A DNA stretch of 64,000 nt from a virus (Duplodnaviria; Caudoviricetes): the IMG/VR virus record IMGVR_UViG_3300031994_004484; one strand, 5' to 3'. Below the pieces are notes generated by a model that had not been told where the DNA came from, searched no databases, and worked only from the letters and a program-made list of their open reading frames with translations. Shown here piece by piece: positions 1-64,000 of this stretch. Each line of letters opens with the position of its first letter. Position 1 is the stretch's first letter. The translations under genes were made by a program, and so were the position numbers.

Positions 1-2
1 GT

Positions 3-209
3 CCAAAAGCCGTACGCAGCGCCACAGCAGCCGTTCTCGACAACGTCAGGGAGAATCGCGGTATATCCGACTACAGGATTGAAATCGACGACAGCCCGAC
101 AATGAGAGACCAAATGGGACTTGGAGTGACGTATTGGATCCGCAGGAATCCCATGCTCGAATGGATAAGCTTCACTTCGATCCTATCAGGTCAGGGGATG
201 CAATGGTAA
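3..209 (+). CDS. Tail sheath protein, C-terminal end (5' truncated by window)
   Basis: My translation of frame 3: PKAVRSATAAVLDNVRENRGISDYRIEIDDSPTMRDQMGLGVTYWIRRNPMLEWISFTSILSGQGMQW*. It resembles the gp18-like sheath C-terminus (LDNV..NRGI.DYR.....EWI.F) and lies upstream of the tail tube gene. Confidence 0.8.
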   Translation, partial: PKAVRSATAAVLDNVRENRGISDYRIEIDDSPTMRDQMGLGVTYWIRRNPMLEWISFTSILSGQGMQW

Positions 210-237
210 GATAATCAATAAGTTACATCATATATTT

Positions 238-274
238 AAAGGAAAGGGTTACAAAGAATCCTTCCCTTTTTTTT
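238..274 (+). terminator. Intrinsic terminator after sheath gene
   Basis: AAAGGAAAGGGTT-acaaag-AATCCTTCCCTTT stem (one mismatch) followed by a T tract. Confidence 0.65.
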
Positions 275-280
275 ATTTTG

Positions 281-314
281 TTTGTTTTAAAATTCCTTTT
301 GTAGTATATTTATA
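281..314 (+). promoter_or_regulatory. Composite promoter: Bacteroidota-like -33/-7 plus TATTTATA motif
   Basis: TTTG (281-284), 20 nt spacer, TATATTTA (305-312) overlapping TATTTATA (307-314); upstream of ATG 337. Confidence 0.55.
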
Positions 315-336
315 TTAAAAGGATATACAAAGGAAA

Positions 337-468
337 ATGGAATATTTATATTTTTTAGAAAAGGCTGTAAAGAAACACGGGAAAAAGTATATATACCCAC
401 ATTTTGATAAGACCGAAGAAAAGGAAAAGGTTAGGATAATATGCCCGGAACACGGTGAGTTTTCTTAA
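337..468 (+). pseudogene. Truncated Zn-ribbon repeat (DUF723/Hef-like) gene, N-terminal 43 aa
   Basis: Not in the ORF track. MEYLYFLEKAVKKHGKKYIYPHFDKTEEKEKVRIICPEHGEFS* is one partial repeat paralogous to 431..1360. Confidence 0.8.
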
Positions 469-1360
469 AACGTTCAATCACTTCATCTTGAGTGAGTTTT
501 TTCGGTTTCTTTTGTTTATTGTCTGTTTTAATATTTTCTTTTTTTATCTTTTTCCCCTCAATTGGATGATTTTTATTTTCCTTTTTCTTTTTCAAAAGTT
601 CTTTTGTACATTTAGGACAACCATGACCATGTAGATGATTTAACGGGGTTTGTTTAAAGTCACCGTGCTTTGGGCATATTATTATAACCGGAGTATTATT
701 ATTGACATATTCGACCTTTGAATAATTATATTTGTCACCATGCACGGTTTTAGCTTCTATGACAAAATCATCTGTGTTTTTCTTTTTCCTACCACCGCAT
801 ATAGGGCATCCCTGCCCTTTGAGATGTTTTGTGGCACTTTGAAGGAATTCTCCGTGTTCGGGACAGATTATTCTCCATTTGTCGTTCATTTTTTTTCTCT
901 CACACTTGGAATAATCATACCTGTCACCATGCACAAGACGGAATTTCTCAATTATTTCCCCCAATGAAAAATTCTGTCCGGCACATTTTGGGCATCCTTG
1001 TTTTTGGTTAACATGGTTGTTTATTGTCATCCAAAACTCCCCATGTTCAGGACATATTATACAGACAGGTTTGTTTGAATTTTCTATTTTGGCTTTTGAA
1101 TAATCATATTTTCCTTTATGGATTTTGTTTGCGCGTTCAACCCATTCTTCAGAATGAATACCCCTCCCTCTTTTTTTGTTCGCACACGAAGGACATTCGG
1201 AACCGCGTAAATGTGACGACGGTGTTTGCCAAAATTCGCCGTGTTCAGGACATATGACACATACCTTTGTTTTTGAATCGATATATTCCACTTTGGAATA
1301 TATGTATTTTTCACCATGCCTTTTTTTCGCCTTTTCTATAAAAGTTTCTTTATCGTACAT
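431..1360 (-). pseudogene. DUF723-like Zn-ribbon repeat protein (homing-endonuclease type), C-terminally truncated
   Basis: Four repeats of F..A...HG.KY.YSK.......V.IICP.HG.F.Q....HL.G.GCP.C. A fifth repeat (VIERFKKTH) breaks off into RVPGILS*. No nuclease domain is visible. Confidence 0.8.
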
Positions 1361-1376
1361 ATTTATTTTTTGAGAC

Positions 1377-1405
1377 TATTTATTGTCAACAAAATAAATA
1401 TACTA
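1377..1405. promoter_or_regulatory. Divergent promoter region
   Basis: TATTTAT (+, 1377-1383) before the tail tube gene; TAGTATATTTAT (-, 1394-1405) before the minus-strand repeat gene. Confidence 0.55.
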
Positions 1406-1418
1406 TTTTTTAGAATAT

Positions 1419-1907
1419 ATGTCTGATTTATTATTGAGAATGCCGATTGAATATGAACCGTTACGTAAGAACAGGTTCTTGTTCCGTTTCCCGAGCGACC
1501 TCGGAATCCAGGAATGGTGGGTAAGCAACGCCGCCAGACCATCAATAAAGATTGGCAGTACTGAAATACAATTTCTTAACACCTCCACTTATGTTGCCGG
1601 TCGTTACACTTGGGATTCTATAAACATAACCTTGAGAGACCCTATTGGTCCGAGCGCTTCCCAAGCTGTTATGGAATGGGTCAGGTTGCATGCTGAATCC
1701 GCTACCGGCCGTATGGGTTATGCTGTGGCATACAAGCGCGACATTATTATAGAGATGTTAGACCCAACGGGCACTGCAATCTCACAATGGATATTGAAGA
1801 ACTGTCAGATAACGGATGTGAAATTCGGTGATTTGGCGTACGACAGCGATGACCTGTCCACCATTGAAATCACTGTGCAACCGTATTATTGTATCTTGTC
1901 GTTCTAA
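1419..1907 (+). CDS. Tail tube protein (T4 gp19-like)
   Basis: EPLRKNRF.F, RPSI, YVAGRYTW..I.ITLRDPI.PS..QAVMEW, YKRD..IEMLDP.G...W.L; follows the sheath gene. Confidence 0.9.
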   Translation: MSDLLLRMPIEYEPLRKNRFLFRFPSDLGIQEWWVSNAARPSIKIGSTEIQFLNTSTYVAGRYTWDSINITLRDPIGPSASQAVMEWVRLHAESATGRMGYAVAYKRDIIIEMLDPTGTAISQWILKNCQITDVKFGDLAYDSDDLSTIEITVQPYYCILSF

Positions 1908-1935
1908 TTCGGTATGCGTTGTAAACGGTATAAAC

Positions 1936-1960
1936 AAGCACCTCGATGAAGGTGCTTTTT
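1936..1960 (+). terminator. Intrinsic terminator
   Basis: AAGCACCT-cgatga-AGGTGCTT plus T tract. Confidence 0.75.
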
Positions 1961-2004
1961 GTGTTGTCCAAACAAGAATATTTATTTTTTAAAAGTGTTT
2001 TATT

Positions 2005-2409
2005 ATGGCAATGACATTCAAGATAAACAAAGGGGCGACAATGCCATACCTAAGGATGGAGTTGGTGAACGACGGAAGGAGCGACTACCACAAGGCTTAT
2101 TTGGCTTTGCAGGCCGCAGACGGCGTTACGTTTTCAATGTGGGACAAGGAGACGGGGATATACAAGATAGCCAACGCTCCGGCCGATATCGTATATGATG
2201 AGTACAGTGGATGTGAGGAGCGGTATATCATACAGTACAGATGGAAGAAGAGGGACACCAACGAATCCGGAAGGTATGTCGGTCAGTTCAAGATAGTATT
2301 CTCGGACAACATTGTGATGGAGGGTGTCACATTCCCTTCGGGGGATTTGATTATGCCGATAGAGGAGACACTTTACATAGATATTGCTGACAGTGGATTG
2401 AAAAAGTAA
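2005..2409 (+). CDS. Putative virion protein (BppU-like beta-sandwich)
   Basis: F.I.KG.T.P.L..EL, VTFSM, IQY.W...DT..SG.Y.GQF.I.F, L..P..E.LYI.I pattern. Confidence 0.5.
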   Translation: MAMTFKINKGATMPYLRMELVNDGRSDYHKAYLALQAADGVTFSMWDKETGIYKIANAPADIVYDEYSGCEERYIIQYRWKKRDTNESGRYVGQFKIVFSDNIVMEGVTFPSGDLIMPIEETLYIDIADSGLKK

Positions 2410-2439
2410 GGATATTTATATATAAATAAAAAAAACAAA

Positions 2440-3180
2440 ATGAAACAGACAATACATCTTAACGAACGGCAATTAAAAGGTATTATAAAAAGAGCCGTTA
2501 ACGAAGCTTTGGGTAATGAATACCAGACTGAAAAAGAGAGAATTTACGACAAACAGAAGGAGCACTCAATAAAGGAATACATAAGTGGAAAACTTGATGA
2601 TTTAATGCATGGTTTATCTGTTATGTTTGGTAAGGATTTTTCCGATGAAGACTACATGAACATTGTTGACGGTTTATCAAAACAGATTGTTCGTCAGATA
2701 TCTGATACGGGTAGTGCAGACCCCGGTTTAGTTGCCAAAAGGGATAATTTAATAAAGAAATATGGTAAAGGTGTTCACAGGAGACAATTTGGTGTATATC
2801 GTGAACCGGATGAGGTAAGGCCGGATACGCCTGAAGAAATTGAAAGGAATGTAGAGAATAAGAAGAGAATGATGGAACGTCGTATTTCGGTTATCTATGA
2901 TAAAATGAAACAACATGGACTTCGTGATTTCGACAAATATGAGGAAATGATTCCACAATATGAAGGAAAACCAAATGCGAGAAAATCGATTGATGGTTAT
3001 GAAGGTCATCATGGGGGTGAGGGTTCATTCATATTCACAAATAGCAATGGGGAACCGTTCTTCTTTTATGATTATGCCACAACTGATGAAGGCTGGTTAC
3101 AAAACCTTTTGGCAAATGATGAATTATTTAAATATTTCCCTAAAAATCGGGAAGAATTGAATAGATTGATAAAGAAATAA
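2440..3180 (+). CDS. Hypothetical protein with N-terminal 'I.LNE.QL..II...V.E.L' leader
   Basis: 246 aa ORF with TATTTATA upstream; N-terminus shared with 3264..3557. Confidence 0.75.
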   Translation: MKQTIHLNERQLKGIIKRAVNEALGNEYQTEKERIYDKQKEHSIKEYISGKLDDLMHGLSVMFGKDFSDEDYMNIVDGLSKQIVRQISDTGSADPGLVAKRDNLIKKYGKGVHRRQFGVYREPDEVRPDTPEEIERNVENKKRMMERRISVIYDKMKQHGLRDFDKYEEMIPQYEGKPNARKSIDGYEGHHGGEGSFIFTNSNGEPFFFYDYATTDEGWLQNLLANDELFKYFPKNREELNRLIKK

Positions 3181-3198
3181 TAAAAGTAGAAAAAAAAT

Positions 3199-3227
3199 AA
3201 AGCCTGTTGATTATAACAGGCTTTTTT
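3199..3227. terminator. Bidirectional terminator between convergent genes
   Basis: AAAGCCTGTT/AACAGGCTTT stem with A tract before and T tract after. Confidence 0.75.
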
Positions 3228-3263
3228 ATTCTTCTTTATTCTCTTTTATTCTTCTTTACTTTC

Positions 3264-3557
3264 CTAAAATCTCATATAATCACATAAGCGTTCCCTTCCC
3301 CGTTCTGTCTCAACATATGCTACACCGTCATCATCAAACTCTATTTCCATCCAATCGGTTGGGGTTCCGCCATAGAACCTAAAACGGGCCGAATCGCCGG
3401 AATCATTAATTTCAACCTCATGACCACCCAAATTTGACACGGTTCTATATCCGGTTGGATTGAAACCATCAGATTCATTAACAATATGCATAACTGTATC
3501 CATTACAAGCCGTTTAAGTTGACTCTCGTTTAACCTAATAACGTTTTTTTTGTTCAT
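3264..3557 (-). CDS. Hypothetical protein with 'IRLNESQLKRLV...V..IVNE' leader
   Basis: 97 aa; last gene of a three-gene minus-strand run. Confidence 0.75.
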   Translation of the reverse strand: MNKKNVIRLNESQLKRLVMDTVMHIVNESDGFNPTGYRTVSNLGGHEVEINDSGDSARFRFYGGTPTDWMEIEFDDDGVAYVETERGRERLCDYMRF

Positions 3558-3589
3558 TTCTATACCTTTTTATTTCTTATTTCGTTAAA

Positions 3590-3961
3590 CTATCTCATCT
3601 GTTGGGTTTCGACGGTTTTGTCTATGATGTTATAGACTTTTTTAAGCATGTCATATTGTGGTGATTCAGGGTGTTTGGCAAGTTTCCTCAAACCGTCGAG
3701 AACGGAAACCCTTATATTGGATATCATATCCTGAATTTCAGGGTCGTTATAAGCAGCTTGTTTCTGTTGGGGTTCATTGTCATCCATCGGTTCGAATGAA
3801 TCAGGGGCGGCGTCATATCCCGGATTATCAATTTCATCAGGGTCAACCATTGATTGGTCGTTGAAGACCATTTCCATGATGGTGTGTTTCTTTGTTTTAT
3901 TCTCAACGGGTTTCTTCATGCCGTAGAGGTCTTGTTTTATTTCGTTCAATATTTGTGACAT
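3590..3961 (-). CDS. Hypothetical protein
   Basis: 123 aa with acidic central linker; in the minus-strand run. Confidence 0.7.
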   Translation of the reverse strand: MSQILNEIKQDLYGMKKPVENKTKKHTIMEMVFNDQSMVDPDEIDNPGYDAAPDSFEPMDDNEPQQKQAAYNDPEIQDMISNIRVSVLDGLRKLAKHPESPQYDMLKKVYNIIDKTVETQQMR

Positions 3962-3991
3962 ATTATTGTGGTATTTTAATCTTTGTTATTT

Positions 3992-4291
3992 TTAGAATGT
4001 GAAATCCTGTGGCAAGTCTGTCGGAAAATCGGGGGCTGTGTCATTAATACCGGCAGCATAATTAAGGAGGTCCGAACGGTATTTTATTAATTTAGGCAAC
4101 ATTTCAACATTGGCTTTCAGTGCATTGATTTTATCCTCGTCAACGGCATAACCGAAATATGTTTCGTATTCAAACGAGCTGCTCATAAGGCCCATGATAT
4201 TCTCATTGCTTCTTATCTGTTTCTCAACAAGTGATATCATTTTTTCAACAATATCAAGGTTGTATTTAATTTGATCTGCGTCTTGTATCAT
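3992..4291 (-). CDS. Hypothetical protein
   Basis: 99 aa; TATTTATA on the minus strand at 4313-4320, just upstream. Confidence 0.7.
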   Translation of the reverse strand: MIQDADQIKYNLDIVEKMISLVEKQIRSNENIMGLMSSSFEYETYFGYAVDEDKINALKANVEMLPKLIKYRSDLLNYAAGINDTAPDFPTDLPQDFTF

Positions 4292-4364
4292 ATTTTATAG
4301 ATGCTTTTTCAATATAAATATCGTTAACTTTGCATTTTGTCTTGAATTCTATTATATTTTCTTT

Positions 4365-4985
4365 ATGAAACAACCTGTAAGAAATAAGAAAGGGGTAAAA
4401 AAGAAGGTTAGTACCACCGGAAGTGAAAAGGAGGTGATGAAATACGGTGTTTCCAAATTGGAGATGTATTTCGCACATAATTTTCTTGGCAAGTTGGGTG
4501 TTGATTACATCTATGAATATGAGGCAAAGGATATAGGTCGTTTCTATGATTTCGCTGTTATTGCAACGATACCGAAAACAGAGTTGATAATGGAGGAAAA
4601 GAATGGCATAAAAGCAGTGTCGCAGCACAGGAATTCATACAGGATAAAGTTCCTATGCGAGATTGACGGCGGGTTTTGGCACGGGGACCCGAGGGTTGTG
4701 GATAAAAGGAGAGTTACGAATATGCAGAGAAGAAATCATTTGATAGACAAGATGAAAGACGAATGGTGTGAGAGACATCATATGGTATTGATAAGGATAT
4801 GGGAATACGACATAAAGAACAATGCAAATAGGGTTATGGAAGGTTTGAAGAAAATGCTTAAAAAATTGGACAGTGGTGAGAGCGTGAGATATGGGATGCA
4901 TAGAATTGGTAACAATGAGGATAGGAAAAAGACGAATAAAAAAAGCGATGTTGTTATAAAAAAGAAAAAGCGCTATATTTTATAG
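4365..4985 (+). CDS. Vsr/DUF559-like PD-(D/E)XK endonuclease
   Basis: SKLE..F, YDF, EIDGGFWHG, D..KD.W....LIRIWE.DI motifs. Confidence 0.8.
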   Translation: MKQPVRNKKGVKKKVSTTGSEKEVMKYGVSKLEMYFAHNFLGKLGVDYIYEYEAKDIGRFYDFAVIATIPKTELIMEEKNGIKAVSQHRNSYRIKFLCEIDGGFWHGDPRVVDKRRVTNMQRRNHLIDKMKDEWCERHHMVLIRIWEYDIKNNANRVMEGLKKMLKKLDSGESVRYGMHRIGNNEDRKKTNKKSDVVIKKKKRYIL

Positions 4986-5002
4986 GAAAAGCAATTTTCA
5001 AA

Positions 5003-5248
5003 ATGGAACATACACCGAAATTCAAAGTTGGACAGAAGGTATGGTTTGTCACATACGACAGCAAATTCGAAAGCGGTAAGATAACGGGAATAGCGCCTGT
5101 TAGTTACAATTTCCTTTACAACATAAAAACAAAGACTGATGCGAACGGTTTGAACATACAGTTGAACGTTTGGGAAAACGACGTATTGTGTGACATAAGG
5201 GACAACGTAAACGAGGTGATGAAAATATTGGAAGAGAAAAAGGAATAG
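5003..5248 (+). CDS. Hypothetical protein (small, KOW/SH3-like start)
   Basis: KFKVGQKVW N-terminus; in operon. Confidence 0.65.
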   Translation: MEHTPKFKVGQKVWFVTYDSKFESGKITGIAPVSYNFLYNIKTKTDANGLNIQLNVWENDVLCDIRDNVNEVMKILEEKKE

Positions 5249-5253
5249 ATAAA

Positions 5254-5862
5254 ATGAACCATATAGGTAGAAAGGATTCAACGGTGACCGTCATGGTTCC
5301 GTACAGTAATGGTGACGCTGTCAACGGCTTCAAATACAGCGGCGGCGACATAAGCGAGCAGCAGTACAGCCGCATGATTGTTGACACGTACAACAAGTAC
5401 AAGAACGGTGTATGGGACACCTATGTAGAGAGAATGGGCATGAATATGTCCATCAACAATTACGAGAAGGAGATTGTCCATTATGCGCAGCAGCAGTATT
5501 ATTACGACAGGACAAAGGTTGATTTGTTCAATGCGCAAGGACTTGAAATGACGATAGACGAGTTGATAAAGTATTATCAGTTCGGAAACCCGTTCATACT
5601 GATAGTTGACATGTACAGGCTCTCGGAAGACCCTGAGCTTGAGAGTGACATGAAGGTTTGGTTGAGGGAGTGTCACAGGATAAAGAACAACCCTTCGTTT
5701 TCGGATGCTGAAAGGATACAATATTCTTCGAAAAAGACAATGAAGATAACATTTGACGATGCAAAGTCCCAAGCTATTTTACAGAACTGCAAGATGATGG
5801 ACTACCATAACAAGCACAAGTTTGTTTTCATAGTGGAGAAAATAATTTTTACAACGGAATAG
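5254..5862 (+). CDS. Hypothetical protein
   Basis: 202 aa ORF, tightly packed with its neighbours. Confidence 0.75.
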   Translation: MNHIGRKDSTVTVMVPYSNGDAVNGFKYSGGDISEQQYSRMIVDTYNKYKNGVWDTYVERMGMNMSINNYEKEIVHYAQQQYYYDRTKVDLFNAQGLEMTIDELIKYYQFGNPFILIVDMYRLSEDPELESDMKVWLRECHRIKNNPSFSDAERIQYSSKKTMKITFDDAKSQAILQNCKMMDYHNKHKFVFIVEKIIFTTE

Positions 5863-5867
5863 CAAAT

Positions 5868-7019
5868 ATGTCTAAGATGAAAGAAACCGAATTAGCTGTT
5901 TTTCTTGAAAGATACAAGAGGAATTACCATTATTTGGATTGTAATGAAAAAATTGGCTTCAGAGAGAAGCTTGGTAATATATTCTCTGATTTGGATAAAA
6001 CCAACCCATACAGAAGCGTTTATGAGTACGGGGCGGGAAGCATTGTGGAGTCCAAGGTTGAGGAATTTGTTGACAAGTTCCTATTATGTGATGATAAATT
6101 AAAGGTCAAATATGCAAGAAACTGCGGTGTGACAAGCATGTTTGTTTCCATGATAAAATGGGCAGTCTTAAATGATTACCTGAAAGCGACAAAAGAAATA
6201 TGGTTTGTTTGCCCCGATGGAAAAAACCTTTCTGAGGTGAAAAATAAGATAACAAACGCTTTTTCAGGGGTTTATTACAATCTCCAAATGATGGTTAAAG
6301 GGGATGAGATAAGATTCAAGAACGGTTCGTCAGTTTTTCTCATAAACGCTTTGAAACCATATAGTTTTATAGGAAAGTCAAATCCTGAAATTGTTTTTAT
6401 TGACGGTTTTGCTGATATGGATAAAAGAAGCAAGCTTTTAGATCGCATCTATCCAATGTTTCCATGCAAAACCATTTATTCGGAAGTTCCGGAAAACGAC
6501 GAGAACAATACGCTTGACATAAATTATGACTTTTCTCTCTCTACCATGAATATACAATGGTTCCATGACCTTGACAGATGTTCAGGATTGAAACTTTCTA
6601 AGGAAATTTCGGGAACAAAGGCCGTTATAAAACCGGAAACGTTCGACGACATTATGGAAATTATAGGAAATGGAAGTTTTATTTACGAACTTCTTTATGA
6701 TGGGTGGATAATAGAAAGTGATGTTGTTCCGTCAAGGAAAAATAATGCTGAAAATATTGAGGAAGACAAGGATAAAAGTCTTTCCGAAATCGCTTTATGT
6801 GTTTCTGAATGTGTCGCCGACATATGTGAAAGAACAGGTGTTGATGAAACAAAGAAAATTTTGGATTTGTTCAATAATTGCACAACAGTAAAGGAAACAA
6901 TGTCGTTATACCATACATTAGAGGATTTGACAGTCAAGAAAGCCGACAAAGACGAGGAAGATTATGTGAAATCGGAAAATTATATAAATTTCTTAAAAGA
7001 TATTTTCGCTAAATTTTAA
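5868..7019 (+). CDS. Degenerate terminase large-subunit ATPase-like protein
   Basis: YARNCGVTS (Walker A-like), EIWFVCP, IRFKNGSSV, SFIG.SNPEIVFIDGF (Walker B DE replaced by DG). Confidence 0.55.
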   Translation: MSKMKETELAVFLERYKRNYHYLDCNEKIGFREKLGNIFSDLDKTNPYRSVYEYGAGSIVESKVEEFVDKFLLCDDKLKVKYARNCGVTSMFVSMIKWAVLNDYLKATKEIWFVCPDGKNLSEVKNKITNAFSGVYYNLQMMVKGDEIRFKNGSSVFLINALKPYSFIGKSNPEIVFIDGFADMDKRSKLLDRIYPMFPCKTIYSEVPENDENNTLDINYDFSLSTMNIQWFHDLDRCSGLKLSKEISGTKAVIKPETFDDIMEIIGNGSFIYELLYDGWIIESDVVPSRKNNAENIEEDKDKSLSEIALCVSECVADICERTGVDETKKILDLFNNCTTVKETMSLYHTLEDLTVKKADKDEEDYVKSENYINFLKDIFAKF

Positions 7020-7024
7020 TAAAC

Positions 7025-8563
7025 ATGTCAACACAGGAAGAAAAAGAGAAGCAACAGCGCGAGCTCGACAACGAGAAATACAAGCGCGACAAACAATTGG
7101 CAATATTGAAAGCCTCAAACCAAATGCTTGAGGAGGCTAAGGAAAGCATACGTGAGAAATGGAGTGACGACCCGATACAACTGAACAAACTCCTCAATGA
7201 CGTTGACAAGGCCAAATTGGAGAACTATCAAATAGGTGAGAAACATCTGAAAGCGGGTTCGGAAGAGATAAATGGAGCCAATTTCGGAAAAGTCAGCAAG
7301 GTATGGATTGACAAGTACAACAACCATCTCAGGACCATAGGCATGACCGACGAGCAAATGAGGAGAAAATCAATCGACGGTGAAGATGAAAACGCTGCGA
7401 AGGTTGTTGCAAGTTCGGATTCGAAGCAGAAAGACAAGAAAAAATGGTTTTCATTTTCCAAAAAGAAAGATGTGGATGAAAATATTTCCGCTGAGGATTT
7501 CAATACAAACAAAAGAACCGTGAAAGGTGACGGTTATGTCGAAACTGACGAAAAAATAGAGGAAAAAGAGGTGATTAAAGAAGAAAAGGTTGACGAAAGC
7601 AATGCCCTTATCGAAAAAAAGATAGGTATAGCGGGACGTACCGAAAACATCGAATACCCCGAATTTGACCCAAGCACCCTTAATCCTTTGACGAGGTTTG
7701 ACATAATAGAACTGCCTTCGAAAGGAGAGTGTTATGCAAGCAAAAAAGGTAGGATTCCCGTGAGGGAACTCACAGCCGCCGATGAGAATCTTATAGCCTC
7801 GCCGAACATGTACGCCAACGGCCAGTTGATAGAAACGATATTAAGGAGATGTATTCTTGACAAAAACTTCAGTGTTGAGGACATGTGTGCAGGGGACAGG
7901 GATGCTGTTGTCCTATGGCTGAGGGCTACCGCTTTCGGACCCGAATACAAGATTTCGGGTATAAATCCGACCAATGGCAAGAAATACGACGCAACAATAA
8001 ACCTTGGTGATTTCAAATACAAGGAATTCAACCTGAAAGGTGATGAAAACGGTTGTTTTGACTACACCTTTGAAAACGGTGATGTCGCAAAATTCAAAAT
8101 TCTTTCATTCAAGGAGAATCAGGAGGTTCAGGAAGAGATAGCCCTGCAATATATTGACAACAAAAAATACATTGTCCATCAGAGGATTAGTGAAATCAAG
8201 AGGCAGGTTGACGAGATATTCAAGCAGGAACTTGCGGATGAAACCTTGAACGATGCAATAGATTACATTGAGGAATGGTCGGATAAAATCGATGCCGAAG
8301 GGTTTGAAAACAACGCCTACGGTGAGTTTGTGACGAGAAGCATGGTGAAAAGGACTGTTTCCATAAACGGAAACACAGACAGGAAGTATATCGAGGAATA
8401 TGTAGGAAACATGAGGATGTCGGATGCGAAGAAATACAGGGAATATATGTTTGAAAATTCACCAGGTGTTGATTTCTCGTTCGAGGTTCAGATTCCCGAG
8501 TCAGACGGAGGTGGCTCAGTGTCTTCCTTTCTTGCCTACGACGACACTATTTTCCTTGAGTAA
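7025..8563 (+). CDS. Baseplate hub / tail assembly chaperone (T4 gp26-like C-terminal part) with long charged N-terminal extension
   Basis: IELPSKG..Y, LTAADENLI.SPN, GDRDAVVLWLR.TAFG..Y, PGVDF; just upstream of the tape measure gene. Confidence 0.75.
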   Translation: MSTQEEKEKQQRELDNEKYKRDKQLAILKASNQMLEEAKESIREKWSDDPIQLNKLLNDVDKAKLENYQIGEKHLKAGSEEINGANFGKVSKVWIDKYNNHLRTIGMTDEQMRRKSIDGEDENAAKVVASSDSKQKDKKKWFSFSKKKDVDENISAEDFNTNKRTVKGDGYVETDEKIEEKEVIKEEKVDESNALIEKKIGIAGRTENIEYPEFDPSTLNPLTRFDIIELPSKGECYASKKGRIPVRELTAADENLIASPNMYANGQLIETILRRCILDKNFSVEDMCAGDRDAVVLWLRATAFGPEYKISGINPTNGKKYDATINLGDFKYKEFNLKGDENGCFDYTFENGDVAKFKILSFKENQEVQEEIALQYIDNKKYIVHQRISEIKRQVDEIFKQELADETLNDAIDYIEEWSDKIDAEGFENNAYGEFVTRSMVKRTVSINGNTDRKYIEEYVGNMRMSDAKKYREYMFENSPGVDFSFEVQIPESDGGGSVSSFLAYDDTIFLE

Positions 8564-8564
8564 C

Positions 8565-8732
8565 GTGATAGAACCTGAAACCCTTAAAAGGGAGCTTTGG
8601 CTCTGCCACTCTTACATGAAGATAGGTATGGAGGATTTGTATCAGCTTCCAACCGCAGACAGGAGGGATTATATAAGGATACATAATTTGACAACGGAGA
8701 ATGAAAAAAGAAAAATGGGCGCGAAACATTGA
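8565..8732 (+). CDS. Small tail/baseplate assembly chaperone (gp51- or gpT-like); GTG start or frameshift extension
   Basis: VIEPETLKRELWLCHSYMKIGMEDLYQLPTADRRDYIRIH (W...MP...RR.Y type motif); sits between chaperone and tape measure. Confidence 0.65.
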   Translation: MIEPETLKRELWLCHSYMKIGMEDLYQLPTADRRDYIRIHNLTTENEKRKMGAKH

Positions 8733-8776
8733 TTTTGCGCCTTTTGCTATTTATAATTAACAAATTATGCATATTG

Positions 8777-11764
8777 ATGGCTGCTTCAAGACAAACCGAG
8801 ATATTAGATCAACTTAAAGAAATAAACGAGAGTTTGAAAAACTTCAAATCAGATAAAGAAAAATCTGATAAGGATGCTGATTTGTCTAAAACACTTAAAT
8901 CTTTGGGTTTTGAAAATGCTGGAAAAGACGATATTATAGGTAATCTTAAAAATATAAAAACAGGTGGCAGCTTATTAAAGAACAAAACAACACCCGGCGG
9001 CGCTTCTCTTGAAGGTGAAGCGTTAAAATCGGCAGCAAGTAATACAGCAAAGGCAATTGGGAATATAATAGAAACGGTTGGAAACGGTGTCACCGATGTT
9101 GTTTATAAAGTATTAGAAAACAGGCTAAAAAAACAAGAAGCAAGGTTAAATGCCTCGGCTGAACTGCAAAAGCGAGAGCTTCAAGTTTTTGGCGAAACTA
9201 TGAAGCGTGCTACTGAGATAATGGCCGACAATGTTACCGGTAAGATATTCGACACGGCGTATAAGTCGTTGGACGCTGTAATGGCGGGAGGAAGACAGTT
9301 TTATATCAAAAGCATACAAGACCAACTTACAATGGCGAGGATGCAGACTGAAATAAGAAAACTGAATTTAGATACTGCCTCAGCCATAACCGCTCAGGCA
9401 ACACAACTTGCAAGTGGCATAGCCCAAGCTTTAGGGCCGGTTGGCCAGATAGCCGGTAGCATGTTGTCTCTTGCCGGTAATATAACAAAAAAACAATTGG
9501 CTTTGGCTGCTGCACAGGCTGATTGGAGGTTAAAATTACAAGAAAAAGAGAATGAGGTTGTAGAAGAGTTTGTCAATCAGGTTAACGAAATGTCGTCTGC
9601 ATACAAGAACATGTCTAAAAGTGTGACGGAGGTCTTTTATAATCTGACAAACAAAAGTTTCGAGTACGGTAGAAGTCTTGGATTTAGTGGCGAACAAATA
9701 CATAGTTACAGCGATTCTGTTATTAGATTGAATGAAAATTTGGCGCAGGTTGGTTTGACCTTTGAAGACTACTACAAAATGCAGGAAACCTATAATGACA
9801 GGAACGGTCGTGCGGGTATAATCAGTGATAATGAAGCGCTAATGATGGGGGGGCTTGCGTTTAGAACGGGTGCGGATATCAATGATATAGCAAGCATAAC
9901 CGGTGTCATACAGCAGTTCAACATCTCGATAGACAACGGAAGCCAAATGATGTATGAGATTTCAAACACTGCAAGCAAGATGGGGCTTTCTGCAAAGAAA
10001 TTCACCAAAGATGTTGAACAAAACTTAAAACTTGCGGAAAAATACCAATTCAAAGGCGGTGTAAGAGGTATGATGGATATGGTGTTGCAGGCTCAGAAAT
10101 TACGTTTCAATATCAATGAGTTGAGCGGTTCAATGGAGAAAATGTTGAGCGGTAACATTGAGGATGTCATGCAGACAAGCGCGAGACTTAATGTTCTTGG
10201 TGGTAATGCGGCGATATTCTCGGACCCGTTCTCAATGATGTACAACGCCGCCGCGAACCCGAAAGCTTACATGGAGAATCTGAACCGTATGATAGGCGGT
10301 TATGGTACATTTAACAAGAAAACGGGTGAAACGGATTTCAGTATAAATGAAGTATACAGAATGCGAGCCATAGCTGACGCGACAGGCCAATCCTCCGAGA
10401 ACGTGATGAATCAGGCAAGACAGAAAAACAAGGAAGCTGCCTTGAGAAGACAGTTCGGTAGTTATGCGGGTTTTGATAAATACTCCGATATGATTGCCCA
10501 AAACGCTGTTTACAATAGGGAAAGTGGAAAATGGGAGATAAAGGTTGCTGACAGGTCAAAAGAGGGTGGTTTCAGGACAGAAACCCTTGAAAATGCTTTG
10601 GCAAATCCTGAAATGTTTGACAATATATTCCCTGAGGACAAACAAGACACCCTGATTGAATATGTAAGACTTATAGCTGAAAGAATAGCACCACAACAAG
10701 CACAGGAATTTGAAAACAAACGCGGTATTGCAAAGGTCATGGGTTCAGAAGGTGTTGCAGGCTCATTATATAAAATGTCTGACGAACTTGTAAAAGAACA
10801 TAGAAGAAACATTGATGAAAATATAGACAAGTATGTTAAAGGTATCATTGCCACCTCTGAAGCCACGGTTAGGGCTCAAGAGACAATGAATAAAATAGCC
10901 GAAAGTGACGAGATTTTCGATTCATATCTGACATCACTTAGAGTGAATCAAGAACAAATGGATAAGTTTAGCGAAGACATAAAAGATATGGACAGCGTCT
11001 TCGGTAAATTACTTGAAGCATATAACAAAGGTGGTTTGGAGTCTTTGGCTAAAGTGGTCCAAACAAATTTCAAAGCAATGAATTACAAATCGGATAAAGT
11101 CACCAAAGCAGCTGAAGACGGTACAATTACGAAAGAAGAGTGGTCAAAATTATCACATAAAGAAAAAAATGAGTTTATAAAACAAAACCCATTGAGAGGT
11201 ATTCCGCGTTTTGCACAGCGTTGGCTTATGAATAATGGTGCAGTACAGAGAATAAATGATGATTACTACACCAAGGAAGGCCAATATATTCGTTTAGAAG
11301 GGAATTCGGTTGGTGGTGTTGATTCGAAAACAAAATGGAATGGTTTATCTGATTCACAAAAAGTAAGGGGCTTGCCTTATATGATTGCGGCGCCGTTTAA
11401 AAAGAATTATGGTGATTGGGGTACAATACAAACAAAACAGGCAAATGATGTTATTATTTCCCCGAAACACGGCGTTTTTGAAACCGCCCCACAAGATACG
11501 ATTGTCGCATGGAAGCCAGGCGGTGATATTGACAGGAGTGAAACAAAAAAGAGGCCTAATGGAAACATATCCGGCAACGCAACACTTACAATAAACGGAA
11601 CTTTAAAGCTGGATAGCGGCAGAACATCGATTGATTTGATGGAAATTTTAAGAAACGACCCGAAAGCGTTAAGAGAGTTAGCCAAGGAAGTTATAGTTGA
11701 AGGCAGCAGAACTGTGTTTGGAGGAAAACCGCTATATGCGCCAAATCGTTACACATTCACATAA
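8777..11764 (+). CDS. Tape measure protein
   Basis: ~995 aa, Ala/Gln/Lys-rich and helical-looking; follows the chaperones; ATG at 8777 lies after TATTTATA (8748-8755). Confidence 0.8.
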   Translation: MAASRQTEILDQLKEINESLKNFKSDKEKSDKDADLSKTLKSLGFENAGKDDIIGNLKNIKTGGSLLKNKTTPGGASLEGEALKSAASNTAKAIGNIIETVGNGVTDVVYKVLENRLKKQEARLNASAELQKRELQVFGETMKRATEIMADNVTGKIFDTAYKSLDAVMAGGRQFYIKSIQDQLTMARMQTEIRKLNLDTASAITAQATQLASGIAQALGPVGQIAGSMLSLAGNITKKQLALAAAQADWRLKLQEKENEVVEEFVNQVNEMSSAYKNMSKSVTEVFYNLTNKSFEYGRSLGFSGEQIHSYSDSVIRLNENLAQVGLTFEDYYKMQETYNDRNGRAGIISDNEALMMGGLAFRTGADINDIASITGVIQQFNISIDNGSQMMYEISNTASKMGLSAKKFTKDVEQNLKLAEKYQFKGGVRGMMDMVLQAQKLRFNINELSGSMEKMLSGNIEDVMQTSARLNVLGGNAAIFSDPFSMMYNAAANPKAYMENLNRMIGGYGTFNKKTGETDFSINEVYRMRAIADATGQSSENVMNQARQKNKEAALRRQFGSYAGFDKYSDMIAQNAVYNRESGKWEIKVADRSKEGGFRTETLENALANPEMFDNIFPEDKQDTLIEYVRLIAERIAPQQAQEFENKRGIAKVMGSEGVAGSLYKMSDELVKEHRRNIDENIDKYVKGIIATSEATVRAQETMNKIAESDEIFDSYLTSLRVNQEQMDKFSEDIKDMDSVFGKLLEAYNKGGLESLAKVVQTNFKAMNYKSDKVTKAAEDGTITKEEWSKLSHKEKNEFIKQNPLRGIPRFAQRWLMNNGAVQRINDDYYTKEGQYIRLEGNSVGGVDSKTKWNGLSDSQKVRGLPYMIAAPFKKNYGDWGTIQTKQANDVIISPKHGVFETAPQDTIVAWKPGGDIDRSETKKRPNGNISGNATLTINGTLKLDSGRTSIDLMEILRNDPKALRELAKEVIVEGSRTVFGGKPLYAPNRYTFT

Positions 11765-11795
11765 TAGAAAAAAATGAACAAATAGGATAGATAAT

Positions 11796-14700
11796 ATGGA
11801 AAGACCTGTTTTTGGTTTGGATTACAGAAGTATTTTGGATGGAATGTCGTCCATTGTGAACGATACTGATTTCACAATCGGCAATTTTTCGCGCTTTAAT
11901 GACAGGATGTATTTTGTCATGACAAGCCTCATGCAAATTAACCGCTTGGAAAAGGACGCAACACTTGATATGATTAGCGGTTCACAAAGTCAGGCTTCGC
12001 CAAACAGCAAGCACATAACAAATGAAGCACAAAGACCCGGATATGTTTTTGACAACAACTACGTTGATGCGGTAAACAGTCTTTATTACATGTCTGACTA
12101 TGCAGGCAGTCATACAACACGCAGAAGAGCAAGCCAAAGCCTGATGGATGAAAGGGGTGACAACTTATATCCAAACCAATTGGATTCTTCGGACGATTAT
12201 ATAGCGGGTCGTTCGTGGAATGTATACACGGAAGACGAATGGGCTGACAAGAACTCCATACTATATAAAACAAAACGACTTTTTCAGGACAGGAAAATAG
12301 GTACGTTGATAGAGCAGTTCGGAACAAACACTGATGGCGGTGGTTCTGAGTATATGCAGGCAGGCGATGTTGGCACTGATGCTTACGGCATGTCAAAAGG
12401 TAGAAACCTTTTAATAAAAGCAGCTGAAACAAAAGGAGGAAAATATCCCGACAGGGGTTATAACAACCCGTATTGCAGGGTTTGGACGTATTTCCACAAA
12501 TACAACACAACAAAGGACCTCATCAGGCCATTCAGAAAAGAAGACAATCAGGAACCACAGGATATAAAAACAGTTCATTCATGGAATGCCGATGGTGATA
12601 AAAAATGGTGGCAATCTGAAAGTGAAACAGGTAACGGTTACATGTGGAAAGACGGTCATAGTGCAAGGTGGGAAAAGAGCGTTCTAAACAGACATGGCGA
12701 CGGTTTGGTTAACATAACCCCAAAATACAATAGTGGTGATTCTATACACACAAAAGACTGTATGTTTTCAATAGAAAACCTTGCATGGAAGGATTACGAC
12801 CCTTATAAGTTCGACTCAAATCTCTCTTGGGAACAGAGAGGACCTCATGGAGGTAGGATAATGTGGTTTCCACCATATGGACTTGAATTCAGCGAAACAA
12901 CAAGTGCACAATGGAATGCAAACCAATTCATAGGAAGGGGTGAGGATGTTTACACATACATCAATACAAGACGTTCGGGCAACTTGAGTTTCCTATTATT
13001 GGTGGACCATCCTTCTGTTACGGATTATGCCACATGGTACAATGGGGAGAAAGGTTTCAATATGAGTGCGGGTGTATTGAACGAGAGCGACATATTGCGG
13101 TATTTCGCGGGATGTGACCCAGCTGATGCCTCAAACGGTGACAAACAGAACGTGAACAATTTGAATTCGTTTACAAGGCCGACTCCAAAAGAACACGAGC
13201 AAGAGTGTGCAGCACCAAGTGAAAAAGAGCCTGAGAAGACTCCTGAGCCCGAAGAACCTGAAAACAAAACACACAGCAAAGAAGAAACTGTTGAATTTTG
13301 TGTATATTATCCGAACAACTATTCAGGTAATTTCGACTGTGACGACAGTGAAGTAGGTGGTGTTGAGTTTGTAATAAATTATCTTCTTGCAGGCAGGAAT
13401 GCACAAGAGGGATTTGTTTTGGAAGAACCGTCAAACAATCCTGTAAGAAAGTTAATTCCAATAGACTATGATAACGCCATAGGGTATGAAATAGGTTCAA
13501 CAGGTATAACAAACGACACATGGGAAGGACAGGTTAACAATCAAACGATAATAGGAAATCAGAAACCGTGGTCTCAAACAGGTTCAAAATACATGCCTGA
13601 CAAAAGCAAGTTATGGTATTACAGGATTGATGGTAAGTATGAAGTTCCGAAATCCTCAGGAGAATCGGGAAACAACAGATATTCGAATACATATGACCAA
13701 CTTTTGACGGTAAAAACCAACTACAAAGACAATAGAAGCTTCCGTCTCAACACCTCTTTGGACAACCAAACAAATGTATATGGGGGTCAGATTCCTGATG
13801 ATGCATACACATTTTCAGAAGTTGCGGAGGCGTTTATACCATGGTGGAGCAGCAACTTTGAAAAAACAACATCATTTTTCAAGAATAGTTCGTCGATAAA
13901 CAATGATTCAGGGCGTGTTGGGTATTTGGACAGCTTGTTCAGAGAAGGTAAATTAACAAAAATAGAATGTATCGGTTATTCAAACTCACATGGACAAAAC
14001 GCAAGCCAGACGGTAAATTCTAAGAGAAACGAGGTGTTGGCGACAAAACGCGCAGAGACCATAATGAAATGGTTGAAAATGAACAGTGATTGGGCCGATG
14101 TTGAAACAAGCGTAAGTCATGAATCCGCAAAATTTGTCGAAAACGAACCCAAAAACAATCCTAACGCAAGTTCGTTGGAGGCTAAAATATACAGAATGGC
14201 TAAATGTGTCTTGACTTTCCAAGTTGATGAAACTGAGACGCTTGAAGAATCAAGTGAGGAAATGAAGACGAACCCCGAAGTAAAGGATGAGGTTGAAAAC
14301 AACCTTTCCAACGATATGAGCGGTGGCGGTGAGGCTAATAAAGACCTTGTAAGTGAAGTAAGTCTGACTGAAAGCGAATATGACGACAAAAAATGGAACA
14401 AGATACGTTACGATCAGGAGTTTTTCTTTTTCAAGAAATTCAAAGACGAACATCCGATTGCTTATCAGAAATTAATGGACAAGTTACAGTACTTTAATCC
14501 GGCATTCCACTCAATGACACCTGAAGGATTCAACAGCAGGTTGACATTCCTAAACCAATGCACAAGGGCGGGTGAGACGATAGGCGCTTCCGACAAGAAC
14601 AGAAAATCGGCAAGCAACATGGCCTTTGGAAGGCCTCCGTTCTGCGTATTGAGGGTTGGTGATTTCTATAATCAAATGATTGTGATAAATCAGATACATA

Positions 14701-15014
14701 TCGATTATAACGTATCTGACGGTCTTATGTGGGATTTGAACGACGAGGGTGTAGGGGTTCAACCGATGTTGGCAAAGGTTACAATAGATTTCAATTTCAT
14801 AGGCGGCGGAAGTCTTGGTGGCGCCATAAGGAGGTTGCAGAACGCCATGACATTCAACTACTACGCAAATGCCGAGCTTTATGATAACAGGGCCGACCAA
14901 ATAACATACACAATAGACGAGGATATCGCTGTTGGTGGCGGTTATGGAAACGGTGTGATAGACGAAAAAGCTTCAAAGTTCAGAAATGTGATTTTGGAAG
15001 ATTTGACCCAATAA
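11796..15014 (+). CDS. Baseplate/tail-tube-initiator-like protein with inserted OmpA-like domain
   Basis: WFPPYGLEFSE....W....FIGRGE.VYTY.NT.RSG.LSF and PPFCVLRVGDFYN halves flank IECIGYSNSHG...N..LA..RA. Confidence 0.65.
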   Translation: MERPVFGLDYRSILDGMSSIVNDTDFTIGNFSRFNDRMYFVMTSLMQINRLEKDATLDMISGSQSQASPNSKHITNEAQRPGYVFDNNYVDAVNSLYYMSDYAGSHTTRRRASQSLMDERGDNLYPNQLDSSDDYIAGRSWNVYTEDEWADKNSILYKTKRLFQDRKIGTLIEQFGTNTDGGGSEYMQAGDVGTDAYGMSKGRNLLIKAAETKGGKYPDRGYNNPYCRVWTYFHKYNTTKDLIRPFRKEDNQEPQDIKTVHSWNADGDKKWWQSESETGNGYMWKDGHSARWEKSVLNRHGDGLVNITPKYNSGDSIHTKDCMFSIENLAWKDYDPYKFDSNLSWEQRGPHGGRIMWFPPYGLEFSETTSAQWNANQFIGRGEDVYTYINTRRSGNLSFLLLVDHPSVTDYATWYNGEKGFNMSAGVLNESDILRYFAGCDPADASNGDKQNVNNLNSFTRPTPKEHEQECAAPSEKEPEKTPEPEEPENKTHSKEETVEFCVYYPNNYSGNFDCDDSEVGGVEFVINYLLAGRNAQEGFVLEEPSNNPVRKLIPIDYDNAIGYEIGSTGITNDTWEGQVNNQTIIGNQKPWSQTGSKYMPDKSKLWYYRIDGKYEVPKSSGESGNNRYSNTYDQLLTVKTNYKDNRSFRLNTSLDNQTNVYGGQIPDDAYTFSEVAEAFIPWWSSNFEKTTSFFKNSSSINNDSGRVGYLDSLFREGKLTKIECIGYSNSHGQNASQTVNSKRNEVLATKRAETIMKWLKMNSDWADVETSVSHESAKFVENEPKNNPNASSLEAKIYRMAKCVLTFQVDETETLEESSEEMKTNPEVKDEVENNLSNDMSGGGEANKDLVSEVSLTESEYDDKKWNKIRYDQEFFFFKKFKDEHPIAYQKLMDKLQYFNPAFHSMTPEGFNSRLTFLNQCTRAGETIGASDKNRKSASNMAFGRPPFCVLRVGDFYNQMIVINQIHIDYNVSDGLMWDLNDEGVGVQPMLAKVTIDFNFIGGGSLGGAIRRLQNAMTFNYYANAELYDNRADQITYTIDEDIAVGGGYGNGVIDEKASKFRNVILEDLTQ

Positions 15015-15042
15015 CATTATATTTAAGTTAGAGATTTTAACA

Positions 15043-15372
15043 ATGGCTTATTACGACAGATACAAGGAATTTAGAGTTGACGATTTTGTTGACGCACCAA
15101 TGCCGTTTATACCGATTCCAGAGAGCGACACTGACATAAAAGTTGTTTTTGATGGGTCAAAAATGCGTTTGGATTCGTTGTCGTACAAATATTATGGCGA
15201 CCCGAACTATGCGTGGCTAATACTTAATGCAAATCCGGAAGTTTCACCGTATGAATATCTAATAGACAACGGAACAGAACTAAGGATACCTTATCCAATA
15301 GCAAGCGCGATAGAAAGATATGAAAAATCAATAGAGAAATACGAACTTGAACACGGAAATGGAGGAAAATAA
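15043..15372 (+). CDS. Baseplate wedge protein (gp53/tail-X/LysM-like)
   Basis: RLDSLSYKYYGDP.Y.WLIL.ANP ... G.ELRIP. Confidence 0.85.
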   Translation: MAYYDRYKEFRVDDFVDAPMPFIPIPESDTDIKVVFDGSKMRLDSLSYKYYGDPNYAWLILNANPEVSPYEYLIDNGTELRIPYPIASAIERYEKSIEKYELEHGNGGK

Positions 15373-18300
15373 CAACATCACAGTAATACGTCCTGCGGAG
15401 AGGATAATATATGTCGAACCAAACGACATATTCGGAAGTGTTGATGGAATACCGTTGACACCTGATTATACAGACCTCTGCATAAGTTTCGACCTCATTG
15501 TTGAGGTCGTTTCGCGCTTGAGGGCAAATAGTGCAACAATATCAAAAGACGCTGAAGACAACAGCACAAAAACATACGTTATCTCATGGACATCAAAATA
15601 TGGGGAGAATGAGGAAACGGGCCCTAATTATGTCTCGTTCATGGGAGGTGAAAATTATGGGGTTAAGGACGGCCCGAGTTATCTCACCACATATTATGTT
15701 GACAGTCATTACAACGAGTTCAAAAACAGAACGATAGTCGAAGGTCTTGGTGTCGAAAGTCTTTCGATAACGTTTGAAACTTATTATGCACCCACTGTGA
15801 AGATAAGGTTCATTGATGTCAGAGGTGCTTCCATTTTCGGGAGAGAGGAGGTTCTTCATGAGGACGAGGTCTTGAAAGAAGACAATATATGGGGTTGTTT
15901 CTTTACATTTCCATATCCGAAATACAAGTTGCAAGTAAAGGGTTTTTACGGAAGGGCCGTAACATATCAACTATGTTGCACTGATTTCAGGGCGCAATTC
16001 AACTCACAAACAGGGAACTACGAAATAGACATGTCTTTTGTTGGATATGATTTCGGTCTTCTTGCCGATTTGCCTTTGCAATATGTCATTGCCGCTCCTA
16101 ACTGCAAATATGCCGACACGGAGAGTTTTTGGAGAACACAGGCTTTAAGTAATCCGGATTGGAGACTGTCTGATGGAAGAAGTCCTGAAAAATTCCTTGA
16201 AATACGAAACAAAATAAGGGAGACACTCCAAACATACAGTAACAAAGAGGAAGAAGAGGTTACAGTTGTCGAAATAGAGGAAGAGGTTGTAAACGGGGAG
16301 AAAAACGAGTATATCAAACAAATGAAAACATATTCCGACGAGATACTCAAAAATCCCGGCTTCAAAAACGCCGTTGACAATGCCAAAGCGGGTAAAACAA
16401 CAGCCTTGAAACCCGATTTTTCAAACCCGCAATACGGTAAGTTGAACATAACTTCCATGATGGAGAGCGGAAAGGATGTAAATGAACATAAGAATTGGTT
16501 CAATGAGATATCCGCCACTTTGTACAAACTTGGATTGATGTATTCTGAGTACAAAGCAAAATGGCCCACAAGCGATTTGTCGAAGCTCGATTCGCATTTG
16601 TTATACAATCCGTATAATATAGAGAGTGAAAAGGAAAAAGCGGAGAAAAATTTGCCGAAGGATTTTGCCGCATTTTACGAAGCGCTCGCGAAGGAAAGCG
16701 CGATAGAAACAGTCACCAGACGCGAAGATGTCAGAAAAACACCTGAAAAAAGTGAAATTTCACAGAAAATATGGGAATTGGTCGGTCTTACACCGAATAT
16801 AGGAAATGTTTTTCTCACTTTATACTGTCATATTGAAACTTTTGCACACATGATATATGAGTGTGCTGAAAGGATAGAAGGGCAGATAAGGCGAGGTGAA
16901 CGGCATCTGAAGAATTTAGGGCTTCCGTCTTCTGCATATATTGATGCCGATTTCGGGCCGAATGAAAAGGAAAAACAGATAGATCCGTTTCCCGCAGTGT
17001 ACACATTCGAGAAGGTGGATGTGAACAAAAGCGAAAAATCGGATGACGCACAGGAAACGGACAGTTCAACTGATGATGTGAAGGTTGATGCGTGGATACG
17101 CGAGGTCGTGGCAAAAGGAACGCCACCGTGGGAAGAGGAAATGTTGGTTGAGAATTTATATACCGCAGCAATGAAAGTCATTGAAAAAGAGGAATCGAAT
17201 ACGGTTGAGTTCAAAACAGGTTCATATCCAATAATCCCGTGCGATTTGAACTATGGAGAAGTTGCGGGCGTTGCTTTGAAGTACACGCCTGAAGACTTGG
17301 CCGGTTATATGGCTTTAAGGGCTGCCGCTATTTTTGGAATAAGCAAACTACCTGAAAAAGAAGCAAATAATATTGGAAAAGCCGATGCCATAAACTATTT
17401 CACTTCAGGACCGCAAAAAGAGACAATACAAAAGAAAATATTTGATCAGTTGACAGCAACTGAAGGTAACTACACCGATATTCTTTATAATATAGCTTTA
17501 TGTAAGTCAAAAGACGGAAAATACCCGTTTGAAGAATATGGTTTATATGTTGATGATAATAGGGAAAAAAACCAAAACACAAGGCAACCGTTTTTTGTTG
17601 AAAAGGAAGGGAAGCTTCATTATTCATATACAACAAACGGAAAAGATTTGAAAGGCAGTAATAATGATGTTATACAATATGTTCCGGTTAGATTGAATTC
17701 ATGGGACGGCATAAAAAATAACGATTTATATCCGAATATACCCAAGGGGCGTAAAAATGGAGACCGAATAGGTTATTACCTCGTATTATCAAATAATGAT
17801 GATAATACGTATGAAAGCACTGTACTACACAGCAGATGGAGTAGCGGTATATTCGATAATAGGTATTACACGGTAAAGAACGAACCAAACACCATAGTAA
17901 CCAAGCAAGAATATATAAACAACAACATATTCACCATATATTATGGCGGAATGAATTATAATGAAAAAATTGAAGAAGTTTATCAGGAACTGAAGGAAGG
18001 GAATGTTGATGTTAATGGTTATTCAGCCAATCAGAAGGAAGTGTTTTCCCCAATTGTAAAAACGTGGAATTTTGTAGATGACAATTCTCTGAGAAGCAGA
18101 TATTATTCAGATTCAACACAAATAAGGAAACTTTTAAATACATTGTATCCTTCCGAAAAGGAAAAGAAAGAGATTGATTCATGGGAATCATCGAAATATA
18201 TGAGTGATTTTGTTAATAAGGGTGTTATAAACTATCTCGACGGTTCATTTAAGGATGGTAGTACCGAGTATTCTGAAAACGACTTTTTTGTCATACCGTT

Positions 18301-20908
18301 TTTATCACTTAAAACAAATATACCAAACAACAACGCGTTTTTTAAGGTCAATGTATTTACAACAGACATATATTATAAACAAAATGAGAAGAAAAACGGG
18401 GTTGATGAAGCCAAAGCGTTGTTGTTTCTCTTAGCTATAACAAACGGTATGTTTGGAAAAGACATAACAAAGAATAGACCGCTATTCATAACCCCGTCGT
18501 GCGGTATGGTTGAAGGAATTCCGTTGTCATTGATATTGCTGTACGGTGGCCTTATTTGGAGAAAGAGGGAATTTGAAGAAACAAAACATGACGTATTTTT
18601 GTTCCCTAATAATAACGATGGCGCAGGTAAGACATATAAAGGGCTTGGTTCCAATGATGTCCCAATTTTTAATTTCAACTCAAAGATTGAACACGGCTTT
18701 TTAACAAAAGGTGAAACGGATGGGTATTATAAACTAACAGATTTAACAGGTATAAACGGGAAAGGCATGCTTGACGCGGCAATGGCAAACCTGATGATTG
18801 AAAAGTTCAAATGGTTTGTTGCGAACGAATGGCCTAAGATTAGAGATGGTTTTGAGTTGTCAGACAGATTAACAGCAAAGGACTTTATTAAAATTGCAAA
18901 ATCGACAAACAACCAAACATATGATTTCGCGATTGAAAATAAAGAGTTAAAAGAAAGGTTAAACCAATATGCTCTTTTATCAGAATATAATGAAAAATAC
19001 GCTTTTGCAATATCTAGTATAACAGGAAATTGTATTTTCAGCATACCATGGGACGGTGGCGAAAATACCAACAAAGAGGTAATGGATATTTTGAAATCCA
19101 TGTATCTGAAAAAGATTTTTATACAGAAAACAGTCGGTTCTTTCTCAAACTCAGATGCAAAATCCGGTGATGATGTTGCCATTTCCAAAAATGCGTTCAA
19201 GAACTATATTTCAGGTTTCACTGAACAGTTAAAAACAATGATTGACAGTGAAACGGTAAACTCCCTTGAAAACAAGTCTGACTATGAAGACGACGAACAA
19301 ACAAGGGATTTGAAACGCCTAATATATATGTTTCTCAAAAACCTGTGGGATAGATGGTTTTCAGGCAATGATGAGAAATTGTTCACTGTAAAGAACTACA
19401 TGGCGAACACCATTTTCATGGATTCAATGTATCGTAATGTCTATGAAAACATACACATAAACTGTGAAATGTTGTTGGATTTGATAACACAATACGACGA
19501 AAAGTCAATGGTTTTCAAATTCCTCTCTGATATAACCACAAGGCATAACTGCATGTTTTTTGCATTGCCGGATTATATCAACATAGGTAACGAGAACGAT
19601 TCGGATGCGGAATCGGCAATGGAGACATTGTTCAAACCAATGCCGTTTTCCAACATAAACAAGATAGAGTCTTTCAACAAATATATCGTGATGTTCACAC
19701 ATCAGCCGTCACAGATAAACGACAACAAGAACGGGTATAAATACGACAGTTTTGATTTGTACAGCCATGATTCCGACAAGCTTAGTATATTGAGCACGTT
19801 CAAGAGGAATTGTATGTCAGGAACGTCTGAAAATGACACCAAACATAATAAGATGATAAGGAGGTACGGATACAACGTGCCATCATTCGGCGTTTCGTTT
19901 GGGCGGCAGCACAATTCAATATTCAAGAATGTAAGTGTCGGCATGCAAAACCCAATACAGACCGAACAAACCATTGATGCAATGGCAAGGTTGGCTGAAA
20001 AGGGTGGTGGTTCCGGCTCAAGAATGGTTTTCTATGGGCAGGATTTATACACGGTGTTTTCAGGATATGCATATACAGCCACAATTGAAATGATGGGTAA
20101 TGCGCAGATAATGCCTCTCATGTATTTCCAATTATTCAACATACCGATGTTCCGTGGGGCGTATATGATATACAGCGTAAGCCATACAATGAAACCCGGT
20201 GACATGACGACAACTGTCAAGGCAATGAAGATGTCGAAACATACACTTCCTTATTGTCAGGAATGGTTTACACACTATTACTTTGATTCACAAGGCAACG
20301 TGATAAAAAATAGCGATGATGAATGTAATGTAATAAGCGATTGCAAAGACCTTGCCAGTTATCATGTTGACGCGGCTAATCTGTCAGAACACGAGGCTTT
20401 GGCTACAAAAGGTGTTGATTGGAAAATAACACATATAAAAGAGAAAGACACGGAGGCCAAGTGCAAACAACTGATAACCACGATAAAGATAAAAGTGCAT
20501 TCATCACAAGAATCGACGAAAGAATACAATATTCAGGTAAATAAAAATTTAGCAGATAAATTTCAGGCTATTTTTGATGAAATATACAGGACAAAAATAA
20601 ATGTTGATGGAAAAGAAAAGTGGCTTGTTGTAAATCAGCCGCCACACGCATATAAATGGAGAACTGTACAAGGTACCGGAAAAGCGGAAGTAAAATTGTC
20701 AAACCACTCATATGGCGTTGCAATAGACATAAATGCAAATATGAACCCATACGATTGCCAAAAGGCATTACAGATTTCAAAGAAAGACACTGAAGTTTGT
20801 ATACGAACAACAGAAAGCCAGTTTGTTAAAATATTTGCAAAATACGGTTTTGGGTGGGGTGGAAGGTACAAAGACTTCATGCATTTCAGTTATTTTGACG
20901 GAAGATAA
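15347..20908 (+). CDS. Large baseplate hub protein with C-terminal M15 peptidoglycan peptidase
   Basis: Hub-like V.I.FIDVRG..F and MMGNA.I.P.MYFQL.NIPMF.GAY.I..VSH. The C-terminus has SNHSYGVAIDIN ... FGWGG...D.MHF. The start may be a few codons downstream. Confidence 0.75.
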   Translation: MNTEMEENNNITVIRPAERIIYVEPNDIFGSVDGIPLTPDYTDLCISFDLIVEVVSRLRANSATISKDAEDNSTKTYVISWTSKYGENEETGPNYVSFMGGENYGVKDGPSYLTTYYVDSHYNEFKNRTIVEGLGVESLSITFETYYAPTVKIRFIDVRGASIFGREEVLHEDEVLKEDNIWGCFFTFPYPKYKLQVKGFYGRAVTYQLCCTDFRAQFNSQTGNYEIDMSFVGYDFGLLADLPLQYVIAAPNCKYADTESFWRTQALSNPDWRLSDGRSPEKFLEIRNKIRETLQTYSNKEEEEVTVVEIEEEVVNGEKNEYIKQMKTYSDEILKNPGFKNAVDNAKAGKTTALKPDFSNPQYGKLNITSMMESGKDVNEHKNWFNEISATLYKLGLMYSEYKAKWPTSDLSKLDSHLLYNPYNIESEKEKAEKNLPKDFAAFYEALAKESAIETVTRREDVRKTPEKSEISQKIWELVGLTPNIGNVFLTLYCHIETFAHMIYECAERIEGQIRRGERHLKNLGLPSSAYIDADFGPNEKEKQIDPFPAVYTFEKVDVNKSEKSDDAQETDSSTDDVKVDAWIREVVAKGTPPWEEEMLVENLYTAAMKVIEKEESNTVEFKTGSYPIIPCDLNYGEVAGVALKYTPEDLAGYMALRAAAIFGISKLPEKEANNIGKADAINYFTSGPQKETIQKKIFDQLTATEGNYTDILYNIALCKSKDGKYPFEEYGLYVDDNREKNQNTRQPFFVEKEGKLHYSYTTNGKDLKGSNNDVIQYVPVRLNSWDGIKNNDLYPNIPKGRKNGDRIGYYLVLSNNDDNTYESTVLHSRWSSGIFDNRYYTVKNEPNTIVTKQEYINNNIFTIYYGGMNYNEKIEEVYQELKEGNVDVNGYSANQKEVFSPIVKTWNFVDDNSLRSRYYSDSTQIRKLLNTLYPSEKEKKEIDSWESSKYMSDFVNKGVINYLDGSFKDGSTEYSENDFFVIPFLSLKTNIPNNNAFFKVNVFTTDIYYKQNEKKNGVDEAKALLFLLAITNGMFGKDITKNRPLFITPSCGMVEGIPLSLILLYGGLIWRKREFEETKHDVFLFPNNNDGAGKTYKGLGSNDVPIFNFNSKIEHGFLTKGETDGYYKLTDLTGINGKGMLDAAMANLMIEKFKWFVANEWPKIRDGFELSDRLTAKDFIKIAKSTNNQTYDFAIENKELKERLNQYALLSEYNEKYAFAISSITGNCIFSIPWDGGENTNKEVMDILKSMYLKKIFIQKTVGSFSNSDAKSGDDVAISKNAFKNYISGFTEQLKTMIDSETVNSLENKSDYEDDEQTRDLKRLIYMFLKNLWDRWFSGNDEKLFTVKNYMANTIFMDSMYRNVYENIHINCEMLLDLITQYDEKSMVFKFLSDITTRHNCMFFALPDYINIGNENDSDAESAMETLFKPMPFSNINKIESFNKYIVMFTHQPSQINDNKNGYKYDSFDLYSHDSDKLSILSTFKRNCMSGTSENDTKHNKMIRRYGYNVPSFGVSFGRQHNSIFKNVSVGMQNPIQTEQTIDAMARLAEKGGGSGSRMVFYGQDLYTVFSGYAYTATIEMMGNAQIMPLMYFQLFNIPMFRGAYMIYSVSHTMKPGDMTTTVKAMKMSKHTLPYCQEWFTHYYFDSQGNVIKNSDDECNVISDCKDLASYHVDAANLSEHEALATKGVDWKITHIKEKDTEAKCKQLITTIKIKVHSSQESTKEYNIQVNKNLADKFQAIFDEIYRTKINVDGKEKWLVVNQPPHAYKWRTVQGTGKAEVKLSNHSYGVAIDINANMNPYDCQKALQISKKDTEVCIRTTESQFVKIFAKYGFGWGGRYKDFMHFSYFDGR

Positions 20909-20930
20909 TAAAAATTTATTATAAAACAAT

Positions 20931-21464
20931 ATGGCAAATTGCGGATTAAAAACAAAGACAGAACCAACATACAAAACAACACAGATTTCAAACGACGAAA
21001 GGCAAAACAATGCCATGCAAATAATGAAATCGCTTCTCTCATCCAATTTGGGCCTTACAGATTATATGGCAGCGGGGATAGTTGGGAACATGTGGGGTGA
21101 GAGCAAATGGAACCCGACAGCTTACACAGCAACAGACGCAGGGCAAGGGCAGTCGGGCGGTTTATGCCAATGGCATGACCAAGTGAACGGTAAAGGAAGA
21201 TTTACCAACATGCTAAATTTTGCGAAATCAAACAACAAGAATTGGCAAGACCTCCAATTACAGATGGCCTTCCTAATAGATGAACTAAACAGTAAACAAA
21301 AAAATGCGTTATCGGCTTTAAAAAACACCGACAATGTAGATGATGCAACAACAATGTTTTGCAGAAAATTTGAAGTTTCTTCAGTGTGTTACCCTGACGG
21401 AACTCCGACCGATAGGATAAAGAAATCCAAGGAGGTTTTGGAAAAATGGAGGCAACAACACTAA
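20931..21464 (+). CDS. Phage tail lysozyme (Phage_lysozyme2-like)
   Basis: AAGIVGNM..ES.WNP, GLCQW, Q..FL..EL, A...F...FE motifs. Confidence 0.85.
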   Translation: MANCGLKTKTEPTYKTTQISNDERQNNAMQIMKSLLSSNLGLTDYMAAGIVGNMWGESKWNPTAYTATDAGQGQSGGLCQWHDQVNGKGRFTNMLNFAKSNNKNWQDLQLQMAFLIDELNSKQKNALSALKNTDNVDDATTMFCRKFEVSSVCYPDGTPTDRIKKSKEVLEKWRQQH

Positions 21465-21521
21465 TTTCAATTCCTTTTTGCAGTATATTTGTACAGAACG
21501 AACATGCAAAATCGGATTGAA

Positions 21522-22145
21522 ATGGAAAATAGTTATATAGGAAACATCATAACAAAGTACAGTAAAGACAAATTCCCTCCGTTATTCAATGTGACGGAGG
21601 ATTTTTTATCGGCCGACATAAAATACCCCACAATTATAATAGGCCTTGACAGTGCAAGGGATAGAATACTTGATTTCTCAATATTAAGGAAATCATACGA
21701 AAACGACACACTATGGTGGACATACAAAAAAACAGAAAGAAGGTATGAGTTTGAGAATGACATGGAAAAATTTTACAGGTTCTGTATAGAGAAATACCTT
21801 TCAAGGACGCCATATTATTATTTGGACATAGCAAGGTATCGTTATAACGATATAAAAAGGATAATAGAGTGGGTTAATTCCGAAACCGAGAAAATATGCT
21901 TCCAAACAATGGAAAGCAAGTTCATATTCATTTATGACACGAAATTGAGCATTGTTTTCGGCTTGTCACTGACGCTTTGTGAGTATTGCGGTGTTAACAG
22001 AAAGAAGATAATATCAAGAATCAAGAAAAATCCGCAAAATGTATTCATATACAACACATCATTCATAGACAGGGATATACGCAACATAATCGGGAACAAC
22101 ACACACTACATCCTTCCGCTTGCGAAGATTTTTTCAAACAAGTAA
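21522..22145 (+). CDS. Hypothetical protein
   Basis: ORF 21489..22145; the real start is probably ATG 21504 or 21522, after TATATTTG (21484-21491). Confidence 0.7.
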   Translation: MENSYIGNIITKYSKDKFPPLFNVTEDFLSADIKYPTIIIGLDSARDRILDFSILRKSYENDTLWWTYKKTERRYEFENDMEKFYRFCIEKYLSRTPYYYLDIARYRYNDIKRIIEWVNSETEKICFQTMESKFIFIYDTKLSIVFGLSLTLCEYCGVNRKKIISRIKKNPQNVFIYNTSFIDRDIRNIIGNNTHYILPLAKIFSNK

Positions 22146-22176
22146 CTATTTATCTTTAACAAATATATGTGAAATT

Positions 22177-22416
22177 ATGTTCAAGATAACAAACAGAAGA
22201 ATAAAAAAACATAAAATTTGGAGACCTAAATCTATCTCTGTTTCCACAATACCTGTTTCGGAAACAGCGGTTGTGCAAGAACCTGAAAAACAGGAGGAAC
22301 AAAAAGCGGTAGAAACAGAGCCTGAAACAATCGAGCAGGAATCCAAAACAGAGGTTAAAGAGGAACAGGAGAAGCCGGTCAAAAAATCGAAAAAGAAAAA
22401 AACAGAAGAAAAATAA
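22177..22416 (+). CDS. Small charged hypothetical protein
   Basis: ATG 22177 follows TATTTAT (22147); Glu/Lys-rich. Confidence 0.6.
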   Translation: MFKITNRRIKKHKIWRPKSISVSTIPVSETAVVQEPEKQEEQKAVETEPETIEQESKTEVKEEQEKPVKKSKKKKTEEK

Positions 22417-22436
22417 GGATAAAAAAACATATAACA

Positions 22437-22598
22437 ATGGACGAGAAACTTTTGAAGGCGCAGGAACTGCTCGGAGTCGAAGGGCAGGAGAACGAACCCG
22501 AAGTCAAATACGAAAGAAAAGAGAAAGGGCTTTATGAGAAAACCACAAGAAAACCCGTTCTTATAACCGAGGATAATAAAATCATGTTGAACGACTAA
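22437..22598 (+). CDS. Small hypothetical protein (53 aa)
   Basis: Not in the ORF track. MDEKLLKAQELLGVEGQENEPEVKYERKEKGLYEKTTRKPVLITEDNKIMLND* fills the gap between neighbouring genes. Confidence 0.7.
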   Translation: MDEKLLKAQELLGVEGQENEPEVKYERKEKGLYEKTTRKPVLITEDNKIMLND

Positions 22599-22602
22599 CA
22601 AA

Positions 22603-23418
22603 ATGGCTGTTGATATAAATTACATCAAGGAATGCAAGCTTGAGGACGTGTACAAGCGCATGCATCAAATAAACGAATACGTCATAACAAACGGAAGAAC
22701 TTCCGAAGCCGCAGAAATGCCTCAGGACGACAACGGTATGGACCCGAACGCAATGCCACAAGGCGGTGATATGCAAGGTCAGGGTCAGGAACAGATGCCA
22801 CCGGCCGGTGGTGACCCCGGAATGCAACAGCCCGACATGGGTGGCGAACAAATGCCTCAGGGACAAGAAGGAATGGAACAGCCCGCACAACCAGACCCTA
22901 CAATAGGTACCGACGTTGAAGATACACCTACAGACGAACCTATAGTTGACGGCATTGAAATGGATGACGAAACAACGGTCGGTCCCGACGACGAGGTTAT
23001 TGATGTTGACGACCTAACGAACTCACAGGAATCAACCGAATATAAGATAGACGGCGTTGATGACAAGTTATCCAAACTCCTCTCCATAGTTGGTAAGTTC
23101 GCAAATGCCATAGAAGCCAATGATGCCAAACTTGAGGACTTAAAAGCCGAGATAGAAAGAAGGAATCCCACTGACATTGAAAGGATTAACCTTCGTTCGC
23201 AAAACAGCCAACCATTCAACGTGAATCCCGGTGAATATTGGAGTGAGGTAAAGGAGAAGAATCCGAACTATCAGATTATTTCTGATAATGAGGTTTCACC
23301 GAACGACGAGGACAAGGTCTATACCATAACAGATGACGACCTCAGGGATTTCAACACAAGTGAAGTCGAGAAAAGTTTCTCTGATTTCCCGAGCGATTTA
23401 CTCTCATATTTCAAATAA
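22603..23418 (+). CDS. Acidic protein with Gln/Pro/Gly/Met-rich linker and coiled coil
   Basis: 271 aa; low-complexity MPQG repeats; possibly a head-core or scaffold-type protein. Confidence 0.75.
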   Translation: MAVDINYIKECKLEDVYKRMHQINEYVITNGRTSEAAEMPQDDNGMDPNAMPQGGDMQGQGQEQMPPAGGDPGMQQPDMGGEQMPQGQEGMEQPAQPDPTIGTDVEDTPTDEPIVDGIEMDDETTVGPDDEVIDVDDLTNSQESTEYKIDGVDDKLSKLLSIVGKFANAIEANDAKLEDLKAEIERRNPTDIERINLRSQNSQPFNVNPGEYWSEVKEKNPNYQIISDNEVSPNDEDKVYTITDDDLRDFNTSEVEKSFSDFPSDLLSYFK

Positions 23419-23441
23419 GAGAAAAGAGAAGGGAATTTTAT

Positions 23442-23474
23442 AATCCGTCATTAAAAAAAATGACGGATTTTTTT
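23442..23474 (+). terminator. Intrinsic terminator
   Basis: AATCCGTCATT/AATGACGGATT perfect stem plus T tract. Confidence 0.85.
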
Positions 23475-23504
23475 GTTTGTATTATGAAATGTAGTATATT
23501 TATA
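23472..23504 (+). promoter_or_regulatory. Composite promoter for the replication block
   Basis: TTTG (23472-75), 19 nt spacer, TATATTTA overlapping TATTTATA (23497-23504). Confidence 0.6.
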
Positions 23505-23509
23505 TAAAC

Positions 23510-23800
23510 AATGTTTGTTATAAACATTCTTAAAAAAACGATGTAAGTTAAGTGTTTATACATTAAAAAATGTTCTTTGTTATAATTTGGATAATATTCA
23601 CCTGTGAGGACAATCGCTCATCGGAATTTACATATGTAGTCGTTTGTAGTACCGCAGGAGAACTGTAATAGCAATAAATCCCTGAGATTCAGAGGCGGGG
23701 TTGTATTGGCTGAAAATTCACTAATACATAGGGTATAATCTTAATACTTAATGTTATACATATCTGAGAAGTGATATATGATAGTTTTAAAATAATCATA
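23510..23800 (+). ncRNA. Candidate structured RNA or long 5' leader of ssb
   Basis: No ORF of 60 aa or more; a series of adjacent hairpins and a long-range CCTGTG/CGCAGG stem. Confidence 0.4.
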
Positions 23801-23818
23801 AAATAAAAGAAGGATAAC

Positions 23819-24853
23819 ATGACAGATTACAATGACAATTCACCGTTTGTGGTGAACGAGAAGAGACACACGCATGACGAAGGTTTCAAGAAAAAGGTTT
23901 TCGACCCGAAAATCTACCTTAACGTAAAACTCGCGGATGATGAGAAGAAAAGGGATGTCCGCATCAGGATTTTGCCTGCAAATCCCGGTTCGAGGAAAAT
24001 TTCAACAGACATTCGTATCCACAGCATGAAGGTTTCGACAGAGGTTGCCAAAAGCGGCTTCAAGAGTTTCATATGCCTTAATGATTCTCACATAATGGGT
24101 GACGAAAGAGGATGCCCGTTCTGCAATGTTTTTGAGGATTACAAGACCGCGGCAATGAAACTTAAGGACCCTGACGGAAATGTGGTAAACACCACACAAT
24201 GGAAGGCATTATGGAAGGAAGCCTACAGGCATGAGGCCAAGATAGCCCACATAGTCAGGGTTATAGATAGAGACCATGAAGATGAAGGCGTCAAGTTTTG
24301 GAGGTTCAACGAATGGGACAACGGGAAGGGATGCTACGACTACCTCAAGGAAATCTACAATCTTTACAATGAGGAGGCTGCAAGAAAGGCTTACGCGGCT
24401 GAATACAAGAAATCCCCGACATCAGAACAGCTTGCCGAGTATATGAAGAATGACAAAGGCGAGACAAGGGAATTCTACAACGTGTTCAACCTTGAAAACG
24501 GCCATGACATAAAACTCACCCTGACACACGGGGAGAACTCAAAGGACAGGACCGAGATTAAGATAATGGCCGAATTGAGCGAAAGCCCTCTTTCATATGA
24601 CGAGAACGAAGTCTCGAAATGGGTTAACGACCCTAAGTCTTGGAATGATGCATATGCTGTGAAGAACTACGATTACCTTGAAGTTGTATTGAACGGCGGA
24701 GTTCCCGTATATGACCCTACAGTAGGCAAGTATGTGTCGAAAGAGGAGAGGGAAAGGAACGAAGAGGAGACGGAACGTGAGGCAGCCGAGGAGGTGCTTA
24801 ATGTGATGGCTCCTGAAAACGGAAACACGGAGGACGAAGACCTTCCGTTCTAG
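23819..24853 (+). CDS. Single-stranded DNA-binding protein (T4 gp32-like)
   Basis: IRILP, F.CL......CPFC, VRVIDRD.E.EGVKFW.F, G.DI.L; acidic tail EDEDLPF. Confidence 0.85.
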   Translation: MTDYNDNSPFVVNEKRHTHDEGFKKKVFDPKIYLNVKLADDEKKRDVRIRILPANPGSRKISTDIRIHSMKVSTEVAKSGFKSFICLNDSHIMGDERGCPFCNVFEDYKTAAMKLKDPDGNVVNTTQWKALWKEAYRHEAKIAHIVRVIDRDHEDEGVKFWRFNEWDNGKGCYDYLKEIYNLYNEEAARKAYAAEYKKSPTSEQLAEYMKNDKGETREFYNVFNLENGHDIKLTLTHGENSKDRTEIKIMAELSESPLSYDENEVSKWVNDPKSWNDAYAVKNYDYLEVVLNGGVPVYDPTVGKYVSKEERERNEEETEREAAEEVLNVMAPENGNTEDEDLPF

Positions 24854-24874
24854 CCTGTTTTTTGTTTAATTATT

Positions 24875-24900
24875 GCGGGGACAACAAATCCCCGTTTTTT
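24875..24900 (+). terminator. Terminator/attenuator between ssb and recA
   Basis: GCGGGGA-caacaaa-TCCCCGT plus T tract. Confidence 0.7.
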
Positions 24901-24935
24901 ATCATCATTGTTTAATTAAAAAAAATGTAAATATT

Positions 24936-26144
24936 ATGAAACAAGCAGTAAAAAAAGGAGCCGGAGTAAAAAAGAGCGGACTTGCGGCTTTCAAAGAAAA
25001 AAAAGGGTTGTTATATACTGAAGGTGATGTGGTAACAACAACATCCTCAAACGCGGATAAACCGATGAGATGGTTATTGATGCCAGAGGCATTCACAAAC
25101 GCATTGAAAATCAATTTTCCTTTAAATTATTTTTCTTTAGTTGTCGGTCATTCAAATACGGGAAAAAGCACTATTCTAAATCATATAATAGTTGCAGCAC
25201 AAAAACAAGGTCTTACTCCTGTAATATTTGATACGGAGAATAATTTTGATTTCACCTATGCTATGGATATGGGTATGGAAGCCACACCTATATACGGTGA
25301 CGTTGAGGTAGAAACTGTCGATAGTGAAACAGGTGAGATAAATGTAACAAAAGAACACCGAATTGTAAGTTATGATGGTAATTTCTTGTATTTCAACAAT
25401 GCTATTTTAGCTGAGACTTATGGTACGAATGATTATAGTACAGGGAAAACAAATGGCAAGCCAAGAAAGGTGGCGGTTATAGAAGATATAGCATATTGTA
25501 TTAACGAATTATTAACAGCTCAAGATGAAGGAGAACTTCAAACAGGACTCGTAATTATTTGGGACTCAGTTGGTTCCATAAACTGTTGGAAGAGTTACAA
25601 GAGTTCCTCAAATAATGCCATGTGGGATGCCAGTGCCCTGTCAGTTGCCTTCAATGGAATTATAAATGACAGGATACCTAGGTCAAGAAAGGTGTCATGC
25701 AAGTATGATAATGCGTTCATTGCCTGTAATAAGGTTTGGTTGGACTCCATGAAGAATCCAATGCCAGGAGCTCCCCCTGCTTTAGCCCTTAAGGGCGGGG
25801 CGTCATTTTTCTATGGAGCAAGACTAATTATACTTTGTGGCTCCCAATTAAGTGCCGGTGTTAAAAAACTGACTGCAACATCAAAGGGTTTGAATTACAA
25901 TTATGCATTGCAAACCAAGTTGAAGGTTTTGAAAAACCAACTTCCAAGTCCATATACTGTGACATATGAAGGCGAAGTGATATGTACACCGCACGGCCTT
26001 ATATCAAACGATAAAGACGAGTTGGATGCTTATAAAAAGAAACATATAAGCGAGATACTGAAACAACTGAATGCATCTTCTGACGGAACCGTAAAAGTTA
26101 CAGACAGTGACGACATACAATACACCGTAGAAGAGGATGAATAA
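24936..26144 (+). CDS. uvsX: RecA/UvsX-like recombinase
   Basis: Walker A GHSNTGKST, FDTENNF, IWDSVGS, KGG..FFY...L, KVLKN; likely ATG at 24936. Confidence 0.85.
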   Translation: MKQAVKKGAGVKKSGLAAFKEKKGLLYTEGDVVTTTSSNADKPMRWLLMPEAFTNALKINFPLNYFSLVVGHSNTGKSTILNHIIVAAQKQGLTPVIFDTENNFDFTYAMDMGMEATPIYGDVEVETVDSETGEINVTKEHRIVSYDGNFLYFNNAILAETYGTNDYSTGKTNGKPRKVAVIEDIAYCINELLTAQDEGELQTGLVIIWDSVGSINCWKSYKSSSNNAMWDASALSVAFNGIINDRIPRSRKVSCKYDNAFIACNKVWLDSMKNPMPGAPPALALKGGASFFYGARLIILCGSQLSAGVKKLTATSKGLNYNYALQTKLKVLKNQLPSPYTVTYEGEVICTPHGLISNDKDELDAYKKKHISEILKQLNASSDGTVKVTDSDDIQYTVEEDE

Positions 26145-26175
26145 AATATGTACTTAAGATAAAGACAAAAACACA

Positions 26176-27102
26176 ATGGAAATATTTTTCGAACAAAACA
26201 AGAATATTCCGAAATTAACGTTGTTTGAGTGCTATAACATGCTCGGCGAGGAAAGGCATCGCACTGATTTTCTTGATGGTATTAAAGCTTCAGTAACAAA
26301 TTTTGCCATTGAAACTGTAAAATCAATGTTTGAGAACGGAAAGGATACGTATTCCGCGATATTCAAAGAGGAAAACAGATACTTTGATGAACTTCTTATG
26401 TATATAACACTGAACAGAAGGAAGGACTATTCAAACAAAAAATATACGCATGGGCAATTCTACAACGAAGACAGGATTGAGAACGGAAAACTCCATCTTC
26501 CCGAACTCGGGATCGTAATCGGCATCGGGGAGAATGGCGAAATACCGACACAATGGATAGAGCTTCTTGTTGACCATGAAATAAATCACCTTTACGATGA
26601 ATGGCAGTGGCAATCCACCGGTCATGAACCGCTAACAAACAACAAGGAATGGAATTTTGGGGACGGGAAGTTCATACAGGAAAATTTAGGAAATAACGAC
26701 AATAAGTTCGTTCAATCTTTAGCATGGTGTGTATACGCTTCCCTGTGGACTGAATCGAATGCATATCTTAATCAGGCCTTCAAGGAATTCGAAACAATAA
26801 AATTAAAACCGTCAAACATACATCAGAAGCTAAAGGCCACAACTTCATACAGGAACTACTCCAAACAAATGATAGATTTGAAATGGTGGCTCGGAAAATA
26901 CGGTGAGGATGAAGTCAAGGAAATTTTAAGCAAACTCTTTAAGGATTACAAAAAGCTATCAATCCCTAAACCGAAAACAGGTGAAGATTACAGGGAAAGA
27001 CTGATAAAATGGTCCGAGTGGATTTATAACAGGTTTATCAAAAGATATTGTGGCATAGCAAGTTTGTATATTGAAAGGAACGGAAAGAATTTTTCAAGAT
27101 AG
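26176..27102 (+). CDS. Hypothetical protein with HExxH (zincin-like) motif
   Basis: LVDHEINHLYD, with downstream E..AY. Confidence 0.7.
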   Translation: MEIFFEQNKNIPKLTLFECYNMLGEERHRTDFLDGIKASVTNFAIETVKSMFENGKDTYSAIFKEENRYFDELLMYITLNRRKDYSNKKYTHGQFYNEDRIENGKLHLPELGIVIGIGENGEIPTQWIELLVDHEINHLYDEWQWQSTGHEPLTNNKEWNFGDGKFIQENLGNNDNKFVQSLAWCVYASLWTESNAYLNQAFKEFETIKLKPSNIHQKLKATTSYRNYSKQMIDLKWWLGKYGEDEVKEILSKLFKDYKKLSIPKPKTGEDYRERLIKWSEWIYNRFIKRYCGIASLYIERNGKNFSR

Positions 27103-27104
27103 AT

Positions 27105-27137
27105 TTTGGAAAAGATATCCTGAATGTAGTATATTTG
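27105..27137 (+). promoter_or_regulatory. Bacteroidota housekeeping-sigma promoter
   Basis: TTTG (27105-08), 21 nt spacer, TATATTTG (27130-37); exact match to the TTTG/TAnnTTTG consensus. Confidence 0.7.
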
Positions 27138-27184
27138 GGAAAAGAAATAGATGTTAAATAATAACTTTTAAAATTTGAAAGAAA

Positions 27185-27376
27185 ATGGAAAAAACGATTG
27201 AAGAACTCGTAAACGAGATGATTGTAATGCTTGAAGACTGTGTTGTAGACGCAGCCAAGTTCGATGGCGGCAACAAGGCCGCAGGAACAAGAGTGAGAAA
27301 GGCCATGCAGGAGATTAAAGTCGCCGCGCAGAATGTCCGTGAGACTGTAAGCGAAATCAGGAACGCGGAAAAGTAA
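27185..27376 (+). CDS. Histone H1-like Hc1-family protein
   Basis: DAAKFDGGNKAAGTRVRKAMQEIK..AQ..R signature. Confidence 0.85.
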   Translation: MEKTIEELVNEMIVMLEDCVVDAAKFDGGNKAAGTRVRKAMQEIKVAAQNVRETVSEIRNAEK

Positions 27377-27413
27377 GATAGAGTCAGATTTATTGTTGTT
27401 TGTTTTTGGGGAT

Positions 27414-28580
27414 ATGCCGACACAACCGATACCTCGGAGGATAATGGAGAAAAATCCTGAATTGGGCGCCAAGAAGTTCAACACACTCCTTATAGACGGT
27501 TCAAATCTAATGGAGGTGTGCTTTGCAGCAAACAAGACGTTATCTTCAGACGGGATAGAGGTTGGCGGCATATTCTCTTTTCTTCTTCAGTTAAAACTGA
27601 TTCTGCGGAAAGGAAGTTTCAAATATGTATATTGCTTCTTTGACGGGGTTAATTCAGGGGTTATGAGGAATTCCGTGAACCCAGAATACAAACTTAACCG
27701 TTCGAAGACATACGATGAAGCGAATCTTTCCGAATACATGAAAGCTGTAAATGAAAAGGTAAGGTACATGCAAAAGAAGCTGTACAAGACGAGGGAAAAG
27801 ACTGATGAGGAAAAAGAGTCTTTTTTCAGGCAGCGTGAGGTTGTTATCAAATGCCTTGACGAACTCTTCATAAGGGTCATGGAGTGTGACGGGACGGAAG
27901 CCGATGATTTTATCGGTTACTATGTTTCACACAAGAAACCCGAGGAAAGGATAGTAATAGTTTCAAACGACAGGGATTTGACACAACTCATATCGGAAGA
28001 TGTAATTGTCTATGTGCAGTCCATGAAAGACTTTGTCAATACGAAGAACCACCGTTCTAAGATGGGTTACGACTACCACAATGTTCTTTTGAAGAAAATC
28101 ATATGTGGAGACTCTTCAGATAACATAAAGGGTATAAAGGGTGTAGGTGAAACTACGCTTTTGAAGAATTTCCCTGAAATAGTTGAAAGGGAGGTTACGC
28201 TTGACGAGGTTATAATGAAAGCAGGTAAGATAAACGAGGAACGTTCAGCCGAAGGAAAGAAACCGCTGAAATGGGTGGAGAATATTGTCAATAGGGTGAC
28301 CGAAGGGTGTCAGGGTGAGGATGTTTATGAGATAAACAGGAAAATAATAGACCTCAAAGACCCTCTGATGCCTTCTGAAGCAAAGGAACTCTTGGAGAGT
28401 TTCATGTATGCGCCAATGTCGCCCGACGGAAGGAGTTTTTCCAATCTTTACGACATATTATGTAAGGCCGGTGTTGATGAACTGAAGGACGAGAAGGCTT
28501 TCGGTAATTTCTTCAGTGATTTCAACAGCGTTATAGAGAATGAAACAAAGGAATGGAAGCACGCATGTGAAAATTTGTGA
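27414..28580 (+). CDS. 5'-3' exonuclease / flap endonuclease (T4 RNase H, PolI N-terminal type)
   Basis: LLIDGSNL, FFDG, EADD, SNDRDLTQL, GDSSDNIKGIKGVGE. Confidence 0.9.
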   Translation: MPTQPIPRRIMEKNPELGAKKFNTLLIDGSNLMEVCFAANKTLSSDGIEVGGIFSFLLQLKLILRKGSFKYVYCFFDGVNSGVMRNSVNPEYKLNRSKTYDEANLSEYMKAVNEKVRYMQKKLYKTREKTDEEKESFFRQREVVIKCLDELFIRVMECDGTEADDFIGYYVSHKKPEERIVIVSNDRDLTQLISEDVIVYVQSMKDFVNTKNHRSKMGYDYHNVLLKKIICGDSSDNIKGIKGVGETTLLKNFPEIVEREVTLDEVIMKAGKINEERSAEGKKPLKWVENIVNRVTEGCQGEDVYEINRKIIDLKDPLMPSEAKELLESFMYAPMSPDGRSFSNLYDILCKAGVDELKDEKAFGNFFSDFNSVIENETKEWKHACENL

Positions 28581-28635
28581 TTTTCAATGAATCACGTGGT
28601 AGTTAATTTATTGTCAAACCAATAGAACACATATA

Positions 28636-29631
28636 ATGGTTTTAGAAGAAACTAAAAAGGAAGTTAAGGTGGACAACAGTGCGTTCAGGGACAGGTTCAG
28701 GTTCCTTTTTTCGGCGAACGACAACATTGTCTGCGAAAGATTTTTCAAAATAAATTATTTCAACAACGCCTCTGTGTTTTCTGAAGAATTGGCTGATACC
28801 ATAAGAACCATTTCGGACAGGATACAGAGGGACATGGAATCCAAAAGCAGGATTCACACGTATTACACAACACCGGGTAGAGTAAAGCTGACAGGTTTCA
28901 CTGAAGACGGCAAAGGGTTTTCAAATCCAAACGCAACATACTTTGACCCGCCGAAAGAAACGTTAGTTAAGAATGGTGAAGAGAACGAGGAACTCAAGCC
29001 GTATGACATTACGTTCAAATTTGATTTCCAAATGGCTCAGACCATAGAGACCAATCCTGAGGATGGAAAACCGTCTTTTTCCAATTACAAAAGCATATAT
29101 GCCGTGATTTGGGACGGAACCGTATATCCGAAGGATGTCAGGAACAGTGTTGACCTGTCCAATTCAATGGCCCAATACCGAAACGCAGACCTTACGTCAA
29201 TGAGTTTCGTGAGAACTTTGAATTACAGGATGATACTCGGTAAAAGCGACCTTATATACGAGTCAATAAAGCGCATATGCGACACGACAAGCGGTGAGGG
29301 AAAATCTTATACCAATTATTCGTTCTACGGCACAGGAAAGAAGTATTTGGACAAGGATTTGGTCGGTCTTGAGCCGTACAACAACTACACCTATACAATT
29401 TATGTAAAACCCGAAGGCGAGTTGTTCTCAAAGCCTGTTGAATGTCCCGTATATGTCACGATTGACAATATATATGTGGCAAAGAAACCTGACGGAACAT
29501 ATTCAGAGCTTGTCAAATATGACCATGACTACACTTCAAAGAGAATCAAGTCGTGGGAGAACAAACTCAGGGACAAGACTGAGGCATATAGGAAAAGTTG
29601 CGGATTCAAGAACACTTTCAGAAGAAGCTAA
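28636..29631 (+). CDS. Hypothetical protein in the replication cluster
   Basis: 331 aa ORF between exonuclease and helicase. Confidence 0.75.
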   Translation: MVLEETKKEVKVDNSAFRDRFRFLFSANDNIVCERFFKINYFNNASVFSEELADTIRTISDRIQRDMESKSRIHTYYTTPGRVKLTGFTEDGKGFSNPNATYFDPPKETLVKNGEENEELKPYDITFKFDFQMAQTIETNPEDGKPSFSNYKSIYAVIWDGTVYPKDVRNSVDLSNSMAQYRNADLTSMSFVRTLNYRMILGKSDLIYESIKRICDTTSGEGKSYTNYSFYGTGKKYLDKDLVGLEPYNNYTYTIYVKPEGELFSKPVECPVYVTIDNIYVAKKPDGTYSELVKYDHDYTSKRIKSWENKLRDKTEAYRKSCGFKNTFRRS

Positions 29632-29668
29632 ATATTGTTTTTGATTATTGTTTTATTTTTTTTTTCAT

Positions 29669-29701
29669 GCGCACCACACAAAACCAAAGTGGTGCGCTTT
29701 T
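29669..29701 (+). terminator. Hairpin/terminator before helicase
   Basis: GCGCACCAC/GTGGTGCGC stem plus TTTT. Confidence 0.65.
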
Positions 29702-29723
29702 AACCTAAATTTTTAGATAAGGA

Positions 29724-31154
29724 ATGGCTAAAGCAAAGAAGTCTGTTACAGACTTGAGTTTTTTCAGTTACGATTACCAATGTTCCATATTGAAACTCTT
29801 CATGGAAAACGAGGAGTTTGCGTTGTCAACTGTTGACACGATGGATCAGAACCATTTCAGCGGAAGTTCGGAACTCAGGAAAATAGCGGCGGTTATAAAG
29901 GAAAAGGTTTCAAAACTCAATAGGTCAATATCATACGAAGAGTTGGAACTTTATCTTAAAACCACAGTGGATGATGCAATAACACTTGAAAAATGCATGG
30001 CTATCATCGATGAGAAGATGAAGCCCACAACATATACGGAAGGTGAGTTAAACACAATAAAAGAGGAATATCATAATTTCCTCGTTGCCATGGAAACCGT
30101 CAAATTGGGTAATGAAATAACACAGCTGAATAAGGACGGGGCAAAGAAAGAGGATGTTATGGCTGTTGTGAAAAAATATGATGACAGGACAACATTTGAC
30201 GAGGTGATAGCCGAAGACCTTAAGATAGATAGAGAGGAGTTTCTAAGGCTTATCAGTCAGGAGAAATATGAGACAATTCCAACCGGTTGCAAATACCTTG
30301 ACGAAAGGCTTGGCGGAGGAATGAGAAAGGGTGATTTTGGCATTCTTGTTGCAGGAACAGGCATAGGTAAAACATGTGTTACAAGTGGTTTCGCTGCATA
30401 TGCGGCATGGAAAGGATACAAGGTGGCACACATTATACTTGAAGACAAAAAAGACGATATAAAGGACAAATACTTGGCTTATATCCTGAATGTCGGCGTC
30501 AATTATTTCAAGAACACAATCGAAGGGAGAGAATTGGTTACCGAAAGATACGACATGATAGGTGAAGAGAAAATATACAATACCCTATACGAGAACCTGA
30601 AGCCGATTTATGCCATAGACAGGAATGAAAAAATGCACCGTTTGTCTGTAAGGGACATAGACAATATGTTAACAAAACTCGAAAACGGAGGCTTCAAAGC
30701 TGATTTGGTTATCATAGACTATTTCGACAGGATAAAATGTTCGATAAGTAACATTGAGATATGGAGGAAAGACCAAATAATATCCGACGAGTTGAACGAG
30801 CTTGCTATCAACCATAACGTTGCCATGTGGGTTCCAAGTCAGGGAAACAAGACAATACAGGACAGGACGACAAGAATAAACATATCCAACATATCAGGCG
30901 GAGCATGGAAAGGTTTTACAGCACAAATCGTTGTCTCAATGCAGAAAAACCTTGAGGATTTGTCAACAAACATCACAACAGTGAATTTCCTCAAGAACAG
31001 GTACAACAACGATTTTACACCGATTTCAATAGAGTTCGACAATGGGACATGCCGTTTCGGAAAACTTGCCAACGACGACTCCGCAATATACGGAAACGAT
31101 TCGGAGCAAGTGGCTGATACCGTGTTTGATGACAACAGAAAAAAGAAAAAATAA
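29724..31154 (+). CDS. dnaB: Replicative DnaB-like helicase
   Basis: IPTG...LD..LGGG..KG, Walker A AGTGIGKT, IIDYFD, VPSQ.N, KNR. Confidence 0.9.
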   Translation: MAKAKKSVTDLSFFSYDYQCSILKLFMENEEFALSTVDTMDQNHFSGSSELRKIAAVIKEKVSKLNRSISYEELELYLKTTVDDAITLEKCMAIIDEKMKPTTYTEGELNTIKEEYHNFLVAMETVKLGNEITQLNKDGAKKEDVMAVVKKYDDRTTFDEVIAEDLKIDREEFLRLISQEKYETIPTGCKYLDERLGGGMRKGDFGILVAGTGIGKTCVTSGFAAYAAWKGYKVAHIILEDKKDDIKDKYLAYILNVGVNYFKNTIEGRELVTERYDMIGEEKIYNTLYENLKPIYAIDRNEKMHRLSVRDIDNMLTKLENGGFKADLVIIDYFDRIKCSISNIEIWRKDQIISDELNELAINHNVAMWVPSQGNKTIQDRTTRINISNISGGAWKGFTAQIVVSMQKNLEDLSTNITTVNFLKNRYNNDFTPISIEFDNGTCRFGKLANDDSAIYGNDSEQVADTVFDDNRKKKK

Positions 31155-31214
31155 TACATTATTTGTTTTATTGAAGTTTGAATATATATCTTTTACAAGA
31201 TAAAAAAATAGAGT

Positions 31215-33551
31215 ATGGATATCAGAAAAAGCAACGGAACCATCGAGGAGTACGATGAACAAAAATTAAAAAACACCATTTGTGCGGCTTATGAGGCTGT
31301 TGGTGAAAAATGCGAGGAAATGTTTTTGGACAACGCAGTACAGAACCTGTACCTGTATGAAAACATGTCAACCAACGAAATAAGAAGGCAGGTTGAGGAA
31401 TGGCTTATGTCTGTTAATAAGAAAGCAGCCAAAGCTTATATAGAAAATTCAGTTTCTAGTAATGAACTAAAGAAAAGGGATGATTTTATAAGCAATTATA
31501 TCAATGCAAAAAATGCTTCAAGCGGTTCAAAATATGATTCAAATGCAAATGTGGGGACAAAAAATATTGCAACATTAAATGCTGAAATACCAAAATTTGG
31601 TAATATAATGTTTAATAGAAAGAACACGGCGTCAAGAATAAGAAAGTTATACTCAAAAAAGCTTTCCAAACAATATATGCAAGACCTTGATAATCACATA
31701 ATTTACAAGCATGATGAAAGTTCTTTTGGTATAAATGCACCTTATTGTGTTGCTATTCAGTCATTTCCGTTTTTAACGGACGGACTTAAAGGTCTTGGGG
31801 GATTATCAGCCGCACCAAAAAACATAGATTCTTTTTGCGGTATGTTTGTTAACTTGATATTTGCAGTTTCTTCACAGTTTGCCGGTGCTGTTGCATGCTC
31901 GGGTTTTTTCAATATGTTTGATTATTTTGCGAGAAGGGAATGGGGTGACAATTATTTTCTTGAATCAGATTCTTTTTATAAAATCGGTTTTAAATTAAGA
32001 AAACTTTTACAAAAAACACATTATTGGACTAATAATGTAAAAGAACTTTCCGAACATGATTTTGGTTGTGATGAGTTAAATAAACTTCGTGATGAAATAG
32101 TATTTGAAAGTAGTCGCCCATTAACCGAAATGGAATTGAAGGAATATATGGATAATGTTAAAGGCAATCCCGGTTATATTGTTAAATTGGGTGACGGCAC
32201 AAGGACAATAAAGGGACAAATACATCAATATTTTCAACAGGTTGTTTACGGAATAAATCAACCGGCGGCAGCGCGTGGTTTTCAATCTGCGTTTGTTAAT
32301 TTCGCTTATTTCGACAAACCTTATTTTGAAGGTATGTATGGTGAATTTTCTTTTCCTGATGGAACGAAACCACAATGGAGTTCAATATCTTTCATACAGA
32401 AAGAGTTTATGAAATGGTTTAACAAGGAAAGAACAAAATGTGTTTTGACGTTTCCAGTTGAAACAATGTCACTTCTTTATAAAGATGGTGAATATGTTGA
32501 TAAAGAATATGCAGAATTTACAGCTGAAATGTTGTCAGAAGGCCATAGTTTTTTCATTTACACTAGTGATTCACCAGACACATTGAGTAGTTGTTGCCGT
32601 TTATCAAATAAAATTCAAGAAAATACGTTCACTTTTACGAATGGTTTAACTGGCGAACAAACAGGTTCAAAATCTGTTATAACATTAAATTTCAATAGAA
32701 TTCTTCAAAACTATGTTAATGAACAGTGTAATGGAAACAGAAATGCCTTCAAAGAAAATAAAGAAGAATTTATGAATGGTTTTAAAGAATATTTAAAACC
32801 TATTTTGGAGAGGGTGTACAAATATCACACAGCGTATAACGATATTTTATGGGACTTGTATAAAGCTGAAATGCTACCTGTTTATTCTGCCGGTTTTATT
32901 CATCTTAATAAACAATATTTAACTTTAGGTATAAATGGCTTGAATGAAGCGTGGATGTTTTTAGGTGGTACATGTAATTATAACCCAGATTATTTATACT
33001 TCACAACATCTATAACAGGCTTGATGAAGGAACAGAATGCTGAACATAGGACAAAAAAAGAAATGTTTAACACTGAGTTTGTACCCGCCGAAAGTCTTGG
33101 TATTAAAAATTACAAATGGGATAAATCCGAAGGATACTGGGTACCTGAAAATAGGAATTGTTATACCTCATATTTCTTTTTGCCAGATGATAAGGAAATA
33201 AGTGTTTTGGACAAAATGAAATTACACGGTAACGATAACGTTAAATCTCTTGACGGCGGTTCAGCTTGCCATTTACAGTTAAATGAGCATCTTAGCTATG
33301 AACAGTATCAATATCTTTTGAATTTTGCGGGTAAAGTTGGATGTAATTACTGGACTGTAAACGTGAAAAATAGTGAATGTAAAGATTGTGGATACATAAG
33401 TAAACATACAATCACAAAATGTCCTAAATGCGGAGGAGAAAATTTTGATTATTGGACGAGAATAATCGGGTATTTAAGAAAGGTAAGCGACTTCAATGAA
33501 GGGCGTCAAATAGAGGAAAGCAAAAGGTTTTATAGTGAAAAGATTGAGTAA
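31215..33551 (+). CDS. nrdD: Anaerobic (class III) ribonucleoside-triphosphate reductase
   Basis: N-terminal ATP cone, IYKHD, TFPVET, SCCRL, PAESL, CxxC...CxxC, glycyl-radical motif RIIGYL. Confidence 0.95.
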   Translation: MDIRKSNGTIEEYDEQKLKNTICAAYEAVGEKCEEMFLDNAVQNLYLYENMSTNEIRRQVEEWLMSVNKKAAKAYIENSVSSNELKKRDDFISNYINAKNASSGSKYDSNANVGTKNIATLNAEIPKFGNIMFNRKNTASRIRKLYSKKLSKQYMQDLDNHIIYKHDESSFGINAPYCVAIQSFPFLTDGLKGLGGLSAAPKNIDSFCGMFVNLIFAVSSQFAGAVACSGFFNMFDYFARREWGDNYFLESDSFYKIGFKLRKLLQKTHYWTNNVKELSEHDFGCDELNKLRDEIVFESSRPLTEMELKEYMDNVKGNPGYIVKLGDGTRTIKGQIHQYFQQVVYGINQPAAARGFQSAFVNFAYFDKPYFEGMYGEFSFPDGTKPQWSSISFIQKEFMKWFNKERTKCVLTFPVETMSLLYKDGEYVDKEYAEFTAEMLSEGHSFFIYTSDSPDTLSSCCRLSNKIQENTFTFTNGLTGEQTGSKSVITLNFNRILQNYVNEQCNGNRNAFKENKEEFMNGFKEYLKPILERVYKYHTAYNDILWDLYKAEMLPVYSAGFIHLNKQYLTLGINGLNEAWMFLGGTCNYNPDYLYFTTSITGLMKEQNAEHRTKKEMFNTEFVPAESLGIKNYKWDKSEGYWVPENRNCYTSYFFLPDDKEISVLDKMKLHGNDNVKSLDGGSACHLQLNEHLSYEQYQYLLNFAGKVGCNYWTVNVKNSECKDCGYISKHTITKCPKCGGENFDYWTRIIGYLRKVSDFNEGRQIEESKRFYSEKIE

Positions 33552-33629
33552 TTGCTATTCGCAATTTACACACCGTTTATTCTTTTTTTAGTATTTAGTA
33601 TATTTATTAGTAAACTAAATACAATTAAT

Positions 33630-34687
33630 ATGAAATGTGACAATATTGATATAGAAAAATTCCGTGATGAATACGAGAATAAATTGATGACATTGACAGA
33701 GATAGCTAAATCATATGGAGTGTCGTATTCAAGTATTAGAAGGTTTGCGTTAAGCAATGGAATAGAATTAAGAAAAAAGGGTGATAATGGTAAACCGAGG
33801 AAGGTAAGCCCTTCCCCTTTTAAGCAAGAAATAAGTGATGAAAGAATAAAAACATTAAAAAAACTTTTTGCTGAAAATATTCCAATAGCTAAAATAGCAA
33901 ATGAGTTGAATGTTGGGAGACGTGCTGTCGAAAGAAAGATATCTGAACTGAACTTAATGAGAAGTAAATCCCCGAATTCAAGAGAACAATATGACAAAAA
34001 AAATGATAAAGAAATAGTTGAAATGTATGAAGGAGGAATGTCTTCTGTTGAAATAGCAAAAGTTTTGAATGTAACCCATAAAACAGTACAGAATCATTTA
34101 AAACATTGTGGGATCAAATTAAGGACAATATCGGAAGCTCACTTTTTGAGTAATAAAAAAGGTTTTCCGAAAGAACTTTTATCGTTTGAAGAGCTTTATG
34201 ATATGTATGTCTTGAAAAGAATGTCCAAAAAGGCTATTGCAGAAACTTTGAATGTGAGTCCGAATGTGGTTAATAGATGTTTAAAAAACTTTGGTATAAA
34301 AATTAGGGGTGTTTCCGAGTGTAAGATAGGTCTTATGACAGGGGAAAAACATCCAAACTGGAAGGTGGGGTAACTTCGTTATATATAATGTTACGCGAAT
34401 ACTTCGGAAGAACTCAACAAAAAGTTGCAATTAAGCGGGATGGGTACAAATGTAGGATGTGTGGTTCTAAGAAGAACTTGCAAGTTCATCATATAAAACC
34501 TTTCAAAGGAATACTTGATACAATCATATCCGAACACCCAGAATTAAATGTTGAAGATAATAAAATGGCTATATATGATATAGCAAGAAATGACGAAAGA
34601 ATGAATGATTTAGATAATCTTATTACATATTGTAAAGATTGTCATTTATATAAAGTGCATAAATATAAAAAGAGAAATATTGAGTGA
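33630..34687 (+). pseudogene. HTH-repeat + HNH homing endonuclease, split by a frameshift
   Basis: 33630..34373 has four HTH-like repeats ending HPNWK. A -1 shift at ~34362 restores HPNWKGGVTSLYIMLR into 34388..34687 (RD.YKC.MCG...LQVHHI...NLITYC..CH). Confidence 0.8.
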
Positions 34688-34690
34688 TTT

Positions 34691-35155
34691 ATGTTAAAAT
34701 ACGTTGATGAAAGCGTTGTTTTTGAGGAAATACCTGATATGGTCACGCTGACAATATCAATAAGCAATTGTCCTTATAAATGTAAGGGTTGTCATTCGGA
34801 TTATTTGCAGAAAGATATTGGTGAGGAACTTACATTTGATAAAATTGATTGGCTTATTGAAAAGAATAAAGGTGTAAATTGTTTTCTTTTTATGGGGGAT
34901 GCAGGTAAATTTGACGAGGTTTGTGATTTTTCTGAATACATAAGAAAAAAATATCCCGAATTAAAACAAGGCGTTTATACTGGCAATGTTGAAATTCCGA
35001 AGGGGTATGGGGAACACTTTGACTTCATTAAAACGGGTCCCTATATCGAAGAATTCGGGCCGTTAAACAAGAAAACGACAAACCAAAGGCTATATGAGGT
35101 AAAAGACGGAAAACTTAATGATGTTACATACAGATTTTGGAAAGAGATTCTATAA
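34691..35155 (+). CDS. nrdG: Anaerobic RNR activating enzyme (radical SAM)
   Basis: CPYKCKGCHS, K.GPYIEE.G.L...TTNQR. Confidence 0.95.
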   Translation: MLKYVDESVVFEEIPDMVTLTISISNCPYKCKGCHSDYLQKDIGEELTFDKIDWLIEKNKGVNCFLFMGDAGKFDEVCDFSEYIRKKYPELKQGVYTGNVEIPKGYGEHFDFIKTGPYIEEFGPLNKKTTNQRLYEVKDGKLNDVTYRFWKEIL

Positions 35156-35181
35156 TATTCTTTAGCTTGCAAAAACATTTT

Positions 35182-35221
35182 AAATGGTTTATATTATTAT
35201 TAATGATATAAACCATTTTTT
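35182..35221 (+). terminator. Long AT-rich hairpin/terminator
   Basis: AAATGGTTTATATTATT/AATGATATAAACCATTT plus T tract. Confidence 0.7.
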
Positions 35222-35245
35222 ATATTATGAATATTTATCGCATAT

Positions 35246-35632
35246 ATGCCTAAGATTCAAAAATATGGTATCAAGTTCCCGATAACGGTGATATCGGATG
35301 AGAGGAGTTTGTTTGACACCAACACATATCAGTCCGACAGTGTCAAATCAGAACTCCTGCATATTATTTTCACCCCAAAGGGTCAGAGGTTGAGAGACCC
35401 CGAGTTCGGCACAAACTTAATACAGTACATATTCAATCCTAACGACACGCAAACATGGGATGATGTTGTAACTGAAGTGAAAGACGCGACAACAAAATAT
35501 CTGAAAGACTGCAAAGTCAACAATATTCAAGTCATGGAGGGTGAAGACGGGAGCGAGCTTTATGTCGAGCTGACATATTCGGTTTGGAACGGCGGCAAGA
35601 TATCCACATACAAATCATTGACAAAGATTTAA
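35246..35632 (+). CDS. Baseplate wedge protein gp25-like
   Basis: GIKFP, L..IIFT.KG.R..DPEFGT.L..YIF. Confidence 0.9.
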   Translation: MPKIQKYGIKFPITVISDERSLFDTNTYQSDSVKSELLHIIFTPKGQRLRDPEFGTNLIQYIFNPNDTQTWDDVVTEVKDATTKYLKDCKVNNIQVMEGEDGSELYVELTYSVWNGGKISTYKSLTKI

Positions 35633-35641
35633 CAGACAGAC

Positions 35642-37648
35642 ATGGCGGAGAATCAGATACAGTACACCAAAAGAAATTACGATGAGATAAGGAACGCCCT
35701 TATAGAGATCACAAAGCGTTATTACGGGGATATTTTCAACACGATAAATGACGCTTCGATAGGCCAATGGATAATGGACATCAACTCGGATATTTTCGAC
35801 ATATTGATGTACAACATTGACAGGGCTTATCAGGAAACGAGTATAGATTCCGCAAATAGCAGACAATCGCTTTTGAATATAGCAAAGAGCCTTGGGGTAA
35901 AAATACCGGGTCCAAAAAGCGCGTTAGTCGAGGTTGAGTTGTCATGTATACTGCCTCTCAATACAAGCGCTGTACCGGGTAGTTCGGACAATCTTGCCAT
36001 AGCTGACGAAAGTTATGCGCCATACATAAAGAGAGGCAGCCTGTTCACAGACGGAAGGAACACGTTTGAGTTGATGGAGGATGTGGATTTCAAAACACAG
36101 TTTGATTCAAACGGGATATCAAACAGGCAGATAATCCCGAGAAGGAATTCAAACGGAGAGATAACAGGGTATAGATACAAAAAACTCGCAATAGCTTCAG
36201 CGGGGCAAAGTAAAATATACAAGAGGTTCATAACAAACAGCGACATAGCTCCGTTTTTCAGTGTCACTTTGCAAGATGCCAACATATTGGGAGTTGAGAG
36301 TGTTATATTGAAACAAGGAAGGACATTGGGATTTAACCCCACTGTTGCTGAATTCTATGTTGACGAGGAAAGTTACGAAGACAAGGAAGGAAAGCCTACC
36401 CAACGTTTTTTTGAGGTTGATAACCTTATAGACCAATACAGATTCGGTTATGAAGAACAGGAAGTTGATTCATCGGATGGAAAATATACATATTACTCAC
36501 CCATTTGGGATGTAATAGACACGGTTGAAGTTGTGGGTGATGATGAAGAAACAAAACTCGAACCAATAAGAATGGCGGTAAGAGGCAAATGGAAAAGGTT
36601 GAAAAACAAATTTGTCACGGAATATACCGACAATGGGAACTTAAAACTCATATTCGGTTCCGGACTTAGGAACAAGTATGGCAATATACCTGAGATTGCG
36701 GAAGATTATACACAGTATCGCATGAGCCGAATGGAAGCCAACGACTATATGGGTGTTTTGCCTGAACCGAACACAACAATGTACATATTGTACAGGACAG
36801 GCGGTGGTGAAATGAGCAATATAGGCGCCAACACACTGACCAAGATATTGTCGCTTGCATATGCCATAGACGGAAACTGCAACGATCCAGAGGATACAAG
36901 GAAGAAATCGGATGTAAGGGCTTCTATTGCAGTGACGAACCCGTCACAGTCGTATGGTGGAAAGGACGCTCCAAGTAATGAGGAAATCCGTTTCATGACA
37001 AAATACATATCAGCGGCACAAAACAGATGTGTGACGATATCTGATTATTATGCGAGATTGATGGAAATTCCGGCCAAATATGGGCTTCCGTTCAGATGCG
37101 GTGTTGTAGAGGAAAACAACAAAATTGTCATATACACATTAGGTCTTGACCCTAATGGTTATCTTACAAGCGCATTGGCTGAAAGGGTTGCTGACAATAT
37201 GAAAGAATATTTGTCAATGTACAAAATGTTGACTGATTTTGTTGAAATACGCTCCGGCCGGATAATAAACATAGCTTTCGAGATTGATATATATGTTGAT
37301 AAGACATATGATAAGAGTGAGGTTTCAAAACGGATAATAGAAACCACAAGGGATTATATGGATATAAGGAGACACCAAATGGGTGAAGACATATTCATAG
37401 GTGATTTGGAAAAGGAAATATCGAAACTTGACGGAGTACAGAATTTGATTGATTTGAGATGCTACAACAAGGTTGGAGACGGTTACTCTGAAACACAGAT
37501 TTCCCAACAGATGGTTTCGAACGGTGACACTTTCACGGATGAGGTTGACTTGAGGGAGAGCGACAAGACACTGTTCTCCGAAGCAGGATGCATGTTTGAA
37601 ATAAAATACGCAAATGACATTCAAATCAATGTGCGTGAAAGAGAATAA
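35642..37648 (+). CDS. Baseplate wedge protein gp6-like
   Basis: Y..RNYD.IR..L, D...QE...D.A..R.S...IAK.LG, FG.G, GG.D....EEIR, QNRCVT..DY. Confidence 0.9.
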   Translation: MAENQIQYTKRNYDEIRNALIEITKRYYGDIFNTINDASIGQWIMDINSDIFDILMYNIDRAYQETSIDSANSRQSLLNIAKSLGVKIPGPKSALVEVELSCILPLNTSAVPGSSDNLAIADESYAPYIKRGSLFTDGRNTFELMEDVDFKTQFDSNGISNRQIIPRRNSNGEITGYRYKKLAIASAGQSKIYKRFITNSDIAPFFSVTLQDANILGVESVILKQGRTLGFNPTVAEFYVDEESYEDKEGKPTQRFFEVDNLIDQYRFGYEEQEVDSSDGKYTYYSPIWDVIDTVEVVGDDEETKLEPIRMAVRGKWKRLKNKFVTEYTDNGNLKLIFGSGLRNKYGNIPEIAEDYTQYRMSRMEANDYMGVLPEPNTTMYILYRTGGGEMSNIGANTLTKILSLAYAIDGNCNDPEDTRKKSDVRASIAVTNPSQSYGGKDAPSNEEIRFMTKYISAAQNRCVTISDYYARLMEIPAKYGLPFRCGVVEENNKIVIYTLGLDPNGYLTSALAERVADNMKEYLSMYKMLTDFVEIRSGRIINIAFEIDIYVDKTYDKSEVSKRIIETTRDYMDIRRHQMGEDIFIGDLEKEISKLDGVQNLIDLRCYNKVGDGYSETQISQQMVSNGDTFTDEVDLRESDKTLFSEAGCMFEIKYANDIQINVRERE

Positions 37649-37670
37649 GCGAAAACTTTTCAATAAAGAC

Positions 37671-37700
37671 AAAAGCACCTTGATAATAAGGTGCTTTTTT
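37671..37700 (+). terminator. Intrinsic terminator (same stem as 1936)
   Basis: AAAAGCACCTT/AAGGTGCTTTT. Confidence 0.8.
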
Positions 37701-37737
37701 ATTATATTTTATTGATTAACAATCAATTTAAAGAAAT

Positions 37738-37995
37738 ATGGGATGTAATTGTAAGAAAACGTCTGATGCTTCGGCCAAATATTCGGACGATGGAAAAACG
37801 CCGTTAAAGCGTTTAACCGGTTTTCCTTTGGTTTTGGGCTTCATAGGCAAGCTTTTCATATCAATTTTGGCGTTTGGGCTAATTATTGTTATATTGCCGT
37901 TCTTCCTGTTGTATGTGTTTTTCTGCATTATAACAGGAAAAGGTATAAGGATTAATTTGAATAAGCTGTTCAGAATCAATGCAAAACGAAAATAA
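37738..37995 (+). CDS. Small membrane protein with MGCNCKK N-terminus
   Basis: ~38 aa mostly hydrophobic stretch and basic C-terminus. Confidence 0.65.
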   Translation: MGCNCKKTSDASAKYSDDGKTPLKRLTGFPLVLGFIGKLFISILAFGLIIVILPFFLLYVFFCIITGKGIRINLNKLFRINAKRK

Positions 37996-40900
37996 CTCAT
38001 ACAGAATAAGGACTGAAGTCGGAAATAACGCGCCGAACGTTTTGAACGTGAAGCTCAACCAATCGTTTGAGTTTCTCAACATATTGTCCTTGAAGATAGG
38101 ACAGGAAAACCTTTATAAGGTTCCGGCAGCACCGTACGGTGTTGTTTTGGGGCGTGTTTTAGCGAATCAGGCATACGGAATAGAAAACGCCAAAGTTTCC
38201 ATATTCATACCGAAAGACGAAACGGTATTCGAGGTCAAGGACGATATATTATATGCATATTCCTCAACAACATCATTGAATTATGACGGGGTGAGATACA
38301 ATCTATTACCATCATATGTTGATGAAGCGTGTCATCAAAATGTCGGAACAATGTTCGAGAAAGAATATGTTTTGGACAACAATGATGTAATCAGGATATT
38401 CGACAAATATTACACTTATACAACAAGAACAAACAGTTCGGGAGATTATTTCATTTATGGTGTACCTGTTGGTCAGCATACACTGCATGTTGATGTTGAC
38501 CTTTCCGATATAGGTAAACTTTCAGTTCGCCCGCATGATATGATAGGTCAAGGCTATAACATTGGTATGTTTGAAAGCCCGAACAAGTTCAAAGCGGACA
38601 AGAATCTGAACATGCTTCCTCAAATAAAGTCGCAGGACAAGCCGATACAGGTATATCCGTTTTGGGGTGACACTTCAGATGATGACACAAACGCTATGAT
38701 AACCCGTGCGGATATAGAAATAGATTATAAGTTTGAGCCTACTGCCGTCTTTATGGGCAGTATAATATCCGACAAGGGAAGCAATTCAATTTCCCACAAA
38801 TGTGTACCTGACATAAGGACAGGTAAAATGTCCGAACTTTCAACAGGGCAAGGAAAAATAGAAATGATAAGGAAAACCTTTGACGGTAGGGTCGAGGAGT
38901 TTTCAGTGAATGGAAATCAATTGATTGACAACAACGGGGTATGGTGTTATCAGATACCAATGAACCTTGATTACGTAGGAATGGATGAGTTTGGTAACAT
39001 TGTTCCAACAGACAACCCCGAGAAAGGGCTTCCGACAAGGGCGCGTGTCAGATTCAGGGTTTCAATGGACGAAGACCCGATGGATGACAGTGCAAGAAAA
39101 CGCGCCAAGTTCCTTATTCCAAACAACCCAAGATTGACTGATGATTATCCTGAATTCAAAAAGAGCCATGAGGCTGATTACAATTTCGGAACGTTCACAA
39201 AAGAAGAAAGTTACAGGGACTTGTTTTGGAACAATGTCTATACAGTAAAGAGCTACATACCAAGATTACAGAGAAGAGGAACAGCCAATACGAAGAAATT
39301 CACGGGCATTAAGATGGTCAACCATTCAGGTGACAACAATCCGATGCCGTATAACAACCTCTCCATAAAGATGAATTTCATGTACATCTTCCTGTGTTCT
39401 GTCATGACAGTTTTGATGAATTTCATATATGTGTTGAACAATGTGCTGAGTTTTATCGGTAGGGTTTTGATTAATGCGGGTATAGCGTTGGCTACTTTTA
39501 GTTCGGGAACAACGGGTATAAATTGTAATGAAGATGATGACAATGATGAAGAAAAACCCCAAAAACCCTTATTAAAAGCCGGCGTTGATTTGGTTGTTGC
39601 AGGTATGAAGTGTGTGATAAGGATAAATAATGATATATGCAGCGAAAATGCAACGCCTGATCAGTATATTATTTTGGGAAATGAAAAAATTATTAACAAA
39701 TGGCTTCAAAAGATTGGAAAAATATGTGTTAATGAAAAACACAAAAAGGTTTATGACAGAATAAAAAGTTCCTGTGCTTTTGAAAAAATTGAAATTGGCG
39801 ATGAAGGTGAGACAGTTGACGGTTGCGCCTATTATAATATTTTAGGCGGTGAAGATGGTGTAAATGCAAGCAAACCCGAGTTTGTTATGAATTGTGTGCA
39901 AAACACTTTGGCACAGGAGAATGAAGTCACCTCATTTAATTTTCATAACGATTGGATAAACGGTGTGTTGTATGCACCGTTGTGGTACAGGAAGATTAAA
40001 CCAAGAAGGAGGGTTAGAAACACAAACCTCTCAACCAACAAAGTTGATGATTGGTGTAATGGTGAGAGTCATGTTGATTCGGCATATACGGGAAAGAAAG
40101 TCAAGAGGGTTAAGTTATGTCAAACCTGCGCCCAACAAAGGAATTTCACCCCGAGTAATGCAAACAGACAAAAGATAAATCCGATAGATAAAGTTATAGC
40201 CGAAGGTTCGGCTCCAAAAGACGGTTACAAACTTGAACGTTCGTGTTACGGTTTCAAATGTCACAGAAAGGTCACTTCTCTTATACGGGTTGATGACGGA
40301 ATAATAATCAGGAGAGAGACCAAATACGGGGAATATGTTTATTATTATAAATCGTTGGAATATGGTGAAGACAAGTTCAAAAACATATTAAACCCTTCCA
40401 AAAACGGTGAAGTTAAGTTGCTGTTCGCTACTGATTTGGTTCTTTTGGGTAGTCTTAACGATTGTGACACAAATGGAACACCACAATTCTTCAGACACCT
40501 AAACGAAACAACTTATCAGATGCCGCCTGATTTATTGTCGCTGTCATGGAATACCATTGATAATAAAGTGACAACAAACGAAATTGAAAACAACAACGAT
40601 GAATATGAAGAAATAGACAGTGGTAGTGTTGAAACCGAATTCACGGGAGCTGACTACGGAAATGTTGGTTATGATCAGTGGCATCCGGAAGGAAAAAAAG
40701 AAAAGTATAACGATTATACATACAAAGGGAGTAATGAATATAACAACGGAGGTTTGTTTTATGATTTAACATGCAGCAATTCGTTTGTTTCCCCGAAGGG
40801 TTGCGTAAACATGTCGAGGATTTGTGAGTTCGGTGTTTCATTAGACCAATCGATGAATTTGATAGGAAACGACGGAACACTTCAACATATATCACCCGAT

Positions 40901-43900
40901 GGGTTTGTTTCATATGACGAACTGTACAATATGGACGCACGTTCAATGTTTTCCACCATGAACTGCAACAACCTAAGGGAAAGACTAAACCCAAAAACGG
41001 GATATAAGGTTTACGATTTCAATTACAACTACCCCGAGAATTTTGACGGTACTCTCAAAAACCTTATGAAAGACGTTCCCGTAAATATATCGTACAGCGG
41101 AAACAAAAACCTTGAAAGAAGCAGCGATTCATATCTGAAATTCAGATACGGATTTGATAAAAACAACTTTGTTGTCGCGTTTTATGATGACGAAGATTCT
41201 GTCATAAGAAATGGTCATACAAGCGCAGGAAAAGGTGGCTATACCCTTAAAAATGTCAGGCGTTTCCCAAGATATGAAAACTCATTCTATTTCTATTTCG
41301 GATTGAAGAGCGGAAGCACTGCAATAAATCGTTTCATGGAACAGTTTTATGCTGATTGCAGAAATGATGAAGAAGGTTCTAACGCAATCAAGATAGATTA
41401 CAGACCAAACGGTTGGTGCGAGGATGGTATTGAGAACACAAGGGACGGTTACATTTCATTTGATTTGACAAACGTTGAACACCCATGTGTGATAACTTTC
41501 AATGAATTAACGGAGGGTGAAACTTTTGACAGGACATACACCGATATATATAGTTACAAACTATATATCGGAGCCTATAATGATGATTTGGAAAACGATG
41601 GTTACGAACGGTTATATGTTGATGCTGCTACACAAACAAAACAAAAACCTGAAGATGAAGCGTTTTCTGAAGATTATATAGCCCCATCATTGCCTAATGG
41701 AAGATATATTATAACCATTACGGATGTTTCAGGTGAAGAATATCGTGAGAATGCTATGTTTTCAAGAAACAAAGTCCAATTCAATACAATGGTTACACAT
41801 TTTACTTTGTCGAACGGCGAATTGGAGAACAGGTTTCCTAACACAGACGAACATTCAACGTATTATTACACCGCTTCAGACACAACACCTTCGGATAACG
41901 TAGAGTTGGTCAGGGAGATAGGTGGTTATGTTGCTATTTCAGATATAAACGGTGAATACGGCAGCATGACGGACAATTTCATAATAAGGGTAAGTTCAGG
42001 CGTTGATTTGCCCGATTACTATGGTTCCGAATATAAGGTTATAAACGGAAATGTCTCATATGGCGGCATTAAATACATATCAAACAATAACGGGGAGTAT
42101 GTTTTCGGTTTGCCGAAAGCAAATGTACAATATACTATAACCGTAACGGAATATTGCCCGCTTACCGAAACCGAATCAAGAAATTCAGTTTCGACAAAGG
42201 TTACACCTGAAGAGCCAATTCCGTTCAAGATGTTTGTAAACGGTATTGACAATACAATACTTTCCAAATTCAGAACGGGTTATATAAAAGATTCTAACGG
42301 CGTAATCAAATCCCCATATTATGGTTACAACGAGAATACGGGTGTAAGCAAAAATGAAGTGATAGGTTGGCTTGATATCGGGAAAGTTGGTGTTTCAAAA
42401 TTATTGGAGTATCCGCCAATTGAAACACTGGGAACATATTCTGGTGCTGTAAGTAATGCTGTCGAAGCGCTGAAGCCACATGATTCGGATGTCTATTCTT
42501 TCACAGATGAATACTATTTTGACGAAAGTTATGTGGACATGGAAATAGAGGTTTATGATGAACTGCCAACACCACAAGAAACCGGTTATGCAAAATATGT
42601 AAAAGTAAAAACAAATGACGATTCGTTTGATGAGACAGCTTATATATGGCAATACAGTCAATACAGTAATAATTATCAGCCGAAGTTGGATGATAACGGA
42701 AATTATGTTAGCACGCTGACATTGCAAGAATATTATGAAAGCGGGTACAGCAATTGTGTTGATGTTATAGATGCTATTAATGTAGTGATACAAAAAAGGT
42801 TAGACCTTGTATCCTCAATGTTTGATGCTTTTTGTATGTATGAAGATACAGATGGCGGAAAACCCATTTCAATAACTTACCAAACAAACGCCATTCCGGT
42901 AAAAACCCTTGTTTATTATGTACCCGATATTATTTTCACAAACAATATAAGCAACAGGGTGGACGGTGTTGTTACAGATGGAATTGGCACTCCGACTTTA
43001 GTACCTTACGGTTCATATGTCATGTTGGATGCAAACAAAGAGGAAAATACAATACAATCATTCGGATTGCCTACAATATCCAAGAGTTCAGACAACACAA
43101 AGCCTGTTTTCACAAAAATGGTTGGAAATTTATATAAAAAACCTCCGTATTGTGCTATAAAAAATCAAATGGGCATGACAGTACCTTCTGAAACAGGAAC
43201 CGTTCCGTTCGGAACCAACAGTATTGCAGGTGCTATGAGCGAAACGGAAGGTGGTATGGATTCGATGTTCGGTTTCCATATTATAGACAAACGTCCCTTC
43301 ACCAAATTAAATGTATGGCTTCCCATAAAGAATTATCCGATACACTGGCCGGATATTGATGACACAAACCCAACACCAATAAACGGCTTAAGGAAGGGTT
43401 CGTATTTTGACATGGACGGTTGTGTTTCAGGCTATCTTTACAACTGCATTTCTACATCATCAAACAGAATCGCTGAATTTTCCAAACAAGATGCCGGTAA
43501 GAATGTTAATTTTTATACAATCACAACCAAGACGGATGACATAACAGGGGTTCAAATTCCTGATGAATATGCGGTCCCGACAAAACGTCTTATGTATGGC
43601 GATGTATATCCACAAGATTATGTGTATTCATACAATGATTTTATAAAGACGGAAAATCCGTTTGAAGGTTTTGATTCGGACAGTATTGACACAGGTGGAG
43701 TAAACACCACATATCGTTATATACCATTTGATTCTGAAACAACGTTTCTTACAGTGGAAGACTCTAAGGTTTTATACCAAAAGAATCTAAACTCTTCTTC
43801 AACGTTCGGTTTACCGGAAGACACATTGGTTTATAACGGGGCTACGATAAACCCTGTTTTTACCAATATGGACGCAAAAGCCCCTAATTATATGATTTGT

Positions 43901-44527
43901 TCGGTTAAAAATCCGATATATCAGAAGGTTTATGACAATTCACCGAATCTTATCGAGAATGGTGTGAACATGACGTATGGAAACAGGTTTCTTCTTCCTC
44001 AATATCCAATAATTCCTAGTGACGAATCTGTTACAAGTGTCTTTATTGTTGGCTTTGCAAACAACGGGGAATATCGGGCAATATCACCGACATATGAAGT
44101 ATCCAAGGTTTATGTTGAAGCATATTCAAATCCTGCTGTTAATGGGTTGACCGTGAACCTTGTATACAAGGCAGACGAAGAATTCCGCGATTATTATCTG
44201 AGATATTATCCGCATGAAATAATTGTTGAATTTAGGGAAGTAATGGGACAGTACACACAAGACATATATACCCCACAATGGGATTATGAAAACAATGATT
44301 ATATTTTCCCTGACCCGGAACTTATATATTCTGATATGAAAACGGTTAAATCGGGTACATTAGAAGGAAAATACAATGAATTGTATCAGGACCCCGTTGG
44401 AAACAGGCGTGAAACATACATTTTCGAAGGGATAGGTGAGGGTAGTTATATTGACATGAAAAGTGTTGTTGTGAAGATTAAGGATGTTACGGGCATAATA
44501 AGATTGACAAAACCGTTTGAGGCGTAA
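37979..44527 (+). CDS. Large virion/baseplate protein (2182 aa)
   Basis: N-terminal carboxypeptidase-regulatory-like fold (GRV....GI.NAKVS, T.TN.SGDY.I.GVP.G); internal hydrophobic segment; Cys-rich middle. Confidence 0.75.
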   Translation: MQNENNSYRIRTEVGNNAPNVLNVKLNQSFEFLNILSLKIGQENLYKVPAAPYGVVLGRVLANQAYGIENAKVSIFIPKDETVFEVKDDILYAYSSTTSLNYDGVRYNLLPSYVDEACHQNVGTMFEKEYVLDNNDVIRIFDKYYTYTTRTNSSGDYFIYGVPVGQHTLHVDVDLSDIGKLSVRPHDMIGQGYNIGMFESPNKFKADKNLNMLPQIKSQDKPIQVYPFWGDTSDDDTNAMITRADIEIDYKFEPTAVFMGSIISDKGSNSISHKCVPDIRTGKMSELSTGQGKIEMIRKTFDGRVEEFSVNGNQLIDNNGVWCYQIPMNLDYVGMDEFGNIVPTDNPEKGLPTRARVRFRVSMDEDPMDDSARKRAKFLIPNNPRLTDDYPEFKKSHEADYNFGTFTKEESYRDLFWNNVYTVKSYIPRLQRRGTANTKKFTGIKMVNHSGDNNPMPYNNLSIKMNFMYIFLCSVMTVLMNFIYVLNNVLSFIGRVLINAGIALATFSSGTTGINCNEDDDNDEEKPQKPLLKAGVDLVVAGMKCVIRINNDICSENATPDQYIILGNEKIINKWLQKIGKICVNEKHKKVYDRIKSSCAFEKIEIGDEGETVDGCAYYNILGGEDGVNASKPEFVMNCVQNTLAQENEVTSFNFHNDWINGVLYAPLWYRKIKPRRRVRNTNLSTNKVDDWCNGESHVDSAYTGKKVKRVKLCQTCAQQRNFTPSNANRQKINPIDKVIAEGSAPKDGYKLERSCYGFKCHRKVTSLIRVDDGIIIRRETKYGEYVYYYKSLEYGEDKFKNILNPSKNGEVKLLFATDLVLLGSLNDCDTNGTPQFFRHLNETTYQMPPDLLSLSWNTIDNKVTTNEIENNNDEYEEIDSGSVETEFTGADYGNVGYDQWHPEGKKEKYNDYTYKGSNEYNNGGLFYDLTCSNSFVSPKGCVNMSRICEFGVSLDQSMNLIGNDGTLQHISPDGFVSYDELYNMDARSMFSTMNCNNLRERLNPKTGYKVYDFNYNYPENFDGTLKNLMKDVPVNISYSGNKNLERSSDSYLKFRYGFDKNNFVVAFYDDEDSVIRNGHTSAGKGGYTLKNVRRFPRYENSFYFYFGLKSGSTAINRFMEQFYADCRNDEEGSNAIKIDYRPNGWCEDGIENTRDGYISFDLTNVEHPCVITFNELTEGETFDRTYTDIYSYKLYIGAYNDDLENDGYERLYVDAATQTKQKPEDEAFSEDYIAPSLPNGRYIITITDVSGEEYRENAMFSRNKVQFNTMVTHFTLSNGELENRFPNTDEHSTYYYTASDTTPSDNVELVREIGGYVAISDINGEYGSMTDNFIIRVSSGVDLPDYYGSEYKVINGNVSYGGIKYISNNNGEYVFGLPKANVQYTITVTEYCPLTETESRNSVSTKVTPEEPIPFKMFVNGIDNTILSKFRTGYIKDSNGVIKSPYYGYNENTGVSKNEVIGWLDIGKVGVSKLLEYPPIETLGTYSGAVSNAVEALKPHDSDVYSFTDEYYFDESYVDMEIEVYDELPTPQETGYAKYVKVKTNDDSFDETAYIWQYSQYSNNYQPKLDDNGNYVSTLTLQEYYESGYSNCVDVIDAINVVIQKRLDLVSSMFDAFCMYEDTDGGKPISITYQTNAIPVKTLVYYVPDIIFTNNISNRVDGVVTDGIGTPTLVPYGSYVMLDANKEENTIQSFGLPTISKSSDNTKPVFTKMVGNLYKKPPYCAIKNQMGMTVPSETGTVPFGTNSIAGAMSETEGGMDSMFGFHIIDKRPFTKLNVWLPIKNYPIHWPDIDDTNPTPINGLRKGSYFDMDGCVSGYLYNCISTSSNRIAEFSKQDAGKNVNFYTITTKTDDITGVQIPDEYAVPTKRLMYGDVYPQDYVYSYNDFIKTENPFEGFDSDSIDTGGVNTTYRYIPFDSETTFLTVEDSKVLYQKNLNSSSTFGLPEDTLVYNGATINPVFTNMDAKAPNYMICSVKNPIYQKVYDNSPNLIENGVNMTYGNRFLLPQYPIIPSDESVTSVFIVGFANNGEYRAISPTYEVSKVYVEAYSNPAVNGLTVNLVYKADEEFRDYYLRYYPHEIIVEFREVMGQYTQDIYTPQWDYENNDYIFPDPELIYSDMKTVKSGTLEGKYNELYQDPVGNRRETYIFEGIGEGSYIDMKSVVVKIKDVTGIIRLTKPFEA

Positions 44528-47500
44528 TGAAAGAGATACGTTTAACTTCGTCGGATTCAATATCTTCAATAAACGAAGAGCAGAGTGTCAGCATAGAATT
44601 AAGACAGACAAGCAAAAAGAACACGTTGACAGATATAAGTGCTGTTGTTGATGCATATGAAACTTATCAGCGTGAATCGTCGGCTTCTACAAAGTACAGG
44701 CTGACACTTACCATAAATCCGTTCTGTACAAACGTATTGTTTAATACCTGCACAGAAATAGTGGCAAATGACGGCGCTTATGAAACAACAACACAAGGAC
44801 AGCCTGAAATAATTGTTGTTACAGACAGGGAGCCTTCAAAATTACCTTCAAATGTTTTTGCTAAAAATGTATGTGGAAGATTAAACGGTTTAAAAAGGGC
44901 CTATATGGTTGACAACACGGAATATTCGAGTGAAAATATAGGTTTCACTTACTATCCCGGTTATGATATATTTGGCAACCACAGGCTAAGAAACTTGTCG
45001 TTCAGGTCGGTAATACCGATAACAGGAGGAACATCCAACCAAAAATACAACACAATAGAGGACACGATGCGAAACATTGACGGCACTCCGGTTAAATTCG
45101 TTCCTAGGATGGATTATGGAAACACAACCTTTATAAACAAACATCTTTATGATATTTCAAATATATTGTCAATGGAAAACGGTGAATCTGTATCAGCCAA
45201 CCTAACAAACCAAAATGGTTGGTATGGCTTCTACAATAATTCATCGATAACACCAAAGAAGATTGGCAACAAGGCAGTTGTTGAGAGAGACGACAACCAT
45301 GTTATAAACAACAAGGGAAATTGTGAGTTTGTTGATATGTATCCCGACAGGACGCTTTATTCCTTCAACCCGAAAACGAATCCACACAAAAGAAGAATGG
45401 AAAAGAATTGGGATATATGGCTGACATATCCGTATGAGAATTTCTATCATCATAATTTGGTCTCAAACATATATGCAAATGACGGAACTTCAGAAGCTGA
45501 CAAGAAAGCAAACGCGCTTCTTATAATGCATGCGAAAAGTCAGATAAACAGAAACGGAATGAAGGGAATTGAATTCAGGACGTTTTGTAAGCACAATTTG
45601 TCTCCGAACGATTATGTGCAAATATATTACTCACATGATAACGGTGTGCATTACACGGCATGTTCCGATTTTTATAGGGTTTCATACATCGGTGACATGA
45701 AAAACGAAAACAAAGGCTACTACTTCGCCACGATGGATTCAAACATTTTATCTGAGGTTTTTTCGGATAAAATCATACACTATTTTTACACGGAAACCCC
45801 TATTCCACCGGTTCATTACAGAATCGTAAACGGGGACATAGATGAAATTCCACAAAATAACGATAACACCGATTCGGATTACGAGCCGAACATTTGCAGG
45901 TATTTTTATGACACTGCAACCACGCTACCGAACGTGACATGGGATTCAGAGAATACTGTTGATGAGTTTCCGCATGATGTCCAAAACGGGCCTCAATACA
46001 TACGTAAGAGAATTCCGAATGCATATCAATATTTTAAGTATGAAAACGAAACGTACAATATATTGGATAATGATTTTAATTCTGGTAGTGAAAGCTTTGG
46101 AAATGGGAATACGTTTGACGACATCCCTGTGGGATACATAAGCGACTACATAAGGGTTCATCAGTATGAATACTATGAGGCCACTTACAAGTTTTATGAA
46201 CAGAAAGAGGGTAATGTCGATGAGATTGTGAATAAAGCTTTTAAGAATGACATATCACTTCGTTTTGCCAAGATTTCAAATGGTTTGAAGTGCGAATATT
46301 ATATAAGGAAGTTCAGAAAACTCCCCAATTTTACCTATAAAAAGGAGGAAATGGATGATTCTGTAATTAAGAACCATATAAAGTTTGACGAATATGTTGA
46401 GAAAAACGCGACAAAAGACGGAAAACTTCGCAATTTTTCATGTGAGGCGTATCCTTTGGCGTTTGCAAACACAATTTACGGTGATCCGATAACACAGTAC
46501 CAGTTTGTTGACACAATGGACATCTACGGGATAAAGGACAACCTGAACAGGCCCATAACCGAAATGTACGCCACGGTGGTAAAGAAGAATGTCGGTTATG
46601 ATGACTGGTACAACAAACATAAATATTCGGATTATACAACATCAGACGGAAAGCTCCATAGGATTGAATATTCACATTGTTTCGGTAAAGTAACAAGCGG
46701 TTTTGAATTTATGGCTGATGAAACCGACGATTCAAAAGACAGGGAAAGAAAAGCCTTCTTATCTGACTCATCCCTTATAACAAACATTCCGTCCTCATGG
46801 GAGGGTATAGAAGGCGAACCGCTTGAATGGTGGGGTGATATAAACATGAAGAATGGGATTACGGAAGGTGTGCTCGAAGATGATGTTGAATTTTTCGGTG
46901 ATGTTGTTGAATACAATCCGTTCACGGTTTCCGAAACAAGTCTATCAGACGTTCATTTAAGGTTCAATACAGCCCAAAGGGAAAACGGGAGCAAAGAAGA
47001 TTACACGTTCACGTATAAAGAGCTCATTGGTGATGATTACACCGGTCAATTTGAAACAGAGGAAAAGAAAGAAGGAAGGTCGATATTATGCCCTGAGGGA
47101 TATCACTACAAAGCACATTACAATATCCCATTAAGGTCTTTTGGCAACGACATAAGACAGTCATCTCACTATTCAATGGGTGTCATATCAGCCGAGCCTG
47201 TGCAGATGGACGGTATTTTCATTAAATTGAAAACAAACCAAAAATACAATTTCGGTTCAGGCAACAATATATTCATATGCAACGATGCCGAAGGGCTGTG
47301 GTACAACAGTTCGATTGTTTCGTGTGAAGACAGTACAACATTCATAATAAATCCTATATCAAAGGATGTGGTGAAATACGAGGGTAAACCTTATTTGGAT
47401 TGGATAGAGACCTGTGAATTGATAAACGGTGGCAAACTAAGAATAAGGGTTGTGAATGAAAGCATACCTGACTATGCAAGAAACATTGGTACAAATCTTT

Positions 47501-47742
47501 TTTTGTGGAGGGATATAGTCTCTGCTTCGGAAAGTGAAAATGATGTTTTGTCAGCTTATCCTTTTGCAAATGGGGCGTTGTATATTGACAAATCAATAAA
47601 CTTCTTCCTGAAAAGACAAGACCCTGAAGGTTTGGGTAATTTGTATTACATGGGAGAAGATGGGAAGTTCCCTGACGTTGAAGGCAAAACTTTAGTTGAA
47701 TCTAATTATGAATATATCCCAGAAACAGATTTCATATGTTAA
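44527..47742 (+). CDS. Putative virion protein
   Basis: 1071 aa, translationally coupled, in the baseplate operon. Confidence 0.75.
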   Translation: MKEIRLTSSDSISSINEEQSVSIELRQTSKKNTLTDISAVVDAYETYQRESSASTKYRLTLTINPFCTNVLFNTCTEIVANDGAYETTTQGQPEIIVVTDREPSKLPSNVFAKNVCGRLNGLKRAYMVDNTEYSSENIGFTYYPGYDIFGNHRLRNLSFRSVIPITGGTSNQKYNTIEDTMRNIDGTPVKFVPRMDYGNTTFINKHLYDISNILSMENGESVSANLTNQNGWYGFYNNSSITPKKIGNKAVVERDDNHVINNKGNCEFVDMYPDRTLYSFNPKTNPHKRRMEKNWDIWLTYPYENFYHHNLVSNIYANDGTSEADKKANALLIMHAKSQINRNGMKGIEFRTFCKHNLSPNDYVQIYYSHDNGVHYTACSDFYRVSYIGDMKNENKGYYFATMDSNILSEVFSDKIIHYFYTETPIPPVHYRIVNGDIDEIPQNNDNTDSDYEPNICRYFYDTATTLPNVTWDSENTVDEFPHDVQNGPQYIRKRIPNAYQYFKYENETYNILDNDFNSGSESFGNGNTFDDIPVGYISDYIRVHQYEYYEATYKFYEQKEGNVDEIVNKAFKNDISLRFAKISNGLKCEYYIRKFRKLPNFTYKKEEMDDSVIKNHIKFDEYVEKNATKDGKLRNFSCEAYPLAFANTIYGDPITQYQFVDTMDIYGIKDNLNRPITEMYATVVKKNVGYDDWYNKHKYSDYTTSDGKLHRIEYSHCFGKVTSGFEFMADETDDSKDRERKAFLSDSSLITNIPSSWEGIEGEPLEWWGDINMKNGITEGVLEDDVEFFGDVVEYNPFTVSETSLSDVHLRFNTAQRENGSKEDYTFTYKELIGDDYTGQFETEEKKEGRSILCPEGYHYKAHYNIPLRSFGNDIRQSSHYSMGVISAEPVQMDGIFIKLKTNQKYNFGSGNNIFICNDAEGLWYNSSIVSCEDSTTFIINPISKDVVKYEGKPYLDWIETCELINGGKLRIRVVNESIPDYARNIGTNLFLWRDIVSASESENDVLSAYPFANGALYIDKSINFFLKRQDPEGLGNLYYMGEDGKFPDVEGKTLVESNYEYIPETDFIC

Positions 47743-49646
47743 AATACAGGATAAACACCAACATACAGTCAGCAAACGTTACGGAAGTCCCGCTGTTAAG
47801 ACGGGAGATTTCCGGCATTGGTGATGATGACAGGTTTGTTTCCGTCACCTGTTATTATGATGGTGACCTGAACATAAGAAAAGACAGTGTCATATATCTG
47901 AGGGAATATTACAATACACAACCATTCAGTGATAAAGAAGGGGAGATAAAACTTCTTGAGTTGAAACCGGAGATAACAGAGGCAAATATAGAATACCGTT
48001 ACTTTGTGTTTAACATGGGCAAATACTTCAACTTGTCCATATCGGCCATAGAAGCTTTCGATGAGGATAATTTGGTTAGGTTGCGTTTTATTTTTGAAAC
48101 GCCGCATTATTTCAGAGAAATCGATGATGAAATCGGTTTCTATATTGATTTTTATGACAGTGAAGGGAACATGTATGAGAAATATTTCGACGGATGTGAG
48201 ATAGAGGACGAATATTCTTTGATATGGTCATACGACAGTACAAGCTCGTTTATGGATTTGTTCATGTGTACCGTATTCAATAAAGACACGTATACTTTTG
48301 TCGGATATGAAGGAAACGAAAACTCTGTTTTAGTTGATGAAATACCCTCGATCGCTTGTTTTACAGACGAAGTCTATCTAAAAAAGAAAGTTACCTCCGA
48401 TTGTGATGACACTTATGAATATTATGAAAAGGAGTGCAACAACGGAGACATATCTTCTTTAATAACATTCAGGGAACAGTTTCTTACTGATTATGATGTG
48501 TATATGGAAACGGGTGACATACGAATTACGTTACCACTTTCGCAAATGCATGACACTTTGTTGTTAAACGAGGATATTGTCATGAACAAATATGTTCAAG
48601 ATGAAATCCTTTTATCGACAAACACTTCGCCTGAAATGGAAAAATATGTATATCACCCTGTTTTTATCAAAAAAGCTAAAAATTTTGAAACCGAGGACAT
48701 TTACAAAATAAAATTCAACCTTCATTTCAGACAGCACAGAGGCGACGATTGGAAAGCTGAAGACAACACGTTTTGGAATGGTGTTGACAATGAGACAAAG
48801 GAATTGGAGAAAAGGCTTGACGCCGCGTATGGAAAGAAATTTTTCACATATTATGACAAAAGCAAACAATCAGACTTATTGTCATATCTCGGGTTCACAA
48901 ACAATGATGTAAAATTCCAAAAGAACAAGTTGAAAAAATCCTTTTTGAGACTGATGTGGTATGATTCAGACATTTCCACCCGCCAAAATCTGCTTTATTA
49001 CGCAAACGTATATCTTGACGGAGGTAAATTGTTTCTGAAATATATGAACAACAGTTCAACTGAAGGTTATGTTCTTCCAAATATGGAAAAAAAGGTTGTT
49101 TTCACAGGCGCAAGGGTAAATATGGAATACGCCCCGGAAGGTTTTGTCAATATGACCGATGACGAAATAGAGGAACACAGGCTTTCCTCACAGGTTTCAA
49201 TAACAAACATATATGATTCAGAATCATCAAGCGAAGGGTACAATCTATATCTTTGGGCTGATAGTGAGAAAAGGGAAATGCCTGACGACATATATCTTAA
49301 AATAGAATTCAATCATGCCGGTTATGGCAGGACAATACCTTTTTTCATGCCGTATTTTGACTACGAGAAAGAAGGTAAATATGGAATAAAGACGTTTGAG
49401 GAGATAATGTATGATTGGAGGGTCGGAAACGGTTACGGAATAAGGAAATTCAACAAATACAGCTATATACACTTCAAATGCCATTATGACAAGGAAAATG
49501 ACAGAAGGGTTTATTATTTGGACCCCGAAACATATGGGGATTGGGCTTTTTATGGAAACAAGACCAACGATGACTCTTCCCCGAACGAATTGGAAATAAA
49601 CCTCTACGAAGGCAAAGTAACATTTCTAAACGAAAACGACGAATGA
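47736..49646 (+). CDS. Putative virion protein
   Basis: 636 aa, overlaps its neighbours in the operon. Confidence 0.75.
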   Translation: MLKYRINTNIQSANVTEVPLLRREISGIGDDDRFVSVTCYYDGDLNIRKDSVIYLREYYNTQPFSDKEGEIKLLELKPEITEANIEYRYFVFNMGKYFNLSISAIEAFDEDNLVRLRFIFETPHYFREIDDEIGFYIDFYDSEGNMYEKYFDGCEIEDEYSLIWSYDSTSSFMDLFMCTVFNKDTYTFVGYEGNENSVLVDEIPSIACFTDEVYLKKKVTSDCDDTYEYYEKECNNGDISSLITFREQFLTDYDVYMETGDIRITLPLSQMHDTLLLNEDIVMNKYVQDEILLSTNTSPEMEKYVYHPVFIKKAKNFETEDIYKIKFNLHFRQHRGDDWKAEDNTFWNGVDNETKELEKRLDAAYGKKFFTYYDKSKQSDLLSYLGFTNNDVKFQKNKLKKSFLRLMWYDSDISTRQNLLYYANVYLDGGKLFLKYMNNSSTEGYVLPNMEKKVVFTGARVNMEYAPEGFVNMTDDEIEEHRLSSQVSITNIYDSESSSEGYNLYLWADSEKREMPDDIYLKIEFNHAGYGRTIPFFMPYFDYEKEGKYGIKTFEEIMYDWRVGNGYGIRKFNKYSYIHFKCHYDKENDRRVYYLDPETYGDWAFYGNKTNDDSSPNELEINLYEGKVTFLNENDE

Positions 49647-52093
49647 GACAATACAGGTTTGAAACAAGTATGGAGGATATGACATCAAGGGTACCAGGCA
49701 TGTTTGCCTACCTTGAGTTCAATGAGGATTGGACAACAACGTTGCATCCGGCCACGGATTCATATGTAGGGTCTTGGGGTAAGGTTGTTGAGAATATAAC
49801 CCTTCCGTGTGGCACAAGCCTATGTTCTTATGCCCAATTGAATAACGAACCGGAAAATCATATATGGACAGAAGACGAGACTTATTCATATGATTCGGAT
49901 ATGGATATGAATTATTCGGTTTATTCAAGTGAATATGCAAGAAAGGTTGAATATTATTGGTATTCCGAAATTGAATGTGATGACAGCGAAAGTTATGTGG
50001 AATCGGAAGAATTGCCAAAAGACGTGACCGAAGAATCGCCGCAATACATAAAAGTCTTGCAAAAAAACAGCGACGGAGAATATATTGTTGATTGTCAAGG
50101 AAACAAATTAGGATTTTGTTATGAGAAAATAACAGAATATTCTTACTACAAGAAAGAGTGCATGCTTGTTGAAGGGGAGACATACACGTATAAAACGCTT
50201 ACCGATTATTATTACCGTTTCAAAGACAAGTTCGGTGATGATGATTCGTTTATAAGTTTTATGGACCGTGGTTTCGGAAAAATAGATGTTGACAAAAATT
50301 TATTGAACCTTGGCGACAACGAAGAGTACCCAAACGTTCCTGATTATATATACCTGTCAAATATACCGGCTCTGATTGAGAAATACAAAGGTTACAAAAG
50401 AATATGTGAATTTTACGAGTCACATTATATTGTTTTCGGGGAGTTTGACGAAAATCTTGACAGAAAATGCAAGTCGTATAACGCAATGGGCGGCGACAGG
50501 TTTTTGGATTATCTTCTCAGGATGTCCGATAAAGCAAACGCAGTTGCCTCAGAATACCTGTGTTATGCAGAAAACCGCTCCCATGATTTGAATATATCTT
50601 TGAACATACCACTCTTCCAATCAAAAAACGACCTCGGTTATCTTTCGTGTTACATGAATGAATTCGTACCGGGAGAACATTATCAGCACGGGGAATTGCT
50701 TACTTACAACGGAAGGACGTACATATGCCTGCTAAACAGATTTCTTCCTGACGGGAACAATTACCCATATGTTTTGTGCGGGAAAACCCTGTATAAAATG
50801 GTCTTCAATAAATATGAAAAGGTAGATGCCAATGAGTTAACATTGTCGTATCTACCTTCAGCATTGTATAACGGAATGTCATGCGTTCTTTACAACGGGG
50901 AATATTACATATGGAATCAAACCGCATATGAAAAAATAGACGTTACAACATATTGTACCGGTTTTTGGGATGATGATAAGGAACAGAATGAATTTGACAG
51001 GCAACACTTTGTCCTATTGTCTGAATATGTTGCCAATGAGCCCGAATCTTTGGGAATACCATTGAAAGATTTATTGTCTGACTCAGACAAATGGTATTCG
51101 GATGAGAACTTCAATGGTAGCAGCTTCCGTATATACATTGCTTTACCGTACCTTCCACATTCGTACATTTATCCAAATATAAAATGTGGGGAAACGTTTA
51201 TGGTATGGGATGAAGACTTATCAATGTATGTTGTTGATCCGGATTCTTCGTCAAAGTACGCCATAATCGGAACAGCGGACAGTCAACTCAGGAATCTTAG
51301 GGGTTATTCACAATATATGAATGGAAACGATTATATAGAGGACCCGCCTGCAACAGAAGATTGGTTGTATTATTATAAAGTGGGTAATTTCAATGCCAGT
51401 GGAAGCATATTGTGGGATAGTATAGGAAATATAAGACGTTTCACGGATTCAATGATTTCTGTTGGTGATTATGTTAACGATCTTATGGCATATGGAACAG
51501 TCCTTACATCAATATCTTGTGATACTGATGAAAAAACACTTACATTCACATACGTTGTCAATGGGCACTTGAAAGCAAGGCTTGCTGAAGTTGATGTTGA
51601 CAATGACGGAAACGAAATATTCCGATATGACAAGTTTGAGTATGATGACGAAGATAGCCACGGAATTGTCTATACAGAAAAACATCCATATAACGACCCT
51701 GATATAGACGAACTTGTTTCTAATGGCGATTTCAATGCTTTTGTTGAAGGAAGAAAAGAAGATATAGGTAATTATATGAAAAAATACGGTTACAAGAAGT
51801 TTGTATTCTCAACTGAAGCTGTTTTATCATCTGTGAATATCGGAAATTACACCTATGATGTTCCTAGTATTGTTTCCGAATTTTCCGAAACAGTTGAAAA
51901 CGAGCTTGATTACACATATCAGCCATTATTTAAGAAGGATTATTTTGCAGGGTATGCATACGAACCAAACGTGGACGCTTCTATTGACATTCAGAGGGGT
52001 AACGCGGCTTCTTATGAGCGTCACATTCGTTTAAGCGAATCAAAAACGGTTGAAGATATTTCATCTTCAGGTTTCTATGCGTTTTCAGAATAG
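49643..52093 (+). CDS. Putative virion protein
   Basis: 816 aa, Tyr/Asp-rich, C-terminal IQRG...YERH.RL. Confidence 0.75.
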   Translation: MRQYRFETSMEDMTSRVPGMFAYLEFNEDWTTTLHPATDSYVGSWGKVVENITLPCGTSLCSYAQLNNEPENHIWTEDETYSYDSDMDMNYSVYSSEYARKVEYYWYSEIECDDSESYVESEELPKDVTEESPQYIKVLQKNSDGEYIVDCQGNKLGFCYEKITEYSYYKKECMLVEGETYTYKTLTDYYYRFKDKFGDDDSFISFMDRGFGKIDVDKNLLNLGDNEEYPNVPDYIYLSNIPALIEKYKGYKRICEFYESHYIVFGEFDENLDRKCKSYNAMGGDRFLDYLLRMSDKANAVASEYLCYAENRSHDLNISLNIPLFQSKNDLGYLSCYMNEFVPGEHYQHGELLTYNGRTYICLLNRFLPDGNNYPYVLCGKTLYKMVFNKYEKVDANELTLSYLPSALYNGMSCVLYNGEYYIWNQTAYEKIDVTTYCTGFWDDDKEQNEFDRQHFVLLSEYVANEPESLGIPLKDLLSDSDKWYSDENFNGSSFRIYIALPYLPHSYIYPNIKCGETFMVWDEDLSMYVVDPDSSSKYAIIGTADSQLRNLRGYSQYMNGNDYIEDPPATEDWLYYYKVGNFNASGSILWDSIGNIRRFTDSMISVGDYVNDLMAYGTVLTSISCDTDEKTLTFTYVVNGHLKARLAEVDVDNDGNEIFRYDKFEYDDEDSHGIVYTEKHPYNDPDIDELVSNGDFNAFVEGRKEDIGNYMKKYGYKKFVFSTEAVLSSVNIGNYTYDVPSIVSEFSETVENELDYTYQPLFKKDYFAGYAYEPNVDASIDIQRGNAASYERHIRLSESKTVEDISSSGFYAFSE

Positions 52094-52170
52094 CCACTTC
52101 TTGCTTCGGAAACCTGAAAAACATATATTTATCTATTAACTGCTAAATATATTTTTAATTTTGGGAACTG

Positions 52171-53085
52171 ATGGCAAATAATACATATGGAATAGTGAGA
52201 CCCGCGTTGGTTGACTCTTCTGATGTCGAGATTTTCTACTGTTACAGACCGACAAGAAACAGTGAGGACGGGAGTTTCAGGAAATGGAGGAAATTGGAAG
52301 ACGTGAATACCGTTTTCTCAAACGGGGAAATGGAAATTCCCGACGGTTCAGACACACGTTTACCCGGTATGTACAATTTAAATCTTCCTGTTTCAATCTT
52401 TGGACGGAAGGGTTATTACACGTTATATATACGCCCGAAGGAATTCACATGTACTATAAAGGATGTGGGTTCTCTTGTGACATATCCTGAAATAAAGGGT
52501 ATTGTTGTTGATTTGAATGAAATATCGGAAAACAGAAGCCTTTTTGCTAACGATAATTTGGTTGGATACAGAATCGAATATTACAGCTTTCAGGAGGATG
52601 GGTTGAAACGTCAGCAATATTACAGATTGGTTACAAGCAACGGATTATGCGAACCGGTTTCACAGAACATTACCACAGCGAACACTTCATCCAACGGATA
52701 TAGGTTTAACACGGGAGGTACATTGTCTTTCATAACAGTAACACCTTCGACAAGTCCGTCTTTCAAACCAAACGCAACTCCTTACATAGGTGTTCCTAAT
52801 CAAAAGATTTCCATTATCAACACGAAATTCGACCCTGTGGCCATAGAGATTGATATGGTTGACAACGATTTCGACACGTTGAGTTACGGTATATACGGTG
52901 AAACCGTCAGGAATCTTGACAACGGAAGAGTGACTATATACAATGTTGATTCCGAACCGTTCAAACAGTTCGAATTCTCCACAATAAAAGACAACTACAC
53001 AAACAGAAGCATAGCCGAGCTCAAACAGGATGTGAGCGATAATTTGGATATGAGTTTGGATATAAACGAATTAAAAAACAGTTAA
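52171..53085 (+). CDS. Putative virion protein
   Basis: 304 aa with TATTTAT upstream (52126). Confidence 0.75.
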   Translation: MANNTYGIVRPALVDSSDVEIFYCYRPTRNSEDGSFRKWRKLEDVNTVFSNGEMEIPDGSDTRLPGMYNLNLPVSIFGRKGYYTLYIRPKEFTCTIKDVGSLVTYPEIKGIVVDLNEISENRSLFANDNLVGYRIEYYSFQEDGLKRQQYYRLVTSNGLCEPVSQNITTANTSSNGYRFNTGGTLSFITVTPSTSPSFKPNATPYIGVPNQKISIINTKFDPVAIEIDMVDNDFDTLSYGIYGETVRNLDNGRVTIYNVDSEPFKQFEFSTIKDNYTNRSIAELKQDVSDNLDMSLDINELKNS

Positions 53086-53091
53086 TATCCT

Positions 53092-56000
53092 ATGGGCCGG
53101 TACAGCAAGTCATATAGTAATTTCATTCTAAGGAAAAAACATCAGAATGTAAACGAAGGTTTTTTGTTCGAACGCGATTGGGTGACAATCGGAAACGTGC
53201 ATCGTTTGGAACCGGGTAAAAAACCCTATTTTGGTGATGCCGGTTTTATTTTCACCGACAACAGTATTCCGTTTTTCAAAAAGAAACATGATTATGGGAA
53301 ATGGGTGGCACACTTTGTCTACGACGATGTTAAGGATGCAAGCAATCAAATCAACGAGGTCATCCTTAATATGGATAGCGACGATTTGCGTTCGTATGCA
53401 TATTACGGTTCAATGTCGGATTTAGTGAGAACATGTATTGAGGATATTGTAGCATACTTTCCCGGTTTATTGAGATTGAAGGACACCACTCTACAGATAA
53501 GTGATATAGACGGTTCGTTGGTTGACACGGGTTTTTATGAGATTGAGAACAACTTTGCTTTGGATTTACATACAGCGACTTCTTCACTTGTTGATTTTGA
53601 TAATATACTGAAATACTTAACCGCAAGCTATAACAGTTATGAGGTGACGTCATTCGACCCCAATGAAAATGTGACCGTTTCTTCTCCTGTTGTCAGTTAT
53701 GAAGTGATTAGTCTTATAGAAGAGATATTGAAAACCACAAAATATCATGACGAAGGCTATGATTTTCTCTATTATAAAGGAGTCTTGTATAAATGGAATA
53801 ATCCCGCACAAGAATTTGAGGAGGTCAAATACTCGAATGATTGTACAAATTATTTTGTTAAGTGTGACGAATATATCAGATACGGAGACGAATATTACGA
53901 ATGGAGCGACGAATACGGTCACTATGTTCCGCTGACGAATGTTTATGAATTATGCGATGATGACAATCAGAACCTGTTTAAGATAACGATAGGAACAGAG
54001 GATGAAAATCATTACACAATACGAATGTATGTTGTTAACGGTGCAGAGGTATATTGTTTTGACGATGCACAGTCAACTGCCTCGTTTTTAACAATCCAAC
54101 CGAACAAGAACGTCATAGAAAATTATTTCAAATCTCTTACCGGTTTTGAAAGAAAACTTTTAACGAGGAAAAGCAAACCACTGTACACAAACACCTTTAA
54201 AGTTCCATACAAACTTCCGAGTGAGGCATATGCAATGGTTGATAGAATTTTCACATGGCCTTCGTTGGGTTATTGTATAGATGTTGTATCACCTTCATTT
54301 GTTTCATTTGTTAATTCACTAATGGATGCAGGGGAACTTTATGATGAACTGTATTCGGATTGTATATGGAGATGCATGACCCACGAGTCTATAAAGAATT
54401 TCGATTGGACATACAGGAGGGTATATAGTAACACTGACGAACAGGATAACATAGACGGCGGAAACCGGATGATGGAATTCCTTCATTTTTATGGAAGGGT
54501 ATATGATGAAGCAAAAATGTATATAGAAGGCATAAAGTCAACAAACAATGTTTCGTATGACGGAATGCTTAATGTTCCAGACGCTGAACTTTCTGACAAA
54601 AATACCGTTCACGGATGGGACGTTGTTTCAACAGTATGGGAACCTTACTATTACACCGAAATAGAGCTTGAAGATATTCCGGATGATGTTGAGGTTATTC
54701 CATTCCCATATTTGCCCGTTGATGCGAATAGCGAAAGTCCTGAATATATTTCAGTTAGATGTTATGAAGAAGATGATGACATTCTCTATTATCACCGTGA
54801 GTATAATGATCCTTCATTATTGTTCCTTACCGACGAATTTCTTAACAATGAGGATTATATAATAGGGAAGTACGATTCATGGATAACGCACAATCATAAT
54901 ATGGGTTATTGGAATATAGGTTGTGAGATACCTGAAGACGCAGAAGATCCCCCTGTCCCAATGGCTTCGGTTCCGCCTACAGCGACAGAGAACGATCCTG
55001 AGTACATAGAGGTTGACGGTTCGTATTACAGGAAAGGTTATCTTGTATACAATGAATTGTCAGGTGACCCTATGTATGGTCTAACCGCATATTGGAATGA
55101 GTCGAATACTCTTGATGCACTTCCGCAACTAATAACCAGTTATAGCCCGCAATATATCAGGCTATACAAAAACGGTTTTTACAGATATTACACCCTTTCA
55201 GACAACGGATTTAACAATAAGTTCTATACACACAGCCTTTGGTTTGATGCAAGAAATACAAACGCAACAACACCTGTAACAACCGATATAGAATTCCAAA
55301 GAAGACTATTTCTTTCAAACAATAGGATATTCAAGACAAAGGGAACAAGGGCCGCTATAGATATGGTCATGGGTATGTTTGGTTTAGGTAGTGATGGTGA
55401 AACTCCGGATTATACGATAACAGAACATTACAGGATAACACATCCGAAGAAAGGTGACGATATATTCTATTTTTACGAAGAAGTGTTATCAACACCACAA
55501 ACAGCGGTCTTAGTCCCGTCACTTGAAGAAGCTATTGCTGATATAGGGGAAGATTCTCCAAACTACATAAGGGTTGTAAACAACGGAGTAACACATTTAT
55601 ACCAAAAAAACAGTGAGTATACCTATGACGAAATGATTGTTGAATTGTCAAGACACAAACTGTCAGAAAGATTATACAATGATGAATATTCAGGAGTCCC
55701 TTTGAATAGTACAATTATAGGTAATGACAAGTACATAATACCATACCAAACAAACAGGAAGGTTTATGACGGATACTTGTATTACCAACAAAAAGGTGGG
55801 TGGGGAAAATGGTCTGACGACATGTCATTCACATATGACTATTCTGAAACAATACCATATCTTCATATGATGCCGAACATAGGCTCGCTTTTATCTGTTG
55901 TATCATTGGATTTGAGAAAGGACGATGTATATTATGTCTTTGATATAACAGATTATGTTGATTACGATGAGGATGTTCCGTATGATATGTCACATTTTTT

Positions 56001-57384
56001 TAAAATATCAGACATATACAATCCACAGTTCTTGGGTTCTTGGAAAAACATCCCTATGGAAGGAAGCATAGAATATGACACCGGTTATGACGAGAACGGA
56101 GTTACACATGACGACTATCTTCATGCAAAATACCTCAATTCCATAATACCGACAATATTATACAATAACCCGCACACAGGTAACGGTGAATATGACGGAG
56201 GCGAGAATTTCTTCTTATACATGCAACAACCGTACAAGTATGAGTTCGAAACTTATAATTTTGACGACGAGAAATATGTGGAAATCTCAAAGCAACTTTC
56301 ATTTTCGCTTGAAAGGATATCCTCGTTGGAATACGCTGATAAAGTTTACAATAATTTGGACACATATCATTATGAGATAGAAAATGATGTACTTGTCAGA
56401 AAAGACGAACCGGCGGAAACCGAAGACTATTACCTTAATGACAAATTCATCATATTAAGGAATGAGAATAACAACATTTTCCATAACAAATTTATGAAGG
56501 ATGTTGTTTTGAAATACGTCTTGCAGGTAATACCGTCAACAACAATATTGGTTTTGGAAAATTTCAACACAATACCGGATTCTGAAGTGATAAAACACCA
56601 TATACGCACTGTTCCGTGGATGGCTGATTACGGAACAACAAGTGGTGATGGAGATTATGTTGAAACAACATATGCCACAATCAGGGCAACCGAAAAAGAG
56701 GGATATCACTTTGTGGAGTGGATTAAGGAAGAAGGACAAGGAACAGTGTCAACAGACCCAGTGACAAGAGTTAGAGTCTGTGGCCCTCAGGCATATATTG
56801 CCGTTTTCCAAAAGGATTGCACAATAGAAGCATCATGCGAGACAGTGTGCAACATGTCAATATCATGTGAATCGGAAGAACCTTGTTCGGTTACATTGCT
56901 TTGTGAAACCGATGAACAGAAATGTGACATTTCAATAGACAATTGTGAAACCGTTCCTTCTCAAGACATGGCTGTTGTTGAGTTCAGGTTGAAGGTGAAC
57001 GGAGCTTCAAGTGCTGAAGAAGCAGCCGAAGTTTTGCATGACGTATGCATCTTTGACAATACGTGTGATGGTTATGATATGGCAATGAGCAATTCAAACC
57101 ATCAAATTTTGTTTGACCCGTCAACAAAGGAATGTGCTGTTACACTGTTCCCAACAACAGAGGACAATATATTAATTTCTTCACCTTATCTTACAGTGCC
57201 AAGAAAGAAAAGTTATAATGTCGGAGAGATAGTTTCGTTCTGTTGGGCAACTGTAAACAACACTAATTTCAGTGGATGGTCTGTTGAGAGTCAGGGCACA
57301 ACACAAACATACTCTTCAGGCTCCATAACAGTTAATATGCAGACCGGCACGACAAAAATAACAGCCATATTCAACAAAATGTAA
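53092..57384 (+). CDS. Baseplate wedge-like protein (gp7/tail protein I-like motif) with C-terminal InlB-B-like repeats
   Basis: IFKTKGTRAAID..MG.FG motif; C-terminal G.TSG.G.Y...ATI.A...EGY.F..W; Cys repeats. Confidence 0.7.
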   Translation: MGRYSKSYSNFILRKKHQNVNEGFLFERDWVTIGNVHRLEPGKKPYFGDAGFIFTDNSIPFFKKKHDYGKWVAHFVYDDVKDASNQINEVILNMDSDDLRSYAYYGSMSDLVRTCIEDIVAYFPGLLRLKDTTLQISDIDGSLVDTGFYEIENNFALDLHTATSSLVDFDNILKYLTASYNSYEVTSFDPNENVTVSSPVVSYEVISLIEEILKTTKYHDEGYDFLYYKGVLYKWNNPAQEFEEVKYSNDCTNYFVKCDEYIRYGDEYYEWSDEYGHYVPLTNVYELCDDDNQNLFKITIGTEDENHYTIRMYVVNGAEVYCFDDAQSTASFLTIQPNKNVIENYFKSLTGFERKLLTRKSKPLYTNTFKVPYKLPSEAYAMVDRIFTWPSLGYCIDVVSPSFVSFVNSLMDAGELYDELYSDCIWRCMTHESIKNFDWTYRRVYSNTDEQDNIDGGNRMMEFLHFYGRVYDEAKMYIEGIKSTNNVSYDGMLNVPDAELSDKNTVHGWDVVSTVWEPYYYTEIELEDIPDDVEVIPFPYLPVDANSESPEYISVRCYEEDDDILYYHREYNDPSLLFLTDEFLNNEDYIIGKYDSWITHNHNMGYWNIGCEIPEDAEDPPVPMASVPPTATENDPEYIEVDGSYYRKGYLVYNELSGDPMYGLTAYWNESNTLDALPQLITSYSPQYIRLYKNGFYRYYTLSDNGFNNKFYTHSLWFDARNTNATTPVTTDIEFQRRLFLSNNRIFKTKGTRAAIDMVMGMFGLGSDGETPDYTITEHYRITHPKKGDDIFYFYEEVLSTPQTAVLVPSLEEAIADIGEDSPNYIRVVNNGVTHLYQKNSEYTYDEMIVELSRHKLSERLYNDEYSGVPLNSTIIGNDKYIIPYQTNRKVYDGYLYYQQKGGWGKWSDDMSFTYDYSETIPYLHMMPNIGSLLSVVSLDLRKDDVYYVFDITDYVDYDEDVPYDMSHFFKISDIYNPQFLGSWKNIPMEGSIEYDTGYDENGVTHDDYLHAKYLNSIIPTILYNNPHTGNGEYDGGENFFLYMQQPYKYEFETYNFDDEKYVEISKQLSFSLERISSLEYADKVYNNLDTYHYEIENDVLVRKDEPAETEDYYLNDKFIILRNENNNIFHNKFMKDVVLKYVLQVIPSTTILVLENFNTIPDSEVIKHHIRTVPWMADYGTTSGDGDYVETTYATIRATEKEGYHFVEWIKEEGQGTVSTDPVTRVRVCGPQAYIAVFQKDCTIEASCETVCNMSISCESEEPCSVTLLCETDEQKCDISIDNCETVPSQDMAVVEFRLKVNGASSAEEAAEVLHDVCIFDNTCDGYDMAMSNSNHQILFDPSTKECAVTLFPTTEDNILISSPYLTVPRKKSYNVGEIVSFCWATVNNTNFSGWSVESQGTTQTYSSGSITVNMQTGTTKITAIFNKM

Positions 57385-57386
57385 AG

Positions 57387-60300
57387 ATGTCTAATTGTAT
57401 AGATAAATTGATTTGTGACAATTCAACTGGTTGTGATATCATAATAACCGACATCAATGGTAATCCAATTGATGCACGGTATCTCAACAGTGGTGACAAT
57501 ATATACATCTCCTTTACAAGGAGGGAAGGGTATATTTTCCATGGTTTTACATTTCAGCCGTATGAAGGGGAAGCAATTCCCGTTGAGGCCGTTGAAATGT
57601 CTGATGGGAGATATAGGACAACGGCACGATGTGACGGGACATATATAGCCAATTTTGAGGTTGAAACATACAATGTTTATGTCAATCCAAGGCCTGATGA
57701 CGGTTATCATGGAAAAACATATGGCACCGGTGTTTATGAATACGGTACATTGATAACAATATCTGCTGAGGAATACGCAGGATATCATTTTGTCGGTTGG
57801 TATATAAACAACCAACAGATATCTGACGAAAGCCAATATGAATATCTTGTCAAGGGTGAAGTTTACATTATAGGAAAATTCGATGCCGACAACTATAGTA
57901 TAGTAGCAAAACCGAATGACAGGACTTTGGGTCAAACAACAGGTTCGGGTATATATGGGTACAATTCAACAGCAACAATTGAAGCAATACCTTTTGAGGG
58001 TTCCCATTTCATAGAATGGGATAATGGATGGACCGATGCGCAAAAAGAGACGCTTGTTGTTCAAAACGCTATATATGTTGCCAAGTTTGCCAAATACAGA
58101 TGTTCGGTAAAAGTTAATGTGGTTTGTGATACGGGCACAAATTCAATAGAAGTTGTTACGGGTGATGAAACAGAATATGAAGAGACTGAAATCAACAATT
58201 TGCCAAAATCATCAGCGCAAGAAGTTGAGGTGAACGAAGAGCCAAAAGCACAACAGGCTCCGATACCGGTTCCAACTGTAAAATGTGGCATAATACTTGG
58301 TGAAGGCAGTTATGAATATGGGAGCACCGTGACCCTTACAGCATTTCCCGAAGAAGGTTATGTGTTCACTTCTTGGGATGACGGAATAAGCGAGCCAATA
58401 ACTGATTCCAACTATTCTTTCACAATAACCGAAGACATTGTTCTTACCGCTGTTTTCAGCACAAGAATGTGCAACCTAAAACTAAATGTTTCCCCAAAAA
58501 ATTCGGGCTTTATAAGCCTATCTGCTTCAAACGGAACATTCAACGGAGGATTGTTCCCATATGGCACTAAAATTCATGTTGAAGCCGTTCCGATTGGGAT
58601 TAATAAGTTTGAAAATTGGTCTGATGGTGATTTGTCAGCAAGCAAAACATTTGTAATGACAAATGATATAACTTCGGCGGCGTTTTTCGTAAAGAAAACA
58701 CCTAAGTACAAGCTAAAGATTAATTTTGACAGTATGGGTGGTTATGCCAAAATACTCAAAGGTATGACAGATGTAACCATGGCTTATAAGAATTATGTTT
58801 TTGCTAACGTTGAGGAAGGCACCGTTCTTACTGTGCAGGTAATAGCCAAAAGCAAACACAGAATTTCAGGGTGGGATGACGATATGGAAGAAACATCACC
58901 AATAAGGACTTTTGGAATGTGGGGCGATATCGAAAGAAGTGTTTATTTTGAGGAAATAATAACGCATGAGATATGTTTGAATGGTTCTGAATTATTTGAT
59001 TTCGAAAATGGAAACATACTTGTTACGTACGGCAATCAAAGTATAACCCTCACCAACAAATACCAAACTTCGTTTTTCGATGTTCCTGAAGGGGAGGAAT
59101 TGAGACTCGAATACATTCCAACAAACGAGGAATACGAGAAGATGTCGTGGTCAGACATCCAAATGGGAGATATGGAATATGAGATTGAGGGTAATGTAAT
59201 GATAGTGCGTGTGACAGAAGACGGCTCAGTAACACCGGCAACAATCCAAAACAGGGCAAAGATAGCGGTAAGAAACAACCCTTCGGATGTATTGAACGGA
59301 AAAATAGAATTTACTATAACACAGGACAACGGAGAAACCGAAACAATAACCCCGAGAGACGATACAAGGACAAGCCAATTGCTTGAAATCGAAGCAGAAA
59401 ATAACGGATATACAGTTTCAGTGACAACGCCTGAAATACCTGGGTACCATTTCAAGGGGATATTCAGTACAAACGGAAGCAATTCAAACGGTTCTGATGA
59501 AATACAGGGAGAATTGAATGGCAACACAACATATACATGCGTATATGATGAAGACGGTTGTTCGGCTTCGCTTGTTTTTGACATACAGGATTGTGCAACC
59601 GCGTCAGTTTCAGGCACAACAACAAAAGTTGATTCGTCTGTAGCAATAGCCCCGAAATCACAAATGTCTGTTGTTGGTGACACGGGATATTTTGTCACTG
59701 ATGTAATAGACAGACAGTCAGGAAATTCTGTTGGTGAAGGCGATTTTTATTATATTCCATACCCATTTACCGATAGCAACGGAATAGCGAGATATTACCG
59801 TAGCATTGATTTATCAAGAATACCGGAAGGTTCTACTATAGAAACCATATATGATGCAAAATATGTTTTAGGTCCAAACAGCCCGCAATACGTTAGATTG
59901 GTAAACCCGGGTTTGAAAGCAAGGTATGCGCAACTAAAATCAGTTAATGTTTCATTGCCCTCCATATATGACGCAACAAGAAACGACCTTTCCCAAAGCC
60001 AATTTTATGAAACTGTTTTATACGATGGCGGAAACATATGGGAAATACTTATAAATCCAACAAAGACAAGCCCGAATTTCATAATGGACAAGACGACGGG
60101 TTCTGCATTTGCGAAAATAAACAAAACCCTGTCATATACAGTGAATTGTGGTGAAGAATATCAGGTTTGTATAACGCAGACAAATTACACATATCCTGAT
60201 TTTGTGTGGTATCCCATATTCGCCATACCACCATATGTGCAAGAATACTCAATTTTGAGAGACAACCGTAATTATCTTAATATGGTGTATTTCACATACA

Positions 60301-60410
60301 ACAACCCGCCCGATGTTGCATCCGGAAACGGGTATCAATATGCACAGGCGGTAATAAACATGCAAAACGTAAGCCTTAAAATTATAAACATAAGAAATAA
60401 CGCACGATAA
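57387..60410 (+). CDS. InlB-B-repeat (Listeria-Bacteroides repeat-like) tail fibre/adhesin
   Basis: Several G.G.YEYG..TI.A.P..GY.F..W repeats. Confidence 0.75.
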   Translation: MSNCIDKLICDNSTGCDIIITDINGNPIDARYLNSGDNIYISFTRREGYIFHGFTFQPYEGEAIPVEAVEMSDGRYRTTARCDGTYIANFEVETYNVYVNPRPDDGYHGKTYGTGVYEYGTLITISAEEYAGYHFVGWYINNQQISDESQYEYLVKGEVYIIGKFDADNYSIVAKPNDRTLGQTTGSGIYGYNSTATIEAIPFEGSHFIEWDNGWTDAQKETLVVQNAIYVAKFAKYRCSVKVNVVCDTGTNSIEVVTGDETEYEETEINNLPKSSAQEVEVNEEPKAQQAPIPVPTVKCGIILGEGSYEYGSTVTLTAFPEEGYVFTSWDDGISEPITDSNYSFTITEDIVLTAVFSTRMCNLKLNVSPKNSGFISLSASNGTFNGGLFPYGTKIHVEAVPIGINKFENWSDGDLSASKTFVMTNDITSAAFFVKKTPKYKLKINFDSMGGYAKILKGMTDVTMAYKNYVFANVEEGTVLTVQVIAKSKHRISGWDDDMEETSPIRTFGMWGDIERSVYFEEIITHEICLNGSELFDFENGNILVTYGNQSITLTNKYQTSFFDVPEGEELRLEYIPTNEEYEKMSWSDIQMGDMEYEIEGNVMIVRVTEDGSVTPATIQNRAKIAVRNNPSDVLNGKIEFTITQDNGETETITPRDDTRTSQLLEIEAENNGYTVSVTTPEIPGYHFKGIFSTNGSNSNGSDEIQGELNGNTTYTCVYDEDGCSASLVFDIQDCATASVSGTTTKVDSSVAIAPKSQMSVVGDTGYFVTDVIDRQSGNSVGEGDFYYIPYPFTDSNGIARYYRSIDLSRIPEGSTIETIYDAKYVLGPNSPQYVRLVNPGLKARYAQLKSVNVSLPSIYDATRNDLSQSQFYETVLYDGGNIWEILINPTKTSPNFIMDKTTGSAFAKINKTLSYTVNCGEEYQVCITQTNYTYPDFVWYPIFAIPPYVQEYSILRDNRNYLNMVYFTYNNPPDVASGNGYQYAQAVINMQNVSLKIINIRNNAR

Positions 60411-60414
60411 TACA

Positions 60415-62919
60415 ATGGATTGCAGTTGGATTAAAATATATGATGCAGCCATAGGCGGAAACGAACTTGACCCTAATTCATTGACGCCCGGCCAGAACAA
60501 AATCTTTATAGACATAAGCGAGATGCCATCCGAATACGAGTTTCTCGGATGGAAGGATATATCCGGTAATGCAATAGGTGATGATGTGATATCACTTGTA
60601 AGCGGCGGCAGATATGCAACAACATCGCAATGCGGAAGCAATTTTGTCGCTTCGGTTAGAATGAAGGAGGAATCAGTATGTTCTCTTGTTGCGATACCGT
60701 TTGACTCTAAAATGGGTGACGTTACACCAACAGGAATCCAATACGGGTGCAACAAAACCGTCGAAATATCGGCAAGACCTAAATGTTGTTATGAGTTTGA
60801 TTCATGGAACGATTCCGAAGGTCCCGATGTTTTTAGTCCGGATAGGACTGTGACAATTTTGAGCGGTTCGGCAAGATATGTGGCATATTTTGATCCGATA
60901 AGATACAGCATACAGGTTTTTGCAAATAATGACACATGGGGCCGCGTAAACGGTCCTCAAAATGATGTTATATGTGAGGAAAACTTTATTATAGAAGCCA
61001 TACCGGAAGAGGGGTATGCTTTTGTCAAATGGGACGATGATAATACTAATGCAAGAAGAGAGATAACATTTGAATGTGATGGCAAAAGAGTTTATACGGC
61101 CACATTTGCCTCAGATAATGAATATGTTATAACTTATAATGCTAACTACGGAGCAAATCCGCAAACAATCGAACAAGGCTATTTCCAAGTAGGTGCACCT
61201 GTTAAGTTTATGAGTGGGTTTGAAAGGGAAAATTATGTGTTTCTCGGCTGGGGAAAGGAAAGTGATAGTGCGGAACCGGACCCTTCAATTATTCCCGGTG
61301 AAACAGGTACATATGATTGGGAAGAAAGTATAACATTATATGCCGTATGGAGGGAGAAGGACGAACATAAATTTATATATATATACGGTGGCGAAGAACA
61401 CCCATCTTCTAATGGTTATATGGAAGGTGCTGTTGTTGTATTAGACGAAGACCCATATCACGGCGAACTTGAGTATATTTTCCTTGGATGGCGTATGACA
61501 GAGGAGGAAAACGAAGTACCTTCCGAAGACGTTCCAATAATTGGCGCCGGAGGAAGATATACAATGGGCCGGCGCGACACATATGCATATGCGGTTTTGG
61601 CTGAAGACGACGGTAAAGTTTACAATACGCTCACCTATGTTTTCGGAGATGGTTTCGACAATCAGGTGATAGGCGGAATAGTTAATGGTGATTCCGTTAT
61701 ACTGCAAGATCCGATTGTTTTAGGCGTGGATTTTAACCGTGTTCATAAAAATTTTACAACATGGTATATTACTAACAGTTCATTGCCACATGACCCAGAC
61801 TCCCAACTTATTATAACCCAAGATACTGTTTTGACGGCTCAAACAGTAACACAAGAAACTTATGAAATTGAATTTTTAGAGAAATGTGATGATGAATCGC
61901 AAGGGCAAAGCCCCGCTTCAATTATCGGGTATCCTGATGAGATAGTAACTTTGCCCGACATGGCTTCATATATTTGCGGCGAAAACATTTTCAAAGGATG
62001 GTCCAAAGATGATGACGCAACATTTGCGACATACGGTCCCGGTACAAGTATAGCTATTCCCGGAGATATGACCCTTTATGGTATATGGGAAAAACCTTCC
62101 GAATTCAGTGTCTATTACATTGACAATTATAATTGTGGGATAACTGATACCAACACATATTCTGATGGTGACACTGTGATTGTAAAACCGTGCAATTGCA
62201 TGACGCAAGACGGATGTCATTGTACCGGATGGGTTGACGGGGACGGAAACGAATATGAAGGAAATGACACGTTCCAAATACATCACAATACAGTTCTTAA
62301 TGCCGTTTTTGACTGTTGCCTTGTCAGGTTCAGGACAATGGGTAGCGTTACAATAACAATAGACGGAACCGCCATAACAGACAATACCAAATTGAATATA
62401 GACGACAACACCGAGTTTGATGTTGAGGTTGGTGATAATCAGGTTTTCCTTGGTTGGTATGACGCAACCGACAGCGGTTATATATATCCGTGTGAAGAAC
62501 CGTCCGATTACAAATATGTTGTGGTTCCATACACATTAAGGCCTTCTTCAAGTGACATTACCACACTATCAAATGAGAGTTTCATACAGACAATAGAAGA
62601 CAACACACAAAAACTGAATTCATTTATAATGAATTCACAAACAGGCGAAATAAGACAGCGCGTTGGGGTTTGTAGCGGTTCTGAGGAATACAGCCTATCA
62701 TGCGGTTCAACAGTATTTGCCATCGCGATGCCATATGAATATACACAAACTGACGGAAACGACGGTAATACGTATGTGAAATACGATAGCAGGCCATATT
62801 CGGATTTTTACTCATACCTGAATTCAAATCCGACTTATGATAGTCTTCCGGCATTTGTTGAGGTTGTTATCGGCGGAATATCATGCTTTTACGTGGTTCA
62901 TATAGGAGGTATGTTATAG
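60415..62919 (+). CDS. InlB-B-repeat tail fibre/adhesin, paralogue of the preceding gene
   Basis: Repeats such as Y.ITYNAN.G, F.RENY.FLGW, TLYAVW, F.GW...DMTLYGIW. Confidence 0.75.
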   Translation: MDCSWIKIYDAAIGGNELDPNSLTPGQNKIFIDISEMPSEYEFLGWKDISGNAIGDDVISLVSGGRYATTSQCGSNFVASVRMKEESVCSLVAIPFDSKMGDVTPTGIQYGCNKTVEISARPKCCYEFDSWNDSEGPDVFSPDRTVTILSGSARYVAYFDPIRYSIQVFANNDTWGRVNGPQNDVICEENFIIEAIPEEGYAFVKWDDDNTNARREITFECDGKRVYTATFASDNEYVITYNANYGANPQTIEQGYFQVGAPVKFMSGFERENYVFLGWGKESDSAEPDPSIIPGETGTYDWEESITLYAVWREKDEHKFIYIYGGEEHPSSNGYMEGAVVVLDEDPYHGELEYIFLGWRMTEEENEVPSEDVPIIGAGGRYTMGRRDTYAYAVLAEDDGKVYNTLTYVFGDGFDNQVIGGIVNGDSVILQDPIVLGVDFNRVHKNFTTWYITNSSLPHDPDSQLIITQDTVLTAQTVTQETYEIEFLEKCDDESQGQSPASIIGYPDEIVTLPDMASYICGENIFKGWSKDDDATFATYGPGTSIAIPGDMTLYGIWEKPSEFSVYYIDNYNCGITDTNTYSDGDTVIVKPCNCMTQDGCHCTGWVDGDGNEYEGNDTFQIHHNTVLNAVFDCCLVRFRTMGSVTITIDGTAITDNTKLNIDDNTEFDVEVGDNQVFLGWYDATDSGYIYPCEEPSDYKYVVVPYTLRPSSSDITTLSNESFIQTIEDNTQKLNSFIMNSQTGEIRQRVGVCSGSEEYSLSCGSTVFAIAMPYEYTQTDGNDGNTYVKYDSRPYSDFYSYLNSNPTYDSLPAFVEVVIGGISCFYVVHIGGML

Positions 62920-63884
62920 TGGGACATAAGATAGGTTATATAATAGAAAGTGACGATGAAGTCAGGATGGAATACATAAGGGAGGAATACGAACCGTATT
63001 TCCAACCTGAATGGGTTAACGGTGTAAACAGTTTCAACAACACAGACGATGTTGACCCTAATAATGTAGACAGTCCTGACCTGATAAGGGTTTCTGAAGA
63101 TTCAGGATATGGATATTACTCAAAAACCCTCATAGTTCCGTGGAAGACAACGAATTTCAGGATATTGGTTGTAATAGACGGTGTTGAAGGCAACAACTCA
63201 TTCGTATATAGCGGATACAATACTTTCATAAAAACAAGAAGGGAAACCTCGAAGATATACTCCACAATAAAAGACAATAGGGACCATTCAAACCGAAGCG
63301 GCGCTATAACAATAACGCATTCTTCCGATGTGAATTCTACGGCCACACTGAAAATCCTCCAAGATGAATGTGATATAAGAATAGGTATGCTGTCATGTGT
63401 TGTAAACGACGGGGAAGAAATACCCATACCGCCGAATTTGTTTGAATATGAATTCGACACTCTGACCGAGATTTCCGACTGTAAAAAAGAGTCTATAAAA
63501 ATAAAGGTATTGGCGACAGGTGTTACGAATAGATTCTACATTAAAAGTATAAAGGAATATGTGGCCGTCGGCGAGATAGATAACACATACAAGTACATTG
63601 ACGGAAAGTTCTATAAAAGTTTCTTGAAATGGTCTAACGGCAATTATGTTACATATCGTGCAGAAGCTCTTGTTATAGACAACATAGGTTATCAACCAAA
63701 GAAATATGACAACGCATTCGCCATAAAAATAGGGACCGACAGCACAATCACCATAACAAACTATGGGCGCGTTTTTATGGAGCCGAACGCCACATACATA
63801 ATAACGTTGGCAAATTATGATGATATAGATGTCACTTGTGAGATAAGGTTGGTCTATAAAGAAAAACCGCTCAACTTGTTATAA
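62919..63884 (+). CDS. Putative virion protein (BACON/Ig-like segment)
   Basis: ORF 62883..63884; probable GTG start overlapping the upstream TAG; N....RSG.ITITH.......I.Q. Confidence 0.65.
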   Translation: MGHKIGYIIESDDEVRMEYIREEYEPYFQPEWVNGVNSFNNTDDVDPNNVDSPDLIRVSEDSGYGYYSKTLIVPWKTTNFRILVVIDGVEGNNSFVYSGYNTFIKTRRETSKIYSTIKDNRDHSNRSGAITITHSSDVNSTATLKILQDECDIRIGMLSCVVNDGEEIPIPPNLFEYEFDTLTEISDCKKESIKIKVLATGVTNRFYIKSIKEYVAVGEIDNTYKYIDGKFYKSFLKWSNGNYVTYRAEALVIDNIGYQPKKYDNAFAIKIGTDSTITITNYGRVFMEPNATYIITLANYDDIDVTCEIRLVYKEKPLNLL

Positions 63885-64000
63885 GTTGAGCAGCCTTTCA
63901 GTGTCATTTTTAACATCATCATAATCCTCTATTGAGAATTTTAGCATTCTGTAGTCGTTGTCCACTTCCTTAAATTCGTAGGTCATGTCTTCCATGTTCC
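63879..64000 (-). CDS. C-terminal end of a convergent gene
   Basis: Minus-strand reading NMEDMTYEFKEVDNDYRMLKFSIEDYDDVKNDTERLLNL*; its stop overlaps that of the + gene. Confidence 0.6.
   Translation of the reverse strand, partial: NMEDMTYEFKEVDNDYRMLKFSIEDYDDVKNDTERLLNL

Follow-up and report, generated by a model that had tools for sequence, protein, structure and literature searches.

A rare candidate mini-domain recurs at several internal sites in baseplate-operon proteins of an uncultured jumbo T4-like myovirus

In a 64,000-nucleotide stretch of DNA (hereafter the window) from an uncultured giant (jumbo) T4-like myovirus, a short motif recurs in proteins with otherwise different bodies, raising the question whether its copies are homologous and, if so, how they came to occupy so many genes. 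The original prediction described a module of about 45-50 residues, not recognised as any named family and spreading in frame through seven or eight genes; all twelve of the peptide strings quoted for it are found at the nucleotide positions given, in the run of nine consecutive plus-strand ORFs encoding proteins A-I. Six matches to the strict core [SD]-P-x-Y-[IV]-x-[VL] lie in the late genes and none in the ORFs within the first 37 kb. Proteins B-F and I, judged by synteny after a gp6-like wedge gene, are presumably virion (baseplate or tail) components; Tyr-richness is a feature of these proteins throughout.

Homology was assessed with profiles that avoid circularity. An independent profile was built from 17 units in non-orthologous proteins of other phages (P0022, P0029, P0035-37 and the 802-aa ORF of G001), its null, given by 20 locally shuffled copies of the window, reaching a maximum of 5.5 bits; in leave-orthogroup-out profiles, from whose training the tested protein and its orthologues were kept out, the null maxima were 6.4-8.4 bits (scores in Table 1). 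By profiles trained on non-orthologous members, units stand above the composition-preserving null in F, D, B and I and marginally in C, and fail to do so in G, A and H. The profiles thus support units in five of the proposed genes, namely F1430 (with four), D816, B1071, I333 and, marginally, C636, and bear out the claim that one module is shared by proteins of different build; G1007 is tentative, and the copies claimed in A2182 and H834 are unsupported. At the site claimed in A2182 the orthologue from G001 is nearer to the consensus, yet it also goes undetected; the idea that the A2182 copy is the counterpart of a genuine unit in the A orthologue of G005 was rejected, the latter mapping elsewhere in the protein. 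As to specificity, the early-gene ORFs of the window all stay at or below 1 bit with the iterated unit profile and reach at best 2.2 bits with the independent one; in 83 syntenic loci no minus-strand ORF scores above 5.5 bits. Further iteration with many F orthologues led to drift into flanking core sequence and was not used. Among the relatives, the carriers include a tail sheath (P0029; PHROG 23, E 1e-43), fibre-like proteins and a protein of about 800 residues with four tandem units (the G001 ORF); across the relatives the unit is found in at least seven host protein families.

Table 1. Positions, residues and profile scores of the supported, tentative and unsupported copies in the window
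Feature	Position	Strand	Residues (aa)	Independent profile (bits)	Leave-orthogroup-out (bits)	Remarks
F1430 unit 1	54637..54816	+	516-575	16.5		strands predicted at aa 519-524, 552-556 and 564-571 (context model); within the ~aa 518-705 block missing from distant orthologues
F1430 unit 2	54898..55047	+	603-652	14.8		strands predicted at aa 603-610, 638-641 and 644-656, the third continuing into unit 3 (context model)
F1430 unit 3	55039..55239	+	650-716	35.4		top-scoring copy; three strands, pLDDT 83.6, in the AlphaFold model from alignment A2
F1430 unit 4	55459..55632	+	790-847	10.3		separate insertion site; pLDDT 81-89 (context model); clean ~55-aa gap instead in P0011-P0019
D816 inserted block	49826..50197	+	62-185	14.7	30.3	D orthologues out of training; entire block missing in seven unit-less orthologues
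B1071 unit	45859..46083	+	445-519	11.7	13.6	~aa 445-570 gapped in unit-less orthologues
B1071 possible degenerate second unit	46105..46197	+	527-557	5.7		borderline, 3.5-6.2 bits
C636 unit, Cys-rich variant	48249..48473	+	172-246	7.2	8.6	null maximum 6.5 bits; ~aa 175-235 missing from unit-less orthologues
I333 N-terminal unit	62952..63158	+	24-92	18.9	11.1	kept in L001, L002 and L063
G1007 motif-bearing segment, tentative only	59775..59978	+	797-864		5.0	null maximum 6.4 bits; in a C-terminal half without counterpart in the L001/L002 orthologues
A2182 claimed copy, unsupported	42557..42607	+		-0.1
H834 claimed weak copy, unsupported	62839..62865	+				-1.0 (independent profile) to 3.0 bits

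As delimited by profiles and AlphaFold models, the unit measures about 55-70 residues, somewhat more than had been proposed; strand 1 (Y-x-Y-x-E) is followed by a long loop, ordered and of about 30 residues with Pro, Trp, N-T-F and L-P, then by strand 2 (S-P-x-Y-I-R-V), a tight turn and strand 3 (Y-Y-x-K). The Y-Y-x-E and Y-Y-x-K elements earlier thought to bracket the motif correspond, in these models, to strands 1 and 3. The model computed from 23 aligned units has three strands (pLDDT 83.6, pTM 0.68), and in a context model of F1430 (aa 480-870, 391 residues, orthologue-only alignment) all four F units adopt a matching strand pattern, pLDDT being about 73-90 across the units, with the flanking core fragments predicted poorly. 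The motif is thus predicted to mark an autonomously folding beta mini-domain with a common, independent structure, in line with the small shared fold that had been anticipated. The positions conserved in the family span about 50 residues, the W, N-T-F and L-P of the loop included, and are aromatic, proline or hydrophobic; they probably form the domain's own core, and a binding partner therefore is not to be read from the unit sequence. A fixed metal site was also considered and ruled against, no Asp, Glu, Cys or His column being conserved family-wide.

This breadth of conservation, the 10-35 bits obtained with independent or leave-out profiles against null maxima of 5.5-8.4 bits, and the coincidence of indel boundaries with unit boundaries in the orthologues described below largely refute, for F, D, B and I, the reading of the motif as a compositional or convergent look-alike without homology, Tyr-rich beta hairpins being common. 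That reading, which is barely credible for the whole, draws on the abundance of Tyr in the proteins and on the three of twelve claimed copies (A, H and G) that fall within the local-composition nulls; moreover, the noise-level best matches in A and H are the very segments picked by the earlier reader, a sign that the pattern is easily imitated.

The proposed tandem or nested arrangement holds for F, whose units 2 and 3 have one continuous strand in common in the context model, which suggests a capacity for sheet extension. In D816 the supported unit occupies aa ~100-185, its strands 2 and 3 being separated by about 22 nested residues, and another unit, truncated at its N terminus, is probable at aa ~66-112; the latter is visible by alignment only, its 4.7-5.5 bits lying inside the null range. 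The borderline second copy of B1071 lies in the same inserted block as the B1071 unit, where the B orthologue P0032 has four units.

Does the unit belong to a known family? No family in Pfam-A, PHROGs or NCBIfam covers any unit of the window proteins or of P0022, P0035-37 and P0032; the only profile matches in unit-bearing proteins (Flg_new_2, a sub-threshold CBM_5_12 in D816 and the sheath domains of P0029) lie off the units. A CBM 5/12 identity was rejected, the sole such signal being one of 21 bits (cut-off 26.2) at aa 342-364 of D816, off the unit. Among PDB sequences, profiles of the alignments A1 and A2 found no match under E 0.1, and searches with the unit model by Foldseek (PDB, BFVD) and VIA-align wide returned no significant match (best E 1.9-4.3, best Z 2.3). 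The Ig-like accessory domains (Big_2, I-set, FN3, PKD) are not supported as candidates by sequence or strand count: they have no Pfam match in the units, and the modelled sheet is three-stranded against a sandwich of seven to nine strands. In the structural comparison (Foldseek best E 4.3, VIA-align best Z 2.3) an Ig-like fold was never top-ranked, though a structural kinship with solved Ig-like domains may still exist. The 391-aa context model reached a best E of 0.9 and a best Z of 3.6, the latter to a helical core fragment only; the ESM Atlas gave no usable match, and a literature search on the unit found nothing. The setting itself is sparsely represented: F1430 has no tblastn match among 50,697 GenBank phages, the gp6-like neighbour has only six distant ones there (about 26% identity), and PHROGs has no match for these jumbo-phage baseplate proteins. 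When 1.84 billion cluster-representative proteins were searched with a profile, only 20 carriers were found at E<=1e-3. That the unit belongs to no named family is thus supported by sequence and structure searches alike, and it appears to be a previously undescribed and very rare domain family, whose mini-fold, confidently predicted, lacks a match among solved structures.

The direction of change can be read from the 83 syntenic jumbo-phage loci of IMG/VR. Within the baseplate operon, units are confined to the window, L001/L066, L002/3 and L063, except that the A orthologue of L064 has a single copy. Distant F orthologues are without aa ~518-705 and ~790-845, and in unit-less orthologues of B, C and D the gaps coincide in extent with the units, so that in all four proteins the orthologue alignments place indel boundaries at unit boundaries; for C636 this clean indel is added support. 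Such presence/absence indels are what had been expected of an inserted module. On a tree of E304, a unit-free neighbour protein, the unit-bearing loci fall in a five-row group within a nine-row clade, itself nested in groups of 19, 23 and 53 rows of unit-less loci; the carrying clade is therefore placed deep among lineages without units, and the units are read as gains, with the limit that the tree is unrooted and that a root inside the small unit-bearing clade would reverse the polarity. One further locus, L065, groups weakly with L063 and yet has no units in B, C and D.

It is distinctly improbable that the segments are ancestral core of the baseplate proteins, deleted in all other lineages. 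The carrying clade lies at least four levels deep on the E304 tree, so that, were the units ancestral, four proteins would have had to lose them precisely, repeatedly and in parallel at six or more sites; moreover, the units are predicted to fold alone at high confidence and also occur in unrelated hosts (the sheath and the 800-aa tandem protein). This must be set against the lack of a root, the positional conservation of the units in every orthologue of the carrying clade, and the genuine unit (21.5 bits) that the distant record G005/L064 has in its A orthologue, by which the domain extends beyond one clade.

The many in-frame copies in different genes of one genome, with clean insertion boundaries, might also be read as the trace left in coding sequence by a DNA element that moves, or moved until recently, of the type of the Rickettsia palindromic elements, which are in-frame mobile repeats in coding genes, palindromic and recognised by their DNA. 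At the DNA level, however, the copies have nothing in common: blastn-short comparison of nine units finds no match beyond chance ones of 8-14 nt (E>=0.01), the invariant Ser and Arg are encoded by differing synonymous codons from copy to copy, a repeat search of the window DNA found no unit family, and five pairs of insertion junctions show no terminal repeat, direct or inverted, of more than 9 nt. Paralogous copies are 14-30% identical as against about 43% for orthologous ones; unit positions stay the same between genomes whose protein sequences have diverged by 40-60%; and between close genomes, among the 83 loci, no presence/absence of a unit with near-identical DNA is seen. A mobile element is thus very improbable, and the analogy with the Rickettsia elements has to be given up: the likeness is confined to a short in-frame module in several unrelated genes of one genome, whereas the units have neither DNA similarity nor inverted repeats and show a conserved predicted fold under selection. 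In the clade that carries them the units are stable, occupy orthologous positions and are kept in every orthologue, and there is consequently no sign of the ongoing spread that had been supposed. The units represent domains accreted long ago rather than a mobile element still active in the DNA.

The most likely explanation, and one in which we place good though not complete confidence, is that of a real accessory domain, which a small clade of uncultured jumbo T4-like myoviruses acquired in its ancestor and which now resides in several proteins of the baseplate operon. It lies in frame at separate sites in B, C, D, F (two sites, with three and one units) and I; the copies are old, and what maintains them is selection acting on protein and not on DNA. 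The insertion sites would be surface loops and the unit an outward-facing accessory module, in keeping with its presence in a tail sheath and fibre-like proteins and with the lower conservation of the B, D and F units relative to their host proteins. It may help the phage to adhere weakly to polysaccharides of the host or the environment, or add bracing, as Ig-like, FN3 and CBM domains do on other phages; by this analogy, a function in surface decoration or adhesion may be envisaged. The tip of the hairpin between strands 2 and 3 may in turn have offered a platform for more, nested insertions; insertions of about 190 residues inside unit 1 of P0003 and of about 870 residues in that region of 2072-2081-aa orthologues have been found. 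The unit would mark loops that tolerate insertion, including nested ones of hundreds of residues. Seldom is the appearance of one small domain at many internal baseplate sites within a single phage lineage so clear, the unit-less relatives being natural controls. The unit also provides an annotation handle for jumbo-phage baseplate proteins unmatched in PHROGs, and a compact candidate scaffold for structural or binding studies.

With the same domain and the same history, the function might instead be architectural, the units binding each other or a common partner and so tying together an enlarged baseplate periphery, as a shared docking tag instead of a contact to the host. The co-occurrence of units in a number of baseplate proteins that are neighbours in a single lineage, the continuous strand across tandem units, and the conservation of the C and I units, which equals that of their host proteins, agree with such a role; the units of B, D and F, on the other hand, evolve faster than their host proteins (their conservation falls 6-19 identity points short of that of the remaining protein), units are also present in the sheath, in fibre-like proteins and in the separate four-copy tandem protein, and no clade-specific partner gene was identified in a search that was not systematic. 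This function we hold to be unlikely. A slender chance is left to the unit being a self-associating docking element or spreading by a scarless in-frame copying mechanism; if docking units in baseplate, sheath and fibre did exist, they would form a lineage-specific 'velcro' lattice, enlarging or re-wiring the baseplate, and self-docking or scarless copying, if true, would be a new principle of virion evolution, beyond another decoration domain.

The accessory-domain reading finds its nearest parallel in the Ig-like, FN3 and BACON domains carried by phage virions, e.g. T4 Hoc, with Ig-like domains also in tail and baseplate proteins. The likeness lies in a small beta domain borne by many unrelated structural proteins, variable in copy number among relatives, dispensable in orthologues and accreted without DNA-level repeats; the unit differs in having no sequence or structure match to them, in its predicted three-stranded sheet with a long ordered loop in place of a seven-strand sandwich, in its internal position at several sites (those being mostly terminal) and in its rarity (20 clusters in 1.84 billion). 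Ig-like domains on phage virion proteins were reportedly treated by Fraser et al. in 2006. Like the units, one of whose carriers is a sheath, the insertion domains of contractile-tail sheath and baseplate wedge proteins (as in T4-like sheaths) are lineage-specific extras in loops of conserved tail proteins; unlike them, they are usually specific to one protein, while a single family here enters at least seven. The WW domain, a three-stranded antiparallel sheet with conserved Trp and Pro, is a similarly small module rich in aromatics and proline, but the unit has no Pfam WW or structural match, is about twice as long and has a 30-aa loop between strands 1 and 2. Finally, the Listeria-Bacteroides and divergent InlB B-repeats (Flg_new, Flg_new_2) resemble the unit as small, probably exposed repeats, and differ from it in coordinates and in their unrelated sequence, the unit regions giving no Flg_new match; such repeats lie at aa 1180-1241 of F, 300-358 of G and 168-310 of H.

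The genes of the window are those of a distant T4-like myovirus: gp32-like, UvsX/RecA-like, DnaB-like helicase, NrdD and T4-type baseplate hub genes were recognised, and nine large ORFs (A2182 to I333, the letter giving the order and the number the length in aa) lie downstream of its gp6-like wedge gene. None of the nine late proteins (window 37979-63884) has a PHROG match at E<=1e-3, and Pfam finds in them only the InlB-type B-repeats of F, G and H, located apart from the motif. No relatives of F1430 were found among GenBank phages, where relatives of the wedge protein are only ~26% identical. IMG/VR has relatives on contigs 200-412 kb long, of which two are complete and have terminal repeats; the phage is therefore placed in an uncultured jumbo-phage family. 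From the position after the wedge gene and the B-C-D-E-F synteny, kept in ~80 IMG/VR jumbo-phage loci, we infer that B-I are virion proteins. E304 is the best-conserved late protein (37-81% identity) and a useful marker for this family. The N-terminal regions of G1007 and H834 are paralogous (~220 aa, 29% identity); nothing in the L001/L002 orthologues corresponds to the C-terminal half of G1007 (aa 553-1007), which would fit a swapped receptor-binding tip.

Late-gene features of the window
Feature	Position	Strand
gp6-like wedge protein	35642-37648	
A2182	37979-44527	+
B1071	44527-47742	+
C636	47736-49646	+
C636 unit (aa 172-246)	48249-48473	
D816	49643-52093	+
E304	52171-53085	+
F1430	53092-57384	+
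InlB-type B-repeat in F (Pfam Flg_new_2 / Flg_new)	56629-56815	
G1007	57387-60410	+
InlB-type B-repeat in G (Pfam Flg_new_2 / Flg_new)	58284-58460	
G1007 C-terminal half	59045-60410	
H834	60415-62919	+
InlB-type B-repeat in H (Pfam Flg_new_2 / Flg_new)	60916-61344	
I333	62883-63884	+

The twelve motif strings from which the original prediction derived a module dispersed through seven or eight virion genes were all recovered where it had placed them, and the strict core pattern has six matches in the late genes against none in the first 37 kb of the window. A profile scored on its own training sequences is circular, so the copies were put to three non-circular tests. Leave-one-protein-out profiles from the seven strongest seeds detected F (E 4e-11) and D (E 3e-7), G only at 0.01, and B1071 not at all. 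A profile whose 17 training units all came from non-orthologous proteins of other phages, and which never exceeded 5.5 bits on 20 locally shuffled copies of the window, scored units 3, 1, 2 and 4 of F1430 at 35.4, 16.5, 14.8 and 10.3 bits, I333 at 18.9, D816 at 14.7, B1071 at 11.7, C636 at 7.2 and a weaker second copy in B at 5.7. With each orthologous group left out (null maxima 6.4-8.4 bits), D reached 30.3 bits, B 13.6, I 11.1, C 8.6 and G 5.0. Separation from shuffled sequence thus holds for F, D, B and I, marginally for C and not for G, and the claimed carriers are reduced to five proteins with eight supported units; the G1007 copy is tentative, and those claimed in A2182 and H834 score at noise level. 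A truncated second unit in D816 is visible by alignment only, its profile score being within the null range.

Aligned with those of relatives, the units span 55-70 aa, opening with an aromatic strand (Y-x-Y-x-E), a proline and a loop carrying a conserved Trp, N-T-F and L-P, and closing with S-P-x-Y-I-R-V, a brief turn of Gly/Asn and Y-x-Y-Y-x-K. Conservation is confined to aromatic, hydrophobic and proline positions, and the alignment has no conserved acidic, Cys or His column. AlphaFold2 modelling of F1430 unit 3 with a 23-unit alignment (pLDDT 83.6, pTM 0.68) gave three strands (residues 6-9, 41-46 and 49-55), with the loop well ordered. When F1430 aa 480-870 was modelled with F orthologues only, each of the four units showed this pattern of strands again (pLDDT about 73-90), and unit 2 ran into unit 3 through a single continuous strand made of the third strand of the former and the first of the latter; the host-core fragments between the units were poorly predicted. 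The C636 unit and its orthologues have four conserved Cys; in many orthologues of F unit 1, one Cys follows strand 2 and a second follows strand 3, F1430 itself having only the former. These cysteines may act as disulfide staples.

None of the units is covered by a Pfam, PHROG or NCBIfam model, PDB sequence profiles were negative, Foldseek of the unit model against PDB and BFVD gave nothing below E about 2, and the best VIA-align Z against 48,161 chains was 2.3. The unit thus has no detected relative; because the domain is very small, this is not proof of a new fold. Among 1.84 billion cluster representatives, only 20 proteins matched the profile at E<=1e-3, including orthologues of F, B and C, a ~800-aa family with four tandem units (P0022, P0036, P0037; G001 ORF at ~17.6-20 kb), a 268-aa protein with three and a 1555-aa tail sheath with three.

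All four units are in place in close F orthologues (50-95% identity); in F orthologues at ~33% identity (P0011-P0019) both flanks align, and ~aa 518-705 (units 1-3) and ~aa 790-845 (unit 4) of F1430 are missing. Likewise, in B, C and D aligned with seven unit-less orthologues the gaps are co-extensive with the units, so that the clean presence or absence foreseen for an inserted module is seen in all four proteins. Across 83 fetched loci, baseplate-operon units occur only in L001/L066, L002/L003 and L063 (which keeps them in C and D), plus one copy in an L064 A orthologue. In an unrooted tree of E304, a conserved neighbour lacking the unit, the unit-bearing loci form a 5-row group inside a starred 9-row clade, which sits in turn within successively larger groups, of 19, 23 and 53 rows, that lack the unit. 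Read on this tree, the units are gains, unless the root falls within that small clade.

Spread between genes as a mobile coding repeat, also put forward originally, finds no backing at the DNA level: the copies have no DNA similarity, blastn-short between them giving only 8-14-nt matches, and no direct or inverted repeats >9 nt occur at five insertion junction pairs. Codons for the conserved Ser and Arg differ among copies, and identity is 14-30% between paralogous units versus ~43% between orthologous ones; the units were therefore duplicated before these phages diverged. Nothing points to a currently mobile element.

The units are hosted by proteins of the baseplate operon, fibre-like proteins, a sheath and a protein with a tandem array, a distribution typical of exposed accessory modules. 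In conservation they fall 6-19 identity points short of the remaining sequence of their host in B, D and F, and are about level with it in C and I. Further insertions are tolerated at the strand 2-3 hairpin and at the F insertion site, adding ~22 aa in D816, ~190 aa in the F homologue P0003 and ~870 aa in F orthologues of 2072-2081 aa. An outward-facing decoration or adhesion module is the favoured putative role, an architectural docking role being the main alternative. The F1430 loop with units 1-3 (site after aa ~515) is an accretion hotspot, as in P0003 (its ~190 residues falling inside unit 1), P0007-9 and L002:9983-16225; the unit-less F orthologues P0016 and P0012 carry unrelated 60-80-aa insertions at the same point.

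The profile finds 12 units in the complete genome G001 (372,793 bp), in B, C, D, F (four), I and an 802-aa ORF, versus none in the unit-less genome G004. The protein of the 802-aa ORF (L107:1079-3484) has its four tandem units within residues 1-550 and matches neither Pfam nor PHROG; its gene lies ~70 kb from the baseplate operon, and the window stops short of the equivalent region. In the L063-type phage, the tail sheath (1480-1555 aa, PHROG 23) is extended at its N terminus by a large region in which P0029 has three copies of the unit and its G003 orthologue (contig ~121 kb, L103) one detected copy. The A orthologue in the distant G005/L064 lineage (contig ~111.8 kb, L087) also bears a convincing unit (21.5 bits), near the C-terminal part of the protein and elsewhere than the copy originally picked in A2182; the domain is thus not strictly confined to one clade, and has either passed from one lineage to another or is older, with a patchy distribution. 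A weaker unit is found in a 717-aa ORF of the same lineage.
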